DNA of 64,000 nt. Origin: a virus (lineage: Duplodnaviria > Caudoviricetes). Below are positions 1 to 64,000 of this stretch, one piece after another (positions within the stretch are counted from its first letter, which is position 1; each line of letters starts with the position of its first letter). The translations under genes were made by a program, and so were the position numbers. The stretch spans positions 32,001 through 96,000 of IMG/VR virus record IMGVR_UViG_3300026549_000046. One strand, written 5' to 3'. The notes under the pieces were generated by a model. The model was given only the letters and a program-made list of their open reading frames with translations, did no database searches and had not been told where the DNA came from.

Positions 1-433
1 GGATGCTCCAATTATGGGGAACGAGAAAACTATTCTGTTGGATATTCAGATGGAAGTTCCTGGAATAGAACCTAGGGTTTATAAATTAAAAGCTAAACTT
101 GATAATTTTAGTATAGATACTGAAGAAAATATTATAACTGTTAATGATTTAAAGACTACTAGCAGGCCTGCTGTACAATTTGATCCTACATTCTTTAGTT
201 ATCAACGCGAAATAGCGTTCTATAGCTATCTTCTTAAACAGGTAACGAAGAAATACTATAATATAGACAAACCTACTATTAAAGGCAATTTCTTAGTTGT
301 ATCTACAGTTCCAGATTATAATACATTGGTATATCCAATGACTTCTAAATTATTTAAGTCTGGGATTATGGAGGCACAGTATCTTCTTCGATGCATAGCA
401 TACTTTAATCAAGTTAAGGGGTATGAATTTTAA
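1..433 (+). CDS. PD-(D/E)XK (RecB/Cas4-like) nuclease, 5'-partial
   Basis: KAKLDN...VNDLKTT and YQREIAFY motifs; frame is open to the window edge. Confidence 0.7.
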   Translation, partial: DAPIMGNEKTILLDIQMEVPGIEPRVYKLKAKLDNFSIDTEENIITVNDLKTTSRPAVQFDPTFFSYQREIAFYSYLLKQVTKKYYNIDKPTIKGNFLVVSTVPDYNTLVYPMTSKLFKSGIMEAQYLLRCIAYFNQVKGYEF

Positions 434-773
434 TGAACTAAGAAACTTTTATTTTGAACATTATAGTTTAGGATATTTAAATCTTCCAGAGTCTAATGGA
501 CATTCTCCATTTGAAAGGAAATTAATTCTTATTAGCCTTATTTGCTATATATATGATAAAAATAAGGCTAAAAATCCAGATTTAACTTATTATTCTTTAA
601 TATATAAATTAAGTAAAAATTTAGGATTGCCAGAAAACTTTTTAAAGGGATTGGCTATAGTTTGTGAAGATTTTGCATATGGATGTAAAAATTCTTTTCC
701 GACTTTCGGATTAGAAGGTAAAAAAATTATAGAAGAAGTAATTTCTATACTTAAAACTTATGTTCCATTCTGA
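423..773 (+). CDS. hypothetical phage protein
   Basis: 116-aa ORF overlapping the upstream stop. Confidence 0.7.
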   Translation: MNFNELRNFYFEHYSLGYLNLPESNGHSPFERKLILISLICYIYDKNKAKNPDLTYYSLIYKLSKNLGLPENFLKGLAIVCEDFAYGCKNSFPTFGLEGKKIIEEVISILKTYVPF

Positions 774-880
774 TTTTGGTTTAAAATTAATATTAATTTT
801 GAATTAAAAATAAAAATAATTTTTATTTTGAATATATTAAAATAATTTATAATTTAATTTAAAATTAAAAAAATAAAACT

Positions 881-1792
881 ATGGAAGAAATATGGAAACC
901 AATTGAGGGATTTGATAATTATGAAGTTTCAAATTTAGGGAACGTAAAAAATATTAAAAAAGATAAAGAATTAAAGAAATAGTTAAATAAATATTATAGT
1001 GTAGGACTTTATGATAATAATGGAAAATGTCATAAAAAATTAGTACATAGATTAGTAGCATAGGCATTTATTCCAAATCCGAATAATCTATCAATAGTAA
1101 ATCATAAGGATGAAAATAAATTAAATAATAGAGTAGATAATTTAGAATGGACTACATTAGAAGAAAATATTTTATATAGTGTAAAATCTCATCCGAATGA
1201 CATTAGGTATAAAGGAGCTAGTAAAAAAATAATACAATATGATTTAAAAGGAGAATATATTAAAATATGGGATTCAATAATAGAAGCTGCTAAATATTAT
1301 AAACTTGCTGTTACTAGTATATCATATTGTTTAAATGGGAGATGTAAAAATTCTGGAGGATTCCAATGGAAGTTTTATTCGGAAAATTTTCCATTAAATA
1401 TAGAATCTTGTGAAAACAATTGTCATAGAAAAGTTAAAATAATACAATATGATTTAGAAGGAAACTATATTAAAACATGGAATTCTATTAAAGAAATAAA
1501 AAATATATTAGGAATTAAGACTCCTTACAGGATATCTGAATGTTGTAAAGGATTATTAGATAACTATAACGGATATATTTGGAAATATTATTCTGACAAT
1601 TTCTTAAAAAAAATCGAAGTAAAAAAATTAAGAATTTTACAGTATGATTTAAATGGAAATTTATTAAATATTTATGAAGATATACCAAAAGCTTTAACTT
1701 CAGTTAAAGGAGTATCAGAAAAAATGATTATAGATTGTTGTAATGGATTGAGAAAAAAAGCCTATGGATATATATGGAAAAAAGAAATATAA
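881..1792 (+). CDS. NUMOD4/HNH homing endonuclease with C-terminal NUMOD1-like repeats; two in-frame TAG read as Gln (303 aa)
   Basis: MEEIWKPIEGFDNYEVSNLG (NUMOD4), HRLVA*AFIPNP...VNHKDENKLNNRVDNLEW (HNH), repeated IIQYDLxG..IK.W.S modules; TAG at 980 and 1061; ends TAA at 1792. Confidence 0.85.
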
Positions 1793-1824
1793 TATTTTTT
1801 TAACATTTTTTAATGTTTATATAT

Positions 1825-1854
1825 TTTGAGGTTTTACTCTAAATAATATATTTA
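1825..1854 (+). promoter_or_regulatory. putative promoter, TTTG-N18-TATATTTA
   Basis: Close to the Bacteroidota -33/-7 consensus (TTTG...TAnnTTTG); the same motif recurs at 8333-8363. Confidence 0.45.
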
Positions 1855-1959
1855 AATTACTTTCCTAATTGAGGAAAGAGATTCATAAAATTTAAGTAGA
1901 TAATTTTTTATGTGGAGAATAATTCTCCAATGAATAATGATAAAAAATCATAAAATTTT

Positions 1960-2499
1960 ATGGAAACTAATGTAATTTTTTCAAAGTTTGAAACAATTGG
2001 TACAACCAAAGATGAAGCAATTCGTAACGCAGCTCCCCTTAACCTTCGTGTAGACGCTACCCAAGCTTATAAGAAGTGGGCTAAGGAAAATGTGACTAAT
2101 GAAGATAATGTTAAAGAATGGATGAAGGACTATTTGAAGAAGAAGAAGTTTACAATGCCTAATGATGGTGCTTATATTGTTCTTCAAAGTGCTGTAACTG
2201 ATACTCGTGAGCGTCCTTATAAGGTAACAAAGCCTGAATATAAAACCAGAACTCATAGTCCTGAAAGATTCTATATTCTTCGTGATGCTACTGGACATGA
2301 AGTTGGTAGAGAAAAGACTTCTAAGGCTGCTGAACAAGCCGCTAAGGATTTTGTAATAGACTATAAGGAAGACATTACTATTAATGTTGAATGGGATTCT
2401 AAGGAGAAGAACTCTTTGTATGCTACAGTTAAGTATACTCCTTCTAAGGGAACTCAGAAAGCAAAATTGCTCGTTTTTGGATATAAATCTATCGATTAA
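1960..2499 (+). CDS. hypothetical protein, probably highly expressed
   Basis: 179-aa ORF with distinct codon usage (AAG, CGT, GCT), flanked by a promoter-like motif and a terminator. Confidence 0.8.
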   Translation: METNVIFSKFETIGTTKDEAIRNAAPLNLRVDATQAYKKWAKENVTNEDNVKEWMKDYLKKKKFTMPNDGAYIVLQSAVTDTRERPYKVTKPEYKTRTHSPERFYILRDATGHEVGREKTSKAAEQAAKDFVIDYKEDITINVEWDSKEKNSLYATVKYTPSKGTQKAKLLVFGYKSID

Positions 2500-2524
2500 T
2501 TCAGATACTGAAAAAATCTCTATA

Positions 2525-2558
2525 AGCTGACTAGAATACTCTAGTCAGCTATTTTTTT
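2525..2558 (+). terminator. intrinsic terminator
   Basis: agctgactag-aatact-ctagtcagct perfect stem followed by a T run. Confidence 0.85.
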
Positions 2559-2586
2559 ATTTACCACCTTTGTAAAACATTGAAAA

Positions 2587-4113
2587 ATGAATAAAATAAG
2601 TGAAAAGAAAATACATGAAATTATTGAAGACTTGAGAAAGTATAAATCATTAAATAATAAGAAGCATAAAGCACAATATTATTATCAAGCTAGACAAAAT
2701 ATTATAGATTCTGACCATCCTATCGAATTAATTAAAGAATTTTTGGATGAATATTCTAAATGTAAAAAGAATGTTACAACAAAAGAATCCATAGAAACTG
2801 ATGATAGAGCTGTTACTGATGTAGAGAGGGATGAAGAAGGAAGAATTCAATTTTATACTTTTGAAATATTTAGAAAAGATAAAAATCCAATTGTTGGAAA
2901 GTTTTCTAGAGAAGAAATGAATCTAGTGTATAGATTATATTCATATTACGGAGATTCATTAACACAACGTGTTATTTCTAGAAACTTTCCTGAATATTCT
3001 TTAATAGATTTTAAAAGAATTTTGAGATGTTTCCAAATAACAAAGAGTTCAGCTCCTTTTGCTCCCCATATGTTTGAGGAATTAAGCGAAGAAGAGTTAA
3101 GAAGTATTCAATTACGTGAAAAAGAGAATAGTTTTCTTAGAAAAGCCGAATCTGATATAATTAAAAACAATGAAAAGCTTTTAAAACAATATGCTAATGA
3201 AAATATTGAATTAAAAAGAAAATTAGAATCATTAGAATCATTTAAAATTATTTTGGATGACTCCATAAAAAGTATAAATTTAAATTATACTAAAAATAAA
3301 TCAAATTCGGATATAAACTTATATATATCAGATATACACTTAGGAGCCACAGTAACTACTGGATCTTTATATAAAGAAAATGAAAATTATGGCTTTGATG
3401 AAGCTAAAAGAAGATTAGAGTGTATATTATACAAAATTAAAGAAATTGGGTCTTATAATTGTATTAATTTAGTATTAATGGGAGACAACATTGATTGTTG
3501 TGGATTTGTTGGAAAAACATCAAGATTAGACCATACTATGCCAGAAAATATGGATGCTAGAGAACAAGCAAATAAATATATTAATTTAATGCTTTGGTTT
3601 ATAGAGTCCATAGTTAATACAAAAGAATTCTATTCTAAAATTAATGTATATTCTGTTCCTTGTGGAAATCACGGAGGAAACTTTGAATATGTATGTAATA
3701 AAGCTTTATTATCAACAATTAATGTTAAGTTTCCAGAAATAGAAACTACTTTATGGGAAGAATTTTATGGTAGTTTTGAATTAAATAATCATACCTTTAT
3801 TTGCCTTCATGGAAAAGAAGATCAATACATGAAAAAAGGATTCCCATTAAACTTAAATGATTCTACTAAAGTATTATTGTATGAGTGGATTACAGAAAAT
3901 AATATAAAATCTAAAAACCCTATACATTTTATTAAAGGAGATTTGCACTCTGATGCTTTAAATTCTTGTAAATTAATTGATTATAGAAATGTTTTAAGTT
4001 TATTTGGAGCTTCTGATTATTCTAATTATAATTTTAGTAGAAATTCATATGGAATGTCTTATGATTTATTTTTAGGAGATAATTTAATTAGAGGTACATT
4101 TAATAATATTTAA
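2587..4113 (+). CDS. calcineurin-like metallophosphoesterase with N-terminal extension
   Basis: SDIHLG, MGDNID, CGNHG, LHG and GDLH motifs. Confidence 0.75.
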   Translation: MNKISEKKIHEIIEDLRKYKSLNNKKHKAQYYYQARQNIIDSDHPIELIKEFLDEYSKCKKNVTTKESIETDDRAVTDVERDEEGRIQFYTFEIFRKDKNPIVGKFSREEMNLVYRLYSYYGDSLTQRVISRNFPEYSLIDFKRILRCFQITKSSAPFAPHMFEELSEEELRSIQLREKENSFLRKAESDIIKNNEKLLKQYANENIELKRKLESLESFKIILDDSIKSINLNYTKNKSNSDINLYISDIHLGATVTTGSLYKENENYGFDEAKRRLECILYKIKEIGSYNCINLVLMGDNIDCCGFVGKTSRLDHTMPENMDAREQANKYINLMLWFIESIVNTKEFYSKINVYSVPCGNHGGNFEYVCNKALLSTINVKFPEIETTLWEEFYGSFELNNHTFICLHGKEDQYMKKGFPLNLNDSTKVLLYEWITENNIKSKNPIHFIKGDLHSDALNSCKLIDYRNVLSLFGASDYSNYNFSRNSYGMSYDLFLGDNLIRGTFNNI

Positions 4114-4115
4114 AT

Positions 4116-5225
4116 ATGATTAAAAATAAATTAACTAATGAAGAATTTATAGAAATTTGTAAATAGAAACACAATAATAAATATGATTATAGTAAGACAA
4201 ATTATATAAATTCCTAGACAAAAATAACCATAACTTGTCCTATTCACGGAGATTTTGAACAAAAGGCTTATGTACATAAACGCGGACAAGGATGTCCAAA
4301 ATGTGCAAAATCAGTTAAAATAACTACAGAATAGTGGATAGAAAAAGCTAAAAAAATTCACGGAAATAAATATGATTATTCTAAGTCTAAATATACTGGA
4401 GCACATAATAATATTATTATAATATGTCCTGAACATGGTGAATTTCAACAAAAAGCTTATTCTCATTTGAATGGGTAGGGATGCCCTAAATGTGCAAATA
4501 AAGTAAAAAGTAATGATGACTTTATAGAAAAAGCTAAAAAAGTGCACGGAGATAAATATGATTATTCTTTAGTAAATTATAAAGGGGCTTTTAATCCTAT
4601 AAGAATTATTTGTCCCATACATGGAGAATTCAAACAAAAACCAAGAGATCACGTTTAGGGGTGTGGTTGTCCAAAATGTGCTAGAAATATTAAATTAACA
4701 ACTGAAACATTTATTGAAAAAGCTAGAAAAATTCATGGAGATAAATATGATTATAGTAAAGTTAATTATATAAATAATCATACTAAAGTGTGTATTATAT
4801 GCCCTGAACACGGAGAGTTTTGGATGAAACCTAATAATCATATAAATGGACAAGAACAAGGTTGTCCCAAATGTTCCGAATCTCATGGAGAAAAGTTTAT
4901 AAGAACTTATTTTGTAAATAATAATATAGAATTTGAAAGAAATTATATTATAGATATAGATAAATCCATTAATAAATCTGGAACTGCTAAAATAGATTTC
5001 TATGTTCCAAAATATAATTTAGCTATTGAATATAATGGATAGCAACATTATATTCCTATGGGATTTAGTGGAGGATAGATAGCTTTTGAACATTAGTAGA
5101 AAAGAGATTAGTATATAAGAGACTACTGTAATAATAATAAAATTAAATTGTTAGAAATATCTTATGAATATAATACTCAAGAAAAAATTAATAATATATT
5201 AAATAATTTTTTTAAAAACTTATAA
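4116..5225 (+). CDS. homing-type endonuclease: four Zn-binding repeats plus C-terminal Vsr/DUF559-like nuclease; TAG-recoded (369 aa)
   Basis: Repeats YDYSK..Y......IICPxHGxFxQ....H..GxGCPKC; IDFYVPKYNLAIEYNG*QHY; about 10 in-frame TAG and no TAA/TGA until 5223-5225. Confidence 0.85.
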
Positions 5226-5347
5226 TGGATAAGACAGAAGAATTATTAGAAAGATGTTTTAAATGCAAAAGTTATCAAGAAGATGATTGTGGAATCTATT
5301 TTATGATGGCTTTATGGCAAAAAGAATGTCCATTTTTAAAAAATTAA
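5225..5347 (+). CDS. small Cys-rich hypothetical protein (40 aa)
   Basis: MDKTEELLERCFKCKSYQEDDC...; TAATG overlap with the upstream stop. Confidence 0.5.
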   Translation: MDKTEELLERCFKCKSYQEDDCGIYFMMALWQKECPFLKN

Positions 5348-5352
5348 ATACT

Positions 5353-6039
5353 ATGATTACAAGAGATAGTATTCTTTCTAAAGCAATAGAAGAATGTATG
5401 AAGGAATTATATTCTTTAGCCCTTCCTTCTATTTCTTGGGAAGATTTTATAGAGGAAAATAGAATATATAGAGAAAGAGAAAAAAAGTGGGTAAATCTTC
5501 CCAAAGAAAATAAAATTTCTCATATAGAATATTGTGGTCCAAAGCCATTTGAATTTTACTATATTCCAAAAGAAATAATGAAGGATATAGTAGACTCCTA
5601 CATTTATTCATATAAATTAGATCAAAAACAAGAATTGCTTGATACTATAGAAATTCTTAAAAATTACTGTAAAGATCCTGTAGTTGATAAATATATTGAA
5701 GAAGAAAATGGAAGTTCTAGATATAAAGAGTACGAACATTGTGATAATTTAGAAACAGAGTTAAATCAATTATTTAAAGAATATTTTGGAGATTCAGAAA
5801 CCGATTCTCATTATGTTGGCAAAGAAGTTCAAAACAAATTCTTTGAATTTCTTGATATGGCAGGAAAATTTTTTAACTGGAATAGTGAATTAAATTATTT
5901 TAGTACATCTATATATTTAGGAGCAAGTCCTAATTCTAATAAAGAAGCAGTTATAGAAAATTGGAAGAAATATAGAAATCAAGATATTGAAATTAATGAA
6001 GAACAAATTAAAAAAGAGTATTATGGTGACAATGAATGA
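5353..6039 (+). CDS. hypothetical protein
   Basis: ORF 5287..6039, with the ATG at 5353 preferred because it avoids overlap. Confidence 0.7.
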   Translation: MITRDSILSKAIEECMKELYSLALPSISWEDFIEENRIYREREKKWVNLPKENKISHIEYCGPKPFEFYYIPKEIMKDIVDSYIYSYKLDQKQELLDTIEILKNYCKDPVVDKYIEEENGSSRYKEYEHCDNLETELNQLFKEYFGDSETDSHYVGKEVQNKFFEFLDMAGKFFNWNSELNYFSTSIYLGASPNSNKEAVIENWKKYRNQDIEINEEQIKKEYYGDNE

Positions 6040-6394
6040 TGTTATAGCTTTTATTGAAAAGGCTATGAAAGAAAATTTAGATATAGAAACTCGTATTAGA
6101 GAGCCTAAAGAATATAATCAGTATCTAATTTATATTGGTTTTAATAAAGAAAAGTGTGTTACAATTGAAGTATTTTCTGATAAATATAATAGAAGATATA
6201 TTGAATTAAGAAAAACAGCATTAGATCCTCTAACTATAGAAATATCTGAAATGGATGTAGCTTTATTTAAAGTAGAATTTCTCAAAATTCAGGAATATTC
6301 TAAAAATAAAGTGATAGAATATTTTAATAATTTCTTTGACACAGATGAAGCTAAACCAACTACAATTAATGATTTAGATAACGAAGATGATTGA
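6032..6394 (+). CDS. hypothetical protein
   Basis: ORF translationally coupled to its neighbours. Confidence 0.65.
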   Translation: MNDVIAFIEKAMKENLDIETRIREPKEYNQYLIYIGFNKEKCVTIEVFSDKYNRRYIELRKTALDPLTIEISEMDVALFKVEFLKIQEYSKNKVIEYFNNFFDTDEAKPTTINDLDNEDD

Positions 6395-6506
6395 AGATAT
6401 ATTAGAAGGAGCCGAACAAGCTTTAGTTAATTTAGAAGGAATAGCAAGTCAAGAAGATATTAATGCTATTCAAAGATTAATTAATTTTGTACAGGAGGAA
6501 TATTAA

Positions 6507-7292
6507 ATGGAACTACAATTATCAGAATTGCTCGCAGGCCGCGCTACGAGAATAAAAAATAAAGAATATTACCCCACTAGTGCGTATGTTGAGCCTTTTC
6601 TTGAAAGAGTTAATAAATTAACCAATAATATAAGAATTAATGCAGTTACTCCGTCCCAAATAACATATACAGGAGATGGAAATCTTAGCACAGAAGATAT
6701 TACATATAATAGAGTAACTATTGAAGCTATTCTACCAGATACTATGAAGATAAATAATGATGAACATAAGGAGGTTATTGGAATGGTATATGGACTAGAT
6801 GTAAGAAAACCTGTAGTTAAGTTTTTTCATGCACGAGAAAGATGTGTTTGTACTAATATGTGTGTCTTTTCACCGTCTTTGTTGGCGTGTCAAGATTTAG
6901 AACCAGAGACTGCTATAGATTTTAGACCTCTTGATAGAATAATTGAACAAACTGATGATACTGTTGCACAACTAAAGAAACTTCTTGAAATGGAGTTCAA
7001 ATGTGATGAATATAATATTAACGAATCTTTGGGCAAGTGGATTAGAAATTGTATTAATTATTCTTATGATAATCATTATGGTAAGGTAAAGATTGCTTGT
7101 TCTACTCCAATTGATGCTTATAAGGCTTTATTTGAAAAAGAAGATTCTGATTATTTCTTTGATAATGAACCAGTAATTTCTATGTATAATATTTATAATG
7201 CCTTTACTCAAATAATTACCGACTCTAGAAAAAAGGACTCTTTTAATGTGTTTGAAAAAACTTTATTAATTAGTGATATACTTGGAGTATGA
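6507..7292 (+). CDS. DUF932-like phage protein
   Basis: ERCVCTNM motif and overall layout. Confidence 0.55.
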   Translation: MELQLSELLAGRATRIKNKEYYPTSAYVEPFLERVNKLTNNIRINAVTPSQITYTGDGNLSTEDITYNRVTIEAILPDTMKINNDEHKEVIGMVYGLDVRKPVVKFFHARERCVCTNMCVFSPSLLACQDLEPETAIDFRPLDRIIEQTDDTVAQLKKLLEMEFKCDEYNINESLGKWIRNCINYSYDNHYGKVKIACSTPIDAYKALFEKEDSDYFFDNEPVISMYNIYNAFTQIITDSRKKDSFNVFEKTLLISDILGV

Positions 7293-7507
7293 GTAGACAG
7301 GAGTATAATAGAAAAATTCTTACTAAGTTATGTGAATTGGTAGAAAAACATCCAGATTTAAGATTTGGACAACTTCTTGTTGATTGTGATATTATACGTC
7401 AAGAACCAAGAGCAGATGATATATTAACAATTGATCCATTCAACGAAGAATCAGAAATCACTTGGGAAAGAATGAAAAATAATAAATTAGTAACATGGCA
7501 AAATTAA
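7289..7507 (+). CDS. hypothetical phage protein (PDLRFGQL motif)
   Basis: 72-aa coupled ORF. Confidence 0.65.
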   Translation: MSRQEYNRKILTKLCELVEKHPDLRFGQLLVDCDIIRQEPRADDILTIDPFNEESEITWERMKNNKLVTWQN

Positions 7508-8325
7508 TAAAAAATCCAGTTTTAGGAGCTATCTGTGGAGATATGATAGGAGTTCCTTATGAATTTAGAAGAAATAAAGCAGAAAGAGATTTTCCTCTCT
7601 GGACTAATTATTCTAAATTTTCCGATGATACTGTAATGACTATTGCTGTAGCCGAATGGCTATTAACTCCTCCATATAGTACTGATGCTCTTGTTAAAAT
7701 TATGCAAAAATGGGGACGTAAATATCGTAATGCTGGATATGGTCATTTATTTGGAAAATGGATTGATTCAGATAATCCTCAACCATATAATAGTTTTGGT
7801 AATGGTTCAGCTATGAGAGTATCTCCAGTTGGATGTGCTTTTAAAACTGAAGAGACTACTTTAATTATGGCAGAACAATCTGCTTCTGTAAGTCACAATC
7901 ACCCAGAAGGAATTAAGGGAGCAAAAACTGTTGCATGGTTAATTCATGATATTAAAACTAGAGGTCCTGTTGATAAAGAATTTATATCTCAAGATTTTAA
8001 GAAAAAATTCTGTCACTTTGATTATAATATTAACAGAACTCCAGAAGAAATTATAAAATCAGGATATAAATTTGATTCAACTTGTCAAGGAAGTATTCCA
8101 GAAGCAATTTGCTGTTTCTTAAATAGTAATTCATATGAAGAAACTGTTAGAAATGCAATTTATATAAATGGAGACTGTGATACTCAAGCAGCGATAGCAG
8201 GTTCTATTGCAGCAGCTTATTGGGGAATTCCCAAAGATATTGCTAATGAAGGATTAGACAGACTTCCAGATGATATATATGATATTTTAGAGAAATTCTC
8301 TGAAAAATATAATTTGGACTTATAA
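7495..8325 (+). CDS. ADP-ribosylglycohydrolase (DraG/ARH family)
   Basis: GAICGDMIG, FSDDT, SFGNGSAMRVSP, SHNHPEG and GDCDTQAAIAGSIA motifs. Confidence 0.92.
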   Translation: MAKLIKNPVLGAICGDMIGVPYEFRRNKAERDFPLWTNYSKFSDDTVMTIAVAEWLLTPPYSTDALVKIMQKWGRKYRNAGYGHLFGKWIDSDNPQPYNSFGNGSAMRVSPVGCAFKTEETTLIMAEQSASVSHNHPEGIKGAKTVAWLIHDIKTRGPVDKEFISQDFKKKFCHFDYNINRTPEEIIKSGYKFDSTCQGSIPEAICCFLNSNSYEETVRNAIYINGDCDTQAAIAGSIAAAYWGIPKDIANEGLDRLPDDIYDILEKFSEKYNLDL

Positions 8326-8332
8326 TTAATAT

Positions 8333-8417
8333 TTTGACATAAAAGGTTTAATAAATATATTTAATATTCATGGCTATTAAAATAGTTAGATATTTAAATT
8401 ATTTATTAAACTTTTAT
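8333..8417 (+). promoter_or_regulatory. promoter-like motif inside a long inverted repeat upstream of nrdD
   Basis: TTTG-N19-TATATTTA at 8333-8363; arms ataaaaggtttaataaata / tatttattaaacttttat. Confidence 0.45.
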
Positions 8418-8425
8418 TATTTTTT

Positions 8426-10564
8426 ATGAAAATTGTAAAAAGAAACGGACTAAAAGAAGAATACGATGCTAGAAAAATTATAAATGCTGTACAAAAAGCA
8501 TTTATATCATGTCAAGAGCATATAGATAATGAAGATTTACTAGAAATTATTAATTCGATTTCTATTTGGGAAAATATTAAATGTGAAGATATTGAAGACC
8601 AAGTAGAAGAACTTTTAATGTCTCAAGGATTTTACGATGTAGCTAAAGCGTATATCTTATATAGAGAACAACATAAAAATGCAAGATATATTCAAGACAG
8701 AATAGATTATATGAGTAAATATATCAATTCTTCTGATAATGCTGCTTCTTCATCTGAAACGGATGATAATGCTAATGTTTCCGTCAAAAACGTAGCTAAT
8801 TTAGAAGGTGAAGTTTATAAAACAACTAACCGCATTATACAAAGAAGAAGAATGAGAAAAAAATTGTCTGAAATCTTTCCAGAAGTTTCTAGCCAATATG
8901 AAAAGGATTTAAATCATCATATAATTTATACACATGACGAAGCTTCTACTCCAGTTTTAAAAGATTACTGTATGGCAGTTAGTTTGTATCCATTAATTAC
9001 TGAAGGGGTTGGCAATTTAGACGGAACAACTCCTAGTGCCCCTAACAATTTAAATTCTTTTTGTGGACAAATAGTCAATGCGGCATTTCTTTTAGCTGCT
9101 CAATGTAAAGGGGCAGTAGCTTTTGGTGGACTGTTTATTGCTTTTAATTATTATTGCATTAAAGAGTGGGGGAAGGATTATTATAAACACGATAACGATT
9201 TAATAACAACTAGTGTTTGTAATAAACAAAGAACTATTTCTGGAGCTATAGAACAAGCTTTTCAAGAAATTGTTTATGGATGGAATCAGCCTGCTGGAAA
9301 TCGAAGTTATCAGAGTCCTTTTACAAATATATCTTACTATGATTCCAATTATTTTAGAGCCATATTTGAAGATTTTATGTACCCAGATTTTACAAAACCA
9401 GAATGGGAAGCAATTGATTATCTTCAGAAAAAATTTATGAAATGGTTTAATAACGAAAGAACTAAAACAGTACTTACCTTTCCTGTAGAAACAATGGCTC
9501 TATTATCAGATGGAAATGATATTATAGATAAAGATTATAAAAACTTTACAGCAGAAATGTATGCTGAAGGACATTCTTTTTTTACTTATATATCTGATAA
9601 TGCTGATTCATTAAGCTCATGCTGTAGACTTAGAAATGAAATAGTGTCTAATGAATTTAGTTTTACTAATGGGCTTACTGGATTAAAAACAGGATCTTGC
9701 AATGTTATTACTTTAAATCTCAATAGAATTGTTCAAGATTGGGTAAAGTCAATTGGGGGAAAAATTCCGACAGTTGGAAATCAATATGATAGCTTAAAAT
9801 TTTATCTTATAAATATTCTAGAAAGAGTATATAAGTATCATATTGCTTATAAAACAATGCTTTATGAAGTAGAAAAGAAAGGAATGTTTACTTATAGTAA
9901 TGCTAATTATATTTCTATTAAAGATTTATTTAGTACAATAGGACTGAACGGAATTAATGAAGCAGCAATGTTCTTAGGAATAGATATTTCTTATAATGAA
10001 GAGTACAAAGATTTTTGTAATTTAATTACGGGAACAATTAGTGAACAAAATAAGCTTCATAGTACAAAAGAATTTCGTTTTAATAGTGAGTTTGTACCTG
10101 CAGAAAGTTTGGGAGCTAAGAATTTTAATTGGGATAAAGAAGATGGTTATATAGTTCCTAATGATGGAAGAGTTTTATATAATTCTTATTTCTATGATGC
10201 CCATGACGATACTTCAGTACTTGATAAATTTAGATTACATGGACGAGAATTTACTTCATTACTTGATGGTGGTGTAGGATTACATTGTAATTTAAATGAA
10301 CACCTTTCTAAAGAACAATATCTTAAACTTATAGATTTTGCTATAGAAGAAGGTACCTCTTATTTTACCTTTAATGTTCCTAATACTGAATGTAATGATT
10401 GTAAATTTATTACTAAAAAATATACTCATACTTGTCCTAAGTGTGGTAGTAGTAATCTTACTTATTGGACCAGAATAATAGGATATTTAAGACCTACTAA
10501 GAATTTTAGTAATGCAAGACAAATAGAAGAAAAACAAAGAACTTATAGTAAGGAGGTTGAGTAA
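8426..10564 (+). CDS. nrdD: anaerobic (class III) ribonucleoside-triphosphate reductase
   Basis: N-terminal ATP cone (MKIVKRNG), SSCCRL, Zn CxxC pairs, glycyl-radical motif TRIIGYL. Confidence 0.95.
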   Translation: MKIVKRNGLKEEYDARKIINAVQKAFISCQEHIDNEDLLEIINSISIWENIKCEDIEDQVEELLMSQGFYDVAKAYILYREQHKNARYIQDRIDYMSKYINSSDNAASSSETDDNANVSVKNVANLEGEVYKTTNRIIQRRRMRKKLSEIFPEVSSQYEKDLNHHIIYTHDEASTPVLKDYCMAVSLYPLITEGVGNLDGTTPSAPNNLNSFCGQIVNAAFLLAAQCKGAVAFGGLFIAFNYYCIKEWGKDYYKHDNDLITTSVCNKQRTISGAIEQAFQEIVYGWNQPAGNRSYQSPFTNISYYDSNYFRAIFEDFMYPDFTKPEWEAIDYLQKKFMKWFNNERTKTVLTFPVETMALLSDGNDIIDKDYKNFTAEMYAEGHSFFTYISDNADSLSSCCRLRNEIVSNEFSFTNGLTGLKTGSCNVITLNLNRIVQDWVKSIGGKIPTVGNQYDSLKFYLINILERVYKYHIAYKTMLYEVEKKGMFTYSNANYISIKDLFSTIGLNGINEAAMFLGIDISYNEEYKDFCNLITGTISEQNKLHSTKEFRFNSEFVPAESLGAKNFNWDKEDGYIVPNDGRVLYNSYFYDAHDDTSVLDKFRLHGREFTSLLDGGVGLHCNLNEHLSKEQYLKLIDFAIEEGTSYFTFNVPNTECNDCKFITKKYTHTCPKCGSSNLTYWTRIIGYLRPTKNFSNARQIEEKQRTYSKEVE

Positions 10565-10761
10565 TGGAATATTTTATTAAAGAAGGTTGGTAGTTAAATC
10601 CAAATGAAAAAATAGTAAAAGGAATTACTAAACTATTAGAAAGAAATGAAGGAATTTGCCCTTGTATTCATGAAGAAAATTGTGGAGACTTGCATTGCCC
10701 TTGTGAAGACTATAGATTACGAGATAAATGCTGTTGCCAATTATATATTAGAAAAGTATGA
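10564..10761 (+). CDS. ferredoxin-thioredoxin reductase catalytic (beta) chain-like protein, one TAG read as Gln (65 aa)
   Basis: MEYFIKEGW*LNPNEKIVKGI...GICPC...CPC...KCCCQLY; exactly fills the nrdD-nrdG gap with TAATG and ATGA overlaps; TAG at 10591. Confidence 0.75.
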
Positions 10762-11222
10762 AATATCTTAATACTGCAATTACTTTTAGAGAATTTCCAG
10801 ATGAAATTTCTTTATGTATAAATATAACTAATTGCTCTTTCCACTGCTCGGGATGTCATAGTCCAGAACTTTGGGAAGATATTGGTACTGAATTAACTTT
10901 TAAAGAATTACATAAACTTATATATTCTAATAAAGGAATTACTTTAGTTGGGTTTATGGGAGGATTACCTAAGAAAATTAATGAATTAGCTGAATATGTT
11001 AAAAATATAGATCCTCCTTTAAAAGTTGGTTGGTATTATGGCGGAACTGATATTCCATCTGAAATTAATTTAGAAAATTTTGATTATATTAAAATAGGTC
11101 CTTATATAAAAGAACTAGGAGGACTAGATAAGCCTACTACTAATCAAAGAATGTATCAAATTTCTAAAATGGAAACTGGAGAATTTACTATAGAAAATAT
11201 AACATTTAAATTTTGGAAATAA
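10758..11222 (+). CDS. nrdG: anaerobic RNR activating radical-SAM protein
   Basis: CSFHCSGCH (CxxxCxxC), TNQR motif, next to nrdD. Confidence 0.93.
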   Translation: MKYLNTAITFREFPDEISLCINITNCSFHCSGCHSPELWEDIGTELTFKELHKLIYSNKGITLVGFMGGLPKKINELAEYVKNIDPPLKVGWYYGGTDIPSEINLENFDYIKIGPYIKELGGLDKPTTNQRMYQISKMETGEFTIENITFKFWK

Positions 11223-11223
11223 T

Positions 11224-11496
11224 ATGAAAATTGTAACAGATTCTACTAAATATGATTGGAATGGAGAGGATATATTTTTAGACGAAGTTTCTATGAAATA
11301 TATTCAAGCTCCAGATTGTACTGAAAATAAAGATAATGATGACCAGGAATTGATTATTACAACTCGTGATGGTGGAGGAGGCAAATTCTTAAATCTAAAA
11401 ACTAATAATTGGAGTATTTCTGGATTGGAAGACTTAAAATTAGTTATTGAGGATTTTAATAAAAGAATAGAAAATGAAAGTACTGATAATACCTGA
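11224..11496 (+). CDS. hypothetical protein
   Basis: 90-aa ORF in the operon. Confidence 0.65.
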   Translation: MKIVTDSTKYDWNGEDIFLDEVSMKYIQAPDCTENKDNDDQELIITTRDGGGGKFLNLKTNNWSISGLEDLKLVIEDFNKRIENESTDNT

Positions 11497-12277
11497 TATA
11501 CATTGCCGTAAATTTTGGAGGAAAGCCTTATCTGATAATACAGATAAGGTTGATAAGGTAATCTTTTTAGGAGATTACATTGATCCCTATCCAGATGAAA
11601 TAGAAGAAAATCCAGAATTAATGGAATGTGACAATTTCTATGATTCAGAAAATCTCCTTATAATGCTTAATGATATTGTTTCATTAAAAAAGATTAATCC
11701 AAATAAATATATTCTTCTTTGCGGAAATCATACATGTAGCTATATATGGAGTAATTTTTCCGCTGCAACAAGAACTGACCATAAAAATTGGAAAAATTAT
11801 CATAACTTCTTTTTAGAAAATTTAGAATATTTTAACTCAGTTTGGATTGAAGACAATTGTATATTTAGTCATGCAGGCATTTCAAAAGGTTGGGCAAATG
11901 AATTTTTGTATCATTATATGAAATATGATGAAGGAGCCGAACTTGAAAAAAATTCTTTAGTATTTGAAACTGCAAGAGTTTTAAAAGATACTCAATTAAA
12001 AGATTTTAATCAATATTATATTAGTGCTATAAGATGTATTTCTTCATATAGATGGGGAGGTGCTCCATACGGTTCTTGTGAATGGGCTGATATAAGAGAA
12101 CATATTGATTTAAAATCTAGTAATACTGAAATAACACCTAAAGGAGAAGATGGAATATATCAAATATTCGGACATACTCAGTTAAAACAACCTCTTATTA
12201 CTGACAAATGGGCTTGTTTAGATTGTAGAAAAGCTTTTATTATAGACACTAATACATATGAAATTACAGACTGTTAA
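11474..12277 (+). CDS. metallophosphoesterase
   Basis: PDIH, LGDYID, GNH, SHAG and FGHT motifs. Confidence 0.85.
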   Translation: MKVLIIPDIHCRKFWRKALSDNTDKVDKVIFLGDYIDPYPDEIEENPELMECDNFYDSENLLIMLNDIVSLKKINPNKYILLCGNHTCSYIWSNFSAATRTDHKNWKNYHNFFLENLEYFNSVWIEDNCIFSHAGISKGWANEFLYHYMKYDEGAELEKNSLVFETARVLKDTQLKDFNQYYISAIRCISSYRWGGAPYGSCEWADIREHIDLKSSNTEITPKGEDGIYQIFGHTQLKQPLITDKWACLDCRKAFIIDTNTYEITDC

Positions 12278-12476
12278 ATATGAATTATGCGATAGTTGGT
12301 TTGGATCTGAATACGTACCAGATAATCCTAGAAGTGTAATAATTTATACTTTAGAGGGCAGAGAAGCAGAAGGTAAATATGAAAACGGTAAATGGTTTCA
12401 ATATAGATGGAACTGCGAAGTTCATCCAAAATGCTGGAGAGAAATGCCTAGATATGAAAGTAACTGTAATTTATAA
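12258..12476 (+). CDS. hypothetical protein
   Basis: 72-aa Trp-rich ORF ending CWREMP. Confidence 0.55.
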   Translation: MKLQTVKYELCDSWFGSEYVPDNPRSVIIYTLEGREAEGKYENGKWFQYRWNCEVHPKCWREMPRYESNCNL

Positions 12477-12738
12477 TAATATAAAAGATAAGGAATTTCT
12501 AGATAAAATTAATCTAGAGATTCCTTTTTTTGTGGAATACATAGATGTCAATACGGTAAGAGGAAAAAAAGAAGGTTGGAAAGTAATGAATTATTATGGT
12601 ACAAATAAATTTCCTTTTGTAGAATTAGAATTAGATAGAGTAGAAAATAAATATAAACCGTTTTACAGTGAAAATGGTAATGCTGTAGGACAACTTATTA
12701 ATTATTTAAAGTGTTTAAATGAAAAAGAAAACAACTGA
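12454..12738 (+). CDS. glutaredoxin/thioredoxin-fold-like protein lacking CxxC
   Basis: MKVTVIY...VEYIDV...YGTNKFPFV pattern; start moved to the ATG at 12454. Confidence 0.4.
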   Translation: MKVTVIYNNIKDKEFLDKINLEIPFFVEYIDVNTVRGKKEGWKVMNYYGTNKFPFVELELDRVENKYKPFYSENGNAVGQLINYLKCLNEKENN

Positions 12739-13645
12739 ATAGTTTATAAAAGAAGCTCAGAATATTCATAATAATAAGTATAGTTATGAAAAAACTGTAT
12801 ATACAGGAGTATTTAATAAAGTAATTATTACTTGTCCTAAACACGGAGATTTCTTACAAACTCCTCACGATCATTTATAGGGCAAAGGTTGTAAAGGTTG
12901 TATGTGTGATAAAGCAAGATTAAGAAATCTTTCTAATACGTAGGAATTTATTGAAAAAGCACATAAAATTCATGACGGTAAATACGATTATAGTAAAGTA
13001 GATTATAAAAATGCAAAAACTAAAATATGTATTATTTGTCCTAAACATGGTGAATTTTATTAGACTCCAGATCATCATTTGCAAGGACAAGGATGTCCGA
13101 AATGTTCTGGAAAGAATAAAACTACAGAAGAATGGATAGAACAAGCAAAACATATTCATAAAAATAGATATGACTATTCTAATAGTATCTATATAAATAG
13201 TAGTACTCCAATAAAAATTATTTGTCCTATACATGGAGAATTTCAATAGTTGCCGGTAAATCATCTTAGTGGACATGGATGTTATAAATGTTCTAGATCT
13301 CATGGAGAAATAAAAATAGAAAACTATTTAAATAATTTAAATATAGAATATAAAAGTTTCTATAGAATTTGTATAGACAGAAATATAAATCCAAAGGGTT
13401 ATGCAGAGATAGATTTTTATATTCCGTCTATGAATTTATTTATAGAATATAATGGAAGACAACATTATATACCTATAGAACATTTTGGTGGAAGATTAGA
13501 ATTAGAACACCAACAAAAACGAGACGAATTTGTTAGAGAATATTGTAAAAGAAACAATATTAGATTGTTAGAAATTCCTTATACAGATGAAAATAATATT
13601 GATAATATATTAAACGATTTGTTTTATGAAAGAAATAAAATTTAA
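12719..13645 (+). CDS. homing-type endonuclease: three Zn repeats plus Vsr/DUF559-like nuclease; TAG-recoded (308 aa)
   Basis: MKKKTTE*FIKEA...CPKHG; five in-frame TAG; in frame with track ORF 13250..13645 (IDFYIPSMNLFIEYNGRQHY). Confidence 0.85.
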
Positions 13646-14135
13646 AAAATTATGTGATAAAGCAATTATTCCAGACTTTAAACATATAGGAGATGCTGGA
13701 AAAGATTTATTTGCTGTAGGAGTTAAATATAATTCTAAATATGACAGATTAGAATATAATTTAGGATTTGCAACAGAAATACCGGAAGGGTATCAAATAT
13801 CTATTAGACCTAGAAGTACTAATACTAAAAAAGATTGGTATATTCCTAATACACCAGGAACTATAGATTCAAATTATAGGGGAGAATGGTTTGTGATGTT
13901 TAAATATCGTATACCATTTGAACAGATGTTTCCAGAAGGAGACAAACAATTAAATGTATTAGAGTTTGAAAATGAAATTCTTCCAAAAATTCTTCCATAT
14001 TCTTTAGAAGAAGCAATTGCTCAATGTTTTCTTGAAAAGGTAGAAGATTGGAAATTTGTAGAAGTGGATGAACTTTCAGATTCTAACAGAGGTGCAGATG
14101 GTGGACTTGTTCGCGATGATAAAAACTTTAAATGA
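13626..14135 (+). CDS. dut: dUTPase
   Basis: GDAGKDL, RPRS, GTIDSNYRGE, IAQ and SNRGADGG motifs. Confidence 0.9.
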   Translation: MKEIKFKKLCDKAIIPDFKHIGDAGKDLFAVGVKYNSKYDRLEYNLGFATEIPEGYQISIRPRSTNTKKDWYIPNTPGTIDSNYRGEWFVMFKYRIPFEQMFPEGDKQLNVLEFENEILPKILPYSLEEAIAQCFLEKVEDWKFVEVDELSDSNRGADGGLVRDDKNFK

Positions 14136-14494
14136 TGATTACTAAAGAAGAATTTACAAAATTTATAGAATCTTATCAAGAATTTCAAAATGAAATTGAC
14201 AATCTTGATATGGCTTTAACTGGAAGAAATTATCCAAGTATTCTTTTTGAATGTGGTTGGTATGATGCTGTAGGTAAAATGTTAGATGTATTTTTAGATA
14301 CAAATTTCATGGATCACGGAATAGATTGGATTACTTATTTTTTATGGGAAGATACTGATGATAAAGCAGCATACGTGAAACAAGATAAAGATATGTTTAA
14401 TGAAGAAAAGGAAATTCGTTATCCATTAACTACAATAGATGAATTATGGGATTTCCTTTTAACCGATAAAAATCTTTATTTTAAAAATGTCTGA
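14132..14494 (+). CDS. hypothetical protein
   Basis: 120-aa coupled ORF. Confidence 0.7.
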   Translation: MMITKEEFTKFIESYQEFQNEIDNLDMALTGRNYPSILFECGWYDAVGKMLDVFLDTNFMDHGIDWITYFLWEDTDDKAAYVKQDKDMFNEEKEIRYPLTTIDELWDFLLTDKNLYFKNV

Positions 14495-15746
14495 TTTATT
14501 TTCTTCTCAAATTCCTGACGAAAGAACTAGTTATTTAATTAGTCGAGATACTAAAGGAAAAATTCGTATTGCTATTATAAGTTATGAATTAATTAAAGAA
14601 GAAAATAATAGATATTTTATAATACATAGGGTATCTGGACAGTTAGGAGGTAAAAGAACTAAACAACCAGATATTATAGTTGATAGAGGAAAAGCAACTC
14701 GTAATCTTTTGGAACAAGTAGATTTGCAATTTAATCATTTAGTTAAAGAAAAGAAGGATAAGGGTTATAGAGAAGTTACTAAAGATCCAGAAGAATATAT
14801 GATTTCTGAATTAGAAGGAATTCTCGGATATATAGTTACTAATCAAGATAATGTTCCAAAACCAATGCTTGCTAAACAAGTAGATAAAGTAACTAATATG
14901 AAAATATTTGACAAAGAGTGGTATGCTTCAAGAAAAATCGATGGGTTGCGTTGCTTAATTTATATGGGAGATGATGGAAATCTTCATACTGCTTCTAGAG
15001 GAGCCATGAATTATGATGCTGCAATGTCCGACATTCTTGAACATCCTGATTTGATTCAACTCTTTAAAGAAAATCCAGGACTTATTATGGATGGAGAATG
15101 TTATCATCATGGATATAGTCTTCAACAGCTTAATAGTATTGCTCGTACACAAAAAACTGCTGTTGATTATGAAGTTCTCCAATTCTATTGGTATGATATT
15201 GTGGATACTAATTCTATATTTGAAGAAAGATGGACATATATGCAAGACTTAGTAGACGCATTAAATAAAACATCTCAATTTATCTCGTTTGACCCAGAAA
15301 GAGAATTTAAGGATGGAGAACTAAGGATTCAATTTGTACCTCAAATATTAGTATCTGGGTATGATAACATGATTAAACTACATAATGATTATGTAGAAGA
15401 CGGTTGGGAAGGTTTAGTTATTCGTGATCCCGATAAAGTTTATCGTCCTAATGGAAGAACGAATGATATGATTAAAATAAAAGTTTATCGTGATGACCTC
15501 TTTAAAGTGGTTGGTTATGAATTAGGTCTTCGGGGAAGTGAAGATATGGTATTTATTTGTCAGACTGAAGGTGGTAAAGAATTTAAAGCTAAACCTTTAG
15601 GAGATAGAGCCCAGAAAGAAGAATATATAAACAACTTTGACTCTTTATATAAGAACCATATTGGAGAATGTAAATTCTTCTATTATTCTGATGAAGGAAC
15701 TCCTCTTCAGCCTGCTTTTAAAGCTTTTAGGGAGGATATAGAATGA
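14487..15746 (+). CDS. ATP-dependent DNA ligase
   Basis: PMLA, KIDGLR, MDGE, EGLVIR and IKIK motifs. Confidence 0.92.
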   Translation: MSDLFSSQIPDERTSYLISRDTKGKIRIAIISYELIKEENNRYFIIHRVSGQLGGKRTKQPDIIVDRGKATRNLLEQVDLQFNHLVKEKKDKGYREVTKDPEEYMISELEGILGYIVTNQDNVPKPMLAKQVDKVTNMKIFDKEWYASRKIDGLRCLIYMGDDGNLHTASRGAMNYDAAMSDILEHPDLIQLFKENPGLIMDGECYHHGYSLQQLNSIARTQKTAVDYEVLQFYWYDIVDTNSIFEERWTYMQDLVDALNKTSQFISFDPEREFKDGELRIQFVPQILVSGYDNMIKLHNDYVEDGWEGLVIRDPDKVYRPNGRTNDMIKIKVYRDDLFKVVGYELGLRGSEDMVFICQTEGGKEFKAKPLGDRAQKEEYINNFDSLYKNHIGECKFFYYSDEGTPLQPAFKAFREDIE

Positions 15747-16321
15747 TATATATGTTAAAATCTGGAGAGTATATAAAGATAGGATATACTCAATCTTTAA
15801 AAACTTTTCCAAAAAGAATGGAAAGTTATTTTACTCACAATCCAGATGTTGAATTTATTGGATATAAAGAAGGAGATAAACAATTAGAGAAAAAATTTCA
15901 TGATAATTTATTTAAATATAAAATTGATTCTGCTTTAGAATGGTTTAAAGTTCCTGATGATATTTTTACAAAATTATTAAGTATATTTAATCCTGAAGGA
16001 AAAACTTATATAATAATAGGCTTTAGAAAAAATGATAGTATAGAAGAAAAAAACTTATCTGATTGTTTTGAAGAAGTTCATAAATACACTTTAGAATATT
16101 TTATTAATAATGTTAAAGATTTTTATTCTTCAGAAGAATTAAAAAAATTAATAATAGATATTAATTCAAAATTTAATATTAGATTAAATATAAGACCTGC
16201 TTCAGTTGGATTAATTGTAAGTATTAAAAAGACTACTATGAGAATTCCAATTACAAAAGGTGGTGGAACAAAAACAATGTATAAGTATTGTGGAAAAGAT
16301 CCTAATTACCACTATACTTAA
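15743..16321 (+). CDS. GIY-YIG / T5orf172-like endonuclease
   Basis: MIYMLK...YIKIGYT...R...NP...EKKFH...EWF; contains no TAG. Confidence 0.7.
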   Translation: MIYMLKSGEYIKIGYTQSLKTFPKRMESYFTHNPDVEFIGYKEGDKQLEKKFHDNLFKYKIDSALEWFKVPDDIFTKLLSIFNPEGKTYIIIGFRKNDSIEEKNLSDCFEEVHKYTLEYFINNVKDFYSSEELKKLIIDINSKFNIRLNIRPASVGLIVSIKKTTMRIPITKGGGTKTMYKYCGKDPNYHYT

Positions 16322-16341
16322 TATTAATTATTATTATAATT

Positions 16342-16701
16342 ATGATTAAATCTTGGTTGATTACAACAATGGCTCCTTTTTATGGAACTGAACAATACTA
16401 TACAGCTTTTTCTTCAGAAGATCCCTTAAAAATAAAAGAAGTTCAAGACTGGTTTTGGGATGAAGAAACTGAAAATTTATGGGACATGTATTCATTTTAT
16501 TGTGATGATGAATTTAGTGAAGAACTAGAAAATTGGGAAGGTGATGAAGATGAATTTTGGCAACAAAAACATCAGGACTGGAAAGAAGATTGTAGTATTA
16601 ATTCAGAAGAAATGCCTTTAGAAGATCTTCAAGATTATATTTCAGGAGGTCCTAAATCAGAAAATGATTTGCCAGAAATTATTTATGATGAAAGAAAATG
16701 A
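16342..16701 (+). CDS. acidic hypothetical protein
   Basis: 119-aa D/E/W-rich ORF. Confidence 0.7.
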   Translation: MIKSWLITTMAPFYGTEQYYTAFSSEDPLKIKEVQDWFWDEETENLWDMYSFYCDDEFSEELENWEGDEDEFWQQKHQDWKEDCSINSEEMPLEDLQDYISGGPKSENDLPEIIYDERK

Positions 16702-17216
16702 TTCAATTAGTAGTTAATGTTAATCTTCTTAGAGAAATAGATGAGCGTAAGTTAATTAATGCTTACGCTCGTTTTATGTATAATGATGAAAAGGATGTTG
16801 ATGACGATGTCCAAATAAAAGAAAATCTTATACAGCTTCTTGATTGGGATAAAAATGGGGATAATGGATTAGCCTTTTATTGTAGTAAATTTGAGAAACT
16901 AAAAAAGAAAGATTGGGAATTTCTTATTAAGTTTATTAAAGAAAACAGAGAAGAAATTAAAACAATTTCTTATTATCCAGCAAAAAATAGAAAATTAGAA
17001 TCGATAAAAGTTATTAATAATGCTGTAGAAGCTAAGAAGAAACATAAAATAGAAAGATTTACTGATCCTCAATATAAAGTTAGTGGTAGGGGTAAAAAGG
17101 CCAAACCTTGTGTATATGAAGGAAGACATTATATATCTCAACAGGAATGTATGTACAAAGAAGGATTAACTAAATATCATTTATGGAAATATTTAAAAGA
17201 AACTGGACAAACATGA
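16698..17216 (+). CDS. hypothetical protein
   Basis: 172-aa coupled ORF. Confidence 0.7.
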   Translation: MIQLVVNVNLLREIDERKLINAYARFMYNDEKDVDDDVQIKENLIQLLDWDKNGDNGLAFYCSKFEKLKKKDWEFLIKFIKENREEIKTISYYPAKNRKLESIKVINNAVEAKKKHKIERFTDPQYKVSGRGKKAKPCVYEGRHYISQQECMYKEGLTKYHLWKYLKETGQT

Positions 17217-17494
17217 AAGAAATAAATCTTTATAATCGTGACAGAGCTAATTTACGGTTAATAAAATCTGATAAGCAAATAGATAAAAATATTTGGGTAT
17301 GGTATTTAGACGTTGACAAAGAACACAAATATGTACTTGATTTTTGTAGATATATTGGAGATAACTTTTTAGAACCAGAAGCTATTGATCCATCGGGGGG
17401 TCCTATGATTAATTTAGGGGATGAATTTGAAGGAAAATATAAGATAGTTAAAATTAATTCTGTTAATAATATTTGGATAAGTGAACTTCAATGA
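17213..17494 (+). CDS. hypothetical protein (IDPSGGP motif)
   Basis: ATGA overlap with the upstream gene. Confidence 0.65.
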   Translation: MKEINLYNRDRANLRLIKSDKQIDKNIWVWYLDVDKEHKYVLDFCRYIGDNFLEPEAIDPSGGPMINLGDEFEGKYKIVKINSVNNIWISELQ

Positions 17495-18299
17495 AGACAA
17501 AGAACTCTTAAAAGACTATTTTAAGGATATATCAAAATATCCAGTTCTTTCTAGTGAAGAGCAAATTGAATTAGCTAGGAAAGTAAAGAATGGGGATAAT
17601 AAAGCTAAAGATAAATTAATAACTTCAAATCTTAGATTTGTTATTACTTGTGCTAGACAATATTCTGGACAAGGAGTTCCTTTAATAGATCTTATAAATG
17701 CAGGAAACTATGGACTACTTTTAAGTTGTGCTAATTTTGATCCAGAAAGAGGCTATAAGTTTTTAAGTTTTGCAGTTTGGTATATTAGAAGAGAGATAAT
17801 TAAAGAAATTTATAATAACGGAAGAACAATAAGATATCCTATTACATATATAAGTAAAATAACGAAAGTAAAAAAAGCTTATGATGAATATGTTTTAAAA
17901 TATCAAAAAGAACCCTCTGACGAGGAGTTAATTAAATTAACTAATTTAACTGAAAAACAGTATAATTCTGTTATAACAAACAAATCTTATTGTCAATCCA
18001 TAGATACACCAATTTCAAAGAATGAAAAAACTACTATAGAAGATATATTAGAAGATAATAGTAATTCTAGTATTGATTCTTTTGGTGTTGAAGCTATTGA
18101 AAATTCCTTAAAGATTCTCAATCCTAAAGAATATTTAGTTATAACTAAATTTTATGGTCTATGTGGAAATCAAGAAAGTGCCATAAAAGATATTGCTAAA
18201 GAATTAGGACTAGGAGATGAAAGAATTAGACAAATTAGAAAATCTGCAATAAAAAAATTAAAAAGTAGGTGCGGAAAAACTTTAAAAACATTATTATGA
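17481..18299 (+). CDS. RNA polymerase sigma-70 family factor
   Basis: Region 1.2 (YFKDISKYPVLS), region 2 (SNLRFV, DLINAGNYGL, FDPERGYKFLSFAVWYIR), region 4 (ERIRQI). Confidence 0.92.
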   Translation: MNFNEDKELLKDYFKDISKYPVLSSEEQIELARKVKNGDNKAKDKLITSNLRFVITCARQYSGQGVPLIDLINAGNYGLLLSCANFDPERGYKFLSFAVWYIRREIIKEIYNNGRTIRYPITYISKITKVKKAYDEYVLKYQKEPSDEELIKLTNLTEKQYNSVITNKSYCQSIDTPISKNEKTTIEDILEDNSNSSIDSFGVEAIENSLKILNPKEYLVITKFYGLCGNQESAIKDIAKELGLGDERIRQIRKSAIKKLKSRCGKTLKTLL

Positions 18300-18595
18300 T
18301 ACCAAAGGAATTTACAATTAATAACACTACATATAAAGTTTCTTTATTAGAATCCTCCGAAAAGGATTTGAACTATAATTTAGGAGATTATTGTGGAATA
18401 TTACATGAGATTAGAGTGGCTAAAAATGTCAGAGTAGATGAAACAGATATTAAACTATCTGATGATGATATATTATTAACTTATCTTCATGAATTAGGAC
18501 ACTGTTTTGGAGATTATTATAAAGATGATCATAGTGAAGAATTTGCTTGCGCTTTTAGTCACTTTATGTTTGATTATATAAAAAGTAAGAAATGA
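18296..18595 (+). CDS. small HExxH metallopeptidase-like protein
   Basis: TYLHELGH...SEEFA. Confidence 0.6.
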   Translation: MIPKEFTINNTTYKVSLLESSEKDLNYNLGDYCGILHEIRVAKNVRVDETDIKLSDDDILLTYLHELGHCFGDYYKDDHSEEFACAFSHFMFDYIKSKK

Positions 18596-18745
18596 TATAT
18601 TTTACTATTGCTAAAAATGAATGTGGATATTTAATTGATAGTATTTCTGAAGATTTAGAAGCACTTAAAAGAAAATTTCCAGATGAAAAAATATATAAAT
18701 CAGATGAGCCTATAGTAAGTATTTATGTAATTAAAGATCAATTAA

Positions 18746-19003
18746 ATGAAATTTATAGTTGAAAGAAATTTTTTGGTTAAGACTGAAGAAGTTTTAGATT
18801 TAAATCCAAAAGATTTTCTTCATTGTGCTAATATAATGGAGCTTAACGATGAAATAAACGACTATATTTCGAATAAATGTGAGCATCCAACACATCCTGG
18901 ATTTCAAGATTCAGAAGAAATAGGTTGTAGATATTTCGAACAATGGCCTTTTTCATTTTATTTAGAATGGCAAAAACTAAAGGGACTTCCAGAGGAGCTG
19001 TAA
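18746..19003 (+). CDS. hypothetical protein
   Basis: 85-aa ORF. Confidence 0.6.
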   Translation: MKFIVERNFLVKTEEVLDLNPKDFLHCANIMELNDEINDYISNKCEHPTHPGFQDSEEIGCRYFEQWPFSFYLEWQKLKGLPEEL

Positions 19004-19311
19004 TTCCAGTTAAAACCCAACCAATTTGGCAAATAGGAATGTTATTTCCAGATGGAAGAAAAATAAGTAAACCTAAATGTACTTTAAATGAAATATTTAA
19101 TACTTACTTTATAGGATTAGATAAATATTTAGATAAAGGACTTTCTTCGGAAGAACTTTTAAATAAATATAAAGAATCTTTTATTAGTAAGGGAATTAAA
19201 GTACAAATTAATTATATAGATTCTTACGGACACTTATGGAAAGGAAAAGTTGCTTGGCCTAGAGAATCCAAGTTTATAGAATATTTAAATAATAGATTAA
19301 ATGAAAAATGA
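18943..19311 (+). CDS. hypothetical protein (start uncertain)
   Basis: ORF track; the 5' end overlaps the previous gene. Confidence 0.5.
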   Translation: MAFFILFRMAKTKGTSRGAVIPVKTQPIWQIGMLFPDGRKISKPKCTLNEIFNTYFIGLDKYLDKGLSSEELLNKYKESFISKGIKVQINYIDSYGHLWKGKVAWPRESKFIEYLNNRLNEK

Positions 19312-19361
19312 AAAATATTATCTTTTTTTAACTTTTAAACTTAAAGAAGAAATAGAAAAAA

Positions 19362-19748
19362 ATGACTGAAAAAGAATTTTTAGAAAAGAGAATTCCTATA
19401 TGGCTTGAAGGAGAGGATTTACATGTATCTACTCCTTCTAATATGGATAAGAATAATATTCATGCAATGCTTACAAAAAAGTACGGATATAATTTTATGT
19501 TTTGTATTAGGGGATATTATTGGCCAGGTTCTCATGTTCAATTATATATTGGACAATATGAATGTCCTAACTGTACTTTATTAGTAACATCATATTTATT
19601 TCAATATTTTCCAGATATTAAATATATTGGATTTGGCTGTTATGAAGGAAACCCCGGGGAAATATGGCCGGCCAAGATAGTTGTAGCTAGAAATATGGAG
19701 TGTTTGAAGGATGATATACTTAATAAGCAAACAGAAGCAGCTGTTTAA
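19362..19748 (+). CDS. hypothetical protein
   Basis: 128-aa ORF. Confidence 0.65.
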   Translation: MTEKEFLEKRIPIWLEGEDLHVSTPSNMDKNNIHAMLTKKYGYNFMFCIRGYYWPGSHVQLYIGQYECPNCTLLVTSYLFQYFPDIKYIGFGCYEGNPGEIWPAKIVVARNMECLKDDILNKQTEAAV

Positions 19749-22023
19749 AACTGATTTATATTTTGAAATATCTTTTGAAGAGGCTAGAAATGCTATTTGT
19801 AAACTTAGTGTAATTCAATTTGATACTGAAACTTCTGGATTAGATCCATATACTAAAGAATTACTTTGTTATCAATTGGGTAATAAAGAAAATCAGTATG
19901 TATTTGATCAATTCTCCTATCCTATAACTTTATTTAAAGAATTATTTGAATCAGAAAAACTTTTTATTGGACATAATATAGGATTTGATTTAAAGTGGTG
20001 TTATAAATATAATATATGGCCAAAACATGTTTATGATACTATGTTAGTTGAACAATTAATATGGTTAGGATATAGTCATAGAGCTATTTCTCCAGAAGAG
20101 TATCATGAAGAAAACTATAATTTTCCGTATCTTGAAAAAGAAAATAAGCAAACACATGAATCTTATTATGAATTTAGTTGTTCACTAAAAGCTGTTGGTC
20201 AAAATAGATTAAATATAGAATTAGACAAAACAGTTAGAGGAAAAATTGTTAAGGTAGGTCTTACTCCAGAAGTTATTAATTATGCTGCTACAGATGTAAT
20301 GCATCTTGAAGACATTAAGGAGTCTCAACAAAATGATATTGATAGAGAAAATCTTCAAAAAGCAGTAGATTTGGAAAATGAATTTGTTAAAGTATTAGCT
20401 TATATAGAATTTTGTGGAGTAAAACTTGATGTTGATAAATGGAAAGCTAAAATGGCTAAAGACCAAGAGAAGCTAGACATTGCTTCTAAAAAACTTAATG
20501 ATTTTATTATTAAGTATTTTAATGAACATCAAGGAAATATCCGATTAAAAACTATAGTTACAGAGCATGTGATTGATGCACAATGGATACATGATGAAGA
20601 GGAATTAAAAAAATATAATATTAAACTTTATCAACCCTCTGAAAAAGTTAAAAGATATTATACTAGAAAATCTGGTATTGATAAAGTAGGAACACTTTAT
20701 TGTGAAGAAGTAGAAATACCTTTCCCTTATGTAGAACAAAATTTACAGATGGATTTATTTCAAGAATTCGACCCAACTCCATTCTGTAATATTAATTGGA
20801 AGAGTCCTAAACAAACAATTCCAATATTTGAACTATTAGGATTTAAACTTGATACTTTCGATAAGAAAACTAAACAAAAAAAGAAATCCACTGATTCTGA
20901 TACTATTAAATCTCAAAGAGAAGTGTGCCCAGAAATAGCTGATGCTTATATAGAATTTAAAGAAGCTGCCAAAGTTTGTGATGCTTTTGGAGAAAACTGG
21001 TTAAAAGCAGTTAACCCAGTAACAGGTAGAATTCATGCAGATTTTCATCAATTAGGTGGAGATACTGCTAGATTAAGTTGTGGAGGGGGTGAGGCTTCAG
21101 TAAATGTTCAGCAATTACCGAGAGATGCTGAAACTAGAGCATGTTTTGTTTCAGAGCCTGGAAATTTATTTATTTCAGAAGACTACTCAGCACAGGAATC
21201 GAGGCTCTTAGCATCAGTAACAAATGATCCTGCTTTAATAGAACTTTATACAACTGGTTGCGGGGATTTACATTCTCTAACTGCATATATGTCTTTTCCT
21301 AATAGAATTCCTAGAGATACTAGAATTGAAGATATTAAACATCTTTTTCCTCAAGAACGTCAAGAAGCTAAATCTATTGAATTCTGTATTGGCTACGGAG
21401 GAACAGATGCTACTATGGTTCAAAATAATGGTTTAGAACCAACAGAAGCTAAAAAAATTTATAATGATTATATGAAAGGCTTTCCTGGAGTTAAGAAATA
21501 TCAAGATTATTGTCGTAAAGAAGTAGTTAGAAGAGGATATATCTTAATGAATCCAGTAACTGGACATAGAGCACATATTGAAGATTGGGATAATCGTTGG
21601 AGAAAAATACGTGATTTTGTAAACCAACCTGGATTTTATGAAGAATTCAATAGAATGAAAAAATATGATCCATACAGTAAAGAAGTTTATTGGATTAGGC
21701 AATGGTTTAAAAAGAAATCAGATATAGAAAAACAGTCTATTAATTACAGGATACAAAATAGAGGTGCCTGTTGTTTTAAACTTTCTGCTATATTGCTCTT
21801 CAAATGGATTATAAAGAATAATTATCAAAACATAGTTAAAATATGTGTTCCAGCACATGATGAATTTGATTGTGAATGTCCTGCAAGTATGGCTGAAGAA
21901 TTTGCTTTAGTATTACAAAAATGTATGGAAAATGGGGCTAAACCATTTTGTACCAGATTACCTTTAAGTTCTGATTTATCAAGACTTAAGGATGGAAGCA
22001 TTCCTAATTATTGGATACATTAA
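19711..22023 (+). CDS. polA: DNA polymerase family A with 3'-5' exonuclease
   Basis: FDTETSGL, GHNIGFD, YAATD (exonuclease); TARLS, DYSAQESR, RQEAKSIEFCIGYG, PAHDE (polymerase). Confidence 0.95.
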   Translation: MIYLISKQKQLFKTDLYFEISFEEARNAICKLSVIQFDTETSGLDPYTKELLCYQLGNKENQYVFDQFSYPITLFKELFESEKLFIGHNIGFDLKWCYKYNIWPKHVYDTMLVEQLIWLGYSHRAISPEEYHEENYNFPYLEKENKQTHESYYEFSCSLKAVGQNRLNIELDKTVRGKIVKVGLTPEVINYAATDVMHLEDIKESQQNDIDRENLQKAVDLENEFVKVLAYIEFCGVKLDVDKWKAKMAKDQEKLDIASKKLNDFIIKYFNEHQGNIRLKTIVTEHVIDAQWIHDEEELKKYNIKLYQPSEKVKRYYTRKSGIDKVGTLYCEEVEIPFPYVEQNLQMDLFQEFDPTPFCNINWKSPKQTIPIFELLGFKLDTFDKKTKQKKKSTDSDTIKSQREVCPEIADAYIEFKEAAKVCDAFGENWLKAVNPVTGRIHADFHQLGGDTARLSCGGGEASVNVQQLPRDAETRACFVSEPGNLFISEDYSAQESRLLASVTNDPALIELYTTGCGDLHSLTAYMSFPNRIPRDTRIEDIKHLFPQERQEAKSIEFCIGYGGTDATMVQNNGLEPTEAKKIYNDYMKGFPGVKKYQDYCRKEVVRRGYILMNPVTGHRAHIEDWDNRWRKIRDFVNQPGFYEEFNRMKKYDPYSKEVYWIRQWFKKKSDIEKQSINYRIQNRGACCFKLSAILLFKWIIKNNYQNIVKICVPAHDEFDCECPASMAEEFALVLQKCMENGAKPFCTRLPLSSDLSRLKDGSIPNYWIH

Positions 22024-22024
22024 T

Positions 22025-23839
22025 ATGGACTTTGAATATATAGTATTAAGTCCAAAAGAAGTACAAAATCTTTTGGATTATATTGAGATAACTCCATCTA
22101 ATCACTGTATATGTATTTCTAAAAATATTGATAATAATAGAATATATGTAGAAGATTTTGGAAAAGATAGAAGAGAAGAAGGAAATGAATTAGAGATTAC
22201 TGAAAATTATGAAGAAATTTAATGTGATTGTTTATAATATAAACAGTAAAGAATTTGAATCTTATAATATAATTCCATATTTAATTTCTTGTTATGATAA
22301 AAAAGAAAATAAACCAAAAACATTTGAAGAATTTAAAGAATTTGTAAAGAATGAATCAATGTATCAATGGTGGTCAAGATGTGAGTATGAAATTATATTA
22401 AGTCCCTGGCCTTATATAACTTCTCCTAGTGAACGCTATAATAAGAAAGGAGAAGATGATGTAGAAGCCTGGAAAGAACACTGGAAAAAACATTTAAAAG
22501 AATGTGAAAAGATTGATGTTCATTATCAAGTAATGATGAATCTTGATGTGATAACTGATCTAGTAATGGAGAGTATATGAAACTAACTAAAAAAGAAATT
22601 GACGTTATTGTAGATGACGCGTCTCAAGGTATCTACGACGACGTATGGGCTGAACTTAATATTGAATTTGTAGAAGAGTATATATTGGATAATACTGCAA
22701 ATGAATATGATAATGAAGATTTGAATGAAATCCTCAAAAGGCTTCAAGATATTCAAAAAGAAATACAAGAAGAATATATTTCAGAGGAAGAAGAAAGTTT
22801 GTATCAAGAAATTGATGAATTTATACATGATACTGATATACATTTAAGTCATACAAATATTGGTAAAGTTTTAACAAAATTAGCTAACTACTATTTACAT
22901 GGATAATTCAATTTATATAGGTAATGGTATTTTAGAACAGATAAAAAGCTTTGGTTATAGTTATCCAAATACCGTAACTAAAGAATCTGTAATATTAAAT
23001 AATAAAAATGAGTATTTAGAATATACTCCCATACAATCATTAAATGGATTTAATATTGGAGATATTATTATTTCTAAAGGTAAGAAATATAAAATTATAA
23101 ATATTGTAAAAGATGCTGATAAGCCTTTTGTATGTAAAAAGATTAAAGGAATATCAATAGATCATAAATATTTTGATGTTGCGGAAATACAAAAATGCTA
23201 ATAGAGGTAAGAAGAATTGAAAAATATCCAGAACTATTCCCCGATTTATATGATGATTTATATAAAGCATTAAATGAAGTAGAAGGTAATTGTATTATAA
23301 GAATATGTAAATTATGAATAAATATAACGTAGTAATGATAGAAGGCAAACAATGTATTCCATTTTTAAATCTTACTGAACAAGCATTTTATGATAAACTT
23401 TGGGAATGGACTTATGAGGATGATTTATGGGATTATTTAGAAGAAGTTAATCCTACTAAAGAAGAGCTTGAAAATGTCTTAGATCAATTTATAAGAGAAA
23501 GTATGTTTCATGAATATGAGGATGATGATGTAGATTGTTTTGCTTTTGTAAATACTGACGAAGGAATTGTAGAATATCAAATAAGTGAAAGATTAATTGA
23601 ATTTGTACATGCTAAAATAGAAGAACATAATGAAAGATGATAATATTTATCTTCAATATTTAAGAGAATTAATGATTAACTGGAGATGTATTCAAAAGAA
23701 ACCTATAGGTGGATGTCTTATGTTAATTAAAAATGATCTTGAAGAAGATTTTATTGAAATGTTAGAAAGTCATTTACATGATTTTAAAGTTAATGAAGAT
23801 GAGTTTCACTGGAACGGAACAACTATTAAATTAGTATGA
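22025..23839 (+). other. run of about seven short, translationally coupled hypothetical genes, several strongly acidic
   Basis: ORFs 22025-22222, 22209-22580, 22577-22906, 22899-23201, 23314-23640, 23630-23839 and a 40-aa ORF near 23195. Confidence 0.65.
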
Positions 23840-24423
23840 TTGATAATTTTAAATTAATAAACTCCCTTCTTAAATTTCCTAATGACGATACTTATTACCA
23901 TTTACAAATTATAAGAAGAGGTAAAGACCATCCAGAACTTTCTGCTGCAAATAGATTAATTAAATCTTATTTTATTACTGATATTAATGATTTAGATTTT
24001 TATGAACAAGAAATAAAAGACTTATGTAAACTCTTTGGAGCAAGAGCATATATTAATCTTGCTCCTAAATCTATTAAGAAAACTACAATGCTTCAATTAA
24101 AGTATCTTGCTCAACGTGCTTATGAAGGAGATTTTAAGAAAATTTGGAAATCTTGGAATACTTGTGCTGGAGAAATAAAAGGAGAAGAACCTAGATGGAT
24201 TGTTGATAATGATAATCCCTTAGAAAAAATGATTTATTGGTGGGATGTTAGAGAGTATATTAATGAAAAATGTGAGCCTGTAGGAAATAAAATTATAAAT
24301 ATTATTCCAACTAAAAATGGCAATCATTTAATTACAACTCCCTTTAATCTTCAACAATTTAAAGAGAAATATCCAGATATAGATGTTCATAAAAATAATC
24401 CAACTTTATTATATTGCTTATGA
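23836..24423 (+). CDS. archaeo-eukaryotic primase (AEP)-like protein
   Basis: WIVDND (motif I) and PTKNGNHL (motif II). Confidence 0.5.
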   Translation: MIDNFKLINSLLKFPNDDTYYHLQIIRRGKDHPELSAANRLIKSYFITDINDLDFYEQEIKDLCKLFGARAYINLAPKSIKKTTMLQLKYLAQRAYEGDFKKIWKSWNTCAGEIKGEEPRWIVDNDNPLEKMIYWWDVREYINEKCEPVGNKIINIIPTKNGNHLITTPFNLQQFKEKYPDIDVHKNNPTLLYCL

Positions 24424-24552
24424 TAACAGTTATTAAACAATCTAGGGAAGAACTATATGATATGTATATGAGGTGTTCTAAAGAAGAACTAGCTTCTATG
24501 TTAGCTGAGAGAGATTATATTGGATTAGAATTTAATAAAATAATAAATCATA

Positions 24553-24822
24553 ATGAAAATTAAAGAATTATTATATAATACACCAGAAATGACTGAAGAA
24601 AAGCTTTTAGAAATTATAAATAAAAATCTTCCTATGATGCGTTCGTCTGCTAAAAATAGAATTAGAGAACTTCATAAAGGAGAGAATAATTTAGCTAAAG
24701 CTTTTCTAGATGAATACGATTTAATTCAAGATAAGAAATCATATCTTACAAAAGGACAGCGAGATCAAATTGTTGGATTTGTAGGATTGTGTATGATTCA
24801 AATGACTAAGGGAAGTGAGTGA
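24553..24822 (+). CDS. hypothetical protein
   Basis: 89-aa ORF. Confidence 0.65.
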   Translation: MKIKELLYNTPEMTEEKLLEIINKNLPMMRSSAKNRIRELHKGENNLAKAFLDEYDLIQDKKSYLTKGQRDQIVGFVGLCMIQMTKGSE

Positions 24823-25150
24823 AGAATTAAACAATGAACCAGTAACTAATCCTCAAGTAAAAATAGATTGGGATTTATACAAAACATTAAAATATTTAGG
24901 GATTATTAGAGACCATATAGAAGAAGACATACGTTCTTTTAATATTGGAAAAAGTAATTATTCTAAACATTTAATTCAACCCTGGACTATTTGGTTAGAT
25001 TATCCAGAATTAACTAGTTGGGATCATGATATTATTAAAAGAGTCCTTAGAACTAAAGAAGGAGAACCTAGGGAAGTTGATTATGAGAAAATAATTCATA
25101 ACTGTCAAGAACGTTTAAGGCAAATAAAAGAACAAAGAAATGAAAATTGA
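24815..25150 (+). CDS. DUF3310-like protein (possible nucleotide kinase family)
   Basis: NIGKSNY...IQPW...IIKRVLR...DYEKIIH pattern. Confidence 0.45.
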   Translation: MSEELNNEPVTNPQVKIDWDLYKTLKYLGIIRDHIEEDIRSFNIGKSNYSKHLIQPWTIWLDYPELTSWDHDIIKRVLRTKEGEPREVDYEKIIHNCQERLRQIKEQRNEN

Positions 25151-25694
25151 AATTAGAAGAATAACTAATTGGTCGATGGCATTAAGTTCGGCACGATTTA
25201 CCCAAAGAAAGGAGCCTATTAGTGGAGAACCCTCAATTAAATGGAAGAAAAAACTTATTAAAGCTGAACATTCTCCATTAAGGTGTGTATTATTTAACAT
25301 TGATATGTATGATATTCCATATAGAACTTCAGTACATTTTGTAAGGCATGTACATGCACAACCATTTGGCAGTACAAGTCGTCCAGATATTGATGGAAAA
25401 ATGCCTCCTCGTTCAGAACAAAAGAAAGATGATCCAGTTAATCTAAGATTATTTCTTAACGCTGAAGAAATAATTAATATTAGTAGAAAAAGACTTTGCA
25501 ATAAAGCAGAAAAAGAAACAAGAAAAATTTGGAGACAAGTAATAGAAGAACTTAGAAAAACTGAACCAGAACTTGCTAATGCTTGTGTTCCTAATTGTTT
25601 ATATAGGGGATTCTGTCCTGAATTCAAGTCTTGCGGGTTTGCAGATTCTGAATTATTTGTATTGAAATTACATGATTATTTCAATAGCCTATGA
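25140..25694 (+). CDS. thyX: flavin-dependent thymidylate synthase-like protein
   Basis: EHSPL, HFVRH....STSR, RKRLC.KA..E, CPEFKSC. Confidence 0.75.
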   Translation: MKIEIRRITNWSMALSSARFTQRKEPISGEPSIKWKKKLIKAEHSPLRCVLFNIDMYDIPYRTSVHFVRHVHAQPFGSTSRPDIDGKMPPRSEQKKDDPVNLRLFLNAEEIINISRKRLCNKAEKETRKIWRQVIEELRKTEPELANACVPNCLYRGFCPEFKSCGFADSELFVLKLHDYFNSL

Positions 25695-26837
25695 TAGAAA
25701 ATAAAAGAATAGGAGATTTAGAATTTAGACCTTCTTCATATTTACTTCCAAAGGATAGATGGCCTAAAAATCCTTCTTATGATATAGCTTTATGGTATCC
25801 TAATAATTATTATGGAAGAGATAATGAATTTCCAGAAGATCCATTAGATAATTCTTTTAGAACAGACCCTAAATATTCCAATTATAGAATTCATAAATCA
25901 TGTTTTAAACATCCAGAAACATGTTTTACTATAGCTAGTTTTGATTATGACGAACATGAAGGATTTTATGAATTACATTTTTGCCTTGATAGGCCTATTG
26001 AATATTTAAATACTGTAGAAAAAAGAGACGCCTTTTGGGAATTATTATACTATGGTAATGAACAATTAAATAATAGTAAAGATGAAGAAGAGTCATAATT
26101 GTTATCATTGTGGTTATTATAAAAATGGATATTGCAATGACTTAGATAAAAGAGTAGGTCCAGATGATCCTGTATGTTCAGAAGAATATTATAATTCATG
26201 AATAAATTTATAGAATATGATATTCATAATGGAATTACCCAAATATGGTGTGCTGTTATGAATATTCTTGACGCTTTGGATAAAATGGAAATTGATTCCT
26301 ATAACTTTGGTCCTTATATATCTTCTACGCTAATAGAAGAATGTATGGGACAGTCGGGGTGGGAAATAGATGGAGATATATTTTATTCTCCTTCTAGAAG
26401 AGATTTTGTATTTAGTAATGATTCAATATTAGAGTTACGAACATGAAAAAAATTGAAGTGAATATTTCTCAATGTTTAAGTTCTACCGAAGTAATAGAAG
26501 TTCCAGAAGATTTTGAAGATTATGATAATACTGGAGCTTTATGTGATTTTGTTAGAGAACAAATAATATTACCATCAGATTGTTTAGAACATGAAGGTTA
26601 TTGGTGGAATGTTGATGAATTTTGGGTAGGAGTATGATTGAATTTAAATTAAATAAAAAGGAAACAGAGCTTGCTGAAAAATTTATGCAAGAACATAGAC
26701 ATCCTGAAGTTTACAAAGGCACTATAGGAGGACATTTAAATTATATATTCACCCCTACTTCTATTGGAGATGCATGTAGTATTAAATGTAATATATGTAA
26801 TACAGAAGAAAATATAACAGATTATGATAGTTGGTAG
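25691..26837 (+). other. run of short hypothetical genes
   Basis: ORFs 25691-26098, 26198-26446, 26443-26637, ~26634-26837 and a Cys-rich 39-aa ORF near 26082. Confidence 0.6.
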
Positions 26838-27405
26838 TCACAACAGTTGGAGTTATCTCCCATCTAAGAAATGGTGGATGACTCCATTTAAGTTTATGGC
26901 TAAATGCCAAGATTTAAATATTATTGAACAATATGAAATCGGAGTACGATGTTTTGATTTAAGAGTTAGATTTAATAAAAAAGGAGCGTTTGTATTAGGT
27001 CATGGTTTTATGCAATATGATATATCCCTAGATGAATTATTAGAAGATCTTAAATGGCTTAATTCAAAAGAAGATACGGTGTATATAAGGATATTGCATG
27101 AAGTTAGAAATAAACATCAATATACTACATCTTCTATTGCGAAATTCAAGTATTTATGTACTGGATTAGTAACAGCTTATCCTAATCTTATATTTTGGTG
27201 TGGTCGAAATCTTTATAATTGGGAAATAGATTATTCCTTTTCTTGTAATCCATCATGTGAAGAAAAATATTCATCAGTATGTTCTCCAAAACTAATTGAT
27301 GATTGGTATCCAAGATGGTTTGCTAAGAAAAATAATATAGATATATTGTATAAAGGTACAGATAAAGATATACTTTTAATTGATTTTGTAAACTATGGAT
27401 ATTGA
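26824..27405 (+). CDS. PI-PLC X-domain-like phosphodiesterase
   Basis: GSHNS, CQ..I.EQY..GVRCFDLRV and HG motifs. Confidence 0.75.
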   Translation: MIVGSHNSWSYLPSKKWWMTPFKFMAKCQDLNIIEQYEIGVRCFDLRVRFNKKGAFVLGHGFMQYDISLDELLEDLKWLNSKEDTVYIRILHEVRNKHQYTTSSIAKFKYLCTGLVTAYPNLIFWCGRNLYNWEIDYSFSCNPSCEEKYSSVCSPKLIDDWYPRWFAKKNNIDILYKGTDKDILLIDFVNYGY

Positions 27406-27853
27406 TAAATTAATTAAAATGGCAACTCTAGATAAGAATGGAGCTGCTAAGGAAGCTTATAGGGCTATTAAGGCTGAATTACTTTTAAATAATTCAGCTA
27501 AAAAACCTAGAGAATTTGGAAAAGATATACAACTTCCAAATGGAGAATTTATAAATGAACTTCAAATTTCTATTATTAGAAAGTTAATTAAGGAAAGAGA
27601 AGAGCAAGTTTCCATGTATGAAGCTAATAGTCGTAAAGATTTAGCTGATATGTACAGAGAACAAATAAAATATTTAGAACAATTACTTCCTCCAGAAATT
27701 TCTAAAGAGCAAATCCAAGAAGCTGTAGTAACTGCTTTTCCGAAAGGTTATCCTAAGAAGGAAATGGGGTTTGTGATTAAACAAATTAAGGATATTTATC
27801 CAACTGCTGATGGAAAATTAATTTCTGAAATAGTTAAAAAGCATATTGTATGA
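27395..27853 (+). CDS. GatB/YqeY domain protein
   Basis: YRAIKAELL, IRKLIKERE...YE..SRKDLA, LLPPEIS, EMGFVIK, ADGKLISEIVK. Confidence 0.8.
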   Translation: MDIDKLIKMATLDKNGAAKEAYRAIKAELLLNNSAKKPREFGKDIQLPNGEFINELQISIIRKLIKEREEQVSMYEANSRKDLADMYREQIKYLEQLLPPEISKEQIQEAVVTAFPKGYPKKEMGFVIKQIKDIYPTADGKLISEIVKKHIV

Positions 27854-28032
27854 AAATATTTTTAAATTATATTGTAATTCCTATTATAGTAGCAGTGGAA
27901 GTAGTAGGAGTTTCAAAATTATATCCGCTTTGTGAAGATTCTATTTGGAAATTAATTCTTCTTTATTTCGGAGTATATATTACATATGAAATATACAGAG
28001 GCATAAAAAACAACTATTATTCTAATTTTTAA
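27850..28032 (+). CDS. small membrane protein
   Basis: Two hydrophobic segments. Confidence 0.55.
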   Translation: MKIFLNYIVIPIIVAVEVVGVSKLYPLCEDSIWKLILLYFGVYITYEIYRGIKNNYYSNF

Positions 28033-28043
28033 AAATTTAACAA

Positions 28044-28622
28044 ATGATTACATTAATTATTGTAGACTGTCAAAATGATTTTATTACTGGAACAATGTCA
28101 GTAAAAGGTGCTAAAAATGCTGTAGAAGAAATTAAAAAATTTATTAAAAATCACCGTAAAGAAATCGAAAAAATTATATTTACTGTAGATTGGCACCCGT
28201 TTAATCATATGTCTTTTAAGAAAAATGGAGGACAGTGGCCTTCCCATTGTGTACAATACACTCCAGGAGCTTGTATTGAACCAAAACTTTTAAAGTTCGT
28301 ATGTAATACTGGTATTGATTATGAAGTTAGTCAAAAAGGTAATATTGAAGAAGTAGAACAATATGGAGCCTTTGAAGATATCGAATTTGTAACAGACGAA
28401 CTAGGGAAACATTATTACTTTGATTCTATAGTTACTGCTAATGCAGATACTGATTTTGTTGTATGTGGAATTGCTGGAGACTTTTGTGTAAAAGCTACTA
28501 TTGAAAATCTTCTTAAAGAAGATATATGTCCTAAAGTATTTTGTCCTGGAATAGTATCTATTGATGGAGGTAAAATATTTAGTGAATTTATTAAAGAAAA
28601 TAAATTAGAGAAAATTGTATGA
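28044..28622 (+). CDS. pncA: nicotinamidase (isochorismatase family)
   Basis: IVDCQNDF, DWHP, WPSHCVQ, QKG and GIAGDFCV catalytic/metal motifs. Confidence 0.88.
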   Translation: MITLIIVDCQNDFITGTMSVKGAKNAVEEIKKFIKNHRKEIEKIIFTVDWHPFNHMSFKKNGGQWPSHCVQYTPGACIEPKLLKFVCNTGIDYEVSQKGNIEEVEQYGAFEDIEFVTDELGKHYYFDSIVTANADTDFVVCGIAGDFCVKATIENLLKEDICPKVFCPGIVSIDGGKIFSEFIKENKLEKIV

Positions 28623-28779
28623 AATATTCAGAATTAATTAGAGAATTAGAGTGTTGGAAAAGTATTTCTGAAGAAGAAGATCCAGAAGTTGTAGTTGCAG
28701 ATTCTCATGTAAGCTATGAATTTCCCATTAAAAAGATAGAACCTTTTTATGATAATATTGGTATAATTATAAATGCACA

Positions 28780-29292
28780 ATGAAAAATTTTCCAATTATT
28801 GATAAAGAAACAGGACGGGAATATTGGATTTCCCGTTCTGTATGTGTTTTAACAATAGTTAAAGCATTTAATAGATATGGAGAAGAATGTATTTTAGCAG
28901 TTCAAAGAGGAAAGGGAACTCCCGACCCAGAATATATTGGAAGTTATTGCTTACCTTGTGGGTATGTAGATTTTGATGAAACTATCAAACAAGCAGCTGC
29001 TAGAGAATTAAAAGAAGAAACTGGATTAACTTTTCCTATATCTAATTTTAATTTAATATATATAAATGATTCTCCAGAATCAGATAAAAGACAAAATATT
29101 ACTTTTAGATATTTAGTAAAAACAGATATGCTAGTAGAGGATTTAGAGTTAATGTTTACTACTAAAAATTCTGAAGAGAATGAAGTTAGCTCAATTAGAT
29201 TTATTAGAACAAAAGATGTTGATTTATATGATTGGGCATTTAACCACGAAGAATTAATAAAAACTTATGATAAATTCACAAGAACTAATTAA
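28780..29292 (+). CDS. Nudix hydrolase, probable ADP-ribose pyrophosphatase
   Basis: Nudix box GYVDFDETIKQAAARELKEETG; C-terminal AFNH. Confidence 0.85.
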   Translation: MKNFPIIDKETGREYWISRSVCVLTIVKAFNRYGEECILAVQRGKGTPDPEYIGSYCLPCGYVDFDETIKQAAARELKEETGLTFPISNFNLIYINDSPESDKRQNITFRYLVKTDMLVEDLELMFTTKNSEENEVSSIRFIRTKDVDLYDWAFNHEELIKTYDKFTRTN

Positions 29293-29641
29293 AATTTCAA
29301 TTGAAAATTCGTCTGATAAAATTGAAAAATGTATAAATGAAATTCAAGAAAGATTAACCACTGCTGCTAAAAAAGGAGAATTTAGTTATAATTATAATGG
29401 AAGTAAGTATTTTCCAGGACTTCTTCATTATGTAGCTAAGATTCTTTTTGCAGAAGGGTATAAAGTAGAATATAAAAATTCAATGTTAGAAATTTCTTGG
29501 TATGATACAGAAATTAAGCAAACAAAGTATTCTGAAGAAAAGAAAACAGAAAATTATAAACAGAATAAACCAGTGCAAAAATCTGAAGGAACTAAAACAA
29601 CTGGAAAAAACACTACAGTATCACCCAATTCTGAAGGATGA
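29267..29641 (+). CDS. hypothetical protein
   Basis: 124-aa ORF; its 3' end overlaps the next ORF by 140 nt. Confidence 0.55.
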   Translation: MINSQELIKISIENSSDKIEKCINEIQERLTTAAKKGEFSYNYNGSKYFPGLLHYVAKILFAEGYKVEYKNSMLEISWYDTEIKQTKYSEEKKTENYKQNKPVQKSEGTKTTGKNTTVSPNSEG

Positions 29642-30005
29642 TGAAAACTGGGATTATGATTTTCTTTTAGATTTAATTGAATTTAAATTAAAGAGAATGT
29701 CTCAATATTTTCATACACATAGAATCGTTGAAAATGAAGATTGGTATGGAACTCTTTGTGATAGAGCTATAGCTATTTTACATGCTGGGTATAAAACTGA
29801 TATAATATTATCTAGTGAAATTAAATTTGAAGGAATTTATGTTAATATTAGAAATAAAAATAGATTTACTCCAGCTTATATGAAAAGAATAATTCATGAC
29901 AAAGAATATCTTGATAAATATGAATTGGCTACTATAAGAGAAGAAAAAGCTAAAGCTTTATTTTGGAAATTTTTACATCATTATATAGAGTTACTTTGGG
30001 ATTAA
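29502..30005 (+). CDS. hypothetical protein
   Basis: 167-aa ORF. Confidence 0.65.
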   Translation: MIQKLSKQSILKKRKQKIINRINQCKNLKELKQLEKTLQYHPILKDDENWDYDFLLDLIEFKLKRMSQYFHTHRIVENEDWYGTLCDRAIAILHAGYKTDIILSSEIKFEGIYVNIRNKNRFTPAYMKRIIHDKEYLDKYELATIREEKAKALFWKFLHHYIELLWD

Positions 30006-30016
30006 ATAATAAAATT

Positions 30017-31207
30017 ATGACAATATTAAGTATATTAGACCAAGATTTATATAAATTTAGTACAAGTTATGCGTATATGAAACTTTATCCAGAAGCTGAA
30101 GGTACTTTTAGTTTTTGCGATAGAAATAATACAGTGTTTGAGGAAATAAAAAGTCCTATTGTAGGAGTCAATTCAATAATAGACACACTAAAAATGGAAT
30201 TTGTTAAACTTTCAAATTTATCATTAACTTTAGCTGAAAAGAATTGGTGTGTAAAACATATTCCATATATTCCAGAAGTATATTGGGAATGGTTAAGAGG
30301 ATTTAATTTTGATTTTGATAAAATAGTTTGTTGGTTAGATGAAGAAAAGCATCTTCATATAGAAGTTACTGATTATCTTTATAAAGTAACTTTATACGAA
30401 GTTCCTATTCTTGCTATTGTTTCGGAATTGTATTCTAGAAGTCAAGGAGCAGTTAATATTTCCAAGGCAATTGATAAATTAGATAAAAAGATTAATATTG
30501 CTAATGAATATGGATTAAAATTTTCTGAATTTGGAACTCGTAGGAGATATTCATCAACTTTACATGATTTAATTGTACAAAGACTTAAGGAAAAATGTCC
30601 AATTAACTGTGTAGGAACATCTAATATCTATTTTGCTATGAAATATGATATGATTCCAATGGGTACTTTTCCACATGAATGGATTATGTTTCATGGAGCT
30701 GTTTGGGGATATCAAGAAGCTAATTACCTTGGAATGAGAGATTGGGTTCGTACCTATGATGGTAATCTTGGAATATTTTTAATGGATACTTATACTTCTA
30801 GAATAGGACTTAAAAATATGTCCTTAAAATTTGCTAAATTATTTGACGGAGTTAGACAAGACTCTGGAGATGAATATAAGATAGGAAATGAAGTTATTGA
30901 ACGTTATAAAGAATTAGGTATTGACCCAACTACAAAGACTATTGTATTTAGTAATGCTCTTGATTTTAATAAGTATCGTGATATTTTTACTTATTTTAAA
31001 GGTAGAATACATGTTTCTGCTGGCATTGGGACTAACCTAACTAATGATACGGGATTTAAACCCGCTAATATAGTTATGAAATTATCTAAATGTAGAATTA
31101 ATAAAAATCAGGAATGGAAGAAATGTATTAAAATTTCTGACGATTTAGGAAAACATTTAGGAGATGATAAAGAATTTGAAATTGCAAAATATCAATTAGG
31201 AATATGA
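30017..31207 (+). CDS. pncB: nicotinate phosphoribosyltransferase
   Basis: LDQDLYKF, SEFGTRRR, GTSN, GTFPHEW, GVRQDSGD, GIGTNL, IVMKL, KISDD. Confidence 0.93.
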   Translation: MTILSILDQDLYKFSTSYAYMKLYPEAEGTFSFCDRNNTVFEEIKSPIVGVNSIIDTLKMEFVKLSNLSLTLAEKNWCVKHIPYIPEVYWEWLRGFNFDFDKIVCWLDEEKHLHIEVTDYLYKVTLYEVPILAIVSELYSRSQGAVNISKAIDKLDKKINIANEYGLKFSEFGTRRRYSSTLHDLIVQRLKEKCPINCVGTSNIYFAMKYDMIPMGTFPHEWIMFHGAVWGYQEANYLGMRDWVRTYDGNLGIFLMDTYTSRIGLKNMSLKFAKLFDGVRQDSGDEYKIGNEVIERYKELGIDPTTKTIVFSNALDFNKYRDIFTYFKGRIHVSAGIGTNLTNDTGFKPANIVMKLSKCRINKNQEWKKCIKISDDLGKHLGDDKEFEIAKYQLGI

Positions 31208-31335
31208 GTATAATTAGATGTCCAAAATGTAGTTCAGCAGTTCCAATTAATATTGTGAACGCTAAAGATGAACATGGAGAAGTTTTTGAATGTCCTTATT
31301 GTAAATTCTTATTTAGGTATGCTCCCAACGGATAA
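31204..31335 (+). CDS. small Zn-ribbon protein (43 aa)
   Basis: CPKC...CPYC; ATGA overlap with the pncB stop. Confidence 0.6.
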   Translation: MSIIRCPKCSSAVPINIVNAKDEHGEVFECPYCKFLFRYAPNG

Positions 31336-31436
31336 AGAAATAGAGAAAGTCTTAAAACTTTCAAAAGCATACACTCGATTAGGAGTGTATGCTCAACAAA
31401 GAATTAATATGTTTGATTTTATAAAACAAAATTGGA

Positions 31437-31691
31437 ATGGATAAAACAGTAATTAAATTAGTAACGGATTATATCTTAGCGCATCTCGATAAATCAGATG
31501 AAACCCCTCAGTTTGAAGTATTTACTGTTTGGAAATGTAAAATTCTTCAAAATTGGAAATATTTAGTTTCCACTACATTGCCAGACGGAATGTATTATGA
31601 ACTTACATTTGATGGAGATAAAAATAGATGGTATCTTGATGCCTATAAAAAGTTTGATAATCAGTGTTTAACTGTGGGCAAATTATTATGA
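31437..31691 (+). CDS. DUF6275-like phage protein
   Basis: WKCKILQNWK..STTLPDGMYYE.TFDGDK..YLDAYKK pattern. Confidence 0.65.
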   Translation: MDKTVIKLVTDYILAHLDKSDETPQFEVFTVWKCKILQNWKYLVSTTLPDGMYYELTFDGDKNRWYLDAYKKFDNQCLTVGKLL

Positions 31692-32557
31692 TTGATTATA
31701 GTAAATTTATAGAAAACTCTCATAAATGGTTATCTCAATATATAAGAGATAATCATTTACAGTCAATTTGCATTGGCATTTCTGGAGGACTAGATTCCTG
31801 TATTTCAGCTTGTATTGCTTCTCCAGTATGTGAAGAACTTGGGATTCCTTTAATTGGAAGAAGTTTACCTACTGGAACTAACAAACAATGTGAATGTGAT
31901 GTTGCAGATTTAGTTGGAAAAACTTTTTGTACTGATTATAAGAAAATTCCTATTAATTGTGATGATATTATTTATGAATTTGAATTATGTGAGGGCAAAA
32001 TGACTCCATTACAAAAGGGAAATATTAAAGCAAGATATAGAATGATGTATCTTTATAATCTTGCAAGTATTCATAAGGGTATTGTTTTAGATAATGATAA
32101 CTTTACTGAATGGAATTTAGGTTTTTGGACTTTAAAAGGTGATGAAGGGGATATTAACTTAGGTTTACATTATTTTTGGAAAACTGAAGTATATGAATTA
32201 GCTAAATATTTAGCAAATAATTATGCAGCTCAAGATAAGTTAAAAGAATCTAATGCAATAATAGAATCTATAAAACTTATTCCAACAGATGGTAATGGAG
32301 TTTCTAATTCAGACTGTGAACAATTTGGATTAGATAATTATGAACAAGTTGATGATGTTTTGAAAACTATGTATTATAATCATTATCCGAACTCAATTAG
32401 AGCTTTGAGTAAAGATGATTTAAACAAAGAATATACTCGACTTATTGATTCTTATAATGAGCAGGGAGTTGATAAAGTAATGTTGCTTCATCAGAATACT
32501 GCTTATAAAAGAAAAGAATTGCCTATCAAACCTACTAGAGAGGAATTAGGATTATGA
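31688..32557 (+). CDS. nadE: NH3-dependent NAD+ synthetase
   Basis: GISGGLDS PP-loop, GNIKARYRM, GFWTLKGD, KTEVYELA. Confidence 0.92.
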   Translation: MIDYSKFIENSHKWLSQYIRDNHLQSICIGISGGLDSCISACIASPVCEELGIPLIGRSLPTGTNKQCECDVADLVGKTFCTDYKKIPINCDDIIYEFELCEGKMTPLQKGNIKARYRMMYLYNLASIHKGIVLDNDNFTEWNLGFWTLKGDEGDINLGLHYFWKTEVYELAKYLANNYAAQDKLKESNAIIESIKLIPTDGNGVSNSDCEQFGLDNYEQVDDVLKTMYYNHYPNSIRALSKDDLNKEYTRLIDSYNEQGVDKVMLLHQNTAYKRKELPIKPTREELGL

Positions 32558-32703
32558 TTGGAGCTGATGTAGAATGTAAATGTAAATATTGTGGAAGTGA
32601 TGCTATTGCTCATACTGATGTAGTGTTAACTAGTATTCCTCCTCAATATAATGTAGATTGTCCGAAATGTGGAAGAATTTATATGTTATGTAGTGAAGTA
32701 TGA
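32554..32703 (+). CDS. small Zn-ribbon protein (49 aa)
   Basis: CKYC...LTSIPPQY..CPKC. Confidence 0.6.
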   Translation: MIGADVECKCKYCGSDAIAHTDVVLTSIPPQYNVDCPKCGRIYMLCSEV

Positions 32704-33015
32704 CAGGATATGAAGAATTTCAGCAAATAATGGCTGATATAGAATATTTTAAAAAGAATGGGATTCCTAGAGATCCTAGATATATAAAAGATAGAGATGG
32801 AAATACAATATTTGAAGATATTTTTGGAGATATTTTTAACAAAAAATGAGTACTTTTAATGAATTATTGCATACTTTAAAAGAAGTATGTGATGAAAAAG
32901 ATAAAAGAATAGAATTTCTAGAAGGAAGAATTGAAGGTTTAAATATACAATATTCTTTAATTAGAAAGAAATTCCTTGATGGAGATTATAAAACTCTTAG
33001 AAATTATTTTACAGA

Positions 33016-33216
33016 ATGATTAAAGTATTAGAACACGGAGTAAAAAAGGTCACTTGTCCGAATTGTAAAGCTAAATTACAATATGAACAAGAAGATATTT
33101 CAGAAGGCACAAAAGATGTAACAAATATACCATTTCTTGATGTAGGACAAATATATGAATTTATTATATGTCCAGATTGTGGAGAAAAAATAATGTTAAC
33201 CCCTATAAGGAGATGA
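33016..33216 (+). CDS. small Zn-ribbon protein
   Basis: CPNC...CPDC. Confidence 0.7.
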   Translation: MIKVLEHGVKKVTCPNCKAKLQYEQEDISEGTKDVTNIPFLDVGQIYEFIICPDCGEKIMLTPIRR

Positions 33217-33749
33217 AAATTGCATTATATCTTGGTTCATTTAATCCATTTCATAATGGTCATTTAGAAGTAGTTAAAACTGCTTTAAATGACTTTAAAA
33301 TGGATAAAGTAGTTATTGTTCCAACAATGCAAAATCCTTGGAAGAAGGAGAAAGTTCTTGATATTGATAAAAGATGTCAAATAATTTTTCAATCTTGTTT
33401 TGAAGTTTGGGATAATTATGAAATGTCCACTATAGAAAAATATTTAACTCCTCCTTATTATAGTTATGCTGCTCTTCATGCTTTAAAAAATAAATATTGT
33501 AATGATGAAATATTTGTTTTATGTGGAGAAGATACTATTAAGGATATTCCAAATTGGATGAATGGTGAAGCAATAATTCAAGATTATAATTTTCTTATAG
33601 TAGATAGGCCAAGAAATTCTATTTCATCTAGTTATATTAGAGAAATGCTAAGAACTAGAAATAAAATGGATGCATATTATAGTGATGAAAGATTAAGTAG
33701 ATATGTATCCCCTAATGTTATTAATTTATTAAAAGAATATTATGAATAA
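33213..33749 (+). CDS. nadD: nicotinate-nucleotide adenylyltransferase
   Basis: GSFNPFHNGH, QNPWK, CGED..W and ISSSYIR motifs. Confidence 0.9.
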   Translation: MKIALYLGSFNPFHNGHLEVVKTALNDFKMDKVVIVPTMQNPWKKEKVLDIDKRCQIIFQSCFEVWDNYEMSTIEKYLTPPYYSYAALHALKNKYCNDEIFVLCGEDTIKDIPNWMNGEAIIQDYNFLIVDRPRNSISSSYIREMLRTRNKMDAYYSDERLSRYVSPNVINLLKEYYE

Positions 33750-34134
33750 ATTTGGTTTTTATTTTGGAAGTTTTTGTTTATTTATTATTATATGTGTAGG
33801 TTCCTGTGTAGGAGTACCTTATTATAATGTATGGGAACAAGAAATGTCAGGTAAAGCAGAATTCGCTAAAGCAGAACAGAATAGAAAGATTCGTATCGAA
33901 GAAGCTAAAGCAAATCTTGAATCTGAAAAATTAAATGCTCAAGCAGAGATTGAAAGAGCTAAAGGCGCTGCTGAAGCTATTAAAATTGAGAATGGAGCTA
34001 TTACTCCTACTTATATTCAGTATCTTTGGGTAAGACAACAAAATTTATCTGGAGAAAATAGTAAAATAATTTATATCCCGACTTCTACTATGGGAATTCC
34101 TATAACAGAAGCAAATCGATTAAATGAAAAATAA
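33742..34134 (+). CDS. membrane-anchored coiled-coil protein (SPFH C-terminus-like)
   Basis: N-terminal TM, EAKA/ERAKG coiled coil, YIQYLW...IIYIP. Confidence 0.6.
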   Translation: MNKFGFYFGSFCLFIIICVGSCVGVPYYNVWEQEMSGKAEFAKAEQNRKIRIEEAKANLESEKLNAQAEIERAKGAAEAIKIENGAITPTYIQYLWVRQQNLSGENSKIIYIPTSTMGIPITEANRLNEK

Positions 34135-34136
34135 TT

Positions 34137-35078
34137 ATGAAAAAATTAACAACAGAGTAGTTTATAGAAAAAGCTAAAAGTATCCACAATAATAAATATG
34201 ATTATAGTAAATCTATCTATACTGGAAGACACAATAAATTAATTATTACGTGTCCTGTTCATGGTGATTTTAGTCAAGAAGCTGGGAGCCATCTTTTAGG
34301 AAATGGTTGTCCGAAATGCGGAAGAGAGAATACAATTAAACATCAAAGAAAATCTCTCGATCAATTTATAAAAGATTGTAAAAAAATTCATGGAGATAAA
34401 TATGATTATTCAAAAGTAGATTATAAAGGAGCAAAAAATAAAGTATGTATAGTATGTCCTATACATGGAGAGTTTTGGCAAACTCCAGATGATCATATAA
34501 ATGGAAAACATGAATGTCCTAAATGTGTTCATAAAAATGATAAATACACATTACAAGAATTTATAAATAATGCTAAACAAGTTCATGGTAATAAATATGA
34601 TTATAGTAAAGTTAATTATATTAATAATATTACCAAAGTAGAAATTATTTGTCCAGAACATGGAAGTTTTTGGCAAATTCCTACAAATCATATTTTAAAA
34701 GAATGTGGATGTCCTTATTGTAAAGAATCTAAAGGAGAAAAAATTGTATATAATATACTAAAAAAATTACACATTAATTTTATTAGGGAATATGAGATAC
34801 CTCTTCCAACATCTATTAGATCTAGTGGAAAAGGTTATATAGATTTTTATCTTCCGGATTTTAATATTTTTATAGAATATAATGGACAACAACACTATAT
34901 GCCAATTAATATTTTTGGAGGAAAAATTTAGTTAAATAAATAGATTGAAAGAGATAATTATGTTAAAAATTATTGTGAAAATAATAATATAAAATTTGTA
35001 GAATTAAAATATGATTTATCTGAAGAATAGATAGAAAATATTTTAAAACTTATTCTAAAATCAGGAAGAGGTAAATGA
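34137..35078 (+). CDS. homing-type endonuclease: three Zn repeats plus Vsr/DUF559-like nuclease; TAG-recoded (313 aa), missed by the ORF track
   Basis: MKKLTTE*FIEKA...CPVHG/CPIHG/CPEHG; IDFYLPDFNIFIEYNGQQHY; TAG at 34158, 34929, 34941 and 35028. Confidence 0.85.
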
Positions 35079-35314
35079 GTAATTTAGCTGCAAATACCTT
35101 AGCTGATAATATAACAACATCTATAAATTATATGAATCCTATTTCAAGTGGATATTATAATACTGGTCTATATTATAATCCCATGGAAGTTCCTTATAAT
35201 TATTGTTATAATACTATTACTACATCAGCTTTGTCAACAAAATCAGAGATAAATTCAAATGAATTAAAGATAAATATTAAAAAAACTCCTATTAAATTTA
35301 ATTTTAACTTATGA
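35075..35314 (+). CDS. hypothetical protein
   Basis: 79-aa coupled ORF. Confidence 0.55.
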   Translation: MSNLAANTLADNITTSINYMNPISSGYYNTGLYYNPMEVPYNYCYNTITTSALSTKSEINSNELKINIKKTPIKFNFNL

Positions 35315-35616
35315 AAAGAATTATTGCTGCTTTAACTAACAAAATTGAGAAATTAAAATTAGACAGAAAAGTAAATCGCGTTAATCGTGCTATCGAAACG
35401 GCTAAAGATAATGCTAGAGATACTATTGATAGATTAAATGAAGAAGCTTCTAAATTATTATCCGACTTAGCAGAAAGTTCTGAAGTAAATGGAATTATTA
35501 CAAAGATTTCTGATAAATTAGGTATTATTGAGGAACAAGAAGAAATAATCAAACGTCTTGATAAGGTAAAAGAATTTATCGAAGAAGATGTTGAAGTCGA
35601 AGAGGAAAAAGATTAA
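35311..35616 (+). CDS. coiled-coil hypothetical protein
   Basis: 101-aa ORF, last gene before the terminator. Confidence 0.75.
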   Translation: MKRIIAALTNKIEKLKLDRKVNRVNRAIETAKDNARDTIDRLNEEASKLLSDLAESSEVNGIITKISDKLGIIEEQEEIIKRLDKVKEFIEEDVEVEEEKD

Positions 35617-35621
35617 AATAA

Positions 35622-35667
35622 AAGCCTGTAATCACTGTAAAAAGTGGTTGCAGGCTTATTTTTTTTT
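35622..35667 (+). terminator. intrinsic terminator ending the early arm
   Basis: aagcctgtaatcact / agtggttgcaggctt stem followed by a T run. Confidence 0.85.
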
Positions 35668-35964
35668 CTTATTGTTTCTATAATCTTTTAAAATTTTTAA
35701 GATGAGTAATTTATCATCGAAGATATAAAAATTGATTGTAGACTTTTCTACATATCTTAAAATTAAAATTTTATGATAACTTTCTTAATATTTTTATTGA
35801 TTTCAAATTATTATTTTAAATTGAAAATAAATACTTATTCTATAATTATTATTTTACTAGGAATAATATTTAATATTTCTGAAATAATTGTATATTGTAT
35901 TTTAGCTACATATTATTCTTATTATATATTTAAGCCCAAGCTAAGCTCTTTTTGAGTTTGGAGA

Positions 35965-36014
35965 AACCCCGGAACAGAACTCTTTTTTGAGTTTTGTTTC
36001 GGGGTTATTTTTTT
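35965..36014 (+). terminator. intrinsic terminator-like hairpin
   Basis: aaccccggaacagaactc-T6-gagttttgtttcggggtt followed by a T run. Confidence 0.75.
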
Positions 36015-36017
36015 AAC

Positions 36018-36063
36018 AAATAAGGCGGTAGCTGGAGTTTCCAGTTATCGCCTTATTTTTTTT
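36018..36063 (+). terminator. intrinsic terminator-like hairpin abutting the - strand stop codon
   Basis: aaataaggcggtagctgga / tccagttatcgccttattt followed by a T run. Confidence 0.75.
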
Positions 36064-39000
36064 ATTCTTCTTTTGGCTTTTCTCCTATTTTTGTTCCTAT
36101 TGTATTTAATTTTACAAATTGCCATATAGGAGTAGTTTGCTTTGTTGCAGATGATGTTTTTACTATAGCATCATAAAAATCCTAATCTCCTCCGATTGCT
36201 CGCTTCCAATTAGTAACTACATTAGATATTGAAGTTAAAGAAAACGGAGTCCAATTTGGCCCTCTACCCTAAAATCTTAATAAAGAGCCTATTCCATTAA
36301 AATCTTCAGTTGATTGTGTAAACATTCCTGTAAGTAATCCTAATGTAGAATTTTTTATAGCATTTCCAAAATATTTATTATCGTGATCTTTCTCATAAGA
36401 CTTCTAGAATTCAGTTAAACTTCCTCCTATAAGACCCCCTATAATAAATATTCCAATTATATCAGCTATTAACTATCTTAAATTAGCACTATATAACTTT
36501 GCTACATCAGGCTCTACATTCTAGAATAATTCTCTATATCCTTCAAATCCATATTTATCTGTATATTCAGATTTTCCAAAAATTGATTTTCCTATTTCTA
36601 AAGCTGTTATTAAAATTCCTTCCTGTGGACGTCCTTTCCATACTCTAATTGGAAGTCCAGTATCTTCATCTGGAACTGGAATTAATTCTCCGTTTTCATC
36701 TAATTTCCAATACCATTTATGTCCATCCTCTTCATAATCTACATAATAACCTTCCTATGTATAAGATCTTTCTTGAGCATACTAATTCTTTTTAGCAGAC
36801 CAGAAAGTATTCATTTGCATAAGCATAGAACCAATCCAGGTAGAATTAAACATAGATTTCTTTTCATGGGCATAATATCCATATATTCTATCAGCTAAAG
36901 CTTTCATTGATTCTGACTATTGATTTGTATATGCTTTTGGTAAAGGTTTTGGATTATTTAAATCAAATTCAAATAGTGTTCCATCAGAGTTTCTAGCTCC
37001 TTCTTCAACAAGTTGTCTAGCAATAGTTATATATTCACTTCTTTGTTTATTAAACTTTTCTTTGTTTGAGGCTTTGTTTATATCTCCTTTAGCTTTTGCA
37101 AATTCGTCAAAACGTTTGTCAAGTTTCCAATCATAAATCCACTATCCATCTTTTTTAACATGAGCATCAAAACAACCGTCAGCTTTCATTTGTGCTACAA
37201 AAATAGTCATTCTATTATAATAATCTGGTCTTGAAGCGAATCTAAATCCGGTATCCCAAAAATGAGTGAATATTCCAGTATTATCAGTTTTTACTCTGTC
37301 TATAAATACATTCATATCCATATCATTCATACCATACTACATATTTAAAGATTCCTAAAGACTTAATTTATCTCCAAAATGGCCTAAATCTTTCATAGCA
37401 AATTCCCATGCTGAAACTAAATTATCTTTTGAAAATTGTCCACCTAGTCCACCTTTATAATCCTTAGTAAACAACATTATGTCTTTCCATACACCGTCTA
37501 TGAACTAATACATTTGTTTAGGATTAAATGCCAAAGCTAATCTAGAAGACCATTTCATCATACTATCAGTAATATCCTTAAATATTGCTGCACTAGCATC
37601 TTCTCTATTTTCAAAAGGCTAATTATGAATTCTTACTTTTATATAATTAAACAGATAATCCAAATCATTAGCAAATTTATCATTAAGTATAGCTCCTTGC
37701 AAATTTAAATGAATAGCTAAAGCTTGTAGTCTTGGAAATATTTTATCTAATTCTTCAGCCATTTTATAATTAGAGTGCTATTTTAGTAGAATAGTTTCAA
37801 GATTATGTTCGAAATAATCTTTTCCTCCAACTAATTGAATTTTTTCTCTTCTATCCTCAATATTTTCTGGTAAATCAAATCTATGCATTGAATTTACTGT
37901 TTCCCACTACGATCCATTGTTTATAGCTTTTCTTAAATCTTTATCACTACCTAATAATCCTGTAACTTTTTCATCAATTTTCTATTTTAATTCATTTCTA
38001 ATAGTTGGATTCCATATAGCCTTAATATATTTGAATTTTTCTTCTACATAATTAATAATTCCGCCTCTTGTAGCAACTTCAGAAGCAAAATCTCCTTTAG
38101 TTAAAGGAACTAATAAATAAGAATCATCCTATTCAATATAATCCTTCATTTTATCAGGATTCTTTAATAATTCTTCTAAATTTAAATTTTTTCTAGTAGA
38201 ATTTATTTTTATAAGAGCATATTTTAAGAATTCTCTTTCTGCATCATCTAACTAAGAATTAGGATTCCACGGATTTAAAAATCTAAAATCTTGTGAATTT
38301 GGATCATACATAGATTTGTATAAATCATTAACCTAGTTTCCGGTTAAATTCTATCGAATCCATCCAAAATTTTTACTTTCTTTTAATTTTTGGAGTCTTT
38401 TTCTTAATTCTATATCAAACTACATAATAGAATCCCTAACATTCTGATATGCAACTGTAACCTACTCTGTAGCCTAATTAAGAATATGAGATTGAAGTGT
38501 TCCGGGGTTATCTGCCATAGTTCCACTAATTCCTTTAGTACTCATGTGAAACTAATAACTAGATCTTAACTACTACTGCATTTTTATTCCGTCTAATTCA
38601 GCAATAGCATATAATATATCTTTATGTAATATAGATTCTGGACTTTCTATTTGCCCTTCTTTTATGTTTTCTTGTACATAAGGATATCTTTCAACTAGTT
38701 TTTTATCTAATGACAATAACTAATCCCTCATTTTTTCTTTAGACTGTAGTCCAAAATCAATTTTAGAAACAGAATCCTTTACTTCTTTGATTAATTTGTC
38801 AAAACCTTCATCAGAATTAGCTCCTTTTATTATTTCTTTTGCGTCCTATTCAATAATATCTAAATAAGTTGCCATTTTAATAACTCCGTTCTAATTAGAT
38901 TTTGTTAAAAAATGATTATTTTTAAATCCCTAATCAAGTTTACATAATCTATCAAAATTATACAACAACTATTCATTAGGCGGTTCTAATCCAGTCTACT

Positions 39001-41038
39001 ATCTTGGACATAAAAGTTTAACAGATCCTATTCCTGTATCTTCTGATTTAAAAATTCCATATAGTCTATTTATTACATGTAATGTTTCAATTAGTTCAAT
39101 ATTTCCAGCCGTAGATTCCATAGTTAGTGAATCCGATGAACTATGAGCTAAATCATCTTTCAAAAACTATCCTAGTAAATATTTACCTTTTCTTAATTTT
39201 ACAGGTTGTGTTGGGTCATATAAGTTTGATATTCTTATTATATCTATTAATCCAGAAGCTTTATTTCTAAATAATAAAATTCCATACTAATCTAATATAG
39301 GATCTATATTATCTTCACTTACTATTTCCCATATAGATGTGTCAGAATATTTTTTCATTTTAGTGATAAGATAAGTAGCATTAGTCTTTTTATTAGAAGA
39401 TTTTGCAGCTAATGATTGAATAGTATTTAAAGGATTATCTCCATCTTTATGATAATAATTTATATATGCTTCTCTTAAAGATTTTGAAGTATTTATTCCA
39501 TAATTTTTATTATATTCTGCATTTTTCTATAAATCTTCTTTTAATTTTACTAGTGCTTCTTGTTCAGACAAATTTCCATCGTAATGTCTGAATCCTACAT
39601 CAGAATTTTTTCTTGGACGATATTCCCATTCTCCTGTTGCAGAACTTTTTCTAATACCTCCATTATTTTTAATTAAATCTAAAATACCTTTTTCAGTAGT
39701 ATCTTTTTCTGGAGTAGGAAGTTCTCTATTCATTGTTTCTTGAACATCTTCAAAAATATTTTCTATATCATCTATAGCAGGAATATACAAATTCTTAGGA
39801 AACATTCTATCTAAGTTTGATTCAATATTGGTTCTTTCATCACTAAAATCAGAATTAGATAATTTCTAAAGTATTGTATTTCCAACTTTATCTCCAAGAC
39901 TTGAAATACTATCAAAAGAAACTTTTCCGTTTTCCATTTTAAATCCTTCAAATTTTAGTGGAGCTACATATAATTCCATTTTTTGAGGATTTATATTCAT
40001 TGATTGTAATATTCTTCTATATGTTGCTAACTAATATTTAAAAGTTAATATTTTTGCAGAATTATACTCAAATGGATTATTATCAACATTTAATTCAGTA
40101 TAGTCTTTTGGAGAACATTTATAGTCTATAATTCCTATTCCAGGATGTTTTTCATCACCAATTACCAATAAGTCAATTTTACCTATTACTTTTGTTACTT
40201 GACCTCCATCTAAAGTTAAATCAAGATCTCCTACAATAGGTTGTTCAGTTCTTACATAAGCATTTTTCCCCCATTTATTTCTAATTTCTTTATCAAGCTA
40301 AATGAATCTATCTACAGAACTTTCTATAATATTATCGGAAATATAGTCTTTGTACTAAGGATCTATATTATTTTTAAACCAATTAATTATTTCAGGTCTA
40401 GTAGTCTAGTATAAGAATGGCCCATTTTCTCTTATTCTCTATCTATAGAAAAGTGCAGCCATAGCATGAATCATATTACCGCATATAGCTTGTTGTTGCC
40501 ATAATCCTCCTTTTCTTACTCCATTCTAAATTACTCCTTCCATTCTTTCTCTAATTTTATTTAGAGTTTCTTGATTGGATATGGGTTTTATATTTCCAGA
40601 AGAATCCTATTCTACTAAATCTGATATAAACTATAATTCATAAGCATTAAATTTTCCCTATTTATAATCACTAAATTTATGATTCCAATAATTATCAGAA
40701 TCAAATATAGGAAATACCTAATCTGTATATCTACTAGGCATTGTATGAATTAAATCAGTAACAGATATATATGGATATTTTAAACTTCCAACATCATCGA
40801 GTTCATCAGGCTCTAATTCTTCTTTTTTAACAGTATCTATCTGAAATCCTCTATCTTTTAAGTCTTTATATGTTTTTTCTGCTTCTTTTAAATTTTTAGC
40901 ATATCTTCCTTGAATTTCAGTTAATTGAAAAACTAAATCTCCTAAAATTGGCTTTAAAGTTTCTGTAGCTAATAAATAATCATTTAAAGCCATTTCGGAA
41001 TCAAAAGTTTTATTTTTATATTTATAAACACAATTCAT
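36062..41038 (-). CDS. giant TAG-recoded protein (~1658 aa) with a PD-(D/E)XK nuclease-like domain; probable virion/ejected protein
   Basis: Track fragments at 40718, 39527 and 37142 share one frame and each ends at TAG; GKIDLL...IIDYK...Y*LATY; TAA at 36062. Confidence 0.8.
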
Positions 41039-42102
41039 TAGTTACATTCTTCTCTAAGTTCTCCAGATTTTAATAAATCCGATTTAGTATTAGCTAAAAT
41101 TCTATGAGTCATTGCATTATTTAATCCTGATGCAACACTTATATTAAATACTGAAGATTCTAATTCCTCCGCCAAATTTCTAATAGATTTATTAAATATT
41201 TCATTATCTTCTAAAGATTTAATACTATAGTTTCCATCAATTATAGTATCTATATCTCTTTTAATATTATATAATACTTGACTTATTATATCCTTCTATA
41301 AATTGTCAAACAAACTACTCTATCCAGTTACGAATTTTGATAATTCTTCAACAAAAATTTCTTCTAATATATCATTCATTGTTCGACTTCCTTCAAACTC
41401 GGAAATTCTATCTTCTATATTTGGGATATTCTGAACAACAGACATAAGTTGCTAAAAAAGTGAAGGATTTGAAAAACTAATAGACCCTATAAATAAATGT
41501 AGCATTTCATGAATTGGACTATCGATTGTAGCATTATCAATATTTATATAAATAGTCCCATTTTTTATAAATGCCTTTGCAGAATTAACATCAACATTAT
41601 TTACTAATTCGTCATTATCTATATATTTAATATTAATTCCATAACATTCTATCATTTTATTTAAAGCATTAGATAATCCGACTTTCTACTAATCTATATC
41701 TTCAGGAATATTTGTTTCTATAGTATTATCTAATATATTATATTCACTAGGTCTTTGTTTAACTTTAACAATAGTAGTATTACCAATCTCCTGCAGTTTT
41801 ATATCTAAATCTCTATGTATATCATTAAGGGCTGCATTTGCTTCTTGAATAGAATTAGTGCCTGTAGCAGCTAAAACTTTATTTGTACTTGTATAATTAG
41901 TTCCTTTATTTGAACTTTTCATAGAGATTTCTTCTTTTAAGCTAGGTAAAGAATTAGCTCCTGGAAGTTCATCTAATTCTGGAAGTCTTCCGTACTACTC
42001 TTTAAACTAACTCATTCTGTCTAAAATGATAGAATCAGAAAGTCCAGACTTTTTTAAAGTCTGAAACTTTCCATGATTCCTTAACGAGCAATAATCAGCC
42101 AT
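41038..42102 (-). CDS. zincin-like metalloprotease, TAG-recoded (354 aa)
   Basis: SPIHEMLH plus downstream EEIFVEE; fragments at 41452 and 41689 are in frame; TAATG coupling to the next gene. Confidence 0.78.
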
Positions 42103-42103
42103 T

Positions 42104-45100
42104 TTAACACTCTTGTTTTTGATTATTTCTGGATTTTAATCCATGTCTCAAAATATCTAAATCTAATTGGTAATATTTAGTTCCATCTGAACGTTTTTTA
42201 TGTTTAAACTAAAATATATCTAAACATTCCTCTTTAGTCCATCCTAATTCCTAAGAATTTTCAATAAACTAATTTAAAGTCTATTGTTTTCCATTTATTG
42301 TTAAAACAATACTATTAGAATTATTTATTATTATTTCTTTAGGATTTTCAGAATTTTCTATTAATTGGTATATGTCAGAATTAATTTCATATCCTCTGAA
42401 AATAATAGAACCATTAGAAGCAATATTAGGATTCATACTTACGTCTGAAACTTTTAATTCTTTAGTTAAATCATTCCAAGTTATATTTCTTCTTGAAGGT
42501 CCTTCGCTAAATTCACTATCATCATATCCTATTTCATTAGCTAATTGTTCATTAATAATATCCTATTGAATATCTTCAGGAATATTTTCATCCTCTGAAG
42601 AAGATCTTTCTTCTTGAATTGGTCTTACTAACTAGTATTTATTAGTTTCTGGATTTAACAAATAGGAATAAGGATATTGTGAAACATTTTCAAATCCAGT
42701 TACAACTGGGGCTAAAAATCTCATTAACATATCTTCATCCTATTCACTAAAAATAGGTTTATCTGATTTATCACGTTCTCTAAGGAAATTAGTATAATCA
42801 GAAATATGAGTATTCTAATTATTTACTACTAAATCTTCAAATAAATCCGTTAAAGCCTATACTCCAGGCTGCCCATTATATGCTATTAAATTATAATAAA
42901 ATAGTGCAGTTACTATTCCAGCATTACTTCCATCTTTTAACTTAACAGAATTTAATTCCTATAATCCCTATTTAATTTCATTAAACGTAACATTCTCCTA
43001 AGGATTCTTCATATTATAAGACTAAGATTTTGCTATATTTACTGAAAGATTATGGTCTGGATTAAATTTATAAGTTCTTAAAGTAATAGCTTTAACAAAT
43101 GCATTTTCTGGGTAATTACGTTTTAAATAAGGATATAAATAATTTACAACCCATTCAGCAAATATTTTATTACTTTTATCATCTCCTAATTTTATATTTA
43201 TATATTTAGGATTACCTTCTTCATCAAACTCTTCTTTTAATTCTCCATTTACTATTGAGAATATGGGAAGTTTAAATATTTCTTGTTGACTTCTTAAGAA
43301 TTCGTTGTTTATTTTTCTAAATATTACTGAATTAGCTGTTTTCTAGAACTAATCTAATTTAGAAGATTCTATAATATTAAGTTTTGGAAGTATCCATTCT
43401 GATAATTTGGTTTGTTCTTTATAAACTATTGATGCTACTTTTGATCCTTCATAAAGAAGATTCATAGCTTTTAAGTATCCTCTATAATGTGGAACATTTA
43501 ACATTACATCCATAATATTTACAAACTATTTTGCAGCACCATAAGCATTTATAACTGCTTTCTAATATTCAGGATTAATTAAGAATTGATTTAAATCTAT
43601 GAATAAATCATCTTCAAAGAAAATTTTACCTTCTTTTTTAAATTGTTGATTTAATGTTTTTAATGGAAGTAAAGATTCATCATCTTCTTCTAATCCTTTT
43701 CTTTTTACAGCATTTCTTAATATACTTCTAAACCCATTTATCCAATTTAACTAATCCTACACAAGATTTGGAAGTCCTTGATTTAAAGATAAAACTTTTC
43801 TAAGTTCTCCCATTTCTTCATTTACAAGATTTAGTTTTTTAATTTCATATAGTCTTGTATGTTTTTCTCCATCTCGACTATATTTATCATTAACTATATC
43901 ATTTTCTATGATTTTTCTATAATCTGTCCAATCAAAAATATTCTATAACCAAGTTTTTAGATTAGAGCCTTTTTTATCCCAAATAATATTTTTTAGGGAT
44001 TTTATAGAATCATCTTTTGATATTTCTTCTTGTAGTTTTTTCTATGTATTTAAATCTTCTTGTGCAGTAGCATTTTGTTTTCCATTAACTAAATCTTTAT
44101 ATCCTTCTAATAATGTTTTTAATTGGTTATAACTAGATTTTTCTTCTTTTAATTTTTCTAGTCTTTTTTGTTTTGTTTTAGATAAACTTTCTAAATTTGA
44201 TAATTCATCAAGTTCTAAATTCTTTTTACTTCCTTCTTTCCATGACCAATAAGCTGGATCAGATTCAATATCTTTTATTGACTATTTAATTAATTGTTCA
44301 TCAGTTTTAGATATTCTATTACTATCGGGATGTAATAAAAATCCAGCTAATTGTCTCATTCTTCTTCTTAATCTCTTACTCATTAAAGCTCTATTAAGAT
44401 CTTCTTGAGTTATTCTCTTGTTATCAGAATGAGGAATTTTATATAAGTCAAAGATTTTAAGTAATATATTCTGAACTTCTTCTGGCTATCTTCCTAAGTT
44501 CGGAGGAAGAAGTAAGAAATTTATTGCTTGAGAAAGTCTATTAAATTTTTTAGAATCTTTATCAAAAACATTTCCTTTTTGTAAATTATTTAATAATATT
44601 CCAGTGTCAGAAATCATTAGATCTCTAAGAGAGTTCATATCAACTCCCATTATTATTCCAGCAATATAAGTACCAATCATTCCTGGATCAGCATTATATT
44701 TAGATAGTGTAGGATCTTTAGCATTATCAGTACTTAAACTTAATAAAGCAGACATTAATATGAAAGCATCTTCAAGATTATCTACACTCTATAAAGCCTA
44801 TTTGACTTCTTCATTTTTAATACTATCTTCATTTTTAACATAAGAATTGGCTAAAAGCTAAAAAGATTTTCCGTTTATTCTAACATTTGCTAATAAACTT
44901 CTTTGCTATTCTTCAGAACCAAGAGCAAGTATATTATAATAATACTAACTCATTGCTTCAAAAGTTTTCATAGCAGAAGCTACAATACCTGTATTCTATT
45001 TTCCTGACAATGTAAGAATTAAACTTCTTATTCTTGCCATAATACTATTAGCATCTGATGTTACTGGCAATGCTGATAGTCTATCAAATTCCGAGCCTGG

Positions 45101-48100
45101 TGCTACAGCATCTTTAAAATCATCTGTTGCTTCATCAATTCCTGACTATCCTTGAATTAAATTTATTGGATTTTTAGAGATATTTTTAGTTTTTATAGAA
45201 ATAAAATTATAAAGAGCGTATTTACGTTTAAAGGCTTTATTCTTTCCATTTAAGAAAGTGTTATGTCTATCAATTAAATCTATTTCTTCCTAAAATCTAG
45301 GAGATATATATTTTAATTTATTTGCAGTTCTTATAAGTTCAACTAAGCCCGATAAAGAGTATTTACCATCTTCTGTGAATTCTAAACTATTAATATATTC
45401 ATCAAAATCCTCTTCAAAATTATATTCTTTAGTATTAATACTATTTTTTATTCCCCAAGCTTCATTACTTATATCCTTAACTCCCTCTAAAGAGTCTTGA
45501 TAATAAACATAGTCTCCTTGTGGAATTTTATGTAAAATAGCTCTGATAGTAGTGTAGCTTATATCTCCAGATATAGCCCAATAATCTTGAGTTTCAGTCT
45601 AATACTTTATTGCAGATAATACATTTCCATTACTATCCCTTACTATAATTTGATTGTTATTTTGAATTAAGGTATCATAATTTTTTTCATTGACATCAAA
45701 TGCTCTTGCTGTCATAGAATCAACTTGTACTTTTCTTCCAGTAGGGAATGGAAATTTTTCAGATATATCTGCATTTTCTTTAGAAGATAAATCATAAAAA
45801 CAGCTCCATGTAATTAATTCTCCATTATGAAATTTAAGTCCTAATACATTTGCTTTATCTATGTCCAGTTTATCTTATATTTTTCAATATAAGCTCGACT
45901 ATATCATCATTTCAAAATATATATTCTGAAATGTCTCGCGCTTCGGAATCTTACGAATCCTACTCCATTTCTGGATAGTCTGTGAACCTTCATCTTAAAT
46001 TGAAGATGCTTGGCTGCGGATATTCCAATTCATTTCCTTTTTTACTATATCGATAATAATTAATTATCGCCCTCAGATATATTTCTATTCTAAGTTAGTA
46101 GGAAAGACTCTAAGGAAGTCCCCGTCAATTCACGAGATTTAACGACTACAACATTATTTAAGTGCATAGTCACTACCTTGAAGGAATAACTACATTCTAC
46201 TAACATATATAGAATTAGCTTTTCCTTGGTCAAACCCAACTATTCTCATAGCCATGAAGGACTAATGAGATTGAGCTGGAGTTCTTGATACAATACATTC
46301 AAGAGAATCTAAGAAAGAAGTATGTTTATTGAATCCTTTCTAAATAATAGTTTTTAAGAATGGATATTTTATCTAAAGATTTTCAATTAGTTCTTGTTTA
46401 TTAGATAATCTATTATTAGTTATAACTTCTAATAATTTGTTTATTCCTTCTTGATAATCTTCTTGACCTTTACTTATTAAATCAGAATATCTAATTTCAT
46501 TAATTAATACATCATTATTAATAATATCATTAATTGTAAGGTCTTCTACATTCTATATTTGTAATAGTTTCTAGTCTAATCCTTTATCAACTAATATTTT
46601 TAAAGAATTATCTCCATTTCCAGATTTAAGTCCTTCTTGATGATTTTTAGTTCTTACTCTTGCTATATTTACAATTCTTTCAATTAAGTTCTAAGAAACT
46701 TCATTAGTTGAATTATTTATTTGTGATAATATCTATCCAAGATCTTCTTCTCTTACATTTCCAAATTGTACATTATTATAGTTAAAATAATCTAAAAACT
46801 GTGTCAAATTATCAGTACTTATAATCTCAGTTCCATTTTTACTTCTAAATATTTTTGTATTTTCAGTAATTGGATATAATTTCTTTCCATTTTCTGAACG
46901 ATAAAGTACTCCGTTTTCAGTAATAGTTTCTATATCAATTTGAGTAAGACCTCTAGGTAATTCCCTACCATCAGCATAATGCAAATAAATATGATTACCA
47001 CTTCCAACTTTTAATTCTAAATCAAATTGATGTGGAAGTAATTTAGAAGATATTTTTTGAGCATCTCTTTTAATAAAGAAAAATTTATCTTCCACTATTT
47101 CATCAACCTAATCCCCTTCTTGTAATCCAAATTCAGTTCTATACATCATTGGAAGTACTGCTTCGTATGGAGTTACTTTAGTTTTTGTTTTATCGACAAC
47201 AATGGTCTATCCATCTATTTGAACAGTACTAGCTGTTCCATTTCCTAAGGCATCTAAAGTTTTTTGTAAATTATGTCTTAAATATTTTTCAAGCTTAATA
47301 TTTCTATTAGGAATTAGATTGCCATTATTATCAGTAGTATAAGGAACTTTTAAAGAAATTAACCAATCATCAAGAAGTTCATTTTCAAGTTGACTTAATA
47401 TTTCATTAGATTTCCATTTATTCCATATTTCTTCCTAAATAGTTTCAGGTTCATCAAAAGTTCCGTCTTTCCTAATATACTATAGCTGTCTTACAACGTC
47501 AACCTACCATAATGAATATTCAATTCCGTCTTTAGAAGTTAAAGTACAATCATATGTTCCTAAGTCACGTCCTATAGCTTTTTGAGTAGAATTATCAATA
47601 AAAGCTTCTGTAATACGTTGTCCTTTTTTGTAAGCTTCTCTTAATAATTTAAAGTCAGGATAACTATCAACTTTAACTAATTGTAATTTATTTCCTAGTG
47701 CATCTGAAATATAATAATTTCTTCCAAATTTTATCTAAGAAATAGATAAAGGTGTAGCATCAGATTTTTTCTACATCTCAATAAGTTCTTTAGGACTTAC
47801 TTTTCCACTTAAACGATTTCCAATAAGTTCTTTTCTTCTATTAGATGGATTTAATACCATTTGACCCCCGTCCATTTTGAGACGTACAGCCTTTTCAATA
47901 CTTGAAGCAATTTTAGATTGAATAATATTGAATATACGTGGATCACTTATTGCAAAATTTCCTTCAAAATCTTCTAAGCTATTTAAATTTAATTCTTTTA
48001 ATCCCTAAGCTAATACTGACATAATGTTTCCATCTTCTATAGAAACATTATTTAAAACTTTCTTTAATAAATTATATATAAATATTTTTAAAGGTTCTGA

Positions 48101-51100
48101 ATTTCCATCTTGTAAATGTAATAATCCATCAAATCCTTCTTCAAAACTCTATAATACAACAGCTTCAAGAGCTTCATAACATTCTTGGGCAGCCTCACGA
48201 CTATAACCCCTTGCTCCTAACGCATTAACAACCTAAGTCATTAGTGATACATGTCCTCCTTCGGAATCATGTTCAGCATCAAGCTGCTCTCCAAAATCAG
48301 AAGAATTACATTCCATCCAGGTAGCCTAATAATCTTCATTATAGAAGTCTATAGAATTTATATTTGTTGCTCCGAATTTAGAAGCACCCATAGTTACAAC
48401 AAAATTAACCATAGATTGTTTAAGAACCTGAATTACATTTTCCTAAGTTTTAATTTTAGAGTTTTTGAAAGCACTTTTATTATTTGTAATTCCAGCATTA
48501 TTCATTATTTGAAGAACATTTAATGTAGAGGAATCATCATTTTCATAAGATAATCTACCATTCTATAAATGTCCAGACCATTCTCCTCCAAAAACTTCTT
48601 TCCATAACTAATAATTAGAATCTATAATTTTGTCTCCAACTCCTTCATTTCTTGAGTTATTTAATTCTTCTCCGTTACTAGCAACAGTAACTTCATCCCA
48701 ATGAGTTATTCCATTTTCATCAATTCTAAGATTACTACGTTTTGTCCATAACTATTTTTCTGGATTATAAACATACCAAGGGTCTACTTGAATTGCAGTT
48801 TCGTCATATTTTTGAAGATAATTAAAATATGGATTTTGTATTCCATTCTATTTTAGAATTTGTGTCCATTTAATAGTATCATTCATTTTACGATTCATTA
48901 TGGCATCTCTTCCATTGGCTCCAGGTAATTGACTTTCTCTAATAGATTGGTTATTAATTAAAAATCCAGCAGTTTTAATAATTAATCCAATACCCGTCTA
49001 TGAATCAAGAGCATGAGTAAAAGGTTTCATAGTAGTTCCCATTGCATCTGCTCCAAGAGAATTATTATCAAGAACATTCATAAACATATTATAGAATGTT
49101 GCACCATCATAAGGTTTAGTTCCACCTTTCTTATATAATCCTCCATAAGTAATAACAGAATCTCTTTCATCTTCAACAATAAAGAATCTTAATTTTTCTC
49201 CAATACCATATAAAGAATTTTGCATTTCTCTATGTTTAGAAGCGGTCTAAGATACTTGACGTTTTACTTGCTATCCGTATTGAGACTCTTCGTAATTAAA
49301 GATTGAAGAAGAATTTGAGTTTCCAGGATGTGCTATAAATGATCCAACAGATGTTAGATTATAAGATTCTCCTATCCACTGATTTAAAGCATTGTGTTTT
49401 TCAATTTCAGGATTTAATTCAATAGAATATTGTGAAGATAATCTGTCTTTAACAATATCTAAATCTTCAACTAATTTAAACATTTCAGAAATTAAAACAT
49501 CATCCTTAGAATTAATAATACTCTGTTCTACAATATCATTTATTGCTAACTTTGCAATATAATCAGATAGTTCTTCTTTTGATTTAGAATCAATAAATTC
49601 TTGAGCCTTTCTTACAATAGTATCATCATGCCAAGTAGGATTTTTCTTTCTTAAATTTGATTCTATTGCAATTTGAATATTTGGAGTTAATTTAAGAAGT
49701 TTATTTTTTAATCTTTTATTATTTAATAATATTTCAATAGCTTCTTTAGTAGTTAAACTTCTAAGTCTTCTTGTATTATTAATTATTTCTAAAACTTTAT
49801 CAAGTCTAAATGTAGGACTTGAAATTTTTAAGTCTGCTGGAAGACTTTCTCCAAATAATTCTACTAGTTTCTAGTATTGATTCCAATTTTCAAAATCTTT
49901 TCTTGAAATAATAGATTGTTTATTTTCTTCTCCTAACATTACTTTTCCAAGAACAACCATTGAACCTTGCATATAATTAATATCATTATTTCTTTTATAT
50001 GCAATAGCATTAGCTTTATCAGCAGCTTTATCAAGTTTTATTGTAATATTATTTCCAAAAAATTCTTGTAATAATTGATATTTGTGCCTAATTTTTTCTT
50101 GTTCTGGAGTTTCTAATAACTAAGATTTGTCAAATTTTAAATTAGAATCAATTTCAAAATTTTTAACAGGTCTTCCATATATAGATAGTTGATGGAATAA
50201 TGATGGATTGTTATGTAAAAATCCTTCTTTGTCTTTAATATAAGATACACCATCAATCATTTTTACAGAATAATCTGGCTGTCCTTTTTCAAGTACCTAT
50301 CTCTGTAAAGTAGCCACTGCATTATGTAATACACTAAAAGCTGTTACTTTAGTTAATCCTTTTTGTTCTCTAATAGTATTTAACTAGCGTATATAGTTAT
50401 TAAATTCCTAAAAATCCGAATTATAATCTAAAGTAGGAATCTACTATAACAAAGCTTTTTCTTCTTCTGAAGCAACAATTGGAATTAAAGGAGTTACTAT
50501 TTCTAGTATTACATTGTTAATTTTATTATATTCCTAAATAATATTATTATGTAATTTAGCGTAGTAATTTCCAAATTCTAACTGTTGTACTTTTCTTATT
50601 TCATCAGCAGTTAAATCTTTAATATATTTTAAGCCTACTCCTGGAATATTTACAGTATCTAAAGGTCTAACTAATATTTTAGGTAATTTAGATTTATCAG
50701 AAATTGTTGGACCAAATATTCTTATAAACGTTTCATTAATTTTTTTATGTTCTGGAGTAATTTCTCCAAATTTTCCATCGTCTGTTTCCTAAGATATTCC
50801 ATCATATAAATCATAAATAAAAGAACCTGAGAAAAATTCATTAGATGAAAATTTAATAGCCTACTAGTTACTACCTAATCCATTATAATCTCTTACAAAT
50901 TCAATTCCATTAAATAACTGATAAATTGAAAAATCATTATATTTCATAATAGAATTTGGATTGAAATTATGATTATATGATAATTCCATATATTTACTCA
51001 TAAGCTAAGATAGTCCTCTAATAGCTAACTACTTATTTTCTCCATCTTTAGCGGTATTTTCACTAGTATATCCTAACTAAATATCTCTTGTCTAACTAAG

Positions 51101-53188
51101 AGCTAATACTTTAGGATATTCAGAATTAGGAATTAATTCAGGCTATAAAGAACCTCTTGACATTCTTATTTCTGTCCCATTATAAAAATCTCCTATATGA
51201 GATTGATAATCATTATAAGTTTTTGCATTAAGAGTTTTTCCTACTTTATAATTATAAAGAATAGAACCAGCAATGTCAAATAATTCTTTAAGTGATTGTT
51301 CGCCTCTAATAGATTTGTATATACTTATAAAATTATCATCAACTCTAAATCCAAATATTTCTGATAAGAAATCATATAGTTCTGGAGTTAAATTTTGTAA
51401 ATCTACATTTTCATATGCAGTATACTATGCCCCATTTCTGTATTCTGTTTTTCCTATAGATTTTAGATTTGTAGTAACTCCATTAGAATTTCCTTCTAAA
51501 GTTAAAAGAAAATTAGTACCCTTTATATTTACAGTTAAGAAAGGAACATATTTGTTTTCATTATTTTTTTCAAATTCTCCAAACTCAACAGTTCTAAAGT
51601 TCTAAGGAACAGTAATATTATATACTCCTTCCCAAGAAAATACTTGATTATTTAATCTTTTATTAGAAGTGTTTTGAGTTATATTTATTACTTCTCTTCC
51701 TCCATTTACATTTTCTTTGTATTCACTAAATGGAGTATTTTCTATATTAACAAATAATGTACTAAAAAATCCGAATAAGTCTGAAGTCATATTATTTGAA
51801 TTAGATCTTAGTACAATAGATAATAATGAATTATTATTAGAATAGTCATAAATATTTTTATAGATAGAATGAATAATGTCCTATACTTGTGGTTTTCCTG
51901 TAAAATATGTTTTTAAATTTTTATCTAATACAGAAAAAAGAATTGGAGCAAACATTATAGGATTTGTTTTAGCTTTTGCTAATAACTTTCCTACTGTATC
52001 ATAAGTACGTTTTATATTATTAAATCCACTATCTCCATAAATCTATTTTAAATCAGATATTTTTTGTTCATCTAATGAATCATAATCTATTGAACGAAGA
52101 GTTAATTTTGGATTACTTAATAAATTCATTATTTCTCCAAAACTAGTTTTTATATCTCCAAAAGTTATTTTCTATGGAGTTATATTGTCTCCTTTCCAAA
52201 CATTAAGACTTTCTACATATAACTAAATTATACTTCCTATTTCTCCAGTCTCATCAATATCTTTTTTATCATCTTTCCATGTTCTTGCAGCTTTATTTCC
52301 AAGATTTAAAGTATATTTTTGTTTATTTCTTAATACATCAGCACTATAATCTTTGTTATAACCTATAGATACTGCATCTCCAAATGCGCTAGAAATAAGT
52401 TCATCAAAATTAATTAAAGCTACTAAAGATATATATCCTTGAAGTTTATTTCTTTGAATAGAATTCTCTAAATTAGGTATTTTAATTAAATCTATTCTAG
52501 ATAATGGAGATAATATTTTTTGTTCAAATAGTTTCTTTAAAAACTCTATTTTAGTTCCAAGAGTTCTATTTGAATTATAAGCATTTAATAATTCTGGATA
52601 AAATTCTTTTAAATAATTTTCGACATCATTTAATAAATCTTCCTAATAGCATTTAATGGATTTATCCATATCTGAACTAGAAACATTTAGTGTCCAAATT
52701 TCCCCTGTTTTATTTATAAATAAATTCTGAATTACATTATTTTTAAATCTCTATTCAAAAGATAATCTAGCATCACTAGATAAAGGAAAATATTTACTTA
52801 AAAAAGAGTTTTTCTAACTTTCTCTTTCTAGTTTTTCTTCTAATGTCTCGTCTAATATATTTTGTTTAGAATCATTTTCACTAATACTATTAAATACATT
52901 AGAATCTTCTCTCTATGATTCTATCATAGAAGGGTTAAAAGAAGATAGAACCCTATCTAAAATAGGGTTCTCTTTTCTTCTTTTTCTATTTGTAATATTA
53001 TTTAATATTTTATCTACTGCTTCAAAAAAATCCTCATCCTAATATTCAGTTCTTAAAATTTTTAGTGAATCTAAAAACTAATCAGATAATTCATTTTCAT
53101 CATTTATCTTCTATATATTAGAAAGTATATCTGATAAAGACTTACTAAATCTTTTACTACTTAATTTCCCATTACATAATAAACTCAT
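42104..53188 (-). CDS. giant single-chain (virion-type) DNA-dependent RNA polymerase, ~3594 aa after splicing; exons 53188-46166 and 45865-42104
   Basis: Fragments at 44486, 46733, 48998, 49271 and 51602 share one frame; SRTPAQSH, LFLQGSDY|DIDK (DxDxD) and GEQLDAEH motifs. Confidence 0.85.
45866..46165 (-). ncRNA. group I self-splicing intron (300 nt, no ORF)
   Basis: Exon ends in U and intron ends in G; P1 GACUAU/GUAGUC with U.G at the splice site; P AAUUGACGGGGA, Q AAUAUCCGCAGC, R GUUCACAGACUA, S AUGAUAUAGUC; removal restores GSDYDID. Confidence 0.93.
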
Positions 53189-53201
53189 AAAATCTTAATT
53201 T

Positions 53202-56200
53202 TTAAAATGGAGCTACTGGAATTGTATAACTACAAGAATTTTCATTTGTATCAATCCAACTTCCAACAGCTTTAGCTAATTGTTCAACATCTACAGAAGT
53301 AGTTTCTGTTCCATTTGTAAATAAATACGAAGACAATGAACTGCTATCTTCTATATCTTCAATTGAATCTGGATCCCCTTCTGTATAAATATATTTTAAT
53401 AATTTTATTATATTTAAATTCTATTCTGGATTTCCATTATTATTTTTTACTTCTGATATTATATTTAATACTCTCTAATCTTCTAAAATTCCTCCTTCTA
53501 ATTCTCTTATAGTATCTTCATATAATCCTAACAATTGTTCAGGAATAATTATTTCTTCAGCAGAAGGACTATTTAAAGAATCTAATTTCTACTAAGCAAT
53601 TTGTTTTATTTCAGTATCAGTACTCGGATTATTAACTATAGACTACAAAATATCTGGATTTGAAATACTTTCAGAATTTGTTTCTGATAATATTCCTAGT
53701 TCTCCGTCATTTGTTAAGAACATTATTTCTTTTTCAGATAAAATCAAAGATTTTTTAATATTATTAACTTTTCTAATAATATATCCATTCTATATTTTAA
53801 TTGGATAAAAACCTAACTAACTTAATTTATCATATAAATATTTCTAAACATTTGTAGGATTAGGGTCTCCTTGTTTAACGGTTATCTAGGTTTTAATAGA
53901 CACTTGATCTGTATTAGATATATTTGAATCAAATTTAATCATTCCTGTAAGTTTTTCATTAAATATATCAGTTTGAGTTTTTTCTTTTGTAGTTAATTTT
54001 CCATCCAAATATGCTTTTGTATTTTCTCTATATAACTTAGCTTTTTCCTAATCTGAAAAATTATTTAACCTTGAACGTCCTTCCGTAGAAGAGGGGTTAG
54101 GAATACCTTTTTTGATTATTTCATCTAAAATTGGTTCAATATCTCTTACTACAGCTGTTGTTTCCAGTTTTCCATTTATTTCAAATGAACGTTTTGATAT
54201 TTTAGTATCATCTTCAGCATTAACTTTGGCAAAAGTGTAACCTTTTACTGAAATGTTTTCTGAAGCATTTGCTAAAGGAACATAATATTGAATTCCTGTA
54301 TACTTATTATTAGTAGCATCTTTTATTAATGCTTCTATCTTAGGTTGTTGAAAATCTTTAAATATTACTTTTCCAGAAGGATCTCTAGATAAACTTATAT
54401 CTACAATTTGTCTTCCTAAAGCGGGACCATATACAGAACCAGAATATAATAATTTTCTAAATTCGTATTGTAATACTGTTCTTAATGGAGTACCATATTT
54501 AAGCTTAGTAGGCCAATTAATAGCAGCTGCTTTATCTTTAATTTCTTTTGGAAGATTTTCTATAGGCTTGTCTAATAAAGATAATAATTGATTAGCTTTA
54601 GTTCCATTATTTATATTAAATCTTTCTTCAGCAGATTTAATTTCCTAAACTAATTCTTTTAACTACTTCCAACGATTTTTGGATTTTTCAATATCTTCTT
54701 TATTTGCATCCTTAATTCCATCCATCCATTCATCAAAGTGTGAATCAAATTCACTTCCATCTGTAGCAATAAAAGATAATAATCTATAAGCAGATAATTT
54801 ATTTCCTAATAAAGAGTCTATTTCTTCGGTTGAAAAATCTTCTCCTTTTTTAGAAACAGCTCTATCCATATTATATAAGAAATCTTCTATTGTTCCTTCT
54901 GGTGTATATAAATACATTCTTTTTACTTTCTTTGATTCATCAGAATTTTCTGCCTATTTAATGAACTGTTCCATTAAAGTTTCAAAAGAAGCATTTTTTA
55001 ATTCTGGAGCGTCAGAAATTAAAACAAACGGATCACCAGATTTTGCTATTATTTGTCCATTAATTATTATATCAGATTTAGAATTATTAACTCTAATTTC
55101 AGATATGTTTCTCCAAGACATTCTCTTTCTATATTCTTCAAGAGAAACAGGCTATCCCTTATAATCATAATCATGTGTAAAGAAATATTCTTCACCTCTA
55201 GTTTGAGCATGAATTATTCCAGTAATTTTTCCTGAATTTAAAGTAAAATCATTATCAAATCTTACAACAAAATTAGAATAATTTGAATATAATTCTACTA
55301 ATTTATACATACTTTTTGTATGTAAAGGTGCACTAGAATCATTATAATGGTTCCATAACCATTCTTTAAATTTATTTAAACTCTCTCCACAATCATTTAT
55401 AAATACCTATTTTAAGTCTTCAAATCCCTAAGTATTTAACATAGTTAAAGGAGACGTCATCATAGCTACGGGAACTTCAAGTACCTACTTATCATCTATG
55501 AATATTTCGACTCCTATAGTCTGCCTATGTGGAGTAGTTAATTTTTCTCTATTTCCGTCTTTATTAAAGATTCCTAGAAGTTTTTCTTTAACACTCTTAA
55601 AAAATTTCATAAATCCAGATGAGTTGACAGTATCTAATTCATATGAATTTTTATAAATAAAGTTTACTTTAACTCTAGAAGTATCATCAATTCCTAAGGC
55701 TTGTGATATATCTTCTACAATATCAGATTTATTAGTTCTATAACTAGCAGAACTTCTAATTAAACCTAATATTTTTAAAGCTTTTTCTTTATTTTCTTGA
55801 GATAAAGTTCCATCTGATTCGGGTTTAATTCCTAAGGAACTAATTTTAATGAGTCCATTAATATTATCAATTCTTTTATCAGAATTTGGAGATAGTTTTA
55901 GTTTATTGTTTGGATCAGTTGGATCTAAATTATTATCAGATAATTCACATCCAGTTTCTTGAACCATTACTGTATGAAGCATCATATTTAATTCTCCATC
56001 CTTCTCATTTTTTATATCAATTTCCTTTATAGTAGCATTTTTAGAATCTATTTCTTCATCAGATTCTGACTCGTGGCCTTCATTTTTATCATTATCAGGT
56101 TCTTCTATATCTGGAGTATTAGTTGTTTTAGTTATGGGTTTCCATTGTGGTTCTGGAGTCTTTTCATAGTTTCCTAAAACTTTTTCAAGAATTTCTTTAC

Positions 56201-59200
56201 GTTTATTACCATAATTAGTAATTGAATCCTAAGACATTTTTTTATTAACAAGTTTATCCATTCTAGTAGAACTTATTAATTGAGAAACTGTACTTTCAGT
56301 TCTATCGAAAATTAATGTTCCTTGTTTTGCTCTTGAAATAGCTGTATATAATGCTGCAATCTATCTCTAAGCCTATAAAGTTTGTTGTTCTCCTGGACCT
56401 GTTTTATTTAACTATAAATCTACTACATAATATTGTCCTTCCTAACTTTGAGAGGCTCCTGCAGTAATAATATTTATTTTTCCAGAATATTCTCCAGAAG
56501 AATTTAAATTAGAAAGATATTTATATAGAGGAGAATCTACACTGTCATAAATGTAATTTAGTTTTTCACCATCTTCTAGTGTATCTAACATTAATTTTAT
56601 TGTGTCCTTGGTATTCTAAGGAATTTCATCACTATAAGTAGATTGCACAGAATCTCCATAAAATCCAGAGTTATCAGAATAATAAGAAAAATCAAATAAA
56701 GTAGTATATGGTTTATCAGTTGTTAAAATATCTGATATTTTATTTTTATTTTCCCTAAACTTTAATATATTATTTATTTTATATTCATTATTTCCTCTAA
56801 TAACTTGTCCTAATTTATGAGTTCTAATATAATTAGTTCCTACCTAAAATATTGGAGCTCTCTACTCATTTCCTTTTTGATCTACTTTTCCTGTTTTATA
56901 TTCTCCATATACTCCTAACTAATCAAAGTCTCCTGCTTTTATAGAATATATTCCTTTGGCTTTTAACCAAGCTTCTTCTAATTCAGCATCTGGCTGAGAT
57001 AAAGATGTTGCTTCATCTATTATAACAAGTGAAGCATTTAAACCGTCAGGATTTGGATTTATTTTAGAGTATTTAACATGACCTGTTTCTTCATCATAGG
57101 TAATATCATCTCTTGTAATTTTAAGATTTCCGAATTCATCATATTCCCAATCTGGATAGTTATCAGAAATATGTTTAAAATATTCATCTTTACTAAAGAT
57201 TTGTACTCCCTCTAATTTTAATCCAGTAGATTTTCTAAGATTATCTAATAATAACTATGAGTTTTCATGAGAATTACTAACTAATACTAATTTTTTAAGA
57301 ATATCTGGATGATACTAATCTAACATTCTTAATAACATAGTAAATGTTGCAGTGGATTTTCCACTTCCTGGAAGTCCTTCTATAAATATACTTCTAAAAG
57401 TATTTATATTTAAATAAGGCTCTACGTTTCCTTCACTATCTATTGGTAAATTTTCATTATATGCTTTTGCAAAATTTTCAAATACTTTAGGATTTAATAT
57501 AAAAGTATATGCTGTTCTAATAGCTTCCTCTTGTCCTGCAATAGGCGCAAAATTTAAAGAAAAACTGTTCTTATATTCATGTAATACACTTTCTGGATTT
57601 GCAGCAGCTAATGATGCAATATACCAAACAAAATCTGATTCTGGAATTCCTTTTTCATTTTCATTTAATATCCAATCAGATTCTGATCTAGAAGGCTAAA
57701 TATTTTTTAATAATTTTTTAAGCTATTCATTATCATTTAGTTTATCTTTATTTTTCTAAAAGAATTCATATACAGCTTTCTCAAATTTTGTTCTAGCTTC
57801 AGTAATTTGCTATTTAATTTCATCAGTAATTTTTAATTCTTTATTCTCTTCTATTTTTGAAAAAATGTCAGAGATTTCAGAACTTTCCAATTTATTTCTA
57901 AGTTCCTATATTCCTTCCCAATCATCAATATCGGTACTTCCTATAAATCTTTTTACTCTATCATATAAATATTTAGATTCTATTTTGTATGTATTATCAT
58001 GAGAGGTTAGTACTGACTATGTATTACTAGCATAAACACTTTTATACATTAATAATTCACTTCTATATCTATTAATATCTTGTTGTATTAATGTAGCAAT
58101 ATCAGAATTTATAAGAGCTAATTTTCTTGGGTTGGATTTTGTTTCTTCTGTTGCTTTAGAACTTCTAGTCTTAGTTTTTCTATTCTTTCTTATTTCGTTT
58201 ATTGTTGCATTAAATCCAAACAAATCGGTTAAATCTCCAGTAACTGTTGTTTTAGCAGATTCAAGAGCTACTAATGCTAAATCAAGTACATCTAAAGCCT
58301 AATTTATTAAAACTTCAGTATCTTCATCATAATTAAAAGATTCAACATTTGCAACTTTAGCCAGATCCGATAATAACTTACCTATGTTTCCAGAAATCTA
58401 AGGAATATTTATTCCCTAACTTCTTAAAGTTCCTACAACATTAGATATAAATTCATCTATAGGGGAAGATGGAATATCATTTAAAGCATCCAAATATTCT
58501 TTTGCAGTGTCCGAGTCTAGTTGAATAGTTTCTTGTTCTCCAAATTCATTTTCAACTTTTAATTGGCTTGTAAAGAAATCTATAAATGCCTATTTTGTAG
58601 TTGGAAGTAAATATTTGGCATTTTTTAATTTATTAATTATAAATTGCTTTACCTCTGGATCATATAAAAATTCTATTAAGTACTTATTAAATGCCTAAGT
58701 TTTTTGTATTTGAAGATTTCTATTAGCCTATTTTAATTCTGATTCATATTCATCCAGATTATCTTCAGTTAGAGAAGAAATATTCATACCTGGATCCTAA
58801 GACCATCCCAAAATAGTATCTACTATTTTTTTTCTATCTTCACCAGACATTTGTTTTAATTCTTCTATTGTAGGCATTACATCTCTCCCAAGAATTTCTG
58901 CGACAGATCCTTTCATATCTGCTATAGCATCTAGTCTTTCTTTTACTTCCTTTGATTTTGCAGCATCTAATCCAACAATTAACTAACGTTGGATATTTGT
59001 TAATAGAGGATTAATAACATTATCATAAACATGTAAAAATTGTTCTACTCTTTCTGAAGCATGTTCTACATCTCTATTTATTTTAAACTGTTCTCCAAAA
59101 AGAATTTCTTCTATATTTTTTATAACTGCATCTTTATTTTTAAAATATTCTTCGTTAAAATTTTCCATCATGTCCGCAAGATATTCTTGATTCCATATAT

Positions 59201-61850
59201 GAACCAATCTTGCTTTATGCATTAATTCCCTATTTGTTATATTTTTCTTTTGTTCTTGATACTATTTAAAGAGTTCTGCTCTTCTTTCAACTGGAATTTC
59301 ATTATATGCTTTGTTCTCTATTTCTTCAGCATAACGCCAGGGATCTGTTTTAATGTAAAAAGAAGATATTCCTGAAATCATTTCAAATAAAGCATCTTGA
59401 ATAAATTCATCAGACATTCTTCCGTCTTTATATGCTTCTAACTAATCTTTAATTTCTTTTATTTCTTCTTTTTTCTATTTTATTTGTTCTTTTATATTGT
59501 CACTTTTAGAAGATTTTTCATCTTCTTCTCGTTTTTGTTTATCAGTTTGTACAGGATTTTCTAAAGCCCATAACTCCTGTGTTTTAGATACTAATTGAGT
59601 AGATAATTCATTATAATGATTTAAGTAATACCATATAGAATTACCTTCTTGAGCAGCAATATTTACGAGTTGAGCATATCGTAATTCTCCTTTAAGAGAG
59701 TTAACTAATTCATTTCTACTCATATCTGCTCCATTTGCTTTTAATATATCTTGTATATTATATACTAAATTTCTCAACTATTTCTTAGCATCTAAATCTT
59801 TATTATCATTTTCGTCTCCTATTTCTGGATTTCCCTAGACATCTACTTTATTTTTAGTAGTTTTATCACTGATAGTCATTTTATCAGCAGTAGCAAGAAA
59901 TTCTTCAGCTTTTCCTTGTTGGATTATATCTATAAGTTCTCTTGTAGCCTATTTTCCATCCATGCTATTATTATATCTAGCTGCTCTATACCCAGGAAGT
60001 CCTCCAGCAATTCCTCCACCTACAGTACCTCCTATAAAAGATAAAGCATATCTATTAAATACATTTTCGAAAGCATGTAAATCAGTTTTAGAGCCTCCTA
60101 ATTGATATACTGCTGTAAATAATGCTTTTGATAAGTCAGCAAGTAATTCTTCAGAAGTTTCTTCAACTCCTTCTGATAACATATTACTTACTACAGAACC
60201 AAAGGTTTCTCCTAATACTGGAGATTTTATATCATTATGATATATTTGTTTTCCTATATTATATAATTTTTGATACCATTTTAATTTATCAAGAGGAGTA
60301 TCTTTAGGCATCATTTTTGTTTCTTCACTTATTTTTTTTGCAACAGCTTGCCAATGTCTTTTATCAGCTTTTAGCTCTGGAAGAATCCATTTTCCTAAGT
60401 CAGAATTTAATAAAGCAAATTCGGCAGCAGTATATCCTAATGTAAAAAGTCCAGCTTCTATATCAGATGCTCCAGCTTCTTTTGCTTCTCCATAAGCTCC
60501 AGCTGTAGTAATTCCAGTCATATAAGCCATAGAAAGTTTACTACCTAATTTCTAGGCTTCCTCTAATTTATCCATTAAAGCTTTTTGTCCTCTAGCATAA
60601 TTAACAGACTATATAGTTATTTGTTTTGTTATAGGATCAGAAGTACGTATAGCTTCTGCTAATTTTTCATTAGTAGAATTTTCAGCTATATATTTTTCAA
60701 TCCACGCTTTCTAAGCTTTAGGATCAGTCATAAGTTTTGGATTCTTTAATTCTCCTGATAACATAGCAGAACCATATTTAAATAACCAACGTTGTTCTGC
60801 TAATTGACTAAATACATCAGCAACAAGTTTTAATCCTGTTTCCATAGACCACATATGTCCTTCAATTCCCATTTCTTGAGAACCTTGTGTATAATCAGAA
60901 GTTGAAAAACTTGTAGCTTTGTTAAATCCTTCCATCCATGAAAATAATTTATTATCACTATCAAATGATAATATTTTCCCTAATGTGGGAACAAGTTCCG
61001 ACATACTGTTTAATACACGTAAACCTATATAAACTTCTCCTACACCAGGTATAAAAGCAGGAGCAATCTAAGCGACTGCTCTTGCAATAGAACCAGGAAC
61101 AGATTTATCAAGACCGTCAGAATCAAAAAAATCTAACGAATTTAAAGTGGATCCATCAGTTGTTAATGTATCAAATCCGGAAAGAACTTCTTTACCATAT
61201 GGACTTCTTCCATTTAGATTTTCGTAATAATATGTTCCATTTGCGTTTAATTTTTTATCTCCTTTTTTATGTTTAACTATTTCTCCAGTAATAGGATCTT
61301 CATGTGTTCCATCTTCGTCATACTATGCTAATACTTTTGGATTAATAAAATTATCAAACCATGTTTCGTTCGGAGTTTCCTTCCAACTATTTGTTTCTGA
61401 ATCCCACAACTATTGAGATTGAGCAATTTCTCTTATAGACATAGTAGGATTTTCCTTTAATCCGATAGTAACAAATCCTTCTTGTTGTCTTAATGGATTG
61501 TTTACTTTTTCTATTTTAAATTCTGGGCCAGACTCTTTTAAATAATCTGGAGCTGTTATATTTCCTCTAAAAAATCTGAAAGAATTAGTAAAATCTTCAT
61601 TAGCTTTAATATTACTTAAAACATTATATCCAGATTTAGCTACATTATATACTTCATCGAATTTAGACTAATCGAAATTTCCATTAGTCTAGAATAAAGG
61701 ATTTTGTTTAATAACATCTAAATTCTAATATACATCTTTATTTTGTATAGATGTATTATCTATTGATAACCCAACCTAACTAAAATCTAAAGGACTGAAG
61801 GTTGGGTTATTTAATAGATTTAAAAAATAATCATTCTGTTTTTCTTCCAT
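53202..61850 (-). CDS. giant TAG-recoded protein (~2882 aa) with an SF1 helicase domain and a Gly-rich hydrophobic segment; probable virion/ejected protein
   Basis: Seven track fragments in one frame; GLPGSGKST, VIIDEA, GDFD*L and YTAISRAK motifs; ALSFIGGTVGGGIAGG. Confidence 0.82.
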
Positions 61851-61857
61851 AATTATT

Positions 61858-64000
61858 TTATTTTAATGATGATAATGGAGGAGTTTTCTAGTATTGTTGT
61901 GTTTTTGGAGCATACTACATCATCATTACTTGATTTGCGTTATTTGGCAAATCTGTATCTAATGGCTATCCTCCGCTCGTATATCCAGCAACTATATCTT
62001 CTCTTACAGGAACAAATATAGTACCTTTATATAATTTATCTTTTCCCCAACTAGACCACAAAAATCCATCACTTAAATCATAATCTTTATTTCCCCTCTT
62101 TTTCATTTCTTCTATAAATAATTCTCTTTCTTCATCGTCAGCTTCAGAAATTTCATTAGCATTAACAGGAACTCCTCCTTTTAAAGCTTTAGAGTCAAGA
62201 ATTACCTATATTCCCGCAAATCTTCTATAATTCTAAGGTATAATATTTCCATTAGAATCAAATTTGTCTGGCAGTCCTAAATCTCTATATATTTTATTAA
62301 TTTGTTGGGGATCTGTGATCCTATTATTATGAATTTTTTCTTCTGCTTTTTCTATTGTTGATAACTACTAAAAATCAGGAATATAGTTTCCAGAAAAATC
62401 TCTTTTAACTGGAAGATCTAATCCTATACAATCAGAATTATTTAATATTATATGAGAATATCCACTTGAAATTAGTCTTGTTCCTCCAAAAGTAGCTTTA
62501 TCTAAATCTAAAATTGGACCAAACTAAGATTTAGAAACATCCTATAAAGAACTTCCCTAACCTAGATTATTTTTTTCTTTATCCTGTAATATTCCAAATC
62601 TTCCTAAAGCTTTTACAGACTAAGAATTTCCAATATTAAATTCTACCACTTCTGAATATCCATTTCCAAGCAAAAACTATACAGATGCTGGAGTATCAGT
62701 TCCTCCTTTTTTTCCACTACTAGAATTACTATCATTAGTAGCTTTTCCAGTTAAAGGTTGAATATCAAGTTCACTAGTACTATCCATCTAAGATGATAGG
62801 AAACTAGCTATCATATAATCAGTTCCTCCATGGGTATCTAAAATAGCTCTCTAACTTGGAGATAAGGCTCCTTTAATATAATTTAAAGCAGCTTTAGCCT
62901 ATTGAGACTATTCTTTTGTAAGTTGAGTAGTTTTATAATTTCCATCAGGTAGCCCCTAAAGAACTTGGAGTCCTTGTTTTACTCTATTTGACTCTACCTA
63001 AGTTATTCCATCTAATTTTGTTTCAGAAGTTCCAATTTTTCCTGCTAATGCCTTAATCTAAGCTCCTATTTTGTTAATTCCCATGCCATTATAAAGAGTA
63101 TTCTCAATAATATTATCACCTTTTGCTAAAAGCATTTCTGGATGATATTCTCTTAAACTTAAAAGTTGAGCATTAGTAATAGGATTTTTTCCACTTTTTA
63201 AAACATCCTGCCAATTTGCTTCCTTAGATAATTTCCCCTCTTTGTCCTACACTATAAAATGTCCTAATGCATCTACAGCAAATTCATTTAAAGCTTCATT
63301 CTAAGTAGCAGCTGCTTTAGCTTTATCATATACTTCTTTACTATGTTTAATATTACTTAGCTGCTACATAGATTGTAAATATATTGAGGCAATGTCATTA
63401 GTACTTAATTCTTCTCCAAAAGCTTGAGCCTAAGAAAATAATTTCTATACTGATTCGTAAATATTGTTTACATCTACAGGAAGACCTCCTTCAGATACTT
63501 TTTGAAATAAAGATTTTATTAAATCTATAGTATCTTTTCCTTTATTTTCTTTACCACTACTAGTTGAATTTCCTGTACTACTTACCTAAGTATTTGTTTC
63601 TCCACCAAGAGTTACTGGAGTGTATACCATAAAAGGGGCTACACCTCCTTGCTACATTTTCCTAGTTTTAGGATGTGGCACAAGTTTATAACGAGATTTT
63701 GGGTAAGATTTTTGAGTAGAATCATTAGACATTTTACTCATTTTTCTAAAGTGATCTACTACATCTTTTGCGGATTTGTATAGTAAGTCATCCTTCTATT
63801 TATAAGTAAGCTTCATTCCTTTAGATGCACTATAAAGAGTAAACATATTGTTTCTATTCTGCATCTTTCTATACATTTCTAGTTCAAGTTCCTATTTTCT
63901 TTTTCGATAGTCTTGAATTTTCTGCTAAGCTGTTTTCTTAATTTCTGGATCATTACTATTCATAGCTTCTACAGCAGCCTATCTAAGAGGAGTTAAACTG
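61858..64000 (-). CDS. TAG-recoded putative virion protein, 5'-partial (>710 aa)
   Basis: Frame open to the window edge when TAG is read as sense; ends KTPPLSSLK-TAA. Confidence 0.7.

Follow-up and report, generated by a model that had tools for sequence, protein, structure and literature searches.

Amber codons in early-arm homing endonuclease genes of a recoded crAss-like phage point to a probable code-dependent delay of nuclease synthesis

Four homing endonuclease genes (HEGs) of a crAss-like gut phage show the coding of late genes, with in-frame TAG codons, while lying inside tightly packed operons that are otherwise TAG-free. We consider it probable, at roughly 0.6, that these four open reading frames (ORFs) are active, mobile HEGs in a standard-code early arm whose expression is gated until amber suppression sets in late in infection. 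We infer three parts of this reading: the late onset of suppression, transcription of the HEGs together with early genes, and a benefit of the delay to the HEG or the phage.

Results

A TAG-free early arm and a TAG-rich late arm

The source contig is 132 kb long (G000) and probably incomplete. The window, by which we mean the whole 64,000-nt stretch of this contig that was analyzed, is the basis of all coordinates unless they are marked "genome" (Table 1). In this genome's late arm, about 47% of Gln codons are TAG. The core early genes NrdD, PolA, ligase, and NAPRTase (PncB) on the plus strand were confirmed by Pfam and contain no in-frame TAG, just as an earlier note on this DNA had stated. 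Its reading of TAG as Gln also held, with Q found in 70 of 77 standard-code homologues at two conserved TAG positions. Late genes that are open only with TAG read as Gln, and TAG-free early genes, are two features expected under a temporal code switch.

In this genome, the four HEGs have a TAG/(TAG+CAA+CAG) fraction of 0.404, compared with 0.070 for the other plus-arm ORFs and 0.468 for the late arm. The HEGs thus differ strongly from their early neighbors (Fisher p = 4e-10) and show no significant difference from late genes. Residual plus-arm TAGs fall mostly in spurious ORFs or N-terminal extensions. We discarded a 128-aa plus-arm ORF containing 3 TAGs (genome 29614-30000), since it runs in the wrong frame across two small TAG-free genes.

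Table 1. Coordinates of features in the window
Feature	Position	Strand	Characteristics
Free-standing HNH HEG, 303 aa	881..1792	+	NUMOD4, HNH_3, NUMOD1 x2; 2 TAGs, at codons 34 (980-982) and 61, the first two of six Gln codons
508-aa early gene, family unassigned	2587..4113	+	TAG 0; directly 5' of HEG 4116
Tract 100% identical to G005	3176..4175	.	Sliding identity, blastn mosaic
DUF723-repeat / EDxHD-Vsr-like HEG, 369 aa	4116..5225	+	10 TAGs, first at codon 17 (4164-4166)
NrdD (ATP-cone + NRDD), 712 aa	8426..10564	+	Pfam; 22 Gln codons, TAG 0
DUF723-type HEG, 308 aa	12719..13645	+	5 TAGs, first at codon 8 (12740-12742)
T5orf172/MUG113 (GIY-YIG superfamily) gene, 192 aa	15743..16321	+	2 Gln codons, TAG 0
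DNA polymerase I (PolA), 770 aa	19711..22023	+	Pfam; 36 Gln codons, TAG 0
DUF723-type HEG, 313 aa	34137..35078	+	4 TAGs, first at codon 8 (34158-34160)
Late arm	36062..63999	-	Giant ORFs open only if TAG = Gln; TAGs 47, 7, 32, 56, 59, 30

Four intact endonuclease genes in the early arm

All four HEG ORFs are open only with TAG as a sense codon. They span 303 to 369 codons at 25% GC without a single TAA or TGA, and the chance of about 300 codons free of both is approximately 5e-10, as calculated from base composition alone. The early position of the first TAG in each, reported in the earlier note, was found again (Table 1), as was the TTE-TAG-F motif common to two of them, which are HEGs 12719 and 34137; HEG 4116 has TTE-TAG-W at codon 73.

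Domain content predicts that all four are intact homing endonuclease genes encoding nucleases, with PHROG 559/9084 assignments. In HEG 881, the catalytic domain is HNH_3 (E = 9e-9) and DNA binding is assigned to NUMOD4 and NUMOD1, while HEGs 4116, 12719, and 34137 have 3 to 4 DUF723/DUF4379 treble-clef repeats. A structure was modeled for HEG 12719 (pLDDT 91), with HEGs 4116 and 34137 covered as its 51% to 56% identical paralogs. Foldseek matched the C-terminal domain of this model best to the I-Bth0305I catalytic domain and to Vsr, with probability 1.0 and a target-normalized TM of 0.66-0.69 but a weak E-value of 0.02. The acidic and His residues D232, E243, H249, and D269 are invariant in the DUF723-type family alignment, and a PDB sequence search with a DUF723-type HEG matched no chain. 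The combination of a nuclease domain, modular DNA binding, site polymorphism, and flanking co-conversion is what would be expected of HEGs.

No Rfam intron was found in the plus arm of the window, and the four HEGs sit between intact genes. HEGs 4116 and 34137 each start 2 nt past the upstream stop, that of the 508-aa gene in the case of 4116, and 34137 is the penultimate gene of the plus arm. HEG 12719 overlaps both of its neighbors by 20 nt. The gene at 15743 had been put forward as a counter-example; it does lack TAG, but with only two Gln codons this absence carries no weight (p about 0.36), and a T5orf172+NUMOD1 relative in G005, the closest relative of this phage, has TAG at 6 of 8 Gln codons.

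Recent mobility with TAGs intact

HEG 881 is missing from the matching site of G005, where window positions 770-1797 appear as an insertion. For HEG 12719, blastn likewise found an empty site, window positions ~12491-13636 having no counterpart. G005 in turn holds other HEGs where the sites of this genome are empty. The G005 ortholog of HEG 4116 is 94% identical and has the identical set of 10 TAGs. Next to it lies the tract of complete identity, which takes in the 3' part of the 508-aa gene and is bordered by flanks of 87% to 98% identity against a background of 64% to 73%. We interpret this tract as a co-conversion-like footprint of recent exchange, centered on the junction of the 508-aa gene and HEG 4116. 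The G008 homolog of the 508-aa gene is split by a LAGLIDADG ORF without TAG. The 100%-identity tract and the empty sites in G005 show that HEGs have moved recently with their TAGs intact.

Recurrence and placement of TAG in relatives

We compared eight TAG = Gln relatives, partly related to one another, in which HEGs were called by iterative BLAST from Pfam-verified seeds and part of the calls re-verified by Pfam. The count of TAG versus CAA/CAG in HEGs and flanking genes that the earlier note had proposed gave a clear enrichment, with TAG at 91 of 285 Gln codons in early-arm HEGs (32%) and at 150 of 3028 in their neighbors (5%; p = 4e-40). Two or more TAGs are present in 15 of 28 early-arm HEGs as opposed to 27 of 455 other genes (odds ratio 18). 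The families involved include DUF723-type (8 of 8 TAG-bearing), HNH, GIY-YIG-NUMOD, T5orf172-NUMOD, LAGLIDADG, and PD-(D/E)XK. The code-gated delay proposed in the earlier note draws partial support from late-like coding, a bias of TAG toward the first Gln codon, mutual exclusion with hairpins, and TAG-free intron HEGs, but its generality does not hold: internal TAG is absent from 11-12 of the 28 early-arm HEGs (about 40%; the LAGLIDADG ORF of G003, with TAG only at its very end and probably as the stop codon, was counted as TAG-free), and the late-arm HEGs of this genome have no TAG.

Of 17 TAG-bearing early-arm HEGs, 13 have TAG as their first Gln codon, where 7.0 would be expected (P = 0.0018, in a 17-gene test devised after the data had been seen), while late genes show no such bias (97 of 210 observed versus 94.9 expected). 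This first-Gln bias is a new observation. The N-terminal TAG differs in position between DUF723 lineages (codons 4, 8, 12, 15/16, and 17). An early-arm gene for a RusA-like nuclease has retained a single TAG, located at codon 3-6, across six genomes at 38% to 58% identity. All DUF723-type copies start within -23 to +2 nt of the upstream stop. TAG-bearing and TAG-free early-arm HEGs do not differ in how far they lie from the preceding gene (p = 0.25), and a GC3 test for recent arrival of TAG-free HEGs found no difference (p = 0.54).

Start-codon hairpins and late-arm intron HEGs

A hairpin was scored where the pairing probability of positions -12..+3 was at least 0.8. Among the relatives, hairpins cover the start of 6 of 10 TAG-free early-arm HEGs and of none of 16 TAG-bearing ones (Fisher p = 0.0009; a 26-gene test, likewise devised after seeing the data), and they are absent from all 18 late-arm HEGs and present in 2.1% of 335 other genes. 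The six hairpins have z-scores of -2.45 to -6.87 relative to dinucleotide shuffles. The remaining 4 of the 10 TAG-free HEGs have no hairpin either. None was found at the four HEG starts in the window (MFE -1.5 to -4.5 kcal/mol, z > 0). That TAG and a start-codon hairpin exclude each other among early-arm HEGs is, again, newly observed.

In the late arm, the GIY-NUMOD HEGs within group I introns of the capsid gene have TAG at 0 of 47 Gln codons in this genome, and the same class across all genomes has 21 of 219 compared with a share of 0.43 in neighboring genes (p = 4e-26). These HEGs are only 30% to 63% identical to one another and are therefore old residents. An IMG/VR search for close relatives of one of them returned none above about 45% identity, and matches covered short stretches. 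This near-absence of TAG, a further new observation, provides an internal control for drift: because HEGs of this class are almost TAG-free, drift by itself does not fill HEGs with TAG.

Suppressor tRNA and transcription signals

No tRNA-CUA was found in G000 by ARAGORN under default or relaxed settings, with introns allowed, or across joined contig ends, or by Rfam at gathering or E-value thresholds. The relaxed tRNA matches there are noise. In relatives G001, G002, G003, G006, and G007, tRNA-CUA lies at the boundary adjoining the early arm, which in G000 coincides with a contig break, and the incomplete contigs G005 and G008 likewise lack it. The missing tRNA probably reflects an incomplete contig. 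With no suppressor tRNA on the contig, we therefore infer the code switch here from relatives.

Sigma-70-type promoter sites were no more common than in shuffled sequence, and k-mer enrichment in plus-arm gaps returned only GATTGAGATATG, which surrounds the start codons of small genes located at genome 14.8-17.7 kb. A terminator-like hairpin lies at 12490-12526, 193 nt upstream of HEG 12719. Judged by gene spacing, the HEGs may be co-transcribed with early genes.

Discussion

Gate, drift, import, or decay

In the proposed gate, TAG would still terminate translation early in infection, so that ribosomes on the HEG ORFs would halt after 7-33 codons and no nuclease would be made. Full-length enzyme would appear only once amber suppression is active, supplied in relatives by tRNA-CUA. 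The amber codons would thus form a post-transcriptional gate, in the role played by the start-codon-sequestering hairpins of T4 I-TevI, mobE, and segB, and the hairpins of the relatives' TAG-free HEGs appear to do the same job. A different account would have dispensable HEGs under relaxed constraint drifting to the TAG equilibrium of late genes, making any delay a non-adaptive by-product. The TAG share of the four HEGs (0.40), indistinguishable from that of late genes (0.47), fits such drift, as do the mostly differing TAG positions between paralogs, the many early-arm HEGs in relatives without TAG, and a GC3 that follows the resident genome in all HEG classes. Drift, however, predicts neither the 13 of 17 first-Gln TAGs (7 expected), nor hairpins restricted to TAG-free HEGs, nor the TAG-free state of equally old intron HEGs in a TAG-rich arm, and the RusA-like gene, with its one conserved TAG near the N terminus, shows that an amber gate is selected for in this clade. 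We regard drift as unlikely, though not negligible; the first-Gln TAGs, the hairpins on TAG-free HEGs, and the TAG-free intron HEGs together argue for a gating role of the amber codons.

It is improbable that the TAGs were brought in recently from late arms or fully recoded phages and incompletely purged, even though HEG sites are polymorphic and HEG 4116 has moved recently between the G000 and G005 lineages. The late arm here contains no DUF723-type or HNH paralog, potential donors (late-arm HEGs) are TAG-free, all 8 DUF723-type copies of recoded relatives reside in TAG-free arms, and the three paralogs here, only 51% to 56% identical, are hence old residents. When DUF723-type alignments were searched against IMG/VR, most hits were standard-code homologues and only four recoded loci emerged, because tblastn ranking penalizes TAG-bearing copies. 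Of the best 80 homologues, 76 are TAG-free and from standard-code phages, which could point to import and implies that TAG was acquired within recoded lineages. That the TAGs are genuine nonsense mutations in dying HEGs is very hard to credit. HEG degeneration is common, and relative L185 has one truncated DUF723-type copy, but here 303-369 codons are interrupted by TAG alone and never by TAA or TGA, domains align across the TAGs with Q at the conserved sites of most homologues, the HEG 12719 model is confident, and the 94% identical ortholog retains the same 10 TAGs beside a 100%-identical tract.

A broader proposal is that every early-operon HEG in the clade needs a translational gate, either first-Gln amber codons or a T4-like hairpin, the two being interchangeable, with HEGs in late capsid-gene introns needing neither and being held TAG-free. 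We put this forward tentatively, as possible rather than likely. If true, what decides the coding of an HEG would be when the selfish element needs to be expressed, whichever arm it occupies, and homing would have several convergent timers, the genetic code among them. Should the gate in the four HEGs be real, stop-codon reassignment would schedule selfish nucleases and a junction resolvase within early operons in addition to virion and lysis genes, linking phage code switching to the regulation of homing. The amber/hairpin exclusion is a falsifiable, purely genomic prediction applicable to thousands of recoded phages. Under code 11, gene calling breaks early-arm HEGs of recoded phages into fragments, and annotation under code 15 is advised.

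Comparison with known systems

As in other code-15 crAss-like phages, the replication arm is TAG-free and the virion arm TAG-rich, the suppressor tRNA is sometimes undetectable, and introns and HEGs are numerous (PMC7886860, PMC9523058). In these 2 papers, as far as searched, early-arm HEGs are not singled out as TAG carriers and TAG-free late-gene intron HEGs are not reported. Proteomic evidence for TAG read as Gln exists in two crAss-like phages, no recoding was seen in peptides of early-region proteins, and the late onset of suppression is inferred in the literature with indirect metaproteomic support (PMC9523058). At the protein level, the C-terminal fold of the modeled DUF723-type HEG resembles I-Bth0305I (EDxHD family, PDB 3r3p) and Vsr, and differs from both in an N-terminal DNA-binding part made of 3-4 DUF723/treble-clef repeats.

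Delayed translation is known for I-TevI, I-TevII, I-TevIII, Aeh1 mobE, T4 segB, lysozyme e, and the endonuclease VII gene 49 (PMC3014915). In T4, nucleases in early or middle transcripts are held untranslated until late, and the gene classes concerned are the same in the present case, namely HEGs, a resolvase of RusA type bearing a single N-terminal TAG, and a lysis-like gene rich in TAG. The T4 gate is an RNA hairpin relieved by late-promoter transcripts; comparable hairpins over AUG are found in the relatives' TAG-free HEGs, whereas the four HEGs here have none and their gate would be the code itself.

A code-gated HEG delay is not new, having been proposed by Borges et al. (bioRxiv 10.1101/2021.08.26.457843) for Agate phages, where in-frame stops were inferred to block endonuclease production until late infection. 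There, a TGA-recoded HEG, housed by a group I intron within an early gene, prefers the reassigned stop and, like the HEGs described here, exceeds its neighbors in reassigned-stop use within an early standard-code context. The Agate case involves TGA->Trp and one intron-encoded HEG family in a different phage clade, while the present one, from a crAss-like phage, involves TAG->Gln and four free-standing HEGs belonging to two families, none of them located within an early-gene group I intron. To that precedent, the genomes analyzed here add the first-Gln TAG bias, the hairpin exclusion, and the TAG-free late-arm intron HEGs.

Genome layout and recoding

The contig is a single sequence of 132,047 bp, and the window takes in bases 32001-96000. 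Under the standard code, the plus-strand half of the window is densely coding and the minus-strand half is fragmented; with TAG read as Gln, the minus half gives giant ORFs, 1203-2882 aa long and with 30-59 TAGs apiece. Across the whole contig, the plus (early) arm spans genome 400-67,600 and carries replication and nucleotide-metabolism genes, with NrdD, ATP-dependent ligase, NAPRTase, NAD synthase, an isochorismatase, and a sigma-70-family factor confirmed by Pfam. PolA is 40-45% identical to its counterparts in crAss001, IAS virus, and other crAss-like phages, and the two-arm layout is the known architecture of TAG-recoded members of this group (PMC7886860). The sigma-70-family factor is a candidate for turning host RNA polymerase toward later genes. 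The two arms converge on three strong terminator-like hairpins. Elsewhere in the plus arm, a start context, GATTGAGATATG, is near-identical in seven small genes, and the 8-mer TTGAGATA is enriched approximately 10-fold in the gaps between genes.

TAG-bearing homing endonuclease genes of the early arm

An earlier note had described in-frame TAG codons in four early-arm homing endonuclease genes (HEGs), starting at window positions 881, 4116, 12719, and 34137, and these ORFs match that description exactly. TAA and TGA are absent from their 303-369 codons, and the first Gln codon is the first TAG in all four. In HEG 881, an HNH_3 nuclease domain is combined with NUMOD4 and NUMOD1 modules. The other three are paralogues (51-56% identity), each built of three or four DUF723/treble-clef repeats plus one C-terminal domain, which in a structure model built from 27 homologues (pLDDT 91) best matches the catalytic domain of I-Bth0305I, followed by Vsr (weak E-value, probability 1.0). 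At the two TAG positions that fall within conserved motifs, Gln is the residue in 70 of 77 standard-code homologues. The share of TAG among Gln codons is 40% for the four HEGs and 47% for the late arm; for other plus-arm ORFs it is 7%, most of it due to spurious ORFs or N-terminal extensions. The HEGs differ from their early neighbors (p=4e-10) and not significantly from late genes. The gene at 15743, put forward as a counter-example, indeed lacks TAG, but having only two Gln codons it is uninformative in that role.

Comparison with the closest relative, IMG/VR contig G005 (locus L171), argues that the four HEGs are mobile and active elements. Identity between the two phages is 64-73% across most of the region, rises to 100% at window 3176-4175, a tract that covers the 3' portion of the 508-aa gene and reaches the start of HEG 4116, and is 93-98% within the HEG, where ten of ten TAGs are retained. 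This gradient is the trace expected from co-conversion during homing. Presence/absence polymorphism points the same way, as G005 lacks 881 and 12719 at the matching sites and has other HEGs at sites empty in the phage studied here. A terminator-like hairpin marks the left edge of a segment missing from G005, and the cassette of HEG 12719 may have arrived together with the region upstream of it.

Recurrence in recoded relatives

We sampled eight TAG-recoded genomes or fragments: that of this phage, plus seven IMG/VR contigs identified by searching for HEGs or their flanking genes. ORFs were called with TAG as sense, 49 HEG ORFs were gathered by iterative BLAST from Pfam-verified seeds, and a further HEG set was Pfam-verified. 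Counting TAG against CAA/CAG across relatives, as had been proposed, bore out an enrichment in TAG-poor (early) contexts, where TAG accounts for 32% of Gln codons in HEGs versus 5% in their neighbors (p=4e-40, eight genomes). Two or more TAGs occur in 15/28 early-context HEGs versus 27/455 other genes. All eight DUF723-type copies contain TAG, and all start between 23 nt before and 2 nt after the upstream stop. TAG is nonetheless no general rule for early-arm HEGs, as internal TAGs are absent from 11-12 of them, which belong to the HNH/GIY-YIG and LAGLIDADG types.

Gated translation or drift

If suppression sets in late, as we infer, in-frame TAGs would hold back HEG production until that time. 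The main rival is drift, under which the HEG TAGs would be a neutral accumulation, and three sets of observations, all from small samples and tests devised post hoc, bear on the choice. Among the 17 TAG-bearing early-arm HEGs, 13 have TAG as their first Gln codon, compared with an expectation of 7.0 based on the TAG share of each gene (P=0.0018); the corresponding figures for late genes (n=210) are 97 observed and 94.9 expected. Within the DUF723 family the codon position of the N-terminal TAG varies between lineages, and this is the sole TAG common to members of the two diverged pairs examined.

The second set concerns structure at the start codon, which was not found around the starts of the four HEGs. 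Pairing probability from -12 to +3 reaches at least 0.8 in 6/10 TAG-free early-arm HEGs of relatives; the fractions are 0/16 for TAG-bearing HEGs, 0/18 for HEGs of the late arm, and 2% for 335 other genes without TAG. The six hairpins have 12-15 bp stems in which the AUG, or the sequence immediately before it, is buried, with z-scores of -2.45 to -6.87 against dinucleotide shuffles. Homologous GIY-type HEGs of G005 and another relative, G008, both retain the hairpin despite different hairpin sequences.

Lastly, five GIY-YIG/NUMOD ORFs in the late arm, which lie in the split capsid gene and are preceded by the group I core GTTCAACGACTAG, have 0 TAG among 47 Gln codons versus 37-46% in neighboring genes (p=7e-13). 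Across genomes, late-arm HEGs have 21/219 versus a share of 0.43 (p=4e-26); those in introns of G005 and G007 are likewise TAG-free, with G008 the exception (9/28). The copies are only 30-63% identical among themselves and their GC3 is that of the resident genome, which suggests that they are old residents and hence that mere residence in a recoded phage does not load an HEG with TAG. The earlier note's proposal of a code-based gate is thus supported in part: the first-Gln bias, the mutual exclusion of TAG and hairpin, and the TAG-free intron HEGs favor it, and the early-arm HEGs without TAG count against its generality. Judging from sequence comparisons, we give gating a probability of about 0.6 and consider drift the less likely source of the HEG TAGs.

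Suppressor tRNA and transcription

A tRNA-CUA was not found on the 132,047-bp contig, and its ends (genome 1-400 and 131200-132047) have neither this tRNA nor a terminal repeat. Five relatives encode tRNA-CUA, every time at the boundary adjoining the early arm start, which is the contig break here; two other incomplete relatives likewise lack it. Since the contig ends exactly where relatives place the suppressor, it is probably incomplete, and complete relatives measure 160-176 kb. From gene spacing alone, the HEGs would be co-transcribed with early genes. Promoter searches identified none, and HEG 12719 is preceded, at a distance of 193 nt, by a terminator-like hairpin.

Other TAG-bearing early genes

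Two further TAG-bearing early-arm genes fit a theme of late nuclease and lysis functions. The RusA-like gene opens ATG AAG TAG, its remaining Gln codons all being CAA/CAG; in six genomes, at 38-58% identity, the gene keeps one TAG and no more, located at codon 3-6. The endolysin-like gene shares its opening TAG positions (11, 15, 17), a likeness of positions alone, with TAG-rich early-arm ORFs of G001 (463 aa, 14 TAG) and G005 (608 aa, 17 TAG). Several early genes of relatives (L172-L176, L180-L184) have a TAG a few codons ahead of TAA/TGA (codon 516 of 533-546, 337 of 340, 455 of 456), where TAG is probably the early-infection stop and TAA/TGA the back-up for the read-through phase; no such stops were found in early genes of this phage.

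Coordinates of features in the phage and its relatives
Feature	Coordinates	Strand	Remarks
Start hairpin, TAG-free HEG	L191:18468-18537	-	relative
Start hairpin, TAG-free HEG	L191:12481-12550	-	relative
Start hairpin, TAG-free HEG	L190:13692-13761	-	relative
Start hairpin, TAG-free HEG	L212:2776-2845		relative
Start hairpin, TAG-free HEG	L213:4844-4913		relative
Start hairpin, TAG-free HEG	L212:11392-11461		relative
Sigma-70-family factor	window 17481-18299	+	early arm; TAG-free; regions 1.2, 2, 3, 4
Terminator-like hairpin	window 12490-12526	+	15 bp, T run; within 119-aa ORF upstream of HEG 12719
Arm convergence hairpins	window 35622-36058	+	15-19 bp stems, then T runs
Genes with shared start context	genome 14803-17649	+	seven small genes
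Endolysin-like gene	genome 7137-8096 (L001:7137-8096)	+	outside window; 319 aa; 11 TAGs; weak similarity (PHROG 2649/17214)
RusA-like nuclease gene	genome 30003-30557 (L002:10003-10557)	+	outside window; PHROG 244, weak match
Five GIY-YIG/NUMOD ORFs	genome 119,240-125,934 (window-equivalent 87240-93934; L004:3240-9934)	-	outside window
Early gene with near-terminal TAG	L172:9866-11506		relative, example

Comparison with known systems

The start hairpins of the relatives' TAG-free HEGs resemble the device of T4 I-TevI and mobE; T4 also uses it for segB, lysozyme, and endonuclease VII (PMC3014915). Within the literature searched, three points appear to be new: the preference for TAG as first Gln codon, the way amber codons and start hairpins exclude each other, and the TAG-free state of the late-arm intron HEGs. 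The gating idea itself is already known: in TGA-recoded Agate phages, Borges et al. found preferential recoding of a group I intron endonuclease that sits within an early gene, and concluded that the in-frame stops should block its production until late. The idea is the same in both cases, but the Agate phages are TGA-recoded and their HEG lies in an intron, whereas the crAss-like phage studied here is TAG-recoded and its HEGs are free-standing.
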